From Mobula hypostoma (lineage: Eukaryota): 64,000 bases of DNA. A program made the position numbers and the translations under genes. The stretch is from positions 20,460,001 to 20,524,000 of the forward strand of contig NC_086106.1 in assembly GCF_963921235.1 (NCBI RefSeq). Direction: 5' to 3'. The notes beneath the pieces were generated by a model. That model did no database searches, was not told the DNA's origin, and worked only from the letters and a program-made list of their open reading frames with translations. The first letter of the stretch is position 1; the number at the start of each line of letters is the position of its first letter. This document shows positions 1 through 64,000 of the stretch, piece after piece.

Positions 1-389
1 GCCTTGGACAAAGCCATACTGACTATTCCTAATCATCTTATGCCTCTCCGAATGTTCATAATCCCTGCCTCTCAGGATCTTCTCCATCAAGCGTACCAAC
101 CACTGAAGTAAGACTCACTGTTCTATAATTTCCTGGGCTATCTCTACTCCTTTTCTTGAATAAGGGAACAATATCTGCAACCGCATTGACGATGCAAGGA
201 TTATTGCCAGAGGCTCAGCAATCTCTTCCCTCGCCTCCCACAGTAGCCTGGGGTACATCACATCCAGTCCCTAACTCGATGCTTTCTAAAAGCTCCAGCA
301 TTTTCTCTTTCTTTATATCTATATGCTCAAGCTTTTCAATCCGTTGTACGTCTTTTCCGCAGTGAATACTGAAACAAAGTATTCATTAA
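1..389 (-). mobile_element. CR1 LINE RT-region fragment (continues outside window)
   Basis: Same sequence as 30391-30779, which is part of a CR1 whose minus-strand ORF reads SLTSVVGRLME...DFSKSFDKVPH. Confidence 0.8.
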
Positions 390-1098
390 GTGACCCACTT
401 CTTTGCCATATGCAAGACCTCACCTCTTTCCTAAAATGACGAGAACTGCTCGCAATACCCAAAATGCTGCGCCAAGAGCAATCCACCGGTCTTCTAAGTA
501 CGGTGGCGGGAGTTCAGCTCAAGGCCAGCAACCTTGACATGTGTAAAGATAAGAAAGTGACCCCTATATAAAGTGACGCACTGGAGAAGCACTTGCTGAG
601 TTGGGAATGGCCCTGTGATGTTTTGTTGTTTGAGAAGTGAACGAAATAGAAGTTGGTTACATCAAAATATATTCGGTAAAATAAAACTGGAAAAAGTTTA
701 GTTGCAGCAAATCATACTTACAGGTTTCGGTGAAAGGGCATTGATGTGAGGTAGTAACTCTGCTTCTCAAACCACATATGTTCCCTGAGCTGCTCAGAGT
801 TGGCAGTGCAGAAGGTAGAATAATGCAAGTCGGGTAGATTTGCAGCCGAAGACATCCTACATCCTGGGAACAACAGGCGGTGACTACACTTTTGTCTGGA
901 TCGGTTGTCCTCGTGTACTTTACAGAAAATCACCGATAAAACTGACAGCAGGGAGCTGGGCTGAAGTGGGGAGCTGGAGGTGCGTGTGTCAGATTCGAAG
1001 AAACTCGCAACGAAATAACAAAAGGGCATTTGTACAAAATAATCGAGGGTGAATCACCAGACCGGATGAGATTATGTCTGATTGTTGTCTGTATTGTA

Positions 1099-2207
1099 TT
1101 AAGGATCTAGACCTGTGTATTTATATAAGATATCGCGTAGAGGATCGATGCTTGACTTGAGACACCTTGCTGCAAAGACCAATATGTCGAGGAGGCTCAT
1201 CACTGAAGCACTGTTTGCTGATGACTGTACCCTCATGGCCCACCGGGAGAACCAGCTGCAGACGATTGTCTACAAACTCTCCGCAGCCTCAAAACTGTTC
1301 GGCCTGCCAATGTGCCTCGGTAAGATAGAAGTTCTCCTGCAAACTGCAGTAAGCAGTAACCCTCCTCAGTCATGCATCACCATCGACGGCACTGTCCTGA
1401 AGAACGTGGAGAGCTTCAAGTATCTAGGAAGCACCATCTCCAGTGACGGATCCCTTGACAAAGAGATCACAACAAGGGTCCAGAAAGCAGCCAGGCACTC
1501 GGAAACTCTGGAGCACTCGGGAAAAGTTCTGGAGCATAAGGGCATTCAGCTTTGAACCAACCTCAAGGTGTAGAAGACTGTGGTCCGTAACCGCTCTCTT
1601 GTATGGCTGAAAAACCTGGACCCTCTACCGCAGGCGCATCAAACGGTTGAAACAGTTTCACATGCGCTCTCTGCGGTCGATAATGAGGATTCGATGGCAG
1701 GAACGAATCACCAACCAGGAAGTCCTTGACAGAGCCAACAGCACAGGCATTGAGGCAATGATCCTCCAGGCACGGCTATACTGGACTGGCCATCTAATCC
1801 GCATGGGTGAAACGAGAATCCCCAGGCAGCTGCTCTACGGTGAGGTTGAGCATGGCAGTCGCAACCAAGGCCGCTCCCCAAAAAAGATTCAAAGACAATC
1901 TGAAATCGTACATCAAATGGGCAGACCTCCAGCCTCGACGACTGGAGGAGTCCGCAACCGACAGGGCTGCGTGGCGCGCCCTGACCAAAAAGCGTCATCT
2001 GACTTTGAGAATGACCGAAATCAGCGCCTTGCAGCAGCACGAGACCGACGCCACAAAGCTGTGTATGCACCTGTTCTAACAACCGCCAATTCATGTCCAA
2101 CCTGCAACCGCATGTGTGCTTCGGCTTCGTCCTCCGAAGCCATATGCGTATCCACGGATGACTGCACAATGTTTAGTCTTCCTCGGACCCAGAGAGATAA
2201 CCACCAA
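1099..2207 (+). mobile_element. 5'-truncated RTE-clade LINE (RT C-terminus), frameshifted
   Basis: ORFs 1115-1555 (EALFADDCTLMAH...FKYLGSTIS) and 1647-2216 (MRIRWQERITNQEVL...RQLLYGE...CPTCNRMC). Absent from the homologous B-cluster flank (~21660). Ends approximate. Confidence 0.85.
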
Positions 2208-3631
2208 CTAATTTGATGGAACTTCGGGTGGCTTGAAGAATAGATGGGGAATTTTAGTTATTCATCTTTTGGGCTGCGGGCTGTGCCGATAAAGTCAGAG
2301 TGAATTACACATCTGGGTCGCTATTCAGAGAGAATTTGGATGCAATCACGTTGATGGGTCAGGGGTCATAAAGAGGCTTGGAGGCGAAGGATGAGTGATC
2401 TCTTTCCTGAAGGATATCACTAATTCTGAAAGGAAATTATTACGAATAGCGAGATTTGAAAATAAATGCAAACTTGAAATCAGACTGCAGATCCAAATCT
2501 ATTGCAAACTGCTCTGGGAATAGCAATAAAAATCAATTCCTGTGTGCGAGCTGTAATCTACACTTAACTCATGCTCTGAATACTCTGGGTGCTTGCTGGA
2601 ATCTCTTTGAGGAAGAATTCCCCAGAGTAACAAGCTAAATACTGATTCCATTCAATGACAGAGCAGAGAGTTACGTCATTGATCCGATAATGTCTGGGCT
2701 TCCCTTTAGCTGCGCAAACCCAATAAACCCATTGGCTCTCTGCTTTTCCCTGCATCCCTACGAATATCAAATGTCCTCCTGTTCCACCTCTACACTCACT
2801 ATTAGACATCACGATCATTCAGGCAGTGTGTTCCAGATCAGTAACGTTCATCAAAAACGTTCCCTTAATTGGTCCTTCCCCACAGCATCTATGCTACTCC
2901 CAATACCCATTCGCCAATGCAAGGATGCCTGCAATTTATGAAGGCATTGTGCCTACCATTCCCTGCTATATTATTTCTACACCACGTACCCACTGCCTTC
3001 CTAACTTCAACGTTCTGCCTCTCCGCACACCATTTCTTCACCTAAAAGGGAATACATTTAATGTCATGTACGCTGTGATGGCAATAAAGAACCAGCAGAA
3101 ATGGAAAATACTTTGGAGTCCAGTATTGCTATTAACTAATAACATTTATTAGTAATTACTCAATACAGTAATATCAATGTAGATAAATTAAACAGGTTAG
3201 CAATGATCATATATATAAGTAAGTAAATCAGTAAGTGTGGAAATATATGTGAAAAACCAAGCTTCTTTAAGTCTATGGTTAAAAACATACAGTCTTACGA
3301 CGATGAGTAAAGTTTAGTTCAGTTCGGTTCGTGATATTGAGTTGAGTAGTGACTTTAACAAAGGGGACCAGTTTTTTGTGGTGGAGCTTTCACCCAGGCG
3401 AGAGTGGACACATGGACAATTCCCCACCAGTCATTCCCTTTCCTTTTCACTGCAAGAGCGACTGATCGATCCTCCAAAACCCACTTTTCCCTACGGGCAC
3501 AACAATGCTCATTCAGTGTCCAAAACATATGTCTGAGGTCATCTGACCTCCTATTTATCTCACCGTACTGGATATCAACTTTCATTCAAAAAAGTCCTCC
3601 TTCTCTTCTCTGTGTAAGAATGGCAAGCAGG

Positions 3632-3742
3632 CAATTGCACATTGCACATTTGAATGGAGACGTAACGTAAATGTTTTTACTCATCATGTATATGAAGGAT
3701 GTAAGTAATAAGGTTAATTAAATTTAATCCAGTTCAATTCAA
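3632..3742 (+). mobile_element. 3' end of LINE with (TTCAA)n-type tail abutting J
   Basis: gcacattgcacatt...gaaggatgtaagtaataaggttaattaaatttaatccagttcaattcaa. The same tail is at about 23968, 41204 and 62650. Confidence 0.65.
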
Positions 3743-3781
3743 GTTACTGTGAGCGAGGTTCCTCTTTGCAGGCAAGATATT
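3741..3781 (-). pseudogene. IGHJ: IgH J pseudo-segment (cluster A, distal copy)
   Basis: Minus strand AATATCTTGCCTGCAAAGAGGAACCTCGCTCACAGTAACTT keeps GTSLTVT, but the WGxG motif is destroyed and the splice donor is replaced by a LINE tail. Preceded by an RSS. Confidence 0.75.
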
Positions 3782-3820
3782 CACACTGCTCCGTCTCTAA
3801 ATTCACCCAGTGGAGTAATT
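3782..3820 (-). promoter_or_regulatory. J recombination signal, 23-bp spacer (degenerate)
   Basis: Plus strand cacactg(3782-88), 23 nt, ggagtaatt(3812-20). Confidence 0.65.
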
Positions 3821-5138
3821 TCACTTTCCTGTCACATCCACTAATCTCAGAAAAGTGTCAACATGTCCCAGAACAACAGCAGCCGCTTGCTCGATTTCTA
3901 TCCGAAGCTTCGAACTTGGATCTTCCTGGCCTTGTCATAAAGGGGCTATGGTAACGGACCCAAATGCAAGACACAGGCACTGCAGTACTAGCTACAGGCC
4001 AAGTTTTATCAAGAAAGCAAGGGGAGTTCGGAAGAAACGACGCTGGACATGGACAAAGGCCCTGGACGAGGCAAAGACACCGGGCCTGGTCTAGGACTAA
4101 GACTTGGAAAAGGAACTTGGAACTACGTGCCTGGGCTAGGACTCCAAGCCAGAGACTGGACAGGGACCAGCAACATGGGTCTTGATTCGGGCTCGGACCC
4201 CAGATCTATGCGAGGACAAGACGTGGCTACAGGACTGGACGTGGTTGCAGGACTGGATGTGGAACTCCTGTACAGGACGAGGCACATTGCAATGACGAGA
4301 ACGCAAAGCCTTGACATGTACAAGACCAGGTTCTTGGACTAGGCTTGGATAAAACGGGGTTCTTGGACGTGGCTTGAGCTAGACGAGGGATCCCTGGACT
4401 CAACGAGGGAACTCCTGGTCTGGACGGGGGAACTCCTCGAATGCAGGACGAGGCTCTTGGACGAGGTTTGCCTCGGCTCTTGGACTCGGCTTGGTTAGGC
4501 TCTTGGGTACTGAGCAGGGACACCTCCGTGGAGCGCCGGGCCAGGGAACTTTCTAGGGGCAGGGCCGGGACCATTTCCAGGACGCATGGTCGGGACACTT
4601 TTTCAGACCCAGTGCCGGGACGCTTTTAGTATTCAGGACCGTGTTGCTTTCTAAGATGCAGGGCCGGGATGACTGCCGGGGATACTAGCTGAGGGAAACG
4701 CCGAGGTAAACTGCGAGGCAGTTGTCGGGGATTCTGATGGGGAGGATCCAGCACAGGACGAGAACACGAAGTCTTGACTTGGACAGGACTGGAGCACGGC
4801 ACCTGGTACCTGGAACACAGGAACACAGAACACAGAGCCGGGACCCCTCCTTGAGGACAGGACGTAGGGCCGGGACTCGTACACGGAACGCCGAGCCAGG
4901 ACCTCTCCTTGGATACAGGACTTAGGGTCGTGGCTCTGCACAGAGTCAAGACCCCTCTGTGTGAACAGGACATAGGGTCGGGACTCTTCTGGACAAGGAA
5001 CACTAAACACAAAGAGACACTTCCAAAGTTAACAATAGATTGTTCCTTATCTTGACGCGACAAGGCTCCAGTCTCTCTCCGGTGGGTTAACTTGAAGGGC
5101 AATTCTGACGGAGTGGCAGAAGAAGGTGGTAGACGAAG

Positions 5139-7520
5139 AGCAAATCTACAGGGAAATAGCAAGCAACTGCAGGAAACATAAACTTGTGGTGGTAGGTGAT
5201 TTTAATTTTCCATATATTGATTGGGACTCCCATACTGTTAGGGGTCTAGATGGTTTGGTGTTTGTAAAATGTGTTCAGGAAAGTTTTCTAAATCAATTTA
5301 TAGAGGGACCAACTAGAGGGAATGCAATATTGGATCTCCTGTTACGAAACGAGTTAGGACAAGTGATGGAAGTCTGTGTAGGGGAGCACTTTGGTTCCAG
5401 TGATCATAACACCATTAGTTTCAACTTGATCATGGACAAGGATAGATCTGGTCCTAGGGTTGAGATGCTTAACTGGAAGAAGGTCAAATTTGAAGAAATG
5501 AGAAAGGATCTAAAAAGCGTGGATTGACACAAGTTGTTCTCTGGCAAGGATGTGATTGGTAGGTGGGAAGCCTTCAAACGAGAAATTTTGAGAATGCAGA
5601 GTTTGTATGTTCCTGTCAGGATTAAAGGCAAAGTGAATAGGAATAAGAAACCTTGGTTCTCAAGGGATATTGCAACTCTGATAAAGAAGAAGAGGGAGTT
5701 GTATGACATGTATAGGAAGCAGGGAGTAAATAAGGTGCTTGAGGAGTATAAGAAGTGCATGAAAATACTTAAGAAAGAAATCAGGAGTGCTAAAGGAAGA
5801 GATGAGGTTGCATTGGCAGTCAAAGTGAAGGATAATCCAAAGAGCTTTTACAGATATATTAAGAGCAGAACGATTGTAAGGATAAAATTGGTCCTCTTGA
5901 AGATCAGAGTGGTCGCCTATGTGCGGAACCAAAGGAAATGGGGGAGATCTTAAATAGGTTTTTTTGCATCTGTATTTCCTAAGGAAATTGGCATGAAGTC
6001 TATGGAATTAAGGGAAACAAGTAGTGAGATCATGGAAACTCTACAGATCGAAAAGGAAGAGGTGCTGCTGTCTTGAGGAAAATTAAAGTGGATAAATCCA
6101 CGGGACCTGACAGGGTGTTCCCTCGGACCTTGAAGGAGACTGGTGTTGAAATTGCAGGGGCCCTGGCAGAAATATTTAAAATGTCGCTGTCTACAGTTGA
6201 GCTGCCGGAGGATTGGAGAGTGGCTCATGTTGTTCCGTTGTTTAAAAAAGTATCGAAAAGTAATCCGGGAAATCATAGGCTGGTAAGTTTAACGTCGGTA
6301 GTTATTGGAGGGAGTACTAAGAGACAGAATCTACAAGCCTTTGGATAGACAGGGACTTAATAGGGAGAGTCAACATTGCTTTGTGCGTGGCAGGTCATGT
6401 TTGACCAATCTACCGGAGTTTTTCGAGGAGGTTACCAGGAAAGTGGATGAAGGGAAGGCAGTGGGTATTGTCTACATTGACTTCAGTAAGGCCTTTGACA
6501 AGGTCCCGCATGGGAGGTTAGTTAGGAAAATTCAGTCGCTGGATATACATGGAGAGGTGGTAAATTGGATCAGTCATTGGCTCAATGGAAGAAGCCAATG
6601 AGTGGTAGTAGAGAATTGCTTCTCCGAGTGGAGGCCTGTGACTGGTGGTGTGCCACAGGGATCAGTGCTGGGTCCATTGTTATCTATATCAATGATCTGG
6701 ATGATAATGCGGTAAATTGGATCAGCAAATTTGCTGATGATACAAAGATTGGAGGTGTAGTAGACAGCGAGGAAGGTTTTCAGAGCCTGCAGAGGGACAT
6801 GGACCATCTGGAAAAATGGGCTGAAAAATGGCAGATGGAGTTTAGTGCAGACAAGTGTGAGGTATTGAACGTAGGAAGGACAAACCAAGGTAGAACATAC
6901 AGGGTTAATGGTAAGAGTATAAGAGCTGGAATGTTATGATGAGGTTGTGTAAGGCATTGGTGAGGCCGAATCTGGAGTATTATGATCAGTTTTGGTCACC
7001 AAATTACAGGAAGGATATAAATAAGGTTAAAAGAGAGCAGAGAAGGTTTACAAGGATGTTGCCAGGACTTGAGAAACTCAGTTACAGGGAAAGGTTGAAT
7101 AGGTTAGGACTTTATTCCATGGAGCGTAGAAGAATGAGGGGAGATTTGATAGAGGTATATAAAATTATGATGGGTATAGATAGAGTGAATGCAAGCAGGG
7201 TTTTTCCACTGAGGCAAGGGGAGAAAAAAAAACAGAGGACATGGGTTAAGGGTGAGGGGTGAAAAGTTTAAGGTGAACATTAGTGGGGACTTGTTCACAC
7301 AGAGAGTGGTGGGAATATGGAATGAGCTGCCAGACGAGGTGGTAAATACGGGTTCTTTTTTAACATTTAAGAATAAATTGGACAGATACATGGATGGGAG
7401 GTGAATGGTGAATGGTCCGTGTGCAGGTCAGTGGGACTGGGCAGAAAAAGGGTCGGCACAACCAAGAAGGGCCATAAGGCCGGTTTCTGTGCTGTAGTTT
7501 CTATGGTTCTATGGTTCTAT
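5139..7520 (+). mobile_element. CR1 LINE, 5'-truncated (end of endonuclease + RT), many frameshifts
   Basis: ORFs with [31 protein letters not shown]. (ctatggtt)n tail. GAAG flanks both ends (5135-38, 7521-24). Confidence 0.92.
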
Positions 7521-9288
7521 GAAGGTAGCAGGCGAGGTCGCAGGCAAGGTAGCAGGCTAGGACTCGGAAGGAAGGGAAAGGGAACTGTCCAGCAGGGAAT
7601 CCTTGGTTTTCAGAGGGAGTTATGTGCCAGCCCAAAACGAGAATCAGGTACCTCAATTAAGGTAACCAATGGAACAAGGGAAAACAGGAAACCCCGGAAT
7701 AAGGATTGATGAACCGGACCGTGAACGGGAATGCGGATTTCACGGACTGGACCATGGCAGTAACACCATCCTCCCCTCCCCCCATGTGAGCCTCCTGGCC
7801 ACCGAGCAGGCTGTCCAGGACTAAGGACGATCTGGGCGGTGGGGGGGGGGGGGGCGGGTTACGGTTTAGTATTCAACAGGAGGGCCCCCAGAGTTAAACG
7901 ACAGTGTCTGTGTTGATGGGTCCATGTATGAATGGACTTTTCTTATATAAGCGGACGTTGGGAACCGCCCAAATGCAAAACACAGTCACTGGAGTACTGG
8001 GAACAGGACACGTTTTATCAGGGAAGGAAACGGAGTCAGAAAGAAACAGCGCTCGACCTGGACACAGGCCTTGGACGGGACCAGGACACCAGGCCTGGGC
8101 TAGGACTATGACGACGAAAAGCAGGACCTGGACAAGGAACATAGAACTAGGAGCTTTGGCTAGGACTCCGAGCCAGAGACTGGACAGGGACCCGGAACCT
8201 GGGTCTTGTCTCAGGTTCGGAGCCCGGATCTAGGCAAGTACAAAACGTGGCTATTTGACTGGACGTGGCTAGGCTACAGGCCTGGAAGTGGAGCTCCTGC
8301 ACTGGAGGAGAACACAAAGCCTTGATTTGGACAGAACGAGGTTCTTGGACTAGGATTAGACAAGACGAGGTACTTGGACGTGGCTTGGACTAGACGGGCT
8401 ACCTGGACGTGGCTTGGATTAGACGAGGTTCTTCCACATGGCTTGGAGTAATCGAGGGACTCCTGGACTGGACGAGGGAAGTCCTGGACTGGACGAGGGA
8501 AGTCTGGACAGGGCGAAGAAATCCAGGGCAGGGCTTGTAACTCCAGAGCAGGGCGAGAAGCTCCAGGGCAGGACGTGGCTCTTGGACAAGGTTTGGTTCG
8601 GCTTGGTTAGGCTCTTGGGCACGGAGCCAGGACTCCTGCTTGGCGTGCAGGGCCGGGAAACTTTCTAGGACATAGGGCGGGTCCATTTCTAGAAGGCAGT
8701 GCCGGGACGCTTTCTAGGACGCAGGGCCGGGACCCTTTCTTGGACGCAGGGCCGGGAGGCTTACTAGGACGCAGGGATGGGGCAGTTTCTAGGACGTAGG
8801 GCCGGGTTGACTGCCGAGGATACTAGAGGAGGGACCTGCTGAGGTAACTGTCGGGGATTCGGATTGGGACGATCCAGCACAGGACGAGAAGACGAAGCCT
8901 TGACTTGGACAGGAGTGGAACACGGCGCCTGGAACTTGGGACACAGGAACACAGAATACAGAGCCGGGACCCCTCCTTGAGGACAGGGCATAGGGCCGGG
9001 TCTCGTACATGGAACCCCGAGCCAAGATCCCTCCTTTGCAACAGGCCATAGGGCCGGGACTCTTCTAGACACGGGACACTAAACACGACGACACAAAACG
9101 ACAGTTCCAAAGTTAACGACAGATTTTTCCTTAACTTGATGCGACAAAGCTCCTGTCTCTCTCCGGCGGGATAACTTGACGGGGTTCTTTGACGAAGTGG
9201 CAGACGAAAGTGGCAGACAAATGTTGCAGGCGAGGTTGCATGCGAGGATTCGGAAGAAAGGGGAAGGGAACAATCCAGCAGTGATTCC

Positions 9289-9775
9289 ATAAGACCATAA
9301 GACCAGAAGACAAAGGAGCAGAAGTAGGCCATTCGGCCCATCGAGTCTGCCACGCCATTCTATCATGAGCTGATCCATTTTATCCTATTTAGTCCCACTG
9401 CCCCGCCTTCTCACCATACCCTTTGATGCCCTGGCTACTCAGATACCTATCAATCTCTGCCTTTAATACACCCAATGACTGGGCTCCACTGCTGCTCGTG
9501 ACAACAAATTCCATAGATTCACCACCCTCTGACTAAAAAAAAAATTCTTCGCATTTCTGTTCTGAAAGGGCGCCCTTCCATCCCGAAGTCATGCCCTATC
9601 GTAGTAGTCTCCCCCATCATGGGAAACAACTTTGCCACATCCACTCTGTCCATGCCTTTTAACATTCGAAATGTTTCTATGAGGTCTCCCCTCATTCTTC
9701 TAAACTCCAAGGAATACAGTCCAAGAGCGGACAAACGTTCCTCATATGTTAACCCTCTCATTCCCACAATGATTC
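9289..9775 (-). mobile_element. CR1 3' fragment, copy-1-specific insertion
   Basis: (cataagac)n tail; ORF GLTYEERLSALGLYSLEFRRMRGDLIE. Copy 2 shows the empty site cagtgattcc|ttg at about 47580. Confidence 0.85.
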
Positions 9776-9840
9776 CAGTGATTCCTTGGATTGCAGAGAT
9801 ATTTATGTGCCAGCCCAAAACGAGATTCAGGTGCTTCAAT

Positions 9841-9892
9841 TAGGAAAGATATTCACAGTGCTCCGTCTCCCCATTCACTCAATACAGCGACT
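9841..9892 (-). pseudogene. IGHJ: IgH J stub (13 nt) with intact-looking RSS23 (cluster A)
   Basis: Plus strand cacagtg 9854-60, 23 nt, acagcgact 9884-92. Coding AATATCTTTCCTA is then fused to LTR sequence. Confidence 0.7.
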
Positions 9893-10204
9893 TCACTTGC
9901 TCGCCACATCCACTGATCTCAGAAAAGTGTCAACATGATCCCAGACCGGCAGCAGCCACTTCCTGGACTTGTATCCGAAATTCTGATCTTTGCTCTTCCT
10001 GGTCGCTGAATAAAGGAGACCTTTTCACAGTTCTCCTGTGTGCAGACAAGAAAATCAAAGTCGAAGCCAGTTGGGCTTTTACTTGCCCAGAAATAAACAT
10101 TTTCTATTGCAGTCTCAGTCAGCCTTCAGGGCTTTGACTCTGGGAGGCAACAATACGGAATTCGTGGAGACAGACAGCGATGCTGATGCCCATTTGTCGG
10201 GACT

Positions 10205-10268
10205 AGTTTCTGTTCAGCTCCCCATCACCGTGGTGGAGATCACAGTGCTTCACTGCAGGTCAAAATCA
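10205..10268 (-). other. IGHD: IgH D segment (8 nt, 10233-10240, ATCTCCAC on minus) flanked by two 12-bp-spacer RSSs
   Basis: Plus strand agtttctgt-12-caccgtg | gtggagat | cacagtg-12-tcaaaatca. Confidence 0.85.
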
Positions 10269-10493
10269 GATTTCATCATATCCAGCAGAAATGCAATGGA
10301 TCACAGAGCCGGCCAAAGTATATATTAAACCCTCCCTCTGGGTAAAGGCGTCCGACATAGCAGGTCTCAATCTTGGCCATCCCAGTTCTGAAGTAGATAT
10401 GATATAACCAACCGACAGCTTTTTCTGGGCTTCAACTAACAGCTCCTCCTCGGTAGTTCCGTTCGCATTGAGACGCATTGCCAGTTGAACCTG

Positions 10494-11010
10494 TGTCATG
10501 CTGGATCAACAGATGCAAAGGCAATCGTACCACGAATACAATAACACACGTAATTCTTTTTCAAACCTTTATTCTTTACTGACAGCATGCTATGGGGGAA
10601 GTTACAGACTGATCTCCCAAAAGAGCACCGAATTGCACAATTCTACGCAATTTATGACATTGATCAGGAATCAGGAAATCTTACGATTACGGGTTTAGAT
10701 AACATTGGAGTCATTTCAATTCCATGCTAAGATACAGTTAGATGTAAATATAATAATTGGTTAGTTAGTTACGATTATTCAAAGCCAAAGTTATAGTCAT
10801 ACCTTGAGATGCTTCTGCAAGTTCGGATAGTTCTTTTTTTGAACCTTTGCCTATCTTTAGAGAACAATGACAAGTACGCCACCGGTTGCTGGGTAAAGTT
10901 TCTTTTTGACTGTTAAAAACAGTAAGATAAGGCGCCCACAAGGTGATCGATCATTAGTTAATCATTTTTCTTGGTCTGTACCCCTATTTTCCTAGCCTTT
11001 CACTCCATCA
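10494..11010 (-). repeat. ERV 3' LTR (517 bp)
   Basis: Homologous to 16295-16901. AATAAA on minus at 10568-73; preceded by PPT. Confidence 0.9.
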
Positions 11011-12358
11011 ATCCGCCGTTTTATCATACCATAATGACCAATCAAATGCGGGGACGAGAAGGGCATCATCAATCTTTCCATGAAAAGCTGGCAGCCAGCA
11101 TTTAGGCAGGTCATTATCAGACGGCAAGCAATAATTATAACAATGAGAATAATCAGCCCATGCTGGAAATACGACTCCCGTGATCCTCCGTCCAACCATC
11201 CTAACCAGCCATCCTCCTTCCCTGAACCTTGCTTGATATCATTCAATAGTTTCGTAATAGACTGAATGGCATGGGTCACGTCGTATAATTCGTCAGTAAC
11301 ATGGGTGATACATTTGTCTCCGACTATGGCGCATACCCCTCCCTGTTGGGTCAACAGATAATCCACAGCATACCTGGTTTGCTGTGCGTAGAGTCGTAAC
11401 TCCACCAATTCTCTGTTAACAGCCTCCATGCCTTCCACCGTACTGTTTCCCAGTGCCGCCAGCCCACCAATGAGGCTGTTGCGGTTCTTCGTAGCTATGG
11501 CTCCTGCCGAACTCCCTAGAGAGAGAGTGCTCAGAAACCCATAGCCCAGAGAGGAGCCCAGAGTAACAGGATTCCTCCAGTCAACACAGAATTCCTTACT
11601 CACAGCTCGAACTGTCAGTCGCCGTCGAACGTGGGCAACCTGGGAGCAGTGATCAGAAAGTGGTCCAATCGTTCCTGCTGCAAGGAGGTTAGGCAGAATG
11701 GTGGTAGATGCAGTATAGGTACCGTTGAAGAGTAACATATATCCTGATTTGGCCCTGTAAAATCTATTTTTGTAACTCAATATTTTATCATAGCACAACT
11801 CCTCCTGTGGATGAAGGGAGGAGTATGCAAAAGTCCCGGAACCTGTCGACACATGAGTCCCATTGCAATGCCCACATACATACTGAATTCCCTTAAAGAG
11901 CGGCACGCGTTGTTCGTGGATACATTTGCAAGACAATATTCCCTGGTTTATCCTACTTCGGTGGTCCGGACAATAACTCTTCAGGCAAAGTATCTCCGGG
12001 GGAACCCTGACAAGGAAGCACCCCTCCCCCTTCTTCTGCAAAACAGAAGGGATAATCCCCGACGCCCTCGCTAGTAATCTCACCACCCACTCTCTTAAGA
12101 CACTTTCCCCTGATCCCCCTTACATTCTGCCCCTGATTTAACCTCCACTATTAAGTCATGTTCCACCCAATTTAGCCCTGATGGGTTAGCAACAAACAGT
12201 GCTTCTACAGATTGTACCAAATGATAACATGCTGTACGGTTACCATACAAATGCATATGAGTCTTATAAAATAAATTGTCCTCCAGGCTTAATACGGTGG
12301 GGGCAATTATAACAATGAAAAGTCCAATAATAGTCTTTAGTCCACATGCGGAGCCCAT
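10992..12358 (-). pseudogene. env: ERV envelope (signal peptide, SU, TM); stop at 12095-97 and frameshift near 12086
   Basis: Signal-like MGSACGLKTIIGLFIVIIAPTVLS. 364-codon open stretch with CGHC, RRR, a fusion-peptide-like segment, ISD-like QQTRYAVDYLLTQQGGVC-X6-C and TM GLIILIVIIIAC. Confidence 0.88.
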
Positions 12359-12389
12359 CGTTTGCAATCACTTAGGTGGATCCAGCGGC

Positions 12390-14040
12390 TGTGCCCTGAA
12401 ACCTTAATAGTCGTCGGTATTTGCAGTAGTATCTGGAATGGCCCTTTCCACCCGTATCCAAGCTTGGAGTGCTCCCAATCCCTGATCAGTACCGATTCTC
12501 CAATTTTCAACTCCGGCCTCTCCGTTCCCTAACGTTCAGGCTCCTGAAGGGTATTCTGTACTTGGGAGTGAAGAAACTTTGGAGAGAATGTTAGTTCGCT
12601 AAAGTACTTCTGCAATCCGTCCCCCATGACATTTAGATCAATTTTGGTGCGAGACTACATGTCAGCGGCCTATAGGGTCCTTCCAGGACGCCCATAAACA
12701 ATTTCAGCTGCAGATACACCTGTAATGGAGTGTGGAGTAATTCTCATATGGTATAAAGCCAGCGAAAGGACCTTCAGCTAACTCAGTCCGGTTTCGGACA
12801 TTAACTGAGACAGCTTGTTTTTCAGGGTGTCGTTGGCCCGTTTAACTATTCCTGCAGCCTTCGGGTGGTAAGTACAATTCAACTGCGGTTCGATGCGCAG
12901 CACCTCACATAACTTTTTATTTACATTTCCTACAAAGTGAGGGCTATTATCCAAACTCATTTGTCTGGGCACTCTGTAAGTAACAACCTTACCACCGTAG
13001 AAGCTTTATTATTGGCGGTGGGAGAGGCTTCAATCCATTTACCGAACACATCTACAATCACTAAACAGTGCTAATAACAGTGTACGCGCAGTAGTTCCAT
13101 GAAAGCAAGCTGAATACATTCAAAAGGGCCACTTGGCAAGGAGTTTTCCCTTTCCTGCGTTTGTCTTTTGGCAAATAAAACAGGCTTATATATTTGCAGC
13201 AGCCTCCTCCATCCAGCGGTGCCACCATGTGCGGAGCAAAATATTACTCATTCCCACCTGGCCGAGGAGGGTGTCCGTAAGCAAGCAATTGAGCAATATA
13301 GGCAGCAATGCATCAGGAATACAAAATGGCCAATTGGGGTATGCCAGAGGCCTGTCGACACCGAACACGTACATCCGTGTGTCTTCCAAAGTTGATTTTC
13401 TGAATCAGGAGCGTCCTCCTGGAATTTTTGAACTGTAGCCCTGTCTGGAGAGCCCGGCGCTCGTGGTGTTTTAGTCAGGGTGAAGGCCAATCGATCTGCA
13501 GTCAAAACAGTAGCAGTTGCATCCTGCGCAGCCTGCTTGGCTGCCAAATCAGCCCTGCTATTCCCTTTAGTCACTGCAGATTCGTCTTTTAGATGACCCG
13601 AACATTTAATAATGGCTAACGAGATCACGTATCCCCAGGAATGCAGAGCATTCAGAAGCGTATTGGTGTCCCGCACGTTTGAGGTTTCTGACGGGCTTGC
13701 CAGTAGAAGTTCATCTACGTACTGTATTACCGTAGATCCCCCGAGAAATTGTAAATCTCTAAGCTGCCAATGTAATATACGTGAGAAAATGGTGGGGGAG
13801 TGCACGAACCCTTGGGATAACCTAGTCCAAGTGTACTGCTGATCTTGAAAGGTAAATACAAAAAGGTACTGTGACTCATGAGCAAGGGGTATTGCAAAAA
13901 ATGCATGCTGCAGATCTACTATAGTAAAGACTTGGGAGTCCGGTGGAATGTTGCTTAAGATCGTAGCGGGATTAAGGTCCACCGGATGTATAGGCTGTAC
14001 AATTTCATGCTTTTCTGTGTGAAGTCTCTGCCGTGACTCC
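12390..14040 (-). pseudogene. pol: ERV pol relic: RT core, RNase H tail, integrase (protease and part of RT deleted)
   Basis: VDLQHAFFAIPL...YTWTRLSQGFVHSP...QYVDELLLAS; KCSGH...GNSRADLAAK; DNSPHF...YHPKAAGIVKRANDTLK. Confidence 0.88.
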
Positions 14041-15437
14041 GGAAATGCTCAACTGCCCTTTTCATAGCCTGCTTGTTCCTATCGGATCATTCCATATCAG
14101 TTCTAAAAGCCTTGGACACATCCTCGGGGGACACTGCAATATCATCGAATTAAACCTGGGCGAAGTATTGCCGGCATTATAAGCGGCATCTCCAGCGTCG
14201 GTTGCATAAACGGAGCAGAAGCGTTCCCAAAAATCGCAGCCATCCTCTCCAGCCTTTGGGCGGCATTCGAGGACCTTAACGATGTCTACGGGGTGCTGCA
14301 AAGCTTTCTTTAGAGCCTTCTTTATTTTATCCACCGGTTCTGCGGGTGGGGTTGCCGTGCAAAAGGACTCCCAATTGGCATGATTCCCCATAGCTCCCCT
14401 CCATTTTTCCTGCTCACTGGTCGTAAGAGCCATGCAGCTCAAGCTAAGAAGATCATTGGGAGTTCCCTCAAACATTTGGATTGTGCCAATCATAAATACC
14501 TCAGGATCATTTTTCCTGTTGGGGGCCTGATTCACGATCATACCCATCTCTTGGGGCTTCCAAGGACTATAAACCTGCATGGTAGCCGCCTGGTCCGGCT
14601 GTCCTACCCTAGGATTGGGAACGGTCCCGTTGGAAAATTGCCCCGCGATTCCTCTCCCCCTGAGTCCGGGGACCCACTCTGGATTGTCATCGTCAATACC
14701 AGAGTCATGATCAGTATTCGTCTCAGGGTCTATCAGGGGTCTGTCTCCCACCGAAAGTTTTCGCCGCCTCCTAGCCTGGCGCCTATTACTTCCCCTTCGC
14801 CGAAGTTGTCCTCTGGCTCGGGAGGCTATTGGTTATTCGGACGCGGCTGGGGATGGACAGTGGTAACGTTATATGCGGGTGCGGGGCCGTGGGCTGGGTT
14901 CGAATGTGCTGCTCAGTCTCATTATCATTAAAGAGCATGGGCAGTCAGACAGGTCAAGAGGTTTCCTCAGTTTTACCTTTGCCGGCTTCATCCTCAAGCT
15001 TCCGTTTATCCTTAGCCCACCTATCTCTTGTCTTCCTATCCTGTTTTTCCTTATTCTATTTATAATCCTCACACCGTCCGTTTAATATCTCCCACAGTTT
15101 CGAATTTCTTTCATTGTCACATACACTTATCCCTCTGCGACGTGCGTTATGCTCCCAACTACTTTGCTTGGATCTATTATTTAGTTCTTCTGCCGTTTCT
15201 CTCTAATTGGACATTAAAACCTTCCATTTTTGTCCTGTATTACGTTTCCAAATTGCTTCTTCTGCCTTTAGATATTTATCTATATCCCAGGTTCCACCCA
15301 GAGCCCAAATTTCACTCTCCAACTTCTCATTTAATCATGCTGATAAACTTCAGTAATCATTCTCTCTCACTGGGTCATCGCTTACAAAGTTTAAACAATG
15401 GCGTTTTGATTGCAGACTTATCTAATGGTTGCCCCAT
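14041..15437 (-). pseudogene. gag: ERV gag relic
   Basis: Starts ATG GGG CAA (MGQ, myristoylation-type start) at 15437 with early stops. ORF 14062-14751 (VYSPWKPQEM...APNRKNDPEVF). Position lies between PBS and pol. Confidence 0.65.
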
Positions 15438-16269
15438 ACTTCCTAGTCGGGTGGGTCAGCCGCCTCCTTTTCTCATTCCCACTTCAGGTTCCTGACCTCC
15501 GCATGGGTGATTTCCCCTCTTAACAATTGGTCTAAGGCTGGATGCTGATACTTCAGAGTGCGGCTTTACCACCTTAAGATCTATAACCCCTACTCCCCGT
15601 CATTCTTGTGCCGTGTCTCTCTGCACCCACTTCAAGGTCCTGACCTTCGTGTGGGAGATTTGCCCTCTTACCAACCGGCCTAAGGCAGAGTGCTGAGACA
15701 GGCAAATTGTCACAAGTGTACCCCGAAATGTATTTACAGCATCCGGATAAATTGCAGGGGAGTGCCACTTCCCCGTGTTTGGCCAAACGTCCGCTCTACC
15801 CTGTGGTGGTCAATTTACTGCGCTACACACCCCGGACCCCCACGCCAATGACAATGGTTACCATTTCCAAAATTTAGTAGGTTAGAACCTCCAACCCGCT
15901 GACCAATTTGCTGTAACACAGTCAAAGAAAAATACAATAGATCACTACCAACGATCCGCTGCCCAATTTGTTAGCACCGGCAGGCTTTGATACTCGCAAT
16001 ACTTCGTCGGGGACTCTAACAACTTACCTTACCTTACCTTACACTACGTCGGGGACACTAACCCCTCGTTTAACCTGTGGTATTCGGACGATCCTCAACT
16101 CTGGTTTAGGAAGGAGTCCATCAGAGGATTACATACCAGACAAAGGGATCGTCAAGGTGGGCAATTAATGAGAGAGGTCAAGGTAACTCTTACCTTGTGG
16201 GTCCACCCGTCTCAGATCACCGCCACCGAGTCGAACTCTGACGCCGCCTCACGGGGATGCCTCGTCTTG

Positions 16270-16291
16270 GACTCCTGGCTTTGGCTCGCCA
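16270..16291 (-). promoter_or_regulatory. Primer binding site, tRNA-Arg(ACG)-like
   Basis: Plus strand GACTCCTGGCT(TT)GGCTCGCCA equals the 3' end of vertebrate tRNA-Arg(ACG) with a 2-nt insertion, 3 nt from the 5' LTR. Confidence 0.8.
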
Positions 16292-16294
16292 AAT

Positions 16295-16901
16295 TGTCCT
16301 ACTGGATCGACAGGTGCAAAGACATCGTACCACAAATACACTAACAGACGTAATTCTTTTTCAAACCTTTATTTTATACTCATAGCATGCTATGGGGGAA
16401 GTTACAGACTGATCTCCCAAAAGAGGCAGTCCAGGCACTGCCCCTGAATTACTCAATTCTCCACAATTTATAACATTCATCAGGTCGCAGGAAATCTTAG
16501 GATTGCAAGTTTAGATAATACTAGAATCATTTCAATTACATGCAAAAATACAATTATATGTAATATAATCATTGGCTAAATAGTTATAATTATTTTAAGC
16601 CAATGCTAGCCCATCAGTTCATCATTCAGACACCTTCCACTTTTCCCCAGAACAGTCTAGCCCTTACACTATACTTCCCATATTTAGCTATACCTTGAGA
16701 TGCTTCTGCATGATCAGATAGTTCTTTACTTGACCCTTTGCCTATCTTTATAGAACAATGACTGGCACGTCACCGGTTGCCGGGTAAAGCTTCTATTTGA
16801 CTGTCCAAAACAGTAAGCTAAGGCGCCCACAAGGTGATTGACCATTGGTTAATCATTGTTCAGAGTCTTTACCCCTATTTACCTATCCCTTCACTCCATC
16901 A
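16295..16901 (-). repeat. ERV 5' LTR (607 bp)
   Basis: Begins TGATGGAGTG on minus, followed by the PBS. Confidence 0.9.
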
Positions 16902-16997
16902 CCTGTACCTATTTCCAGACTATGCACTCCGGATCCGATTTATACCTATGGTCGTAGGGTAGTGATCGGCAGAATCGAACGAAGAGCCTAGTGCAAA

Positions 16998-17063
16998 GTG
17001 TTCTGTTGCTGTAGATATTGAGAGCCGTTAGCTCTCACAGTGAGGCATACCATGAAATAGCCG
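16998..17063 (-). other. Degenerate D1 slot (cluster A)
   Basis: Plus strand gtgttctgt, 29 nt, cacagtg, 12 nt, aaatagccg. About 400 bp from the V RSS, at the same position in all four clusters. No recognisable 3' heptamer. Confidence 0.4.
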
Positions 17064-17456
17064 ATATGATACACTGACGGACGGTAACGTCCGACCCTCT
17101 CGCTATCTCTCAGCAGATCACCTTCAGTCAAATCGCGCCAATACACCAATGTTTCTCTTGTCATTAATGCTCTGCATACCCCCACCATTTGTTGTAACAT
17201 GTAGAAGAAAGACCGACACATGAAAAGGTGGACCAGTGAACCCATTCCCACACATGGCGCTTGGCTCCGAGCTGCCGTCTGAAGTGATCAGCTGAGACCC
17301 TCGGCCCATCCATCCAGCATCTCTTCTCTGGAATCACCACTGAGAACTCGCTTTCCATTGCGTGGACGAGCGGATGTGGCCCTTAACGACCTGGATACAG
17401 CTGATGCGATCACTACTGACCTTTCCCTCTCCGACCTACCGGCCGCGATTTCACTG

Positions 17457-17495
17457 GGTTTTTGTCTCGGTCTACTCCCGATCTCTCTCACTGTG
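17457..17495 (-). promoter_or_regulatory. V RSS, perfect consensus, 23-bp spacer
   Basis: Minus strand CACAGTG-23-ACAAAAACC. Confidence 0.97.
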
Positions 17496-17793
17496 TATCT
17501 CGCACAGTAATAGGTGGCCGTGTCGTCCAGTCTCAGGTTGTTCATTTGCACATAAACTGTGTTGCTGTCCTTGGAAACCTCGAATCTGCCTTCGACTCCA
17601 GGAGCGTATTTTTTGTTACCGTTAGCCCATACAGCGGCCACCCATTCCGGCCCTTTCCCTGAGACCTGTTTCACCCAGTACATGTCATAGCTGTTGAGGC
17701 TGAACCCACTGACTGCACAGGTCAGTCTGTGGGACTGTCCGGATTTTACGATCGCCGACTCGGGCTGTTTCAGCACGATATCAGACTGCACGC
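17496..17793 (-). CDS. IGHV: IgH variable exon (IgW-like VH), cluster A copy 1, open frame
   Basis: TTGACAG acceptor, then GVQS|DIVLKQPES...TC...YWVKQ...EWV...DTATYYCAR, directly followed by an RSS. IgW versus IgM assignment is from recalled framework style only. Confidence 0.95.
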
Positions 17794-17904
17794 CTGTCAA
17801 CAAAAGAAGAGCAGAAATTGATAAAAATGTTCCACGAGCATAGATTCACAAAGCCTGCGAGAAACAGTCTGCCTCGGGTAGATAATAAATTGTGGGGCAG
17901 AGAC

Positions 17905-17980
17905 CTGGAAGGCAAAACAGGAGGAGACAGAAATAAGGAATGCCCCATATCTTGCTGAGCACTGAATCCGACTTCGACAT
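17905..17980 (-). CDS. IGHV: VH leader exon
   Basis: ATG at 17980 gives MSKSDSVLSKIWGIPYFCLLLFCLP+G, then a GT donor. The phase-1 111-nt intron joins in frame to the V exon. Confidence 0.7.
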
Positions 17981-18231
17981 TTTTGAGATCAGCTGCTTTA
18001 GCTGATACCGGATTTATCGCGTCCCCCGAGAGCGCTGTTCAAATAGAGACGTTGACTGCCAGTGAGAGGAGGAGCCGCGGTTTGTAAAGGCCCCCACGCA
18101 ATGAAACCAGAGACACAGATTCCTGTCCCCGCCCCCAGAAGAAATTACAATTTTCCAAAATATATTTGTTTCTGCACAGGAAACAGGTCAGCGGCAGTGA
18201 GCAGATCCGGTTTGACAGGGCTGAGAGTCGC

Positions 18232-18545
18232 CCGCCAGTGGACAAACGTCACCCTGTGAGACAGGAAGTGTGAGACACCGGTCAGTGGACAGAGATTCCT
18301 CTGAGAGACAGGAACTGAGAGATTCTAGTCAGTGGACTGGTGTCGCCCTCCACTACCCCCCACTCCCCATACAGCGACTAACAGACTAGTCAGCGGACAG
18401 ATAAATTATGAGAGACAACAACTGAGAGACACCAGTTAGTGGACAGATATTGCTCTGAATGACAGGGACTGAGTACACTAGTCAATGGGCAGATGTCCTC
18501 CTTTGGGACACCACTTCGAGAGACACTGGACTGTGCACGGAAATG
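18232..18545. repeat. Degenerate minisatellite upstream of V (core GAGACACC-GTCAGTGGACAGA)
   Basis: 5-6 imperfect units of about 45-60 bp; homologues at 25775-26125 and 56043-56345. Confidence 0.65.
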
Positions 18546-19835
18546 TAATAAACAAAAAGCTCACGGTGTATATGCGATTATTCAATTGTCGGCATATTAG
18601 GACCAATGTTGGAAAGCACACTTCGGGTCACGAAAGGATGACACCGTCAGATGATATTTGGATATGCTCATGTTTACAGAGGGTCATTTATAAGTTAGAA
18701 TTTGGGAAATCGACCATGACTGTATTATCATATATGAAGCCAAAATATTAGCTGCATGGCTGAGTGGTTCTGGAGATTCCAGAAATGGAGAATAGATTTC
18801 ACCTATTGCCTGAGATGGACGTCTTTCATTACGTGGAGAGTTTGAATAAGCTGAATGTAATTTCGCTGGAACGCTAAATCTAACGTTAATGAATTTTATA
18901 AAATTGTGAGCAGTACAGAGCAACCAGAATCCGTTTCCCAGGGCACACGAGGTTACAACCAGAGGACACAAGTTTCTGGTGAGAGGGTCAGAAAGTAAAG
19001 AATATCTTAGCGATATTATCCCATGCACGGGGCTACGGTTATTCCCAACGACTTTCCAGGTAAGGTGGGGCAGCTGATACCATACGTTGATTTAAAGACA
19101 GCTGTGAAGGTCAATGAATAGGAAAGGCAGAACAGTGATGGGTGACAAACCTACAAATGAAATGATGGTATATAGGCATCTCGGGAGGCCGAGAAATCCA
19201 TTTCCTGTGCTGTAAGACATTTTGATTCTCTTCCACGGCATCCTGTACACGCTGAAATATTGCACCCTGAGGTATTATGGGACTTGCCCTTCTCTCAATA
19301 CTTTTAAGGTGGTAATAATGGTGGTCATCCTGGCCTGCCGGGCATATCTTCCTGCTCTGCATTTGGACTTGGGTAGGTAATTTTATTTAAGTTAATTTGT
19401 TCGTATATTTACTCTCCAACTGTTATTGGACGATCACTTTATACGGTCTATTTCTACGGTGGACCGTGTTTATCCCTTCTCCGCCCAACCATTTGCTCGA
19501 CGCTGCTTCCTCTGTCTCGTTCCAAGTTCTGACAGAGACTCCTTGAACTGAAACATTAACCCAAGTTTCTCGCCTGCGGTGGATATGATCTGACCTCCTG
19601 AGCATTTCCAGATTTATTTTTGAAATCCCAACGTCTGTTGTTTTTTTTCTTTCAAATTTGTTATGACAATAATGTGTTTCCGGGGGTGGGTAATGACTCA
19701 AGCATTAAATTCCACAGACAGCCCCGCTTGAGATTAATAATATAAGACTGTAACACTCAGTACATAGAATATACAAACTGTAGAACTATATAGGCAATGC
19801 CCATTTAGCTTGCGTCTGTCTGTGGCAATTATGAT

Positions 19836-19984
19836 CTCCCCCTCCCCCTCTGACTTTCAAATCTCTTACTAACTCTTCCTTCAGTTAGTCCTGACGAAGG
19901 ATCTCGGCCTGAAACGTCGACTGAAACTCTTCCAATAGATGCTGCCTGGCCTGCTGCGTTTACCAGCAACTTTGATGTGTGTTG
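19836..19984 (+). mobile_element. Elasmobranch SINE/LINE 3' tail, copy-1-specific
   Basis: cctgacgaaggatctcggcctgaaacgtcgac...gatgctgcctggcctgctg, flanked by the 16-bp TSD ctgtggcaattatgat. Single site in copy 2 (~58250). Confidence 0.85.
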
Positions 19985-20089
19985 CTGTGGCAATTATGAT
20001 GCTCTTTTTAAGCAGCATATCCGCCTACAGCCTGAAAGATGCATTGTCTGTGAAATTGTCTCTTAGATGTTGCATTCATACCCGCTTCC

Positions 20090-21180
20090 AAATGTTCTGC
20101 TATAGTTCCAGGTACTTTCAGTCTTCGCAGTTTTAAAAAAAAACTTCTCGTGTATCTCGTGTAAAAATGCTTGGCGGCAATTTTATTTGCTAACATTTAT
20201 ACTGATTGACACGAACGATAACGGGATATACATTGTAGCTTCATTTAGCACACTCCTTCCAGAGGCGCAAAACCTTGTAGGGTTTGGACGCTTAGGTCCC
20301 TCGATGACGCTGACGGCCTGGTGCTCTGGCGCTTCGTAGGATCACTTATGCCATAGACGTCAATCCGTAGAGGCTGCGCTCCGTGCTATAGACCGGTCCT
20401 CTAAGTCCGTGGGCTGGGGTTCAGCACAGTGCAACAGCCATGACAAGTGAAAAAAGGACGAAGAGTTCCTCATATGAAGTGACACACTGAAGAAGGACTT
20501 AGCAATCTAACACCACGACAAAACTTCTGCTGAAGCTCTAGATCTTCGCATTTTTTAAAAAAATCTGTTTTATCCTCTTGATATCCTCTCTTTCATCTTA
20601 AATCAACGTGGCCGACGATTTCACAGCTCTACCTTGGTATTAAAGATATTATATATATCACCAGCTCGACCGACAGGCTTTATTGCTCAAGAAAATGCAA
20701 TTCTAGTTTGTCTAAGCTCCCCCTCATATATCATACATGCCAATCCAGAAAACATACAGTTGACCCACTTCTGTGCCATATCCAAAACCTCACATCCTTC
20801 CTAAAATGTGACGAGAACGGTTCGCAATACTGAAAATATGGTCGAGCCAAAACTTCATATAGCTGCAAAAGTATTTGCAAATGCTCAATGGCAGATGCGA
20901 AAACGGGATATATGCTTCAGGCTTCATTTAACACACTCCTCCTAGAGATTTGGAAGCTTGCGTGCCCCAGTGACCCTGCGGGCCTTGTGCTCTGGCGCGT
21001 GGTAGGTTCGCTCATACCATGCAGGTCAAATTGTAGAGGTTGCGCTAAAAGCGATACACCGGTCCTCTAGATCCTGGGGCTGGGGTTTAGCTCAAGGCTA
21101 ACAGCCCCGACAAGTGAAAAAATGGACGAAAGTGACCCTCATATGATGTGACACACTGCGGAAGCAATCGCTGATTTGGG
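20090..21180. repeat. Old ~0.7-kb tandem duplication containing decayed CR1 sequence
   Basis: Two related units (20230-20520 versus 20900-21180); fuller pair at 58330-59750. The gtgacccacttctgtgccatatcc block is the reverse complement of the CR1 RT 3' region. Confidence 0.55.
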
Positions 21181-22299
21181 GAAGGCGCTGGCATATTTTT
21201 GGTTTGCAGATGTCAATGAAAAACGAATTGGTTTAATCGGATAAATTCAGCAAAATATTAAAAGAAATGAACAGCATAGTTGCCACGAATCAGTCTGACA
21301 GAATTTGGGTAAAGGTCATTGATGTGAAACAGTAACTCTGTTTCTCAAACCACATATGTTCCCTGAGCTGCCCAGTGTTGGCATTGCAAGAGAATTCGGG
21401 CAGATTTGCAGACGAAGATCTCATGCATCCCAGGACCAACAGGTGGTGAGTGCGTTTTGTCTGTATCTGAGTTCCTTGTGTAATTTAAAAAAAAAAACGA
21501 TCAAACTGACCGCCGGGATCTGGGGTGAAACGGGGTGCTGGAGATGCATGTGTTATCTCAGAGGAAACATGCAACGAAATTACGTTTGAGTATTTGTTCA
21601 AAATAATCGAGGGTGAATCAACCGATCGGGTGAGCTTCAATCTGATTGTTATCTGCATTGTATCAACTTGAAATAGCGGATAACCTGAACAACAGGTGGG
21701 TAAGTTTAGTTAGTCATCATCTAGACTCTTGGCTTTGCTGGTAAAGTCAGAGTGAATTATACATCTGGGTCGTCATTCAGAGAGCCTTTGGATGCAAACA
21801 CATTGATAGGCCAGGAGTTATGAAGAGGCTCGTCGGGTAACGCTGAAAGAGCTCTTTCCTCAACGATATCTGTAAATGATGTGAGTTTAACTTTGACAGA
21901 TTTGTTTTAGTGGTATTCGTGGACCGTTCTGCCATCTTCTGCGCTATTCATCTGATTTAATTTGCTGGCCTATTCTCCATCGTCCGAAATCCAACGTTCT
22001 GCTTTCCCATTTGTTTATTGTATGGATCGTGTCCGAGAAAACCTTTCTCCTTCGAAAACATCACAAGAATTGCCTGTATGTTTGTTATCACGTTAAAGTT
22101 TATTGATTCTGTTGTGTGCAGAATGGCTCCACATTCTCTGCTCTGCAACAGGGCCATATTTTGCAACTACGCCATTGTCCTTGAAGTGTTCGGGTACATT
22201 GTAAGGTACTCTGTAAATGTCAAGTCTGTACCTCACAACTACTCTTACCGACTTGCTGGTATATCTGGTTTCACGCCTTAGGAAATGTTTCATTGCTGA

Positions 22300-22749
22300 T
22301 GTATTGCATTGTGTTTAGTTTAAGACTAGAGATAAACGGGGCTTTGCAATGTGCGGCCTCCAGTGAGGGGGATGGTGTTCGTTATTGTGTGACCCAGAGC
22401 GAGAGACTTCGCGGGCTTTTGTTCAGGAGAAGATGGAGAGAGGAGATTCCAGAAAGGGAAGTCGTAGACTGCAGGACAGAGTTGACCGGGAATGTGGTTA
22501 GGAGTCGACGACGTCCGGGTGAAGTCAATGGAGAATGAACAGACAGGAAAACAGCGAGCTGCATCGTGCGCCTCAGACTGCTTTATTAAACTGGGCCCTT
22601 TTTCTTTACTAACCCTAGAGTTTCGAGGTTCTGATTCGTAACAGAGGAACACATCACGCAGCATCCACACAAACAAGACTTCCCAAGTTGTACTGGCCGG
22701 AGTCTTTAGTCCCCTAGACTAACGCCACTGGCCGAACCTGAGGGTTAAT
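22300..22749. mobile_element. Probable solo LTR
   Basis: The copy-2 homologue 60967-61498 has TGTAA...TTACA termini. Absent from the A-cluster flank. Confidence 0.45.
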
Positions 22750-23489
22750 CTGCTTTATGTGGAACGCACTTGTTAAACGAACCCACTCAGTATGGAGGAC
22801 GGCAAGGAATTATAGAGTCGGCTCTGTCTGTGAACTGAGAGCAAAAAAAGTTCTTTTGAACAGCAAAGTTCAATTCATGTTCCGTGAGTGTATGATGGGA
22901 CAGGTTAGGGGAAGTTTCACTCTTTGTTTACAGTCTAACGCCCCTGCACTGGCTGGGACGGGTAATGCAAAGGAATCTTTGTAACTACATTGTTTACTCT
23001 GGGGTGCTCGATGGAATCCCTATGAGGCAGAATTACGTAGATACACAGGATTAATACTGATTCCATTCAATGACAGAGCAGAGAGTTAGACCATTCATCC
23101 GATAGTGTTTCTGCTACCAATAGTTGATCTCTCTGCTCTGCTCTGTCTCATTACGAAAATCAGATCTCCACCAGTTCTCTCTCTACACTCACAATCAGAC
23201 ATCACGGTCATTCAGTCAGTGTGTTTCAGATCACAACCGTTCATCAATAAGCGTTCCCTTAAATGGACTCCTATTACACATTAATGACTTGAGAGCCACA
23301 TTAGCCACACTACCTACACTATTCCCGACAGCCATCCGCCATTGCAAGGATGCCTGGAATTTACGAAGGCCTTGTGTCTTCATTTCCCTCCCTTAATATT
23401 TCTATACCACATTCCCACGGCCTTCCCAATTCCGAAATTTATTCCCCGTGTATACCATCTGCACACCCATCGGGGCGTAAAACTAAAAT

Positions 23490-23968
23490 CTTAAATCCGT
23501 CAATGAATCTACAGATATCGCCTGTACCATAGATACATCCTGGGACAGACCTCACGCTGACCATTACATGATGGAGCTGACACCCACCTGTAGCTTGGGC
23601 TGTGGGAGGCAGTATAACAGAACTGAGTATGGGCCAGCATTGACAAAGAAACGCAAGAAGATGTTGACTGCAACATGAATGTAAGGAAGGCCAAGCTAAT
23701 GACTGGGGACAAGGGAAACCGCACATAAAAGCCAGGACAAACAGGCTACGGGACAACTTCTTCCACCAGGACACCAAACTGCTTAATTCATGCTGACGCA
23801 AATGTATTTCTATGTTATATCGACTATCCTGTTGTATATAATATTAATTATAAATTATTATAATTGCACATTGCACACTTCAACGGAGACTTAACATAAA
23901 CATTTACTCCTCATGTATATGAAGGATGTAAGTAGTAAAGTTAATTTATTCAAATTCAGTTCAATTCA
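23490..23968 (+). mobile_element. LINE 3' end with (TTCAA)n tail abutting J (cluster B)
   Basis: Longer version of the element at 3632-3742. 5' boundary approximate. Confidence 0.65.
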
Positions 23969-24048
23969 AGATACCGTCAAGCGTGGTCCCTCCTTGTAGG
24001 CAAGATATTCACACTGCTCCATCTCCCCATTCCCCTGATGCAGTAACT
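23968..24048 (-). pseudogene. IGHJ: IgH J pseudo-segment with RSS23 (cluster B)
   Basis: Coding 23968-24009 is AATATCTTGCCTACAAGGAGGGACCACGCTTGACGGTATCTT (frameshifted). RSS cacactg(24010-16)-23-gcagtaact(24040-48). Confidence 0.75.
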
Positions 24049-24369
24049 TCACTTGTCCGCCGCATCCACTAATCTCAGAAAAGTGTCAACATGATCCCCG
24101 ACCGGAAGCAGCTACTTCCTGGAATTTTATCTGAAATTCCTAGCCTGTTCCTTCCTGGCCTGTGAATAAAAGTATTTTCACAGTATTCCTATCTGCGGAC
24201 ACCGGTTCCCGCCATTCCGCAGAATTAGACTTGAAGCCATTTGGGCTTATAATTGCCAAGAACATTTGCCTTAACAGTCTAAGTCAGCATTTAGGGATTT
24301 GACTCTGGGAGGCAGCAATGCGGAATTCGCGGAGATAGACTGCGGTGCAGACTCCCATTTGTCGGGACC

Positions 24370-24433
24370 AGTTTTCGTCCAGCTCCCCATCACCCTGGTG
24401 CACATCACGTTGCTTCACTGCAGGTCATAATTC
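24370..24433 (-). other. IGHD: IgH D segment (24398-24405) with degenerate 12/12 RSSs (cluster B)
   Basis: agttttcgt-12-caccctg | gtgcacat | cacgttg-12-tcataattc; homologous to 10205-10268. Confidence 0.7.
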
Positions 24434-24765
24434 GACTTCGTCATATCCAGCCCCAAAACTAGAGGATTGCCGAACCACGCCCCTCCCCACCCCCAGCAGA
24501 TTTATTAAACCCACCCTCAGGGTCTTGACGTCCCACACAGGGGGTCTGAATCTCAGCTATTCCAGTCCTGAAGTGGAGATGATATAACCAACCGGACCTT
24601 TCTCTGGGCTTCAGCTGACAGTTCCTTCTCTGTAGTTCCGTTCGCGTCGAAACTCATTTCTAGTGGAACATGTACCCATTCCCGGATTATGCACTCGTGG
24701 TCTGATTTATATCCATGGATGCCAGGGTAATGGCCGGCAGAAGCGAACGAAGAGCGTGATTAGAA

Positions 24766-24831
24766 ATGTTTTGTTGTAATAGATATGGAGGACAGCCAAC
24801 TCTAACACTGATGCAAGCCAAAATATAGCCG
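24766..24831 (-). other. Degenerate D1 slot (cluster B)
   Basis: atgttttgt, 29 nt, aacactg, 12 nt, atatagccg. Confidence 0.3.
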
Positions 24832-25225
24832 TAGGGATAAACCGATGTACGATACTTTCGCCCCTTTCACTGCCTCTCAGCATTGTCACTCCTCAGCCAA
24901 ACTGCACTGCAACACCAAAGCGTCTCTGATCATTAATGTCTCTCAAAGCCCAACCACTTACTGTCACGTGTAGACGAAGGACCGACAACTGACAATGTGG
25001 ATCGGTGAGCCCATTCCCACTCATGGCGCTTGGCTTCTTGCTGCCGTCCGAAGTGATCCGCTGCGCCCCTCGGCCCATCCATCCAGCATCCCTTTTGGGG
25101 AACCCACTCTAAGAACCCGCCTTCCATTGCGTGGACGAGCGGATGTAGCCCAGAAGGGCCGGATTACGTCTGTGGCGATCACTGCTGCCCTGTCCTCAGC
25201 GCCCTCAGGGTAGGCGCTCTCGCTG

Positions 25226-25278
25226 GGTTTTTGTCCCGGTCTAGTCCCGGTCTCTCTGACTGTGTCTCTCGCACAGTA
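25226..25278 (-). pseudogene. IGHV: VH remnant (YCAR only) with RSS23 (cluster B copy 1)
   Basis: Minus strand TACTGTGCGAGAGA-CACAGTC-23-ACAAAAACC; the rest of V is missing. Confidence 0.88.
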
Positions 25279-25565
25279 AAAAAAACATAAATAATTAAAC
25301 ACTAATATTCAATTATGCCAGGAAATAAGTTCAGGACCAGCCTATTGGTTCAGGGTGTCTGACCCTCCAAGGGAGGAGTTGTAATGTTTGATGGCCACAG
25401 GCAGGAATGACTTCCTATGACGCTCTGTGTTGCATCTCGGTGGAATGAGTCTCTGGCTGAATGTACTCCTGTGCCCATCCTGTGCATTACGTAGAAGATG
25501 GGAGACATTGTCCAAGATGGCCTGCAACTTGGACAGCATCCTCTTTTCAGACACCACCGTCAGAG
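25279..25565 (-). mobile_element. Rex1/Babar-like LINE 3' fragment replacing V body
   Basis: ORF 25342-25557 ...RSTFSQRLIPPRCNTERHRKSFLPVAIKHYNSS, a typical Rex-type RT C-terminus. Confidence 0.7.
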
Positions 25566-25569
25566 AGTG

Positions 25570-25752
25570 CTGGCGGCGGCGGTGGAGACGGAAACAATAG
25601 GGTGCTTTAAGAGAGCCGTGGATAGGTACACGGAGCTTAGAAAACTAGAGGGCTATGGGTAAGCCTAGGTATTTCAAGTGTAAGGACATGTTCGGCACAG
25701 CTTTGTGGCCCGAAGAGCCTGTATTATGCTGTAGGTTTTCTGTGTTTCTATG
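25570..25752 (+). mobile_element. CR1 3' end fragment
   Basis: tttaagagagccgtggataggtac...gttcggcacagctttgtggcccgaagagcctgtattatgctgtaggttttctgtgtttctatg. Confidence 0.7.
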
Positions 25753-25774
25753 AAAGGCAGAAAACCCTGTCGAG

Positions 25775-26125
25775 AACGAATGAGAGGTACCAGTCAGTGG
25801 ACAGGGTTAGCCCAGAAATACAAGGTCTCAGAAACACCAGCCAATGGACAAATATCATCCTGTGAGACCGGACGTGTGAGACACCAATTAGCGGACAGCG
25901 ATTTCCTTGTGAGACAGGAACGGCGATACTCGTCAATGGTCTGGTTCCCCTTAGATACAGCGACTGACTGTCTAATCAGTGGACAGATATCCCCCGAGAG
26001 TCAGAGACTGAGCGACATCAGTTAGTGGACAGATATCTCTCTGAGTGACAGGGACTGAACACACATTTCACTGGGCAGCTATCCTCCTTAGGGACACGGA
26101 TCGACAGACACCGGACAGTGCACGG
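25775..26125. repeat. V-upstream minisatellite (cluster B)
   Basis: Homologous to 18232-18545. Confidence 0.6.
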
Positions 26126-29100
26126 AAATGTAATAAGTTACAAAAAGAGTTGCTCTACAGTTTTCTATCTGCACCCACAGCACGAAAATCGATATAAAGC
26201 ACAGATTACTACGTGGAAATGGATGTAATATTTTCTGATAGCAAATGATCTTTATCAGAGAACTGACAACATGAATTTCAGCGCCAATTCCTGGGCACGT
26301 CCCCCCTCAACATTGTTAGAAGTCTGTTTGACCTGTTTCAGGCGGTGGAAGGAACAGAACCATCGATGCAGGGAGCTCAGGTGCAGAAACCATTAGCAGG
26401 AGAAGTAGTTGTGGCTTATACAGTACACTCCTCAGCAGGTTAGCAGGCAAGTACTGCTGTATCGGTCATTATAAATGGAAAGTCACCGGGGAGGGAATCC
26501 AAGGTACAGATCATTAGGGTGTGTTTTGTTTGCCCACATTTGTGATGGCAGTACTGCGTGTCCCAAACCTTGCACCTTTACTCAAATATAAACCGCGCTG
26601 ATAGAATTACTAATCAAACCTAAGCTCACCCCTACCCAGGTATATTTCAGTCATTAAGCAGGTTTCATTTCTGGTCAAATCAGTACAGTATCCGCAGATA
26701 ATGAAGTACTTTCTGAAGTGAAGTCAGTGTTGTGACTGAAGGAAGGTGGGCTCCAAATTACATATAACAACCTCTCTGAAATATCAATGGCGTTTAAAGA
26801 GATGAGGCATTCTCTGATGCTGTGTAACGGATCAATGATGGGACAGACAGTGGAGAACATTCCAAACCACTTATGTCCACCCGAGACGACCGCCCCATAA
26901 TGGCAGTAATCAAAATAGCGAACGTCAAAAGGACCACATCATTGTCGTAAGGGTTGGAGGCTTGCCTGCTTCAGTGACTCGGAGATCTATGTTGGCAGGT
27001 GCTTGAACATTGTAATTCGTTTTTTGGTAGGGTTACCAATGACAAGCAGCTCAGAGGTTAGAGCCCAGAATAAGAGTGGTCCATTGATCTTCCAGGATCG
27101 GGTGTTATGCACAATGTTACGAACACTGACTGCACAACAAATGTTCTTTAAAGCTTAATAAAACTTATATCTGTGTGTGACGGCATTTCGGAATCTCCAA
27201 CCTGGATTTGCAAGACGGACAGGAATGAAAACTGAGAAGAGGCTACAGTCACTATGAAGGAAACCCTGAACATGGTCATGATCAAGAGCAAAATTGTTTT
27301 TCGAAATGTTTGAACTATGTCTGGCTAAACTGTCATCATTCCACCCTCGAGCCGCCGTGGGAGCAGAAATGTACGAACCGTAGCTGCGGCATATTAGAGA
27401 AGATGGCCAAAAAGTGATACACTTCACCTCAATAGCAAAAGTGTTTCAGCCATTTATCGTAGTCTTCCGACCTGAATTTTGCGGCAGAAGTGCAATGTCA
27501 CACGCTTGCACGGATTAATCTCCAATTTCTCGGCCTAATAATTGTCAATGTCCTGCTGTGTCAATTTGACAGACCTTTTCGTTTTTCATAGGTCGGCAGT
27601 ACATCTGTTGTCGGAAAACCTAATCAGCCACCTTATATTCTTCTCCAAAGATTTACGTATAGCAGAAGTAGTTGAGATCCCAGCGCCGTTCCTGGCAGAT
27701 TGGCAATAGCCATATTTCTCCTACATCTCAGCACTCTGCCTTAAATAGCCAAGGCAATTTAACATCCTGTCGATCAAGTCTCTATGGATCCTGTGCCATA
27801 TTCTGCTGGGACAGATTACCACCAGGGATTTTGTCTGATTTATTATTGTACATGCAGATGGTGTCCACTACTCCTTTTATAAGACATGGTCTCCTCTGCA
27901 TAAAACAGTTCTGACATATAGGGCACCAGCTTTAATGACTCACATTAATAGTGGGATAAGATGTATCATTTTTATATAATGCCAACAAACACTATCGGTG
28001 CCAACTTGATTCGATCAGTGCTGTGAACTTTCGCCGATCCTGTGATTGCTTTTCTAGAGAATAAAACTATTTGGGTGGCAGAGCCATGCAGCTTGTAGCA
28101 TTGTTAACTTAGAGCTCCAACAACCGGCTTTCGTTCATGACGTCGGGTATAGTCCATGTGTACAGTTTTCAGTTGTCTTTGTGTCCTCCTGCGGTCCTGC
28201 CAGGTTATTAGGTATCCATCAATAAGCCAAATTCTTTTTTTCAGGTAGACGTTTAATTAAACACTGTAATTTAACAACTTTGGTGATGGAAGTTATGATA
28301 ATTTGCAGGGATTGTGTGAAATATAGAGGGAGGTCGAAGAATATGGTGACATATGTTTCCCTGGGTATCCAAGGTCTTCTCTTGTAACAGTTCGTAAATT
28401 AGCATTTTTCATAACATACCACCAATTACCAGCATATAGGTGAAAACTAACCGTCCATAGAAGAGGCCGGAATGTTCAAGGGTGAATATTTTCGTTTCTT
28501 AATAGGCCGGTATCAATATGTTCAAATCCGCAGCAAAGTCAAACGGGGTCAAAATGGGTGGAAACAACGGTTAGGATTTTGTGAGCAAAGTGTAATAAAT
28601 TGCAGAAGTTCATGGGGGTGCGGATAGCAATCGGTATACATGCGATTATCGAGTTGTCGCCATGCTAGGACCAATGTTGGCAAGCAGCGTAGAGTCACAA
28701 ATGATGACACGGCAGCTGATATTTGAACGTGCTCATGTTTACAGAGGGTCATTTAGAAGTTATAATTGAGCCATCGACTATGAGGGTGCAGTCTTAAAGG
28801 AAGCTAAAGATCTTAAACGCATGGGTGATTCATGCTGGAGTTGCCAGGAGTGAAGAATAGATTTCACCTGTTGCCTGGAGTGGAGGGCTTTAGATAGCAA
28901 TCGGATCCGCTTCCACAACATCTGCTGTAGTTCCGGGAAGGCTTTGAAGCCTCGCATTTTTTAATTTCTCATGTCTTATCTTTGGTATTCTCTATTTTTT
29001 CTGAGACACTGACTATCGTCCCTATCATTCTCTCTGATATTATGTATTTCACTTGGTCGGCTTTAGAGCTAAAGATCATGCAATGCTTGCTTGTCTAAAC

Positions 29101-29144
29101 ACCCCTGGTATATCATATAAGTCATTTCAGATCACATCGAAACA

Positions 29145-30779
29145 TAGACAGAGAAGTATGGAAAACCTACAGCACAATACAGGCCCTTCGGCTCAGAATG
29201 CTGTGCCACACATGTACGCACTTTAGAAATTACCTAGGATTACCCATAGCACTCTAATTTTCGAAGCTCCATGTACCTATCCAGGAGTTTCTTAAAAGAC
29301 CCTATCGTATCTGCATTCACCACCGTTGCCAGCGGCCCATTCCAAGTACTCTCCACTCTCTGCGTAAAAAGCGTAGCCTGGACATTTCCTCTGTACCTGC
29401 TTCCAAGCACCTCAAAAACTGTGCCCTCTCCTATTAGCCATTCCAGCCCTGGGAAAAATCCTCTGACTACCCATAGGATAAATGCCTCTCCCCATCTTTT
29501 ACACCTGAATTAGGTCACCTCTGATACTACACAGCTCCATGGAGAAAAGACCGAGTTCACTCAACCTATTCCCATAAAGCATTCTCCCCAATCCAGGCAA
29601 CATCCTTGTAAATCTGTTCTGCAATCTTTAGAGCTTCCACATCCTTTCTGTAGTGAAGCAACCAGACCTGAGCGCAGTACTGCAAGTCGGGTCTGACCAG
29701 TGTCCCTACCAGCTGTAACATTACCTCTCGGCTGTTAAACACAATCCCCACGGTTAATGAAGGCAAATGCACTGTATGCCTTCTTAACCACAAAGTCAAC
29801 CTGCACAGCAGTTTTGCTCGTCCTAAGATCCCTCTGATTCTCAATACTGCCAATAGCCTTACCAATAATATTTTATTATGCCATCATATTTGACCTACCA
29901 AAATGTACCAACTCACGCACATCTGGGTTGAACTCTATCTGGCACTTCTCAGCCCAGTTTTGCATTCTATCGATGTCTCGCTGTAACCTCTGACAGCCCT
30001 CCAAACTATTCACAACACCCCGAACAGTCGTGTCATCAGAAAATTTACTAACCTATCCCTTCACTTCCTCACCCTGGTCATTTATGAAAATCAAGAAGAG
30101 AAGGAATCCCAGAACAGATCCCCGAGGCACACCACTGGTCACCGACCTCCAGACAGAATGTTACCTGTCTACAACCACTATTTGACTACTGTGGGCAAGC
30201 CAAATGTGGATTCACTAAAAAGTGTTCCCAAAGATCCGATGCATCCTTGCATTGTCAAAAAAACCTTACATGGGGTACCTTATCAAATGACTTGCTGAAA
30301 TCTATAAACACGACCTCGACTGATCTACCTTCATCAATGTGTTTAGTCACATCCTCAGAAAATTCAGTCAGGCTCGTAAGGTACGACGTGCCTTTGACAA
30401 AGCCATACTGACTATTCCTAATCATCTTATGCCTCTCCAAATGTTCATAATCCCTGCCTCTCAGGATCTTCTCCATCAACCTACCAACCACTGAAGTAAG
30501 ACTCACTGTTCTATAATTTCCTGGGCTATCTCTACTCCTTTTCTTGAATAAGGGAACAGTATCAGCAACCCCATTGACGATGCAAAGATTATTGCCAGAG
30601 GCTCAGCAATCTCTTCCCTCGCCTCCCACAGTAGCCTGGGGTAAATCACAGCCAGTCCCTAACTTGATGCTTTCCAAAAGCTCCAGCAGATTCTCTTTCT
30701 TTATATCTATATGCTAAAGCTTTTCAATCCGTTGTACGTCTTTTCCGTAGTGAATACTGAAACAAAGTATTCATTAAGT
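29145..30779 (-). mobile_element. CR1 LINE, 5'-truncated, decayed
   Basis: ORFs 29566-29865 (LVRPDLQYCAQVW) and 30255-30506 (DFSKSFDKVPH). gaaacatag-type tail at about 29145. Confidence 0.85.
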
Positions 30780-31489
30780 GACCCACTTCTTTGACATATG
30801 CAAGACCTCGCCTCTTTCCTAAAATGACGAGAACTGCTCCCAATACCCAAAATGCTGCGCCAAGAGCAATCCACCGGTCTTCTAAGTACGGTGCCGGGAG
30901 TTCAGCTCAAGGCCAGCAGCCCTGACATGTGTGAAGATAAGAAAGTGACCCCTATATAAAGTGACGCACTGGAGAAGCACTTGCTGCGTTGGGAATGGCC
31001 CCGTGATGTTTTGTTGTTTGAGAAGTGAACGAAAAGCAAGTTGGTTACATCAAAATATATTCGGTAACATAAAGCTGGATAAAGTTTAGTTGCAAAAAAT
31101 CAGACTTAGAGGTTTCGTTGAAAGGGCATTGATGTGGGCCAGTAACTCTGTTTCTCAAACCACATATGTTCCCTGAGCTGGTCAGAGTTGGCAGTGCAGA
31201 AGGTAGAATAACGCAAGTCGGGCAGATTTGCAGCCGAAGACATCCTACATCCTGGGAACAACAGGCGGTGACTACAGTTTTGTCTGGATCAGTTGTCCTC
31301 CTCTACTTTACAGAAAAAAAACACCGATAAAACTGACAGCAGAGAGCTGGGCTGAAGTGGGGAGCTGGAGCTGCGTGTGTCAGATTCGAAGAATCTTGCA
31401 ACGGAATAACATTAAGGTATTTGTACAAAATAATCGAGGGTGAATCACCAGACCGGAAGAGATTCTGTCTGATTGTTATCTGTATTGTA

Positions 31490-32598
31490 TTAAGAATCTA
31501 GACCTGTGTATTTACATAAGATATCGCGTAGTGGATCGATGCTTGACTTGAGACACCTTGCTGCAAAGACCAATATGTCGAGGAGGCTCATCACTGAAGC
31601 ACTGTTTGCTGATGACTGTACCCTCATGGCCCACCGGGAGAACCAGCTGCAGAAGATTGTCGACAAATTCTCCGCAGCCTCAAAACTGTTCGGCCTGCGA
31701 ATGAGCCTCGGTAAGATAGAAGTTCTCCTACAAACTGCAGTAAACTGTAACCCTCCTCAGCCATGCATCCCCATCGACGGCACTGCCCTGAAGAACGTGG
31801 AGAGCTTCAAGTATCCAGGAAGCACCGTCTCCAGTGACGGATCGCTTGACAAAGAGATCACAGCAAGGATCCAGAAAGCAGCCAGGCACTCGGAAACTCT
31901 GAAGCACTCGGGAATAGTTCTGGAGCAGAAGGATATTCAACTTTCAACCAACCTCAAGGCGTATAAGGCTGTAGTCCGCACCTCTCTCCTGCACGGCTGA
32001 AAAACCTGGACCCTCTACCGCAGGCACATCAAACGGTTGAAACAGTTTCACATGCGCTCTCTGCGGTCGATAATGAGGATTCGATGGCAGGACCGAATCA
32101 CCAACCAGGAAGTCCTTGACAGAGTCAACAGTACAGGCATTGAGGCGATGATCCTCCAGGCCCAGCTATACTGGACTGGCCATCTAATCTGCATGGGTGA
32201 AACAAGAATCCCCAGGCAGCTGCTCTACGGTGAGTTTGAGTATGGCAGTCGCAACCAAGGCCGCTCCCAAAAAACGATTCAAAGACAATCTGAAATCGTA
32301 AATCAAATGGGCAGACCTCCAGCCTCGACAACTGGAGGAGTCCGCAACCGACAGGGCTGCGTGGCGCGCCCTGACCAAAAAGCGTCATCTGACTTTGAGA
32401 ATGACCGAAATCAGCGCCTTGCAGCAGCACGAGACCGACGCCACAAAGCTGTGTATGCACCTGTTCTAACAACCGCCAATTCATGTCCAACCTGCAACCG
32501 CATGTGTGCTTCGGCTTCGTCCTCCGCAGCCACATGCGTATCCACAGATGACTTCACAATGTTGAGTCTTCCTCGGACCCAGAAAAATAACCACCAAT
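31490..32598 (+). mobile_element. RTE-clade LINE fragment, copy 2
   Basis: Duplicate of 1099-2207 (ORFs 31506-32000, 32037-32606). Confidence 0.85.
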
Positions 32599-33359
32599 TA
32601 ACTTGACAGAACTTCTGGTGGCTTGAAGAATAGATGGGGAATTTTAGTTATTCATCTTTTGGGCTCTGGGCTGTGCCGGTAAAGTCAGAGTGAATGTACG
32701 GGGTCTTTCTTTTGTCACATTTAAAATGGCGATTTTGTTATGTTAGTCTGGGGAATGCGGCTTTGTTGTGCTTTAACGCTGAAGAGAGTTTGCGCTAGCA
32801 GTTTGTTTTAATTTAAGATGAGATAGCAGGGTTCTATTAGCCAACGGGTGGTTATGTATCGTTTTGTTTTCGGATACCATGCTGTATGATATGGCTGTGG
32901 ACTGGGTTTTGGCGGGGAGTCGGAGGAGAGACGAGGAGGACCGCGTACGTGTGGAGAGGCTCCGGTCGATCACTCAGGGTGGTCCCGAGCCGTGAGTCGA
33001 CGGAATTTGGGTGCTCGTCTGAAGTCGAATTGAGCTCCAACGTAGCGCCCGAAGAACTTGGACTTTGATAAGTGTTGGCGCCTTTCTTTTTTTTCATTAC
33101 TTTCCTCTCTGTATCAAATGTATATTAATGTCATAGAATTAGTAATATCTATAAAGTTTATTTGTTAAAATTTACTGGGTGTGCTGGCTGATGATTGATG
33201 TTTGTGATTGATTCCGGCTGCAACCGACTCTGTGGGGAGTGTTGAGGCGGGTGCTGGGCTGGATTTCCTCTAAACATACACGAGCAATTATAACTGAACG
33301 TTACAAGTGGGGGCTACCGTCCTGGATTTGGACTTTTCCGGAAAGTTGCACTTGTCGTT

Positions 33360-34640
33360 GTGGTAAGTGGTGTGAAGATGGATCGAGATAAGATTGTAAG
33401 TTGGTGTGAATTGGAGGAGGTACCGGTGAATCATGCATGTGTGGTAAGCGGGGTCGATTATCGCATTCCGGCAGAGGTACTGGTGCGAGGGTTGAGTTTG
33501 ATTAGAGGTATCGGGCAGGTAGAACTTGTAGCTAGAAGGGGTGGGAAAGAACTGGAGGCTAGCTGGATGTTGGTGCGGACGAGTGCCGACGTCATGACTT
33601 TGGAACTACCAGCGACGGTCCATGCTCCGGGGAAGGCGGGGCCGTGGGGTCTCCACACTCTCCCCGAGGACGCAAGTCAGGAGGTGCCAGAGGAGGAGCT
33701 TGATGAGGCCCCAATGGAGGTGCCAGTAGCCAGGGGTGGAGGTGTGGAGTGGCAAGGTTTGGCCAGGCCCGGCCCCCATGGGCGGTATGAGACTGCCGAG
33801 TTAACGGCTGCTATTACCTCCCTGGCGAGAAGGGTTGAGGGGCACCGCCCGAAGCTGAGAATTTTCTCGGGAGCCAAGCCCACCCCGGAAGGGGAGGATG
33901 ACTATGATACCTGGGTTGAAGATACATCCCAATTGTTAGAGGTGTGGCCAGTTTCGGATGACGAAAAGAGACAGCGATTGGTGAAAAGTTTAAGGGGCGG
34001 GGCGGCCCGGGTGGTCCGCGATCTGAGAGCGGCACCCTCTCTTGGTTTCCCTATCGGAGTGTTTGGAGGAAGTGTTTGAACTGTCAAGGGATCCCTGGCG
34101 GCATTTAGCGGAGTTTCAACGGATGGGGCAGAGAAGAGGGGAAAAGCTCTCAGACTATGCTTTCAGGCTGGAAGGAAAGCTTACTGGGTTGCTGCGACGA
34201 GGGGTAGTGAAGGAGGACGAAGTGGCGGAGTTAAGGATGAGCCAGATATGTAGCCGTCCCGGGAGGATGACAGTGGCTTGGAGTGTACGGCAGTCATTTA
34301 AGCAGAGCCCCCTCCATCATTCGGACAGCTGATCCGAGAGGTACGGGCCGAGGAGTGTGCTTTGGGCCGACCAGGGGGCTCGGACCCTCTGGGACGGTCT
34401 TCAGCAGTTCAGGAGGTGGTAGCCGGGGTGAGACCAGAGAAAACCAAGGGGTCTCCGTGGGGCCGTATCGGGAGGAGAGTGGCGGCGAGTAGTGGGTGCT
34501 ATAATGTGGGAGAGAGGGGCATTTCCGCCGGGAATGTGAGTGGCCGGGGGCGTGCTACCGCTGTGGGGAAGCTGGACACTTGCGGAAGGATTGTGAGAGA
34601 CGAGATGCGCCGAGGGGGGAGGGCCCCCGGGCCACTAAGA
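33360..34640 (+). pseudogene. gag: Gypsy gag (PNMA-like), frameshifted after about 34050
   Basis: RPKLRIFSGAKPTPEGEDDYDTWVEDTSQLLEVWPVSDDEKRQRLVKSLRGGA. Confidence 0.8.
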
Positions 34641-34697
34641 AGGGAGAGGTGTTGGGAAACTTAGGAGAGGCTCAGTGAGGGAACGGACTGGAGTCTC

Positions 34698-37600
34698 GTG
34701 AGGAACACGTTCCCAGAAAACCGCTATGGAACCCCAGAAATAATAAGCCCAATTCCTGATGGGCTGGTGGGACCCCGTTCCAGCGTGTCCCTACGGATAG
34801 AGGGAATCTTTGCGAAAGCCATCCTTGACACCAGGTCGCAGGTTACCTTACTGTTTAGGTCGTTCTACAACAAATATCTGAAACATTTGGCAGTCACTCT
34901 GTTTAACGCATTGGAAATTTGGGGCATAAGTGATGGTGATTACCCGTACGATGGATACTTGTCAGTAAGATTGAGATTTTCGGAGGGAGATGTGAGAGTA
35001 TCGGAAGCCTTTGAGACGCTGGTGTTGGTTTGTCCGGACCCGGTGGAGACCGGTGGTGCTGCCCTGTTAGTGGGGACTAACTCCCCTCTGGTGCGACGGC
35101 TATTGGGAGCCAGTAAGAAGAAGGGAGGGGGGGAAAAACTTTCTGGAGACCCTCTCGGTACACCCCGTGTTCCGAGCGGTGTACGAAGGAGTGAGGGACC
35201 CCCAGGGGCTGGATCCTGAGTGCAAACTTGGGACGGTGTGGTGCACTCAGCCGAGGCCTAAGGTGATACGGCCAGGGGAGGCGGCATTAGTGATGGGGAC
35301 CCCCAGATTCCCCGGATTACCGCCGGGCGAGGCCCTGCTGGTAGACGCCCCCGACGACCTGGAAAGGGAGTCCCGGTTCACAGCTGGGGCGCTAGTGAGA
35401 CCTGAATTGCAGAGGCCCTCAGCTGTACAGGCACGGCGGATGTGTGTGATGGTAAGGAACATAACGGAGAGGGAGATCACCTTCAAGCGCGGGATGCCCC
35501 TCGCGCACTTGATCCCGGTGACGGTGATGTCCAGCGCCCCGGTGAAGCCCACTGGAGGGAAACTATTGGGAAACGGGGGGCAGCTGACTGAGGATCCTTT
35601 ATTTTTGAAAACTCCCCTGTACCGCCGGAGTATAAGAGCAGGCTGCTGGAGAAGATGCTGAAGTTAGGGGGTGTCTTTTCTCAGGACGAGTTTGATGTAG
35701 GGTGTTCCAAGAGCACTCGGTACACCATTCGGGTAACAAATGACACCCCCCTTAGTGAGAGGTTGCGGCGGTTGGCCCCAGCAGATGTGGAGGATGTGCT
35801 GCAGCCCTTGCGGCATTTGAAAGACGAAGGGATTATTGCGGAGTCCCGAAGCACCTATGCGTCCCCCATAGTGGTGGCAAGGAAGAAAAAATGGGAAGGT
35901 ACGCATGTGCGTGGACTATAGGACCCTGAACCGCTGCACTGTTCCCGACCAATATACGGTCCCCAGGGTGGAAGATGCCTTGGGCTGTCTGAATGGTGTA
36001 CCGTGGTTCAGTGTATTGGATTTGCGGAGTGGGTATTACCAGATTCCGATGAGCAAGTCTGATAAGGAGAAGACAGCCTTTATCTGCCCCCTGTGGTTTT
36101 TCCAGTTCGAACGAATGCCCCAAGGCATCTCGGGGGCCCCAGCCACCTTCCAGCGGCTCATGGAGCGGAAAGTGGGGGACATGAACCTGCTGGAGGTATT
36201 GGTGTACCTGGACGACCTGATAGTGTTTGGATCTACGTTGGAGGAGCATGAGGAGCGGCTGCTGAAGGTGCTGAGTCGGCTGAAGGAGGAAGGATTAAAA
36301 CTTTCCCTGGATAAATGTCAGTTCTGCAAAACGTCAGTCAGTTATGTTGGGCACATAATCTCGCGAAATGGAGTGGCCACCGATCCAGATAAGATAGCCG
36401 CAGTCACCACCTGGCCGAGACCTCAGAAGTTGAGCGCCTTACGCTCGTTTTTGGGGTTTTGCGGATATTACCGGCGGTTCGTGAAAGAATATGCGAAAAT
36501 GAGTCATCCGTTGAACCACCTGCTGTGTGGCTATCCACCTGTGGGGAGGAGGAGGAAGGGAGACCGAGGGTCGGTGGTAGGAGGATACTTAAACCCGGGA
36601 GAGCCTTTTGGATTGAGGTGGGATGCTCAATGTGAGGAGGCGTTCCAATCTCTAAAAAGGGCGCTGACGCAGGCCCCAGTGTTGGCATTTGCTGATCCCC
36701 GGAAGCCGTATGTTCTACGCACTCATGCCAGTCACGACGGTCTGGGTGCTGTTATGTACCAGGAACAGGGAAACGGATTGAGGCCGGTAGCGTTTGTCAG
36801 TCGGAGTTTTTAGCCATCTGAGAGAAACTATCCCACTCACAAGCTGGAGTTCTTGGCGTTGAAATGGGCGGTGGTGGACAAGTTGAGTGACTACCTATAT
36901 GGGGCCCAGTTTGAGGTGAGAACTGATAACAACCCTCTCACTTATATTCTGACCTCTACGAAGCTGGATGCTACTGGGCACCGGTGGTTAGCAGCCTTGT
37001 CTGCCTATGAGTTCAGCCTGAAGTACCGCCCGGCGAGTCGGAACATCGATGCAGATGCCCTGTCTCGTCGGGTGCACGACGAGTCTGGCACGGTCGAGGA
37101 GTAGAAGAGTGTCCCCGCCCAGCGAGTAAAGGCCATGTGTCAAGTTGGGAGCGACGGGGAAGTAGGAGCACAGATGGGAACGGATCGGGCAGTAGATCAA
37201 CTGGGGGCTGACGATGACGCGCTGCCCACTGTTTACTGTAATGTGACTGCTCTGAGCAACAGGCAGCTGCCGGAGTTGAGTCCCCAGGAAGTAGAGGCGG
37301 CTCAGCGTGATGACCCAAGCATTGGCACTATCTGGTACGCGGTTAGCCGGGGTGATAAGGGGAGGTGGAGAAGGCGAAATATGACTCCGTTCCCCTACTA
37401 CTGAAGGAGTGGCACCGGTTGAAGCTGAAGAACAACGTCCTGTACCGGGTCACGTCGCCTCCGGACCACCCCCGGCGCTGGCAGCTGGTCATGCCTGAGA
37501 AGTATCGGAAGACTGTGCTCCAGGCTCTACATGATGATTCTGGGCACTTTGGGGTAGAGAAGACCTATGGATTAGTCAAGGACCGGTTTTACTGGCCCCG

Positions 37601-38600
37601 GATGGGGGGAGGGGGGTGTTTGCGGGGGAGGTGGAAGAATACTGTAAGACCTGTAGCCGTTGCGTCAGGAGGAAGACCTTGCCTGCGCAGGCGACCCCCT
37701 TATCCCACTTTCAGAGTGCGGGACCCATAGACCTGGTGTGCATGGATTTCCTGTCTATTGAGCCAGACACCAGCAATACCGCGATTGTCTTGGTCCTCAC
37801 GCATCACTGCCCTAGATATGCACAGGCCTTTCCTACTAAGGATCAGAAAGCGACGACAGTGGCGAAGGTGTTAAGGGAGAAGTACTTTGTTCATTATGGC
37901 CTTCCCCGGCGGATCCACAGTGATCAGGGACGGGACTTCGAGAGCAGGCTTATACATGAATTGCTGGGTATGCTTGGGGTTGAAAAATCCAGAACCACTC
38001 CCTATCACCCGCAGGGTGATCCTCAGCCCGAGAGGTTCAACCGGACCCTGCTAGACATGCTTGACACCTTGGAGACTGGACAGAAGAGTAAGTGGAGTCG
38101 GCACATTGCCCATTTGGTTCATTGTTACAATTGTACTCGCAATGATGTTACGGGGTACTCGCCCTACTATCTGATGTTCGGACGGGAAGCGAGGTTGCCC
38201 ATTGATCTGTGTTTTGGGACTGAAGCGTGGGAAATACCTTCGAAGCCATGTCTGAAGTACGTGTCCGATATGAGAAGAGAGTTGAAAAGGGCGTAGGAGC
38301 TGGCTGAGGCGGCAGCCACCAAGCAGAACCAGCGGAATAAAAGAAGGTATGATCAGAAGGTAAAGTTCATCCAGCTATTGCCGGGAGACCGAGTCCTTAT
38401 CCGGAATTTAGGACTACCTGGTAAGCACAAGTTGGCGGACCGTTGGGCAGCCACCCCCTTTGTGGTGGAGAGTCAGATGCCGAATCTCCAGGTTTACCGG
38501 GTGAGACCTGGTAAAGGGGCCTGTCAAGGTACTCCATCGGAACCACCTGTTGCCTCTGGGTCGAGAGGTGAAGGTACACCCAGAGCCCGAATGGGAGTTT
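34698..38600 (+). pseudogene. pol: Gypsy pol (protease, RT, RNase H, integrase), multiple frameshifts and stops
   Basis: AILDTRSQV; CVDYRTLN, LDLRSGYYQI, YLDD; VRTDNNPLTY; HDDSGH...CKTC, MDF, HSDQG, ERFN. Confidence 0.92.
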
Positions 38601-41092
38601 ACTCCTGTTACGAGGACTCTGCGAGGGCGCGGGGCGGGGGAAGAGCCCGCTGCGAAGAAGACGGGGCCGGCACCCACCTCGAGAAGGGATACGTCATCGG
38701 AAGATGATGATTCGGACGTGTGGTACCTGCTTCCGTTCGCTGATTCCCCGGTGGCGGGAGAAGAGACTCCTGGCCCTTCCATCACTGAGTCAGGGCGAGG
38801 GAGGGTGTTGCCGAGCCGCCTGTATTACAGCCGGGATTGGGGAAGGAGAGGGTGGAGGCAGAACCCGAGCCAGAGGGCTCACAGGGGCGGAGGGATCCCG
38901 GTGAAGGGGAATGTCCGACAGATTGGCCCGAGGGGTCAACTGGGGTGTCTAAACAGGGAGAGTCCGCAGCGGAAGTACAGAGGCCTCAGAGGAGTAGGCA
39001 TCCCCCGGAAAGACTAACTTATACAGCGCCGGGAGAGCAGGGTGTGATCTCTACTGCCCTGCAAAGTTATGTCACTGCTTTATGCACCTGGGTTGGGTTT
39101 TGTGTTTTACAAGTAGCACTGGTGAACTCTGTGAACGTCATGAGGGCATGACTTATTGTGGTGGGGGGAGAGTGTACGGGGTCTTTATTTTGTTACATTT
39201 AAAATGGCGACTTTGTTATGTTAATCTGGGGAATGCGGCTTTATTGTGCTTTAACGCTGAAGAGAGTTTGCGCTAGCAATTTGTTTTACTTTAAAATGAG
39301 ATAACAGGCTTCTATTAGCCAATGGGTGGTTATGTATCGTTTTGTTTTCGGATACCATGCTGTATGATATGACTGTGGACTGGGTTTTGGCGGGAAGTCG
39401 GAGGGGAGACGAGGAGGACCGCGGACGCGTGGAGAGCCTCCGGTAGATCACTCAGGGTGCTCCCGAGCCGTGAGTCGACGGAATTCGGGTGCTCGTCTGA
39501 AGTCGAATTGAGCTCCGACGTAGCGCGCGAAGAACTTGGACTTTCATAAGTGTTGGCGCCTTTTTTTTCATTACTTTCCTCTCTGTATCAAATGTATATT
39601 AATGTCATAGAATTAATAATATCTATAAAGTGTATTTGTTAAAATCTACTGGGTGTGCTGGCTGATGATTGATGTTTGTGATTGCTTCGGACGGCAACCG
39701 ACCCTGTGCGGAGTGTTGAGGCGGGTGCTGGGCTGGATTTCCCCTAGACATACACGAGCCAATATAACTGAACGTTTCGTGAATTACACATCTGGGTCGC
39801 TATTCAGAGAGAATTTGGATGCAATCACGTTGATGGGTCAGGGGTCATAAAGAGGCTTGGAGGCGAAGGATGAGTGATCTCTTTCCTGAAGGATATCACT
39901 AATTCTGAAAGGAAATTATTACTAATGGCGAGATTTGAAAATAAATGCAAATTTGAAATCAGACTGCAGATCCAAATCTATTGCAAACTGCTCAGGAAAT
40001 AGCAATAAAAATCAATTCCTCTGTGCGAGCTGTAATCTACACTTAACTCATGCTCTGAGCACTCTGGGTGCTTGCTGGAATCTCTTTGAGGAAGAATTCC
40101 CCAGAGTAACAAGTTAAATACTGATTCCATTCAATGACAGAGCAGAGAGCTACGTCATTGATCCGATAAAGCCTGGGCTTCCCCTTAGCTGCGCAAACCC
40201 AATAAACCCTTTGGCTCTCTGATCTTCCCTGTATCCCTACGAATATCAAATGTCCTCCTGTTCCACTTCTACACTCACTATTGGACATCACGATCATTCA
40301 GGCAATGTGTTCCAGATCAGTAACGTTCATCAAAGACGTTCCCTTAATTGGTCTTTCCCCACAGCATCTATGCTACTCCCAATCCCCATTCGTCAATGCA
40401 AGGATACCTGCAATTTATGAAGGCATTGTGCCTAAATATCCCTGCTATATTATTTCTACACCACGTACCCACTGCCTTCCTAACTTCAAAGTTCTGCCTC
40501 TCCGCACACCATTTCTTCACCTATCAGGGAATAAATTTAATGTCATGTGCCCTGTGATGGGAATAAAGAACCAGCAGAAATGGAAAATACTTTGGAGTCC
40601 AGTATTGCTATCAACTAATAATATTTATTAGTAATTACTCAATACAGTAATATCAATGTAGATAAATTAAACAGGTTAGCAATGATCATATATATAAGTA
40701 AGTAATCAGTAATTGTGGAAATATATGTGAAAAACTCAGCTTCTTTAAGTCTATGGGTAAAAACATACAGTCTTACGATGATGAGTAAAGTTCAGTTCAG
40801 TTCGGTTCGTGATATTGAGTTGAGTAGTGACTTTAACAAAGGGGACCGGTTTTTTGTGGTGGAGCTTTCACCCAGGCCAGGGTGGACACATGGACAACTG
40901 CCCACCTGTCAATCCCTTTCCTTTTCACTGCAAGAGCGACTGATCGATACTGCAAAACCTACTTTTTCCTATGGGCACAACAATGCTCATTCAGTGTCCA
41001 AAACATATGTCTGAGGTCATCTGACCTCCTATTTATCTCACCGTACTAAATATCAGCTTTCCTTCTCTTCTCTGCGTAAGTATGGCAAGCAG

Positions 41093-41204
41093 GCAATTGC
41101 ACATTGCACATTTCAACGGAGACGTAACGCAAATGTTTGTACTCATCATGTATATGAAGGATGTAAGTAATAAGGTCAATTAAATTTAATCCAGTTCAAT
41201 TCAA
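41093..41204 (+). mobile_element. LINE 3' end with TTCAA tail abutting J
   Basis: Duplicate of 3632-3742. Confidence 0.6.
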
Positions 41205-41282
41205 GTTACTGTGAGCGAGGTTCCTCTTTGTAGGCAAGATATCCACACTGCTCCGTCTCTAAATTCACCCAGTGGAGTAATT
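41203..41282 (-). pseudogene. IGHJ: IgH J pseudo-segment with degenerate RSS23 (A copy 2, distal)
   Basis: Coding 41203-41243; cacactg 41244-50, 23 nt, ggagtaatt 41274-82. Confidence 0.72.
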
Positions 41283-41418
41283 TCAATTTCCTGTCACATC
41301 CACGAATCTCAGAAAAGTGTCAACATGATCCTAGAACAACAGCAGCCACTTCCTGGATTTCTATCCGAAACTTCGAACTTGGATCTTCCTGGCCTTGTCA
41401 TAAAGGGGCTTTGATAAC

Positions 41419-43760
41419 ATAGAAACATAGAAACATAGAAAATAGGTGCAGGAGTAGGCCATTCGGCCCTTCGGGCCTGCACCGCCATTTATTATGATCA
41501 TGGCTGATCATCCAACTCAGAACCCAGCCTTCCCTCCATACCCCCTGACCCCTGTAACCACCAGGGCCATATCTAACTTCCTTTTAAACATAGCTAATGA
41601 ACTGGTCTCAACAGTTTGCTGTGGCAGAGAATTCCACAGATTCACCACTCTCTGTGTGAAGAAGTTTTTCCTAACATCGGTCCTAAAAGGCTTCCCCTCT
41701 ATCCTCAAACTGTGACCCCTCGTTCTAGACCTCCCCAACATCGGGAACAATTTTCCCGCATCTAGCCTGTCCAATCCCTTTAGGATCTTATACGTTTCAA
41801 TCAGATCCCCCCTCAATCTTCTAAATTCCAACGAGTACAAGCCCAGTTCATCCAGTCTTTCTTCATATGAAAGACCTGCCATCCCAGGAATCAATCTGGT
41901 GAACCTTCTTTGTACTCCCTCTATGGCAAAGATGTCTTTCCTCAGATTAGGGGACCAAAACTGCACACAATACTCCAGGTGTGGTCTCACCAAGGCCTTG
42001 TACAACTGCAGTAGTACCTCCCTGCTCCTGTACTCGAATCCTCTCGCTATAAATGCCAGCATACCGTTCGCCTTTTTCACCGCCTGCTGTACCTGCATGC
42101 CCACTTTCAATGACTGGTGTATAATGACACCCAGGTCTCGTTGCACCTCCCCTTTTCCTAATCGGCCACCATTCAGATAATAATCTGTTTTCCTATTTTT
42201 GCCACCAAAGTGGATAACTTCACATTTATCCACATTAAATTGCATCTGCCATGAGTTTGCCCACTCACAACCTATCCAAGTCACCCTGCATCCTCTTAGC
42301 ATCCTCCTCACTGCTAACACTGCCACCCAGCTTTGTGTCATCCGCAAACTTGGAGATGCTGCATTTAATTCCCTCATCCAAGTCATTAATATATATTGTA
42401 AACAACTGGGGTCCCAGCACTGAGCCTTGCGGTACCCCACTAGTCACCGCCTGCCATTCTGAAAAGGTCCCGTTTATTCCCACTCTTTGCTTCCTGTCTG
42501 CTAACCAATTCTCCACCCACACCAATACCTTACCCCCAATACCGTGTGCTTTAAGTTTGCACACTAATCTCCTATGTGGGACCTTGTCAAAAGCCTTTTG
42601 AAAATCCAAATATACCACATCCACTGGTTCTCCCCTATCCACTCTACTAGTTACATCCTCAAAAAATTCTATGAGATTCGTCAGACATGATTTTCCTTTC
42701 ACAAATCCATGCTGACTTTGTCCGATCATTTCACCGCTTTCCAAATGTGCTGTTATCACATCCTTGATAACTGACTCCAGCAGTTTCCCCACCACCGACG
42801 TTAGGCTAACCGGCCTATAATTCCCCGGTTTCTCTCTCCCTCCTTTTTTAAAAAGTGGGGTTACATTAGCCACCCTCCAATCCTCAGGAACTAGTCCAGA
42901 ATCTAACGAGTTTTGAAAAATTATCACTAATGCATCCACTATTTCTTGGGCCACTTCCTTAAGCACTCTGGGATGCAGACCATCTGGCCCCGGGGATTTA
43001 TCTGCCTTCAATCCCTTCAATTTACCTAACACCACTTCCCTACTAACATGTATTTCGCTCAGTTTCTCCATCTCACTGGACCCTCTGTCCCTTACTATTT
43101 CTGGAAGATTATTTATGTCCTCCTTAGTGAAGACAGAACCAAAGTAATTATTCAATTGGTCTGCCATGTCCTTGCTCCCCATAATCAATTCACCTGTTTC
43201 TGTTTGCAGGGGACCTACATTTGTCTTTATCAGTCTTTTCCTTTTTACATATCTATAAAAGCTTTTACAGTCCGTTTTTATGTTCTCTGCCAGTTTTCTC
43301 TCATAATCTTTCTTCCCCTTCCTAATTAAGCCCTTTGTCCTCCTCTGCTGAACTCTGAATTTCTCCCAGTCCTCAGGTGAGCCACTTTCTCTGGCTAATT
43401 TGTATGCTACTTCTTTGGAATTGATACTATTCCTAATTTCTCTTGTCAGCCACGGGTGCACTACCTTCCTTGATTTATTCTTTTGCCAAACTGGGATGAA
43501 CAATTGTTGTAGTTCATCCATGCAACCTTTAAATGCCTGCCATTGCATATCCACCGTCAATCTTTGAAGTGTCATTTGCCAGTCTATCTTAGCTAATTCA
43601 CGTCTCATACCTTCAAAGTTACCCCTCTTTAAGTTCAGAACCTTTGTTTCTGAATTAACTACGTCACTCTCCATGTTAATGAAGAATTCCACCATATTAT
43701 GGTCACTCTTAGCCAAGGGGCCTCTCACAACAAGATCGCTAATTAACCCTTCCTCATTGC
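41419..43760 (-). mobile_element. Young 5'-truncated CR1 LINE, copy-2-specific
   Basis: 487-aa and 307-aa overlapping ORFs (one frameshift) with [13 protein letters not shown] and KFADDTK. (catagaaa)n tail; TAAC on both flanks; empty site at about 3952. Confidence 0.95.
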
Positions 43761-46700
43761 TAACGGACCCAAATGCAAGACACAGGCACTGCAGTACTAG
43801 CTACAGGCCAAATTTTATCAAGAAAACAAGGGGAGTTCGGAAGAAACAACGCTGGACATGGACAAAGGCCCTGGACGAGGCAAAGACACCGGCCCTGGGC
43901 TAGGACTAAGACATGGAAAAGAAACTTGGAACTAGGTGCCTGGGCTAGGACACCAAGCCAGAGACTGGACAGGGACGAGTAACGTGGGTCTTGATTCGGG
44001 CTCGTCCCCAGATCTAGGCGAGGACAAGACCTGGCTACAGGACTGGACGTGGTTACAGGACTGGATGTGGAACTCCTGCACAGGACGAAGCGCATTGCAA
44101 TGACGAGAACGCAAAGCCTTAACATGGACAAGACCAGGTTCTTGGACTAGGCTTGGATAAAACGGGGTTCTTGGACGTGGCTTGAACTAGAGGAGGGATT
44201 CCTGGACTCGACGAGGGAACTCCTGGTCTGCAGGACGAGGTTTGCCTCGGCTCTTGGACTCGGCTTGGTTAGACTCTTGGGTACCGAGCAGGGACACCTC
44301 GGTGGAGCGCCGGGCTAGGGTACTTTCTAGGGGCAGGGCCGGGACATTAAAATGTCGCTGTCTACATGTGATGTGACGAAGGATTGGAGAGTGGCTCATG
44401 TTGTTCCGTTGTTTAAAAAAGGATCGAAAAGTAATCCTGGAATTTATAGGGCAGTAAGTTTAATGTCGGTAGTAGGTAAGTTATGGGAGCGAGTACTAAG
44501 AGACAGAATTTGCAAGCATTTGGATAGACAGGGACTTAATAGGGAGAGTCAACATTGCTTTGTGCGTGGCAGGTCATGTTTGACCAATCTACTGGACTTT
44601 TTCGAGGAGGTTACCAGGAAAGTGGATGAAGGGAAGGCAGTGGATATTGTCTACATTGATTTCAGTAAGGCCTTTGACAAGGTCCCGCATGGGAGGTTAG
44701 TTAGGACAATTCAGTCGCTAGGTATACATGGAGAGGTGGTAAATTGGATCAGACATTGGCTCAATGGAAGAAGCCAAAGAGTGGTAGTAGAGAATTGCTT
44801 CTCCGAGTGGAGGCCTGTGACTAGTGGTGTGCCACAGGGATCAGTGCTGGGTCCATTGTTATCTATATCAATGATCTGGATAATAATGCGGTAAATTGGA
44901 TCAGCAAATTTGCTGATGATACAAAGATTGGAGGTGTAGTAGACAGCGAGGAAGGTTTTCAGAGTCTGCAGAGGGACATGGACCAGCTGGAAAAATGGGC
45001 TGAAAAATGGCAGATGGAGTTTAATGCAGACAAGTGTGAGGTATTGCACGTTGGAAGGACAAACCAAGGTAGAACATACAGGGTTAATGGTAAGGCACTG
45101 AGGAGTGCAGTGGAACGGAGGGATCTGGGAATACAGATACAAAATTCCCTAAAAGTGGCGTCACAAGTAGATAGGGTCGTAGAGAGCTTTTGGTACATTA
45201 GCCTTTATTAATCGAATTATTGAGTATAAGAGCTGGAATGTTATGATGAGGTTGTATAAGGCATTGGTGAGGCCGAATCTGGAGTATTGTGTTCCGTTTT
45301 GGTCACCAAATTACAGGAAGGATATAAATAAGGTGGAAAGAGTGCAGAGAAGGATTACAAGGATGTTGCCAGGACATGAGAAACTCAGTTACAGAGAAAG
45401 GTTGAATAGGTTAGGACTTCATTCCCTGGAGCGTGGAAGAATGAGGGGAGATTTAATAGAGGTATATAAAATTATGATGGGTATAGATAGAGTGAATGCA
45501 AGCAGGCTTTTTCCACTGAGGCAAGGGGAGAAAAAAAAATCAGAGGACAATGGTTAAGGGTGAGGTATAAAAGTTTAAAGGGAACATTAGTGGGGGCTTC
45601 TTCACACAGAGAGTGGTGGGAGTATGGACTGTGCTGCCAGACAAGGTGTTAAAGCGGGTTCTTTCTTAACAGTTAAGAATAAATTGGACAGATACATGGG
45701 TGGGAGGTGTATGGAGGGATATGGTCCGTGTGCAGGTCAGTGGGACTAGGCAGAAAAATGCTCGGCACAGCCAAGAAGGGCCAAAAGGCCTGTTTCTGTG
45801 CTGTAGTTTCTGTGGTTCTATGTTTCTATGAAGGTAGCAGGCGATGTCGCAGGCAAGGTAGCAGGTTAGGATTCGGAAGGAAGGGGAAGGGAACTGTGCA
45901 GCAGGGAATCCTTGGTTTACAGAGGGAGTTATGTGCCAGCCCAAAACGAGACGCAGGTACCTCAATTAAGGTAAGAAATGGAACAAGGGAAAACAGGAAA
46001 CCCCGGAATAAGCATCGATGAACCGGACCGTGAACGGGAATGCGGATTTCACGGACTGGACCGTGACAGTACCACCATCCTCCTCTCCCACCCCCCCCCC
46101 CCACGCCCTATGTGAGCCTCCTGGCCAACGAGCAGGCTGTCCAGGACTAAGGACGATCTGGGCGTTGGGGCGGGGGGGGTGGGTGCGGGTTGCGGTTTAG
46201 TATTCAACTGGAGGGCCCCCAGGATGGCGAGAGTTAAACGACAGTGTCTGTGTTGATGGGTCCATGTATGAATGGACTTTTCTTATATAAGCGGGCGTTG
46301 GGAACCGCCCAAGTGCAAAACACACATACTGGAGTACTGGGGACAGGACACGTTTTATCAGGAAAGCAAAGGGAGTCAGAAAGAAACAGCGCTCGACCTG
46401 GACACAGGCCTTGGACGGGACCAGGACACCAGGCCTGGGCTAGGACTATGACGACGAAAAGCAGGACCTGGACAAGGAACATAGAACTAGGAGCTTTGGC
46501 TAAGACTCCGAGCCAGACACTGTACAGGGACCCGGAAACTGGGTCTTGACTCAGGTTCAGAGTCCGGATATGGGCAAGTACAAAACATGGCTATTTGACT
46601 GGACGTGACTAGGCTACAGGACTGGATGTGGAACTCCTGCACTGGACGGGAACAGAAAGAACTTGATTTGGACAGGACGAGGTTCTTGGACTAGGATTAG

Positions 46701-47635
46701 ACAAGACGAGGTACTTGGACGTGGCTTGGACTAGACGGGATACCAGGACGTGGCTTGGGTTAGACGAGGTTCTTGCAAATGGCTTGGAGTAATCGAGGGA
46801 CTCCTGGACTGGACGAGGGAATGCCTGGACAGTACGAGGAAATCCAGGGCAGGGCTTGGAACTCCAGAGTAGGGCGAGGAGCTCCAGGACAGGACATGGC
46901 TCTTGGACGAGGTTTAGTTCGGCTTGGTTAGGCTCTTAGACACAGAGCCAGGAATCCTCCTTGGAGTGCAGGGCCGGGACCCTATCTTGGATGCAGGGCC
47001 GGTATAATTTCTAGGACGCAGGGCCGGTATAATTTCTAGGACGCAGGGACGGGGCACTTTCTGGGACGTCGGGCCGGGATGACTGTCGAGGATTCTAGGG
47101 GAGGGACCTGCCGAGGTAACTGTCGGGGATTCGGGTACGGACGATCCAGCACAGGACGAGACACTCCAGCACAGTACGAGAAGACGAAGCCTTGACTTGG
47201 ACAGGAGTGGAACACGGCGCCTGGAATTTGGAACACAGGAACACAGAACACAGAGCCGGGACCCCTCCTTGAGGACAGGGCATAGGGCCGGGTCTCGTAC
47301 ACGGAACCCCGAACCAAAATCCCTCCTTTGCAACAGGCCATAGGGCCGGGACTCTTCTAGACACGGGGCAATAAACACGAGGACACAACATGAGAATTCC
47401 AAAGTCAACGACAGATTTTTCCTTAACTTGATGCGACAAAGCTCCTGTCTCTCTCCGGCGGGTTAACTTGACGACGAAATTTTACGAAGTGTCAGACGAA
47501 GGTGGCAAACAAATGGAGCAGGCGAGGTAGCATGCGAGGATTCGGAAGGAAGGGGAATGGAACAATCCAGCAGTGATTCCTTGTATTGCTGAGGTATTTA
47601 TGTGCCAGCCCGAAACGAGATTCAGGTGCTTCAAT
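43761..47635 (-). mobile_element. Sushi-like two-LTR element, copy 2 (with nested CR1 and ~1.6-kb deletion)
   Basis: Duplicate of 3949-9840; LTR start ccgtgaca at 46061-68. Confidence 0.6.
44346..45829 (+). mobile_element. CR1 RT fragment (duplicate of ~6176-7520)
   Basis: ORF 44352-44894 with [11 protein letters not shown]; ctatg tail. Confidence 0.88.
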
Positions 47636-47687
47636 TAGGAAAGATATTCACAGTGCTCCGTCTCCCCATTCATCCAATGCAGCTACT
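47636..47687 (-). pseudogene. IGHJ: IgH J stub with RSS23 (A copy 2)
   Basis: cacagtg 47649-55, 23 nt, gcagctact 47679-87; 13-nt coding stub fused to LTR. Confidence 0.7.
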
Positions 47688-47999
47688 TCACTTGCTCGCC
47701 ACATCCACTGATCTCAGAAAAGTGTCAACATGATCCCAGACCGGCAGCAGCTACTTCCTGGACTTGTATCCGAAATTCTGATCTTTGCTCTTCCTGGTCG
47801 CTGAATAAAGGAGACATTTTCACAGTTCTCCTGTGTGCAGACAAGAACATCAAAGTCGAAGCCAGTTGGGTTTTTACTTGCCCAGAAATAAACATTTTCT
47901 ATTGCAGTCTCAGTCAGCCTTCAGGGCTTTGACTCTGGGAGGTAACAATGCGGAATTCGTGGAGACGGACAGCGATGCTGATGCCCATTTGTCGGGACT

Positions 48000-48063
48000 A
48001 GTTTCTGTTCAGCTCCCCATCACCGTGGTGGAGATCACAGTGCTTCACTGCAGGTCAAAATCA
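48000..48063 (-). other. IGHD: IgH D segment (48028-48035) with 12/12 RSSs (A copy 2)
   Basis: Identical to 10205-10268. Confidence 0.85.
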
Positions 48064-48288
48064 GATTTCGTCATATCCAGCCGAAATGCAATGGATCGCA
48101 GAGCCGGCCAAAGTATATATTAAACCCTCCCTCTGGGTAAAGGCGTCCGACATAGCAGGTCTCAATCTCGGCCATCCCAGTTCTGAAGTAGATATGATAT
48201 AACCAACCGACAGCTTATTCTGGGCTTCAACTAACAGCTCCTCCTCGGTAGTTCCGTTCGCATTGAGATGCATTGCCAGTTGAAGCTG

Positions 48289-51200
48289 TGTCATGCTGGA
48301 TCAACAGATGCAAAGGCAATCGTACCACGAATACACTAACACACGTATTTCTTTTTCAAACCTTTATTCTTTACTGATAGCATGCTATGAGGGAAGTTAC
48401 AGACTGATCTCCCAAAAGAGCCCCGAATTACACAATTCTCCGCAATTTATGACATTGATCAGGAATCAGGAAATCTTACGATTACGGGTTTAGATAATAT
48501 TAGAGTCATTTCAATTCCATGCTAAGATACAGTTAGATGTAAAAATAATCATTGGTTAGTTAGTTATGATTATTAAAAGCCAAAGTTATAGTCATACCTT
48601 GAGATGCTTCTGCAAGTACGGATAATTCTTTTTTTGAACTTTTGCCTATCTTTAGAGAACAATGACAAGTACGCCACCGGTTGCTGGGTAAAGTTTATTT
48701 TTGACTGTTAACAACAGTAAGATAAGGCGCCCACAAGGTGATCGATCATTAGTTAATCATTTTTCTTGGTCTGTACCCCTATTTTCCTAGCCTTTCACTC
48801 CATCAATCCGCCGTTTTATCATACCATAATGACCAATCAAATGCGGGGACGAGAAGGGCATCATCAATCTTTCCATGAAAAGCTGGCAGCCAGCATTTAG
48901 GCAGGTCATTATCAGACGGCAAGCAATAATTATAACAATGAGAATAATCAGCCCATGCAGGAAATACGACTCCCGTGATCCTCCGTCCAACCATCCTAAC
49001 CAGCCATCCTCCTTCCCTGAACATTGCTTGATATCATTCAATAGTTTCGTAATAGACTGAATGGCATGGGTCACGTTGTATAATTCGTCAGTAACATGGG
49101 TGATACATTTGTCTCCGACTATGGCGCATACCCCTCCCTGCTGGGCCAACAGATAATCCACAGCATACCTGGTCTGTAGTGGGTAGAGTCGCAACTCCAC
49201 CAATTCTCTGTTAACAGACTCCAGGCCTTCCACCGTACTGTTTCCCAGTGCCGCTAGCCCACCAATGAGATAGTTGCGGTTCTTCGTAGCTATGGTTCCT
49301 GCCTAACCCCCTAGAGAGAGAGTGCTCTGAAACCCATAGCCCAGAGAAGAGCCCAGAGTAACAGGATTCCTCCAGTCAACACAGAATTCCTTACTCATGG
49401 CTCGAACTGTCAGCCGCCGTCGAACGTGGGCACCCTGAGGGCAGTGAACAGAAAGTGGTCCAATCGTTCCTACTGCAAGGAGGTTAGGCAGAGCCGTGGT
49501 AGCTGTAGTATAGGTACCGTTGAACAGTAACATATGTCTTGTTTTGGCCCTGTAACAGGTAATTTTGTAACTCAATATTTTATCATACCACAAGTGGTCC
49601 TGTGGATACAGGGAAAAGTATTCAAAAGTTCCGGAACCCGCCGACACGAGTCGCATTGCAATATCCACGTGCATACTGACTTCCCTTAAAGAGTGGCACA
49701 CATTGTTCGTGGATACATTTTCAAGAGAATATTCCCTGGATTATCCTACATCGGCGGTCCGGACAATGTCTCTTCAGGCAAGGTATCTCCGGCGGATCCC
49801 TGTCAAGGACGCACCCCTGCCCCTTCTCCCGCAAAACAGAAGGGATAATTCCCGACACTCTCGCCAGTAATCTCACCACCCACTCTCATAAGACACTTTC
49901 CCCTGACACCCCTTACGTTCTGCCCCTGATTTTTCCTCCACTATTAAGTCATGTTCCGCCCAATTTAGCCCTGATGGGTTAGTAAAAAATAATGCTTCTA
50001 CGGATTGTACCAAAGGATAACATGGAGTACAGTTATCATGCAAATGAATATGAGTCTTATAAAATAAATTGTCCTCCCGGCTTAATAACGTGGGGGCAGT
50101 TATAACAGTGAAAAGTCCTATAATAGCCTTCCGTCCACATGCGGAGCCCATCGTTCGCAATCACTTAGGTGGATCCAGCGGCTGTGCCCTGGAACCTTAA
50201 TGGCCGTCGGTGTTTGCAGTAGGATCTGGAATGGCCCTTTCCACCAGGGTCCAAGCTTGGAGTGCTCCCAATCGCTAATCAGTACCGAATCTCCAGTTTT
50301 CAACTCCGGCCACTGCATTCCCGGACGTTCAAGCTCCTTAAGGGTATTCTGTTCTTGGGAGTGCAGAAACTTTGGAGAGGTTGTCAGTCGGCTAAAGTAC
50401 TTCTGCAATCCGTCCCCCATGACATTTAGATCAATTTTAGTGCGAGACTACATGTCAGTGGCCTATAGGGTCCATCCAGGACGCCCATAAACAATTTCAG
50501 CTGCAGATACACCTGTAATGGAGTGTGGAGCAATTCTCATATGGTATAAAGCCAGCGAAAGGACCTTCAGCTCACTCAGTCCGGTTTCGGACATTAACTG
50601 AGACAGCTTGTTTTTCAGGGTGTCGTTGGCCCGTTTCACTATTCCTGCAGCCTTCGGGTGGTAAGCACAATGAAACTGCAGTTCGATGCGCAGCACCTCA
50701 CATAGCTTTTTATTTACATTTCCGACAAAGTGAGGGCTATTATCCAAACATATTTGTCTGGGCACTCCGAATGTTGGTATAATCTCTGTAAGTAACAACC
50801 TTACCACCGTAGAAGCTTTATTATTGGCGGTGGAAAAGGCTTCAATCCATTTACCAAACACATCTACAATCACTAAACAATGCTTATAACAGTGTACTCG
50901 CGGTAGTTCCATGAAACTAAGCTGAATACATTCAAAAGGGCCACTTGGCAAGGGGGTTTTTCCCTTTCCTGCGTTTGTCTTTTGGCAAATAAAACAGGCT
51001 TATATATTTGCAGCAGCCTCCTCCATCCAGGGGTGCCACCATGTGCGGAGCAATATATTACTCATTCCCACCTTGCCGAGGTGGGTGTCCGGAAGCAAGC
51101 AATCGAGCAATATAGGCAGCAATGCATCAGGAATACAAAATGGCAAACTGGGGTATGCCAGAGGACTGTCGACACCGAACAGGTACATCCGTGTGTCTTC

Positions 51201-54200
51201 CAAAGTTGATTTTCTGAATCAGGAGCGTCCCCCTGGAATTTTTGAACTGTAGCCCTGTCTGGAGTGCCCGGCGCTCGTGGTGTTTTAGTCAGGGTGAAGG
51301 CCAATCGATCTGCAGTCAAAACAGTAGCAGTTGCATCCTGCACAGCCTGCTTGGCTGCCAAATCGGCCCTGTTATTCCCTTCAGTCACTGCAGATTCGTC
51401 TTTTAGATGACCCGAACATTTAATAATGGCTAACGAGATCACGTATCCCCAGGAATGCAGAGCATTCAGAAGCGTATTGGTGTCCTGCACGTTTGAGATT
51501 TCTGACGGGCTTGCCAGTAGGACGTCATCTACGTTAGAGCCCCCGAGAAATTGTAAACCTCTAAGCTGCCAATGTAATATACGTGAGAACATGATGGGGG
51601 AGTGCACGAACCCTTGGGTAACCTAGTCCAAGTGTACTGCTGATCTTGAAAGGTAAATGCAAAAAGGTACTGTGACTCATGAGCAAGGGGTATTGCAAAA
51701 ACGCATGCTGCAGATCTACTATAGTAAACACTTGGGAGTCCGGTGGAATGTTGCTTAAGATCGTAGCGGGATTAAGATCCACCGGATGTATAGGCTGCAC
51801 AATGTCATGCTTTTCTGTGTGAAGTCTCTGCCGTGACTCCGGAAATGCCCAACTGCCCTTTTCATAGCCTGCTTGTTTCTATCGGGTAATTCCATATCAG
51901 TTCTAAAAGCCTTGGACACATCTTCGCGGGACACTGCAATATCATCGAATTAAACCTGGGCGAAGTATTGCCGGCATTATAAGCGGCATCTCCAGCGTAG
52001 GTTGCATAAACGGAGCAGAAGCGTTCCCAAAAATCGCAGCCATCCTCTCCAGCCTTTGGGCGGCATTCGAGGACGTTAGCCATGTCTACGGGTGCTGCAA
52101 AGCTTTCTTTAGAGCCTTCTTTATTTTATCCACCGGTTCTGCGGGTGGGGTTGCGGTGGAAAAGGACTCCCAATTGGCATGATTCCCCATAGCTCCCCTC
52201 CATTTTTCCTGCTCACTGGTCGTAAGAGCCATGCCGCTCAAGCTAAGAAGATCCTTGGGAGTTCCCTGAAACATTTGGATAGTGACAATCATAAATACCT
52301 CATCATCATTTTTCCTGTTGGGGGCCTGATTCACGATCATACCCATCTCTTGGGGCTTCCAAGGAGTATAAACCTGCATGGTAGCCGCCTGGTCCGGCTG
52401 TCCTACCCTAGGATTGGGAACGGTCCTGTTGGGAAATTGCCCCGCGATTCCTCTCCCCCTGAGTCCGGGGACCCACTCTGGATCGTCATCGTCAATACCA
52501 GCGTCATGATCAGTATCCGTCTCAGGGTCTATCAGGGGTTTGTCTCCCACCAAAAGTTTTCGCCGCCTCCTAGCCTGGCGCCTATTACTTCCTCTTCGCC
52601 GAAGTTGTCTTCTGGCTCGGGAGGCTATTGGTTATTCGGACGCGGCTGGGGTTGGCCAGTGGTAACGTTATATGCGGGTGCGGGGCCGTGGGCTGGGTTC
52701 GAATGTGCCATACCTCCTGCTGCTCAGTCTCATTATCATTAAAGAGCATGGGCAGTCGGACAGGTCAACAGGTACCTCAGTTTTACCTTTGCCGGCTTCA
52801 TCCTCAAGCTTCAGTTTATCCTTAGCTCACCTGTCTCTTGTCTTCCTATCCTGTTTTTCCTTATTCTTTTTAAAATCCTCACACCGTCCGTTTAATATCT
52901 CCCACAGTTTCGAATTTCTTTCATTGTCACATACACTAATCCCTCTGCGACGTGCGTTATGCTCCCAACTACTTTGCTTAGATCTATTATTTAGTTCTTC
53001 TGCCGTTTCTCTCTAATTGGACATTAAAACCTTCCATTTTTGTTCTGTATTACGTTTCCAAATTGCTTCTTCTGCCTTTAGACATTTATCTATATCCCAG
53101 GTTCCACCCAGAGCCCAAATTTCACTCTCCAACTTCTCATTTAATCATGCTGATAAACTTCAGTAATCATTCTCTCTCACTGGGTCATCGCTTACAAAGT
53201 TTAAACAATGGCGTTTTGATTGCAGACTTATCTAATGGTTGCCCCATACTTCCTAGTTGGGTGGGTCAGCCGCCTCCTTTTCTCACTCCCACTTCAGGTT
53301 CCTGACCTTCGCATGGGTGATTTCCCCTCTTAACAATCGGTCTAAGGCTGGATGCTGATACTTCAGAGTGCGGCTTTACCACCTTAAGATCTATAACCCC
53401 TACTCCCCGTCATTCTTGTGCCGTGTCTCTCTGCACCCATTTCAAGGTCCTGACCTTCGTGTGGGAGATTTCCCCTCTTAACAACCGGCCTAAGGCAGAG
53501 TGCTGAGACAGGAAAATTGTCACAAGTGTACCCCGAAATGTATTTATGGCTTCCGGATAGATTGCAGGGGAGTGCCACTTCCCCTGTGTTTGGCCAAACG
53601 TCTGCTCTACCCTGTGGTGGTCAATTTACGGCGCTACACGGCCCGGACTCCCACGCCAATTACAATGGTTACCATTTCCAAAATTTAGTAGGTTAGTACC
53701 GCTAACCCGCTGAGCAATTTGCTGTAACACAGTCAAAGAAAAATACAATAGATCACTACCAACGATCCGCTGCCCAATTTGTTAGCACCGGCAGGCTTTG
53801 AAACTCGCAATATTTCGTCGGGGACTCTAACTCCTTACCTTACCTTACCTTACACTACGTCGGGGACTCTAACCCCTCGTTTAACCTGTGGTATTCGGAC
53901 GATCCTCAACTGTGGTTTAGGAAGGAGTCCATCAGAGGATTACACACCAGACGAAGGGATCGTCAAGGTGGGCAATTAATGACAGAGGTCAAGGTAACTC
54001 TTTCCTTGTGGGTCCACCCGTCTCAGATCACCTCCGCTGAGTCGAACTCTGACACCACCTCACGGGGATGCCTCGTCTTGGACTCCTGGCTTTGGCTCGC
54101 CAAATTGTCCTACTGGATCGACAGGTGCAAAGACAATCGTACCACAAATACACTAACAGACGTAATTCTTTTTCAAACCTTTATTTTTTCCTCATAGCAT

Positions 54201-54713
54201 GCTATGGGGGAAGTTACAGACTGATCTCCCAAAAGAGCAAGTCCAGGCACTGCCCCTGAATTACTCAATTCTCCACAATTTATAACATTGATCAGGTCGC
54301 AGGAAATCTTAGGATTGCAAGTTTAGATAATACTAGAATCATTTCAATTACATGCAAAAATACAATTATATGTAATATAATCATTGGCTAAATAGTTATA
54401 CTTATTTTAAGCCAATGCTAGCCCATCAGTTCATCATTCAGACACCTTCCACTTTTCCCCAGAACAGTCTAGCCCTTACACTATACTTCCCATATTTAGC
54501 TATACCTTGAGATGCTTCTGCATGATCAGATAGTTCTTTATATGACCCTTTGCCTATCTTTAGAGAACAATGACTGGCACGTCACCGGTTGCTGGGTAAA
54601 GCTTCTCTTTGACTGTCCAAAACAGTAAGCTAAGGCGCCCACAAGGTGACTGATCCTTGGTTAATCATTGTTCTTAGTCTAGACCCCTATTTACCTATCC
54701 CTTCACTCCATCA
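48289..54713 (-). mobile_element. Endogenous retrovirus, copy 2 (same insertion site as copy 1)
   Basis: LTRs at 48289-48805 and 54106-54713; flanks gctg/cctg; PBS 54081-54102; env 48787-50151; pol about 50170-51840 (integrase ORF 50463-50951); gag start 53247. Confidence 0.93.
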
Positions 54714-54809
54714 CCTGTACCTATTTCCAGACTATGCACTCCGGATCCGATTTATACCTATGGTCGAAGGGTAATGATCGGCAGAATCGAACGAAGAGCC
54801 TAGTGAAAA

Positions 54810-54874
54810 GTGTTCTGTTGCAGCAGATATTGAGAGCCGTTAGCTCTCACACTGAGGACACCATGAAATAGCCG
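54810..54874 (-). other. Degenerate D1 slot (A copy 2)
   Basis: gtgttctgt, 29 nt, cacactg, 11 nt, aaatagccg. Confidence 0.35.
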
Positions 54875-55268
54875 ATGTGATACACCGCCGGACGGTAACG
54901 TCCGACCCTCTCCCTATCTCTCAGCAGATCACATTCAGTCAAATCGCACCAGAACACCATTGTTTCTCTTGTCATTAATGTTCTGCATACCCCGATCATC
55001 TGTTGTAACATGCAGACGAAGGACCGACACCGGACAAGGTGGATCAGTGAGCCCATTTCCACTCAGGGCGCTTCGCTCCCAGCTGCCGTCTGAAATGATC
55101 CGCTGAGACACTCGGCCCATCCATCCAGCATCTCCTTTCTGGAATCACCGCTGAGAACCCGTTTTCCAACTCGTGGACGAGCGGATGTGGCCCTTAACGA
55201 CCGGGATACAGCTGTGGCGATAACTACTGACCTTTTCCTCTGCACCCTACCGGTCGGCGATTTCACTG

Positions 55269-55307
55269 GGTTTTTGTGCAGTCCTACTCCCGATCTCTCT
55301 CACTGTG
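55269..55307 (-). promoter_or_regulatory. V RSS, perfect consensus, 23-bp spacer
   Basis: Minus strand CACAGTG-23-ACAAAAACC. Confidence 0.97.
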
Positions 55308-55605
55308 TGTTTCGCACAGTAATAGGTGGCCGTGTCGTCCAGTATTAGGCTGTTTATTTGCAGATAAACTGTGCTGCTGTCCTTGGAAACCTCGAATCGG
55401 CTATCGAATCTAGGAGCGTAATCTTTGTTACCGTTACCCCAGACAACGGCCACCCATTCCGGCCCTTTCCCTGAGACCTGTTTCATCCAGTACACGCCAT
55501 AGTCGCTGAGACTGAACCCACTGACCGCACAGGTCAGTCTGTGGGACTGTCCAGTCTTTACCATCTCTGACTCGGGCTGTTTCAGCACGATATCGAACTG
55601 CGCGC
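55308..55605 (-). CDS. IGHV: IgH variable exon (IgW-like VH), cluster A copy 2, open frame
   Basis: GAQF|DIVLKQPESEMVKTGQSHRLTCAVSGFSLSDYGVYWMKQ...DTATYYCAK plus RSS. Confidence 0.95.
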
Positions 55606-55717
55606 CTGTCAACAAAAGAAGAGCAGAAATTGATAAAAAATGTTCCACGAGCATAGATTCACAAAGCCTCCGAGAAACAGTCTGCCTCGGGCCGATAATA
55701 AATAGTGAGACAGACAC

Positions 55718-55793
55718 CTTGAAGGCAAAGCAGGAGGAGACAGAAATAAGGAATGCCCCATATCTTGCTGAGCACTGAATCCGACTTCGACAT
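55718..55793 (-). CDS. IGHV: VH leader exon, copy 2
   Basis: 76 nt, 2 differences from 17905-17980; GT donor; 112-nt intron. Confidence 0.7.
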
Positions 55794-56042
55794 TTTTGAC
55801 ATCAGCGGCTTCAGTTGAGACCGGATTTATCGCGATCAGCCGAGAGCGCTGTTCAAATAGAGTCATAGACTGCCAATGTGAGGAGGAGCCGCCGTTTGTA
55901 AAGGCTCCCACACAATGAAACCAGAGACAGATTACTGTCCCCGCCCCCAGCAGAAATTACAATTTTCCAAAATATATTCATTTTTGCACAGGAAACAGGT
56001 CGGCGGCAGTGACTAGATCCGGATTGACAGGGCTGAGAGTCA

Positions 56043-56345
56043 CCCGCCAGTGGACAAACGTCACCCTGTGAGACAGGAAGTGTGAGACACCGGTCAGTGG
56101 ACAGAGATTCCTCTGAGAGAAAGGAACTGAGAGATTCTAGTCAGTGGACTGGTGCCGCCCTTTCCCACCCCCCACCCCCGATACAGCAAGTAACTGACTA
56201 GTTAGCGGACAGATAAATGATGAGAGACAAAGACAGAGACACCAGTTAGTGGACAGATATCGCTCTGAATGACAGGGACTGAGCACACTAGTGAATGGGC
56301 AGATGTCCTCCTTTGGGACACCGTTCAAGAGACACTGGACTGTGC
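56043..56345. repeat. V-upstream minisatellite (A copy 2)
   Basis: Duplicate of 18232-18545. Confidence 0.62.
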
Positions 56346-57178
56346 ACGGAAATGTAATAAACAAAATGCTGATGGTGCATATGCGATTATCCAGTTGTCG
56401 TCATATTAAGACTAAAGTTGGCCAACACGCATAGGGTCACGAAAGGATGACATCGGCAGCTGATATTTCAATATGCTCATGTTTAGAGGGGGTCACTTAC
56501 AAGTTAGAATTTGGGCCATCGACATGAATGTATAGTCATATGTGAAGCCAAGATATTAGCTGCATGGCTAAGTGGTTCTGGAATTTCCAAGAGTATAGAA
56601 TAGATTTCACCTGTTGCCTGAGATGGAGGTCCTTAATTACATGGAGAGGTCGAATAAGCTGGATGTATTTTCGCTGGAAGGCTAAACCTAACGTTGTTGA
56701 AGTTTATAAAATTGTGAGCAGTACGGATGCAGCCAAATTCCGTTTCCCAGGCTACACGAGGTTACAACCAGAGGACACAAGTTTCTGGTGAGAGGGTCAC
56801 AAAGTAAAGAATATCTTAGCGATATTATCCCATACACGGTGCTACGCTTATTCCAAATACTGTCCAGGTAAGATGGGGCAGCTGATACCATACGTTGTTT
56901 TAAAGACAGCTGTGAAGGCGAATGAATAGGAAAGGGAGAAAAGTGATGGTTGATACACCCACAAATGAAATAATGGTATATAGGCATCTCGGGAGTCCGA
57001 AAAATCCATTTCCTGTGCTGTAAGATATTCTGATTCTCTTCCACGGGATCCTGTACACGCTGAAATATTGCACCTTGAGGTATTATGTTACTTGCCCCTC
57101 TATCAGTACTTTTAATGTGGTGATAATGGTGGTCATCCTGGACTACCGGGCATTTCTTCCTTCTCTGTATTTGGATTT

Positions 57179-57815
57179 AGATTAGATTATGAAGACACGC
57201 AGTCCTCTTTTATTGTCATTTAGTAATGCATGCATTAAGAAATGATACGATATTTCTTCCGGTGTGATATTACAAAACACAGGACAGAGCAAGGCTGAAA
57301 AACTAACAAAACCACATAATTATAACATACAGTTACAACAGTTCAACAATACCATAACTTGAGGAAGAAGTCCATGAACACAGTAAAACGTTCAAAGTCT
57401 CTCAAATGTCCCACATCTCTCGCAGACGGGAGAAGGAAGAAAAAACTCCCCTTGCCATGCCCGACCACAGTCATGACTCTGAGTCATCTGAAAACTTCGA
57501 GCCTCCGATCAATTCTCCGACACCACGTACTGAGCGCTATCTCTGTCCGAACGATTCGACCTCAATCTCGTTCGCCAACAGCATGCAAAGCCGGGGATTT
57601 TGAGGCCTATCCTCCGGAAGATTCCCGACCGCACAGTAACAACAGCAGCGAACTTGAGTTTCAGAAATTTCTCCAGATGTTCCTGTGTGCTTTCACGTCT
57701 ACTTCCATCAAATCAGAATTGTACACGGTCCCTGTTAACGGATACGATATCATTTTTCACCGGAAGGCTGCGCACGCGCGGCGCGCTGCTCTCTCTCCTC
57801 CCGTCTACCCGACTT
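57179..57815 (-). mobile_element. Non-LTR retrotransposon 3' end with (AATCT)n tail, copy-2-specific
   Basis: Starts agattagattatgaagac (tail plus AATAAA on minus). Absent at the homologous site 19370. Confidence 0.65.
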
Positions 57816-58329
57816 CGGTAGGTAATTTTATTTAAATTAATTTGTTCGTGTATTTACTCTCCAACTGTTATTCGGCCATCACTTTATACGGTCTATTTCT
57901 ACCGTGGAACGTGTTCATCCCTTCCCCGCCCAACCTTTTGATCCACAATGCTTCCTCTTTCTCGTTCCAACCTCTGACGGTGGGTCTTTGAACTGAAACA
58001 TTAACCCAAGTTTCTCTCTTGCGGTGCATACGATCTGACCTCGTGAGCATTTCCAGATTTATTTTTGAAATCCCAACGTCTGTTTTTTTTTCAAATTTGT
58101 TATGACCAAAATGTGTTTCCGTGGGTGCGTAATGACTCAAGCATTAAATTCCACAGGCAGCCCCTCTTGAGATTAATAATATAAGACTGTAACACTCAGT
58201 ACATGGAATATAGAACTACATAGGCAATGCCCGTTTAGCTCGCCCCTGTCTGTGGCAATCATGATGCTCTTTTTAACCAGCATCTTAGCCTACTGCCTGC
58301 ATGATGCATTGTCTATGAAATTCTCTCTT

Positions 58330-59750
58330 AGATGTTGCATTCGTATCCGCTTCCACATGTCCTGCTGAAGTTCCAGGTACTTTCAGTCTTCGCATTTAAA
58401 AAAAAAAAAATCTCGTGTATCCTCTCTTTCATCCTAAATCAATGTGTCCGAAGATTTCACGGCTCCACCCTGGCATAAATACACTGATTATCTTCACTGT
58501 CATGCTCTCATCTTATGTATTTCACCAGGTCGTCGACGGGCATTAATGTTCAATATAATGCAATTGTAGTTTGTCTAAACTCACTTATGTACCATACAAG
58601 CTAATCCAGATAGCATACAAGTGACCCACTTCTGTGCCATATCCAAAACCTCATATCCATCCTAAAATGTGACGACAAGAACTGCTCGCAATACTAAAAG
58701 TGTGGCCGATCGAAAAATTTACATAGCGGCAATTTTGTTTGCTCACATTTATACCTATTGACGCGAGCGATAACGGGATATATATTGTAGCTTCATTTAG
58801 CACACTACACCCAGAGGCGCAAAGCCTTGTAGGGTTTGAAGGCTTGTGTGTCTCAATGACTCTGAAGGCCCTGTGCTCTGTCACTTCGTAGGATCACTCA
58901 TGCCACACAGATCACTCTGTAGAAGTTGCGGTAAGAGCGATAGACCGTTCCTCTAGGACCGTGGGCTGGGGTTCAGCTCAGTGCCAACAGCCATGACAAG
59001 TGAAAAAAGGACGAAGTGTTCCTCGTATGAAGTGAAACACTGAAGAAGCACTTAGCAATCTAATCCCCCTCTAAAACGTCTGCTGAAGTTCCAGGTGTTT
59101 TCAGTCTTTGCATTTTTTAAAGTTTCTGTTTTTTTTTTCCCTCTTAATATCCTCTCTTTCATCTTAAATCAATGTCGCCGACAATTTCAGGGCTCCACCT
59201 TGGTATTAAAGATATTATACAGATCACCAGCTCGGCCGACAGGCTTTATTGCTCAAGAAGATGCAATTCTAGTTTGTCTAAACTCCCCTCATATATCATA
59301 CAAAACAATCCAGAAAACATACAGTTGACCCACTTCTGTGCCACATCCAGAACCTCGCCTCCTTCCTAAAATGTGACGACGAGAACTGTTCGCAATAGTG
59401 ACAATGTGGTAGAGCCAGAATTTTATATAGCTGCAACATTGCCAGCAAATACTCAATGACAGCAGCAAAAACAGGATACATGCTGCAGGGTTCATTTAAC
59501 ACACTCTTCCTAGAGATTCGGAGGCTTGAGTGCTCCAATGGCCCTGAGGGCCTTGTGCTCTGTCGCGTGGTAGGTTCCCTCATACCATGTAGATCAAAGC
59601 GTACAGGTTGCGCTAAGAGTGATACACCGGTACTCTAGGTCCGGAGGCGGGGGTTTAGCTCAAGGCCAACAGCCCCGACAAGTGAATAAATGGACGAAAG
59701 TGACCCTCAAATGAAGTGACACACTGCGGAAGCAATCGCTGATTTGGGGA
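58330..59750. repeat. Old ~0.7-kb tandem duplication with decayed CR1 (copy 2)
   Basis: Units about 58330-59050 and 59060-59750. Confidence 0.55.
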
Positions 59751-60966
59751 AGGCGCACGGATATTTTGGGGTTGTAGAAGTCAATGAAAAACAAATTGGT
59801 TTAAGCGGAATAAATTCAGTAAAATAACAAAAAACGGAAAGGCGTAGTTTCCACGAAACAGTCTGACATAATTTGGTGAAAGTTCATTGATGTGAAAGAA
59901 TATCCCCGTTTCTCAAAACGCACAAGTTCCCTGAGCTGCCCAGTGCTGGCATTGCAGGAGGTCATTCGGGCAGATTTGCAGGCGAAGATCTCATTCATCC
60001 CAGGACCAACAGGTGGTGAGTGCGTTTTGTCTGTATCTGTGTTCCTTGGGTACTTTAAAAAATACACCGATCAAACTGGCAGCCGGGAGCTGGGCTGAAG
60101 GGGAGTGCAGGAGGTGCATGTGTCAGCTCAGGAAAAGCATGCAACGAAATAACGTTTGGGTAATTGTGCAAGATAATCGAGGATGAATCAACAGATCAGG
60201 TGAACTTCGATCTGATTGTTGTCTGTATCGTATCAACTTGATATAGCGGGTAACTTGCACAACAGGCGGGCAATTTTGGTTCGTTATCATCTGGACTCTG
60301 GGCTTTTCTGGTAAAGTCGGAATGAATTATACATCTGGGTCGCCATTCAGAGAGCCTTTGGAAGCAAACACATTGATAGTCCAGGAGTCATAAAGTTGCT
60401 CGCAGGGTAACGCTGAAAGAGCGCTTTCCTCAAGGATATCAGTAATTCTGAAGGGATATCCTTACTAATGGCGGGACTTAAAAAAAAATACAAATTGCTA
60501 AGATGTTAGAAATCTGACCGCCGATCCAAATCTGTTGCAGATCATTTCTATCTGTTTAATTTTGACAAATTCTTTTGAGGTGGTATTCGCTGCTCTTCCA
60601 TCCCCTGCCCTACTCATATGATTTCATTTGCTGTCCTATTTTCCATCGTCCGAAATCCAACCTTCTGATTTCCCTTTGGATCACTCTATAGATCGTGTCC
60701 TAGACAATCTTTCTCCTTCGAAAACATCACAAGAATAGCCTGTATGTTTTGTTATCACCTTAACGTTTATTGATTTTGTTGTGCGCAGAATGGCTCCACA
60801 TTCTCTGCTCTGCAACAGGGCCGTATTTTGCACCTATGTCATTGCCCTTGAAGTGCTCGGGCACAATGTAAGGTACTCTGTAAATGTCAAGTCTGTACCT
60901 CACAACTACTCTTACCGACTTGCTGGTATATCTGGTTTCACGCCTTGGGAAAGGTTTCATTTCTGA

Positions 60967-61498
60967 TGTAATGGTTTTTCTGTAGCAGCATTGTGCTTGG
61001 GTTATGACTAGAGATAAACGGGGCACGGAATGTGCGGCGACAAATGAGGAGAATAGTGTTCGTTCCTGTGTGGCCGACAGCGAGTGACCTCGCGGGCTTT
61101 TGTTCGGAAGAAGATGGAGAGGGAAGATGCCACAAAGGGGAAGTCGTAGACTGCAGGACAGAATGGACCTGGAATGCGGATGGGAGTCGACGACGCCCCG
61201 GTGAAATCGATGGAGAACGAACAGATCGAAAAAGTGAGCTCCGTCGTGCGCATTATACTGCTTTATTAAACTGAGCCCCCTTTTTTTTTTGTTTTCCTTA
61301 CTAACCCTATAGTCAAATTGAGAATTATAAAGCTCAATCGTTTAATTGCATATTGTGTAATGTCTGTTATTTCGAGGTACTGATTTGTAACAGGTGAACA
61401 CATCACGCTGCAGACACAGAAACAAGATTTCTCAAGTTGTCCAGGCCGGAGGCTGTCGTCCCCTAGACTAACGCCACTGGTCGAAACTGAGGGTTACA
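60967..61498. mobile_element. Probable solo LTR
   Basis: TGTAATGG...GGTTACA termini; ctga/ctgt flanks. Confidence 0.5.
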
Positions 61499-62254
61499 CT
61501 GTTTTATGTGGAACGCACTTGTTCAAGCAACCCACTCAGGATGTCGGACGGCTTGGAATTATAGAGTTGGCTCTGTCTGTGAACTGAGAGCAAATAGTTC
61601 TTTTGAACAGCAAAGTTCAATTCATGTCCCGTGAGTGTATGATGGTTCAGGTTAGGGGAAGTTTCACTCTTTGTTTACGCTCTAATGGCCCTGTCCTGGC
61701 TGGGATGGATAATGAAGAAGAATCTTTTTAACTAGTCTGTTTACTGTGGGGTGCTCGATGCAATTCCCATGAGGAAGAATTACCTAGATACACAGGATAA
61801 ATACTGATTCCATTCAGTGACAGAGCAGAGAGTGAGGCCATTCATCCGATAGTAGTTGTGCTCAGTTTTAGCTGAAGAAACCCAATAAAACAATTGATCT
61901 CTCTGCTCTGCTCTATCTCAATACGAAAATCAGATTCCCGCCAGTTCTCTCTCTACACTTGCTTATGGACATCACGGTCATACTGGCAGTGGTTTTCAGA
62001 CCAGAACCGTTCATGAATAAACGTACCCTTAAATTGACTCTTATTACACATTAATGTCTTGAAATCCACACTCCGCACACTAACTACCCTATACCCAACA
62101 CCCATCCGCCGATGCAGGGATGCTTGGAATTTAGGAAGGCCTTGTGGCTTTATTTTCCTGCATTAATATTTCTATACCACTTCCCCTGTGCCTTCCCAAC
62201 TCCAAAACTTATCCTCCCCGTACACCATCTGCACACCCATCAGGAAGTAAAACT

Positions 62255-62650
62255 AAAATCTTACATCCATCAATTAATCCTCAGATATCGCCTGTACCAC
62301 AGATGCTTTCTTGGACAGACTTCACGCTGAACATTACATGATAGAGCTGACACCCACCTGTACCTGGAAGGCCAAGCCATTGACTGGGGTCAAATGGAAA
62401 CAGTGCATAAAAGGCAGGACAAACAGGCTATGGGACAACTTCTTTCACCAGTCCACCAAACCGCTTAATACATGCTGACGCAAATGTATTTCTATGTTAT
62501 ATTGACATTTCTGTTGTATATAATATTAATTATAAACTACTATATTTTCACATTGCACATTTCAGCAGAGACGTAACATAAACATTTACTGCTCATGTAT
62601 ATGAAGGATGTAAGTAGAACAGTCAATTCATTTCAATTCAGTTCATTTCA
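62255..62650 (+). mobile_element. LINE 3' end with TTCAA-type tail abutting J (B copy 2)
   Basis: Duplicate of 23490-23968. 5' boundary approximate. Confidence 0.62.
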
Positions 62651-62729
62651 AGATACCGTCAGCGTGGTCCCTCCCAGTAGGCAAGATATTCACACTGCTC
62701 CGTCTCCCTGTTCACCCAATGCAGTAACT
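62650..62729 (-). pseudogene. IGHJ: IgH J pseudo-segment with RSS23 (B copy 2; best-preserved J)
   Basis: AA TAT CTT GCC TAC TGG GA GGG ACC ACG CTG ACG GTA TCT T = YLAYW-(4-nt deletion)-GTTLTVS. RSS cacactg(62691-97)-23-gcagtaact(62721-29). Confidence 0.85.
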
Positions 62730-63053
62730 TCGCTTGTCCGCTACATTCACTAATCTCAGAAAAGTGTCAACATGATCGCAGACTGGAAGCAGGTACTTCC
62801 TGGAATTTTACCTGAATTTCCAAGCCTGTTTATTCCTGGCCTGTGAATAAAAGATGCATTTTCACAGTATTCCTATCTGCGGACACCGGTTCTTTCCAGT
62901 CCGCAGTACTAGACTTGAAGCCATTTGGGCTTATACTTGCCCAGAACGTTTGTCTTAACAGTCTAAGTCAGCCTTCAGGGATTTGACTCTGGGAGGAAGC
63001 AATGCGAAATTCTTGGAGACAGACTGCGGTGCAGACTTCCATTTGTCGGGACC

Positions 63054-63117
63054 AGTTTTTGTCCAGCTCCCCATCACCCTGGTGCATATCACGTAGCTTC
63101 ACTGCAGGTCATAATAA
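63054..63117 (-). other. IGHD: IgH D segment (63082-63089) with 12/12 RSSs (B copy 2)
   Basis: agtttttgt-12-caccctg | gtgcatat | cacgtag-12-tcataataa. Confidence 0.72.
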
Positions 63118-63433
63118 GACTCGGTCATACCCAGCCCGAAATCTAGAAGACGCCGAGCCCCCAGCATATTTATTAAACCCACCCTCAGTGCCTGGGCGTC
63201 CCACACAGCGGGTCTGATTCTCAGCCATCCCAGTCCTGAAGTGGAGATGATATAAACAACCGGACATTTCTCTGGGCTTTAACTGACAGCTCCTCCTCTG
63301 TAGTTTCGTTCGTATTGAGTCTCATTTCTAGTGGTACATGTACCCTTTCCCAGATTATGCACTCGTGATCTGATTTATATCCATGGATGCCAGGGTAAAG
63401 GCCGGCAAAAGCGAACGAAGGGCGTGATTGGAA

Positions 63434-63548
63434 GTGTTTTGTTGTAATAGTCATAGTCATAGTCATACTTTATTGATTCTGGAGGAAATTAGTTAATAGA
63501 TATGGAGGACAACCACCTTTCACACTGAGGGACGCCATGATATAGCCG
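63434..63548 (-). other. Degenerate D1 slot (B copy 2) with 49-bp LINE-tail insertion
   Basis: gtgttttgt ... cacactg-12-atatagccg; the insert 63451-63499, carrying (tcatag)n, is flanked by taatag. Confidence 0.35.
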
Positions 63549-63944
63549 TTGTGATAAACCGATGTACGATAACCTCCGTTACTCTGACTGCCTCTCAGCA
63601 CAGTCACTCTTCAGTCAAACCGCACTAGAACACGAAAGTGTCTCTGAACATTAATGTTTCTCATAGCCCGACCACATACTGACACGTGTAGACGAAGGAC
63701 CGATGCCTGACAATGTGGATCGGTGAGCCCATTCCCACTCACGGCGCTTGGCTTCGAGCTGCCGTCCGAAGTGATCTGCTGAGCCCTTCGGCCCATCCAT
63801 CCAGCATGCTTTCTGGTGAATTCACTCTGAGAACCCGCCTTCCATTGAATGGACGAACGGATATAGCCCAGAACGACCGGGGTACTGCTGTGGCGATCAC
63901 TGATGTCCTGTCCTTCAGCAGCCTAAGGATATGCGCTCTCGTTC

Positions 63945-64000
63945 GATTTTTGTCCCGGTCCAGTTCCGGTCTCTCTCAGTGTGCCTCTCGCACAGTAATA
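63945..64000 (-). CDS. IGHV: 3' end of VH (YYCARG) with RSS23; rest beyond window
   Basis: Minus strand TATTACTGTGCGAGAGG-CACACTG-23-ACAAAAATC. Confidence 0.85.

Follow-up and report, generated by a model that had tools for sequence, protein, structure and literature searches.

The question raised by this locus is why two antibody-type V genes should keep open frames and perfect recombination signal sequences (RSSs) when the J segments beside them are broken and no constant (C) exon follows. The genes lie in the genome of the devil ray Mobula hypostoma, in a window (the whole stretch of DNA that was analyzed, 64,000 nucleotides, C40:20.460-20.524 Mb) that falls within the TCR alpha/delta locus. 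TCR-delta chains that bear antibody-type V segments have been described in sharks, frogs, birds, and monotremes, and in the TCR alpha/delta locus of the nurse shark an IgH-type V, TAILV, is reportedly used with TCR-delta, as transcripts are said to show; to our knowledge, trees have so far been the basis for inferring how such V segments came into the TCR locus.

Results

Organization of the cassettes

Every feature in the window is on the minus strand (Table 1). What an initial annotation had described as four V-D1?-D-J clusters in tandem are indeed four cassettes, but they represent two types, A and B, each present twice through a ~37.8 kb segmental duplication whose copies share 94-98% identity across most of their length; no D1 segment was recognizable in the window cassettes, and the V of cassette B1 is a stub. 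Inside and outside the window together, the tandem array comprises at least nine two-cassette units (20.43-20.65 Mb). In both duplicated units an LTR retroelement separates the A-type V from its D relic; the first copy has a reverse transcriptase ORF, a weak envelope-like ORF, and 217-nt LTRs that are 86% alike.

The only intact V genes in the window are those of the A type (n = 2; A1 and A2). Both had been reported as open with a perfect CACAGTG-23 RSS, and this holds: each has a leader, a GT..AG intron, and an open V exon (Pfam V-set, E = 5e-17 and 4e-15, respectively), and the chance expectation for perfect CACAGTG-23-ACAAAAACC signals in the window is zero against the two observed. Between A1 and A2 the heptamer and nonamer are unchanged, while the spacer carries five changes. 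The A1 leader begins with an ATG that precedes the canonical IgW start codon; the frame of the latter is lost in the A type, so that A-type leaders rely on the new ATG; the same leader is used by NCBI models P0013 and P0014, which represent sister copies. The TATA-like box is weakened (TATTTGAAC vs TATTTAAAC). Because the A-type V genes retain leader, intron, splice sites, and a perfect RSS, a chicken-type array of pseudo-V gene-conversion donors was rejected.

The B-type V genes are mostly broken across the array, and two copies may still be open. The V of B2 carries a 4-nt frameshift insertion and extends past the end of the window. The RSSs of dead B-type V genes have only one or two mismatches, so a good RSS alone is no evidence of use.

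Aligned to a working IgW J of the Mobula hypostoma genome (DYLGYWGGGTSLTVTS followed by GTAAGA), all six J copies are broken, as had been claimed: four share a 4-nt deletion in WGxG and have lost the splice donor to a dispersed repeat, and two are 13-nt stubs cut by a LINE. Nor does any CH exon lie between a J and the next V, in agreement with the initial annotation; tblastn of the window with IgW CH1 and TRDC recovered no C exon (best E = 0.18), Pfam found no Ig domain in 20 inter-cassette ORFs, and IgW homology ends within the J-C intron. With six broken J relics and no CH (C1-set) exons downstream of J, a canonical IgW minicluster was rejected. The accompanying description of the 12/12 D signals as near consensus was generous: the signals are 12/12, with CACTGTG and CACGGTG heptamers, but the A-type nonamers have three (5' side) and two mismatches. 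The 3' RSS of the A-type D-H2 relic is identical to that of a working IgW cluster at 28/28 positions.

Table 1. Positions of V, D, J, and associated features in the window and of TCR-delta segments outside it (C40 coordinates).
Feature	Position	Strand	Remarks
IgW J-C intron pieces, similar to that after B1	561-3024, 39806-40503, 59704-62364		
J-H relic	3741..3788	minus	4-nt deletion in WGxG, in-frame stop, splice donor replaced by dispersed repeat
J-H stub, A1	9841..9860	minus	heptamer and 13 nt of J, then LINE
D-H2 relic, A1	10205..10268	minus	nonamer-12-CACTGTG / ATCTCCAC / CACGGTG-12-ACAGAAACT
LTR retroelement between V A1 and A1 D relic	10794..16901	minus	in both duplicated units
23-RSS, A1	17457..17495	minus	perfect, CACAGTG-23-ACAAAAACC
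V exon, A1	17496..17793	minus	open, IgW-type VH, ends YYCAR
Leader-V intron, A1	17794..17904	minus	GT..AG, 111 nt
Leader exon, A1	17905..17980	minus	MSKSDSVLSKIWGIPYFCLLLFCLPG, phase 1
IgW J-C intron remains after B1	21136..23599	minus	homology to working IgW cluster ends before any CH exon
J-H relic, B1	23968..24016	minus	common 4-nt deletion, donor lost, additional 1-nt insertion
D relic, B1	24391..24412	minus	decayed heptamers CAACGTG / CAGGGTG
V end (~16 nt) and 23-RSS, B1	25226..25280	minus	heptamer CACAGTC; remainder replaced by LINE 3' end
J-H relic, A2	41203..41250	minus	4-nt deletion in WGxG, splice donor replaced by dispersed repeat
J-H stub, A2	47636..47655	minus	13 nt, LINE-cut
D-H2 relic, A2	48000..48063	minus	identical to A1 D-H2 relic
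LTR retroelement, second copy, between V A2 and A2 D relic	48589..54713	minus	
23-RSS, A2	55269..55307	minus	perfect; differs from A1 RSS in spacer only
V exon, A2	55308..55605	minus	open, ends YYCAK, 77% amino-acid identity to A1
Leader exon, A2	55718..55793	minus	
J-H relic, B2	62650..62697	minus	4-nt deletion in WGxG, no splice donor
D relic, B2	63075..63096	minus	decayed heptamers
23-RSS and last 17 nt of V, B2	63945..64000	minus	CACACTG...ACAAAAATC
D-delta 1, D-delta 2, J	C40:20402880-20403690	minus	J with 12-RSS, GTAAGT donor
TRDC exon 1	C40:20372277-20372531	minus	Pfam C1-set, 22.6 bits

Relation to IgW

In blastn comparisons with a working IgW cluster of the same genome (L003, C40:18.36-18.39 Mb), the cassettes match the V, the D2-J region, and ~5 kb of the J-C intron at 70-79% DNA identity, after which the homology ends. 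At the amino-acid level the A-type V is 75% identical to its counterpart in a working IgW cluster of this genome, its closest relatives among named proteins are Ig heavy chain-like proteins from rays, and the nearest V exons on C40 that are not of VH type show 38-39% identity to it; among the matches listed for a TRAV-type query, none was at the VH genes of the window or array. Judged by these alignments, the cassettes are descended from an IgW minicluster. With the canonical elasmobranch minicluster (V-D-D-J-C, as in L003) they share the promoter region, leader, V, D2 with its 12-RSS, D-J spacer, J, and the first ~5 kb of the J-C intron, but they differ in having no CH exons, a dead J, an unrecognizable D1, a moved start codon, and inserted retroelements, and in their site, the V region of the TCR alpha/delta locus. 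The J lesions are common to A and B cassettes, and J was thus dead before the array expanded; because this loss precedes the split between the two types, the V genes have long been open without a J or C of their own.

The surrounding TCR alpha/delta locus

No TCR segment lies inside the window, as had been noted, but examination of the flanking assembly, which the initial annotation had proposed, revealed TCR-delta segments just outside: D-delta, J-delta, TRDC, and a J-alpha-type array are all present in cis. Relative to the two intact V genes, the TCR-delta segments lie 57-112 kb further downstream, likewise on the minus strand. D-delta 1 has the structure 12-GGACTGGGGTAC-23 and D-delta 2 the structure 12-TACGGGACG-23, and there are at least seven J-delta segments, further ones extending down to 20380462. 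The best match of TRDC exon 1 among 1.84e9 proteins was 'T cell receptor delta constant [Hypanus sabinus]' (~49-50% identity, E = 5e-17), and the transmembrane exon is 87.5% identical to Hypanus sabinus TRDC. The minus-strand order is TRAV/TRDV-like V genes (from 21.16 Mb upward), VH cassettes (20.96-20.42 Mb), D-delta (20.4037 Mb), J-delta, TRDC (20.3725-20.3704 Mb), and, after TRDC, the J-alpha-type array of 12-RSS J segments (20305238 to 20252332).

By orientation and the 12/23 spacer rule, the 23-RSS of the A-type V is compatible with the 5' 12-RSS of D-delta, and the 3' 23-RSS of D-delta is compatible with the 12-RSS of J-delta. The D relics of the window, which the initial annotation had emphasized, are probably out of use: no 23-RSS is left with which their 3' 12-RSS could pair, given that the J-H segments are dead and that 12-RSSs flank both J-delta and the 5' side of D-delta.

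Expression and constraint

Four small runs (X2-X5), taken as RNA from splicing and run size and not from run records, contain TRDC (0.76-1.00 share of TRDC words). In runs X4, X2, and X5, contigs were found from which the leader intron had been precisely removed (joint 17792>17904, 'skips 111', CT..AC on the plus strand). These spliced leader-V contigs are 94-96% and not 100% identical to A1, and thus originate in sister copies or alleles, so that they are not evidence of expression of the two window genes themselves; they could be sterile germline transcripts, and NCBI models P0013 and P0014 read through the RSS, i.e., are unrearranged. The search of RNA that had been suggested for these V genes was accordingly productive in part: spliced A-type V transcripts exist, but no A-type V joined to D-delta, J-delta, or TRDC was seen in the contigs of the runs.

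All nine A-type V exons in the array (9/9) are full length and stop-free, at 77-92% amino-acid identity. Among four A-type copies, the V exons have 55 substitutions in 296 sites with no indels and no stops, whereas 1208 flanking sites show 232 substitutions together with 11 indels that break the frame; the rough neutral probability is 0.004. The initial annotation had named as refuting its proposal a lack of rearranged or transcribed products, no TCR-delta or C gene in cis, and V decay matching neutral flanks, and this combination was not observed: TCR-delta is present in cis, A-type V genes are transcribed and spliced, and the V exons, although they substitute at the rate of the flanks, carry no disabling mutation. 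Framework dN/dS is mostly 0.2-0.5 and CDR dN/dS often >1, values that rest on few sites and include two recent pairs near or above 1.

One could envision the array as inert debris, in which dead IgW minicluster remnants were amplified and the open V genes and good RSSs are leftovers of that recent amplification, without present use. The flank-like substitution rate would fit, as would the near-perfect RSSs of dead B-type V genes, the decay of J, C, and B-type V alike, the out-of-frame canonical start codon, and the lack of a rearranged product in the contigs. However, such debris would not be expected to keep every A-type V open at up to 23% amino-acid divergence while the B-type V genes of the same units are mostly broken, nor to combine V exons free of indels and stops with indel-ridden flanks, constrained frameworks, preserved splice sites, heptamer, and nonamer, and spliced transcripts; the V genes have, moreover, stayed open since J was lost before the A/B split. 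We consider this explanation unlikely.

Alternatively, the V genes could serve antibody genes, through long-distance joining to, or as gene-conversion donors for, the IgW miniclusters found elsewhere on this chromosome (18.4-19.8 Mb). The A-type V genes are IgW-type, there are IgW clusters with 6-7 C1-set exons at a distance of 0.65-2.1 Mb on the downstream side, several of them on the same strand, and in run X3 loose ends at the V/RSS border of V-like contigs continue into an IgH-type J (…DYWG). These ends were rejected as A-type joints because they belong to canonical IgW V genes, whose CDR2/FR3 the contigs carry in place of the A-type sequence, only framework 3 matching. Joining would also have to skip the nearer, RSS-compatible D-delta and delete the whole TCR delta/alpha J-C region, and a conversion donor could dispense with leader, splice sites, and RSS, which are precisely what has been kept; a role of this kind is therefore quite improbable. 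Hardly credible is a third explanation, that the V genes join only their own D-H2 relic, in dead-end V-D joints that make the cassettes decoys or units being silenced: the A-type relic does retain CAC-type heptamers, a 5' 12-RSS fitting the V 23-RSS, and the 3' RSS of a working IgW cluster, but a 6.1 kb retroelement now lies between V and D, the 5' nonamer has its three mismatches, and joints without selective value would leave the intact V frames unexplained.

Discussion

We think it probable that the intact A-type V genes are V donors for TCR-delta, of the VH-delta/TAILV type. The V part of the earlier proposal, that these are donor cassettes for chimeric Ig-V/TCR-delta receptors, gains support from the presence of TCR-delta in cis, the fit of the RSSs, and the spliced V RNA. 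Under such circumstances, an IgW minicluster (V-D-D-J-C) would once have been copied into the TCR alpha/delta locus, where its C exons were lost and its J was destroyed by the 4-nt deletion and by insertion of a repeat at the splice donor; the remnant would then have diverged into A and B types, followed by tandem amplification to at least nine two-cassette units. The A-type V would have been kept as a working segment (promoter region, leader, intron, open V exon, and consensus 23-RSS), with the D-H and J-H relics as decaying leftovers. In developing gamma/delta T cells, RAG would first join an A-type V, through its 23-RSS, to the 12-RSS of either D-delta (20.4037 Mb). A second joint, between the 23-RSS of D-delta and the 12-RSS of a J-delta, would delete the intervening DNA, and splicing of the leader-V-D-J exon to TRDC (20.3725 Mb) would give a TCR-delta chain with an antibody-type V, as in VH-delta or TAILV. 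We infer both V-to-D-delta joining and surface expression with TCR-gamma.

The nearest parallel is TAILV of the nurse shark (see references 25 and 33 of PMC12227049). It is likewise a cartilaginous-fish V of IgH type with a 23-RSS and without its own C, and it too lies within the TCR alpha/delta locus on the upstream side of D-delta, J-delta, and C-delta. The ray V genes differ in still carrying the wreck of an IgW minicluster (D-H2 relic, dead J-H, and part of the J-C intron) and in forming, in a batoid, a tandem array of at least nine two-cassette units; transcripts reportedly document pairing of TAILV with TCR-delta in the nurse shark, whereas for the ray V genes such use is predicted. Frog, birds, platypus, and coelacanth carry VH-delta genes in their TCR alpha/delta loci (PMC3457774, PMC5278385, PMC12227049), where they are used in place of V-delta and, as in the ray, are antibody-clan V genes in cis with TCR-delta D-J-C, near the D-delta end of the V region. 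Those genes, however, occur as single V segments with no D or J relics of Ig type beside them, and their origin from a full IgH unit is inferred from phylogeny rather than visible in the DNA. In the nurse shark, IgM and IgW V segments of bona fide Ig clusters reportedly undergo trans-rearrangement to TCR-delta (references 26 and 27 of PMC12227049; also mentioned in PMC5931798), which likewise places an Ig-type V on a TCR-delta chain and involves Ig and TCR loci on one chromosome. The ray V genes, by contrast, reside in the TCR locus, 57-250 kb from D-delta, and because they are resident and have no working Ig partner segments, ordinary deletion in cis would be enough.

The array is thus most likely a known kind of antibody/TCR hybrid with its origin still visible, and no new kind of system. 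A fossil of the donor IgW cluster remains attached to each V, and this shows capture of an entire minicluster, loss of J and C as the first step, and only afterwards retention and multiplication of the V. The array would then be a rare case in which the steps from Ig cluster to TCR V (dead J, lost C, relic D, moved start codon) can be read, and it provides a V gene set for studies of ray gamma/delta T-cell repertoires. That devil rays have built a large, diversifying repertoire of antibody-type TCR-delta V genes, by capture of one IgW minicluster into the TCR alpha/delta locus and its amplification to nine or more intact A-type genes whose CDRs evolve faster than their frameworks, is a more tentative proposal, about which we are slightly on the doubtful side.

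Five extra TCR-type D-D-J blocks were observed further upstream in the locus. Together with the array, they may make the locus a mosaic of minicluster and translocon organization.

Results

Cassettes and their V genes

All relevant features of the window lie on its minus strand. Perfect CACAGTG-23-ACAAAAACC signals occur twice, at 17457-17495 and 55269-55307 (chance expectation 0), and a looser RSS scan added two V-type 23-RSSs (25226-25264 and 63945-63983) and a D with 12-nt-spacer signals on both sides (10205-10268 and 48000-48063). Because the window contains a direct duplication of ~37.8 kb (~2300-26000 versus 39779-64000; 94-98% identity over most of its length), the cassettes belong to two types, A and B, with two copies of each. 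What the initial annotation had seen in the sequence was thus confirmed in part and needed correction in part: its four V-D1?-D-J clusters are indeed four cassettes, but they are two types doubled by duplication, and D1 is unrecognisable, a strict scan of the V-D2 interval of each cassette having found no 12/23 D1. The two open V genes with perfect 23-RSSs that it reported hold up as the complete genes A1 and A2, whose heptamers and nonamers are identical and whose spacers differ by 5 changes. The B-type V genes of the window are dead; B1 retains the final ~16 nt beside the RSS, with a LINE tail in place of the rest, and in B2, which extends past the window end, the frame is shifted by a 4-nt insertion. 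Between V and D, both A cassettes carry a 6.1 kb LTR retroelement, which is old and predates the unit duplication, since its 217-nt LTRs are 86% alike within one element and 98% between the two duplicated elements.

Features of the window (bare positions) and of the TCR alpha/delta locus on the same contig (C40)
Feature	Position	Strand	Remarks
A1 leader exon	17905-17980	-	complete V gene
A1 leader-V intron	17794-17904	-	GT..AG
A1 V exon	17496-17793	-	open; Pfam V-set E = 5e-17
A2 leader exon	55718-55793	-	complete V gene, GT..AG intron
A2 V exon	55308-55605	-	open; Pfam V-set E = 4e-15
LTR retroelement	10794-16901 and 48589-54713		reverse transcriptase ORF; weak envelope-like (GP2 HR1-HR2) ORF
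LTR retrotransposon	~33000-39300	+	RT, RNase H, integrase ORFs; unique spacer between duplicated units
LINE with RT ORF	41520-43800		second duplicated unit only
D-delta 1, D-delta 2 (GGACTGGGGTAC, TACGGGACG)	within C40:20403690-20402880	-	5' 12-RSS, 3' 23-RSS
J-delta after D segments		-	12-RSS, reads LIFANGTTLIVEP, GTAAGT donor
Additional J-delta segments	down to C40:20380462	-	
TRDC exon 1	C40:20372277-20372531	-	C1-set, Pfam 22.6 bits
TRDC transmembrane exon (…LTVIGLRILFLKSVAFNVMMTARAWII)	C40:20370355-20370474	-	87.5% identical to Hypanus sabinus TRDC
J-alpha array	C40:20305238 to 20252332	-	dense 12-RSS J segments, FGxGT type

Loss of J and constant exons

The D and J relics were aligned to L003 (C40:18.384-18.394 Mb), a working IgW minicluster region on the same chromosome, whose J reads DYLGYWGGGTSLTVTS, then GTAAGA. 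Four J relics (3741-3788, 41203-41250, 23968-24016 and 62650-62697) have in common a 4-nt deletion in the WGxG motif and the replacement of the splice donor by a sequence that, having an independent copy at C40:20324783-20325020, is a dispersed repeat; the other two (9841-9860 and 47636-47655) end after 13 nt at a LINE, so that all six J copies are broken, as had been claimed. Because A and B have both the deletion and the repeat in common, J must have been dead before the A/B divergence and the growth of the array. Heptamers of the A-type D relic are still good and those of the B-type have decayed. A "J-like" stretch at ~10025-9990 was rejected, since alignment shows it to be conserved D-J spacer. 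The 3' 12-RSS of the D relic (10205-10232, 48000-48027) is identical at 28/28 positions, spacer included, to L003:8777-8804, and the surrounding DNA is only ~75% identical to this working cluster 2 Mb away; such a match may have arisen by chance (p about 0.05 in the A lineage), through past selection or by conversion.

At the DNA level, homology to L003 takes in the promoter region, V and D2-J, reaches ~5 kb into the J-C intron and stops short of CH1. Consistent with the earlier claim that no CH exon lies between a J and the next V, tblastn with L003 CH1, TRDC and related C-domain proteins as queries gave a best E of 0.18, and the suggested run of Ig domain models across the inter-cluster DNA found no Ig domain in 20 minus-strand ORFs (Pfam). 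Among the best 150 candidates of a genome-wide scan, no C1-set exon was scored in 19.82-21.85 Mb.

The surrounding TCR alpha/delta locus

The window occupies C40:20460001-20524000 in a genome of 3.48 Gb, and V-type 23-RSSs persist downstream of it to 20416519 (minus strand). Examination of the flanking assembly for TCR genes, proposed at the outset, was rewarded: within 210 kb downstream we found D-delta, J-delta, TRDC and a J-alpha array, all on the same strand. For TRDC exon 1, a word-based search gave no match, and an exhaustive HMMER search against 1.84 billion representative proteins ranked first a stingray protein named "T cell receptor delta constant" (Hypanus sabinus; E = 5e-17, 49% identity); neither the ESM Atlas nor a PDB sequence search went beyond the label "C1-set". 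The transmembrane exon was missed by a TCR transmembrane motif regex and found by tblastn with the stingray TRDC. TCR alpha/delta-type V genes begin at 21.16 Mb and continue upward, and the IgW-type cassettes span 20.416 to ~20.96 Mb. With TCR segments downstream and TCR-type V genes upstream, the cassettes therefore make up the part of the TCR alpha/delta V region nearest the D segments; upstream of D-delta, A1 is 74 kb and A2 112 kb away, both in joining orientation and with the right RSS type.

A search of the genome for TCR-alpha C with Pfam DUF1968 gave no usable match. DAD1 flanks TRAC in many vertebrates; here it lies at C1:217253282-217255932, on another chromosome than the TCR alpha/delta locus, and is thus unusable as a TRAC marker. 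Five paralogous copies of the TCR-delta D-D-J block (70-79% identity) share its strand, at 20.692, 20.708, 20.759, 20.826 and 20.866 Mb (C40:20692424-20866846). Most of them are preceded, at a distance of a few kb, by a VH-like V on that strand; for the copy at 20.692 Mb, a search out to 20 kb found no such V. They resemble V-D-D-J units of the minicluster kind with no C nearby, 300-500 kb upstream of TRDC.

Maintenance of the A-type V genes

A genome-wide protein search located nine A-type V exons (C40:20446794, 20477498, 20515310, 20532902, 20554690, 20577357, 20596468, 20616909 and 20638424), every one of full length, free of stops and 77-92% identical to A1 in amino acids; five were judged from search matches only and four were compared at the nucleotide level. 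Most B-type V genes found by genome protein search have stops or are truncated near residue 40. In the four A-type copies, the non-coding flanks and intron hold 232 substitutions and 11 indels over 1208 sites (0/11 a multiple of three), whereas the V exons hold 55 substitutions in 296 sites, with neither indels nor stops. Under neutrality, with ~5% of random substitutions creating a stop, ~2.7 indels and ~2.8 stops would be expected in these exons, and the joint probability of zero is ~0.004. Pairwise dN/dS is mostly 0.2-0.5 in the framework and often >1 in the CDRs (few sites). The overall V exon substitution rate among A-type copies is not below the flank rate, and between A1 and A2 the V exon is no more conserved than the flanks; the signal of constraint is in the kind of change, not in its rate. 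Compared with a more distant V type (20.416-20.425 Mb), A-type V exons are 21-24% diverged and their flanks 34-39%. Dead B-type V genes likewise retain RSSs, with 1-2 mismatches. A-type leaders no longer have the canonical IgW start codon in frame (17977-17980, 55790-55793). A new ATG lying 30 nt further upstream, where the IgW cluster has GTG, is used by the NCBI models; it restores the frame and yields a plausible 29-residue signal peptide, 10 residues longer, in 4/4 copies examined. A-type leaders read MSKSDSV..., and the CDR1s are of the SYDMY or DYGVY type.

Expression

Four small runs from one study (X2-X5; 89-241 million letters) have a TRDC exon word share of 0.76-1.00, and runs of this size are unlikely to derive from genomic DNA. 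When their contigs were aligned to window positions 16000-19500 at a likeness of at least 90%, contigs from X4, X2 and X5, 94-96% identical to A1, proved to omit precisely the A1 leader intron (17793-17903; CT..AC on the plus strand), and one more, from X3, runs from V into an A2-like leader. We therefore conclude that A-type V genes, either sister copies or alleles of those in the window, are transcribed and spliced. The RNA search suggested by the initial annotation succeeded to that extent, but the contigs identified no joined J or C: none in X2-X5 shows to what an A-type V is joined, and V-border junctions in RNA contigs, compared with every D and J segment retrieved in the analysis, gave no match to a TCR-delta D or J. 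Where very deep X3 contigs stop matching, at the V/RSS border, they read an IgH-type J (…CTTGACTACTGGGG); they are ordinary antibody transcripts, since upstream they carry CDR2/FR3 of canonical IgW V genes; one X5 contig that runs on into the RSS is germline. P0013 and P0014, NCBI protein models of sister V genes on this chromosome, are translated through the RSS into flanking DNA, and one of them merges two V genes under the name "immunoglobulin gamma-1 heavy chain-like", so public annotation of the array is misleading.

Discussion

We consider it likely that the cassettes are V segments of the VH-delta/TAILV type: an IgW minicluster would have been captured, and its V genes retained for TCR-delta once J and C had been lost. 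Joining would follow the ordinary 12/23 path, from V(23) to (12)D-delta(23) to (12)J-delta. The IgW-type D relics (D-H2) are probably unused, because once V had joined D-H2 the remaining 3' signal, a 12-RSS, would find only other 12-RSSs to pair with, and the IgW-type J is dead. Genomic context and the constraint on the V genes speak for the earlier proposal of V donors for Ig-V/TCR-delta chimeras; no supporting junction was found among the contigs. The main rival, that the cassettes are neutral debris, appears improbable, as it would have to accommodate nine open A-type V exons, the lack of indels in them, framework constraint, preserved splice and recombination signals, and spliced V RNA.

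In nurse shark (TAILV) and elephant shark the TCR-delta locus is reported to contain IgH-like V segments, and in sharks and a stingray the clusters for IgM, IgW and IgNAR are reported to be linked with TCR alpha/delta (PMC12227049); VH-delta genes are known from platypus, birds, frogs and coelacanth (PMC3457774, PMC5278385). Of the five features defining the VH-delta/TAILV class, the Mobula genes show four; the fifth is transcripts on C-delta, and no contig spans a junction between V and D-delta. In contrast to the known cases, each Mobula V gene has the visible wreck of its donor minicluster attached, which additionally documents the order of events, and the array is tandemly amplified, in a batoid. 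A literature search found no published work on Mobula antigen-receptor loci.

Two further observations concern the IgW clusters of C40. In L003:8800-8860 (C40:18392800-18392860) V is fused to D in the germline (…YYCAR-TGGAGC-CACGGTG-12-ACAGAAACT), making this reference cluster a germline-joined VD followed by an unjoined J. At C40:18934158-18936353, inside an IgW cluster region, four V-like pieces lie ~640 bp apart on the same strand, three of them spanning the first half of V only.
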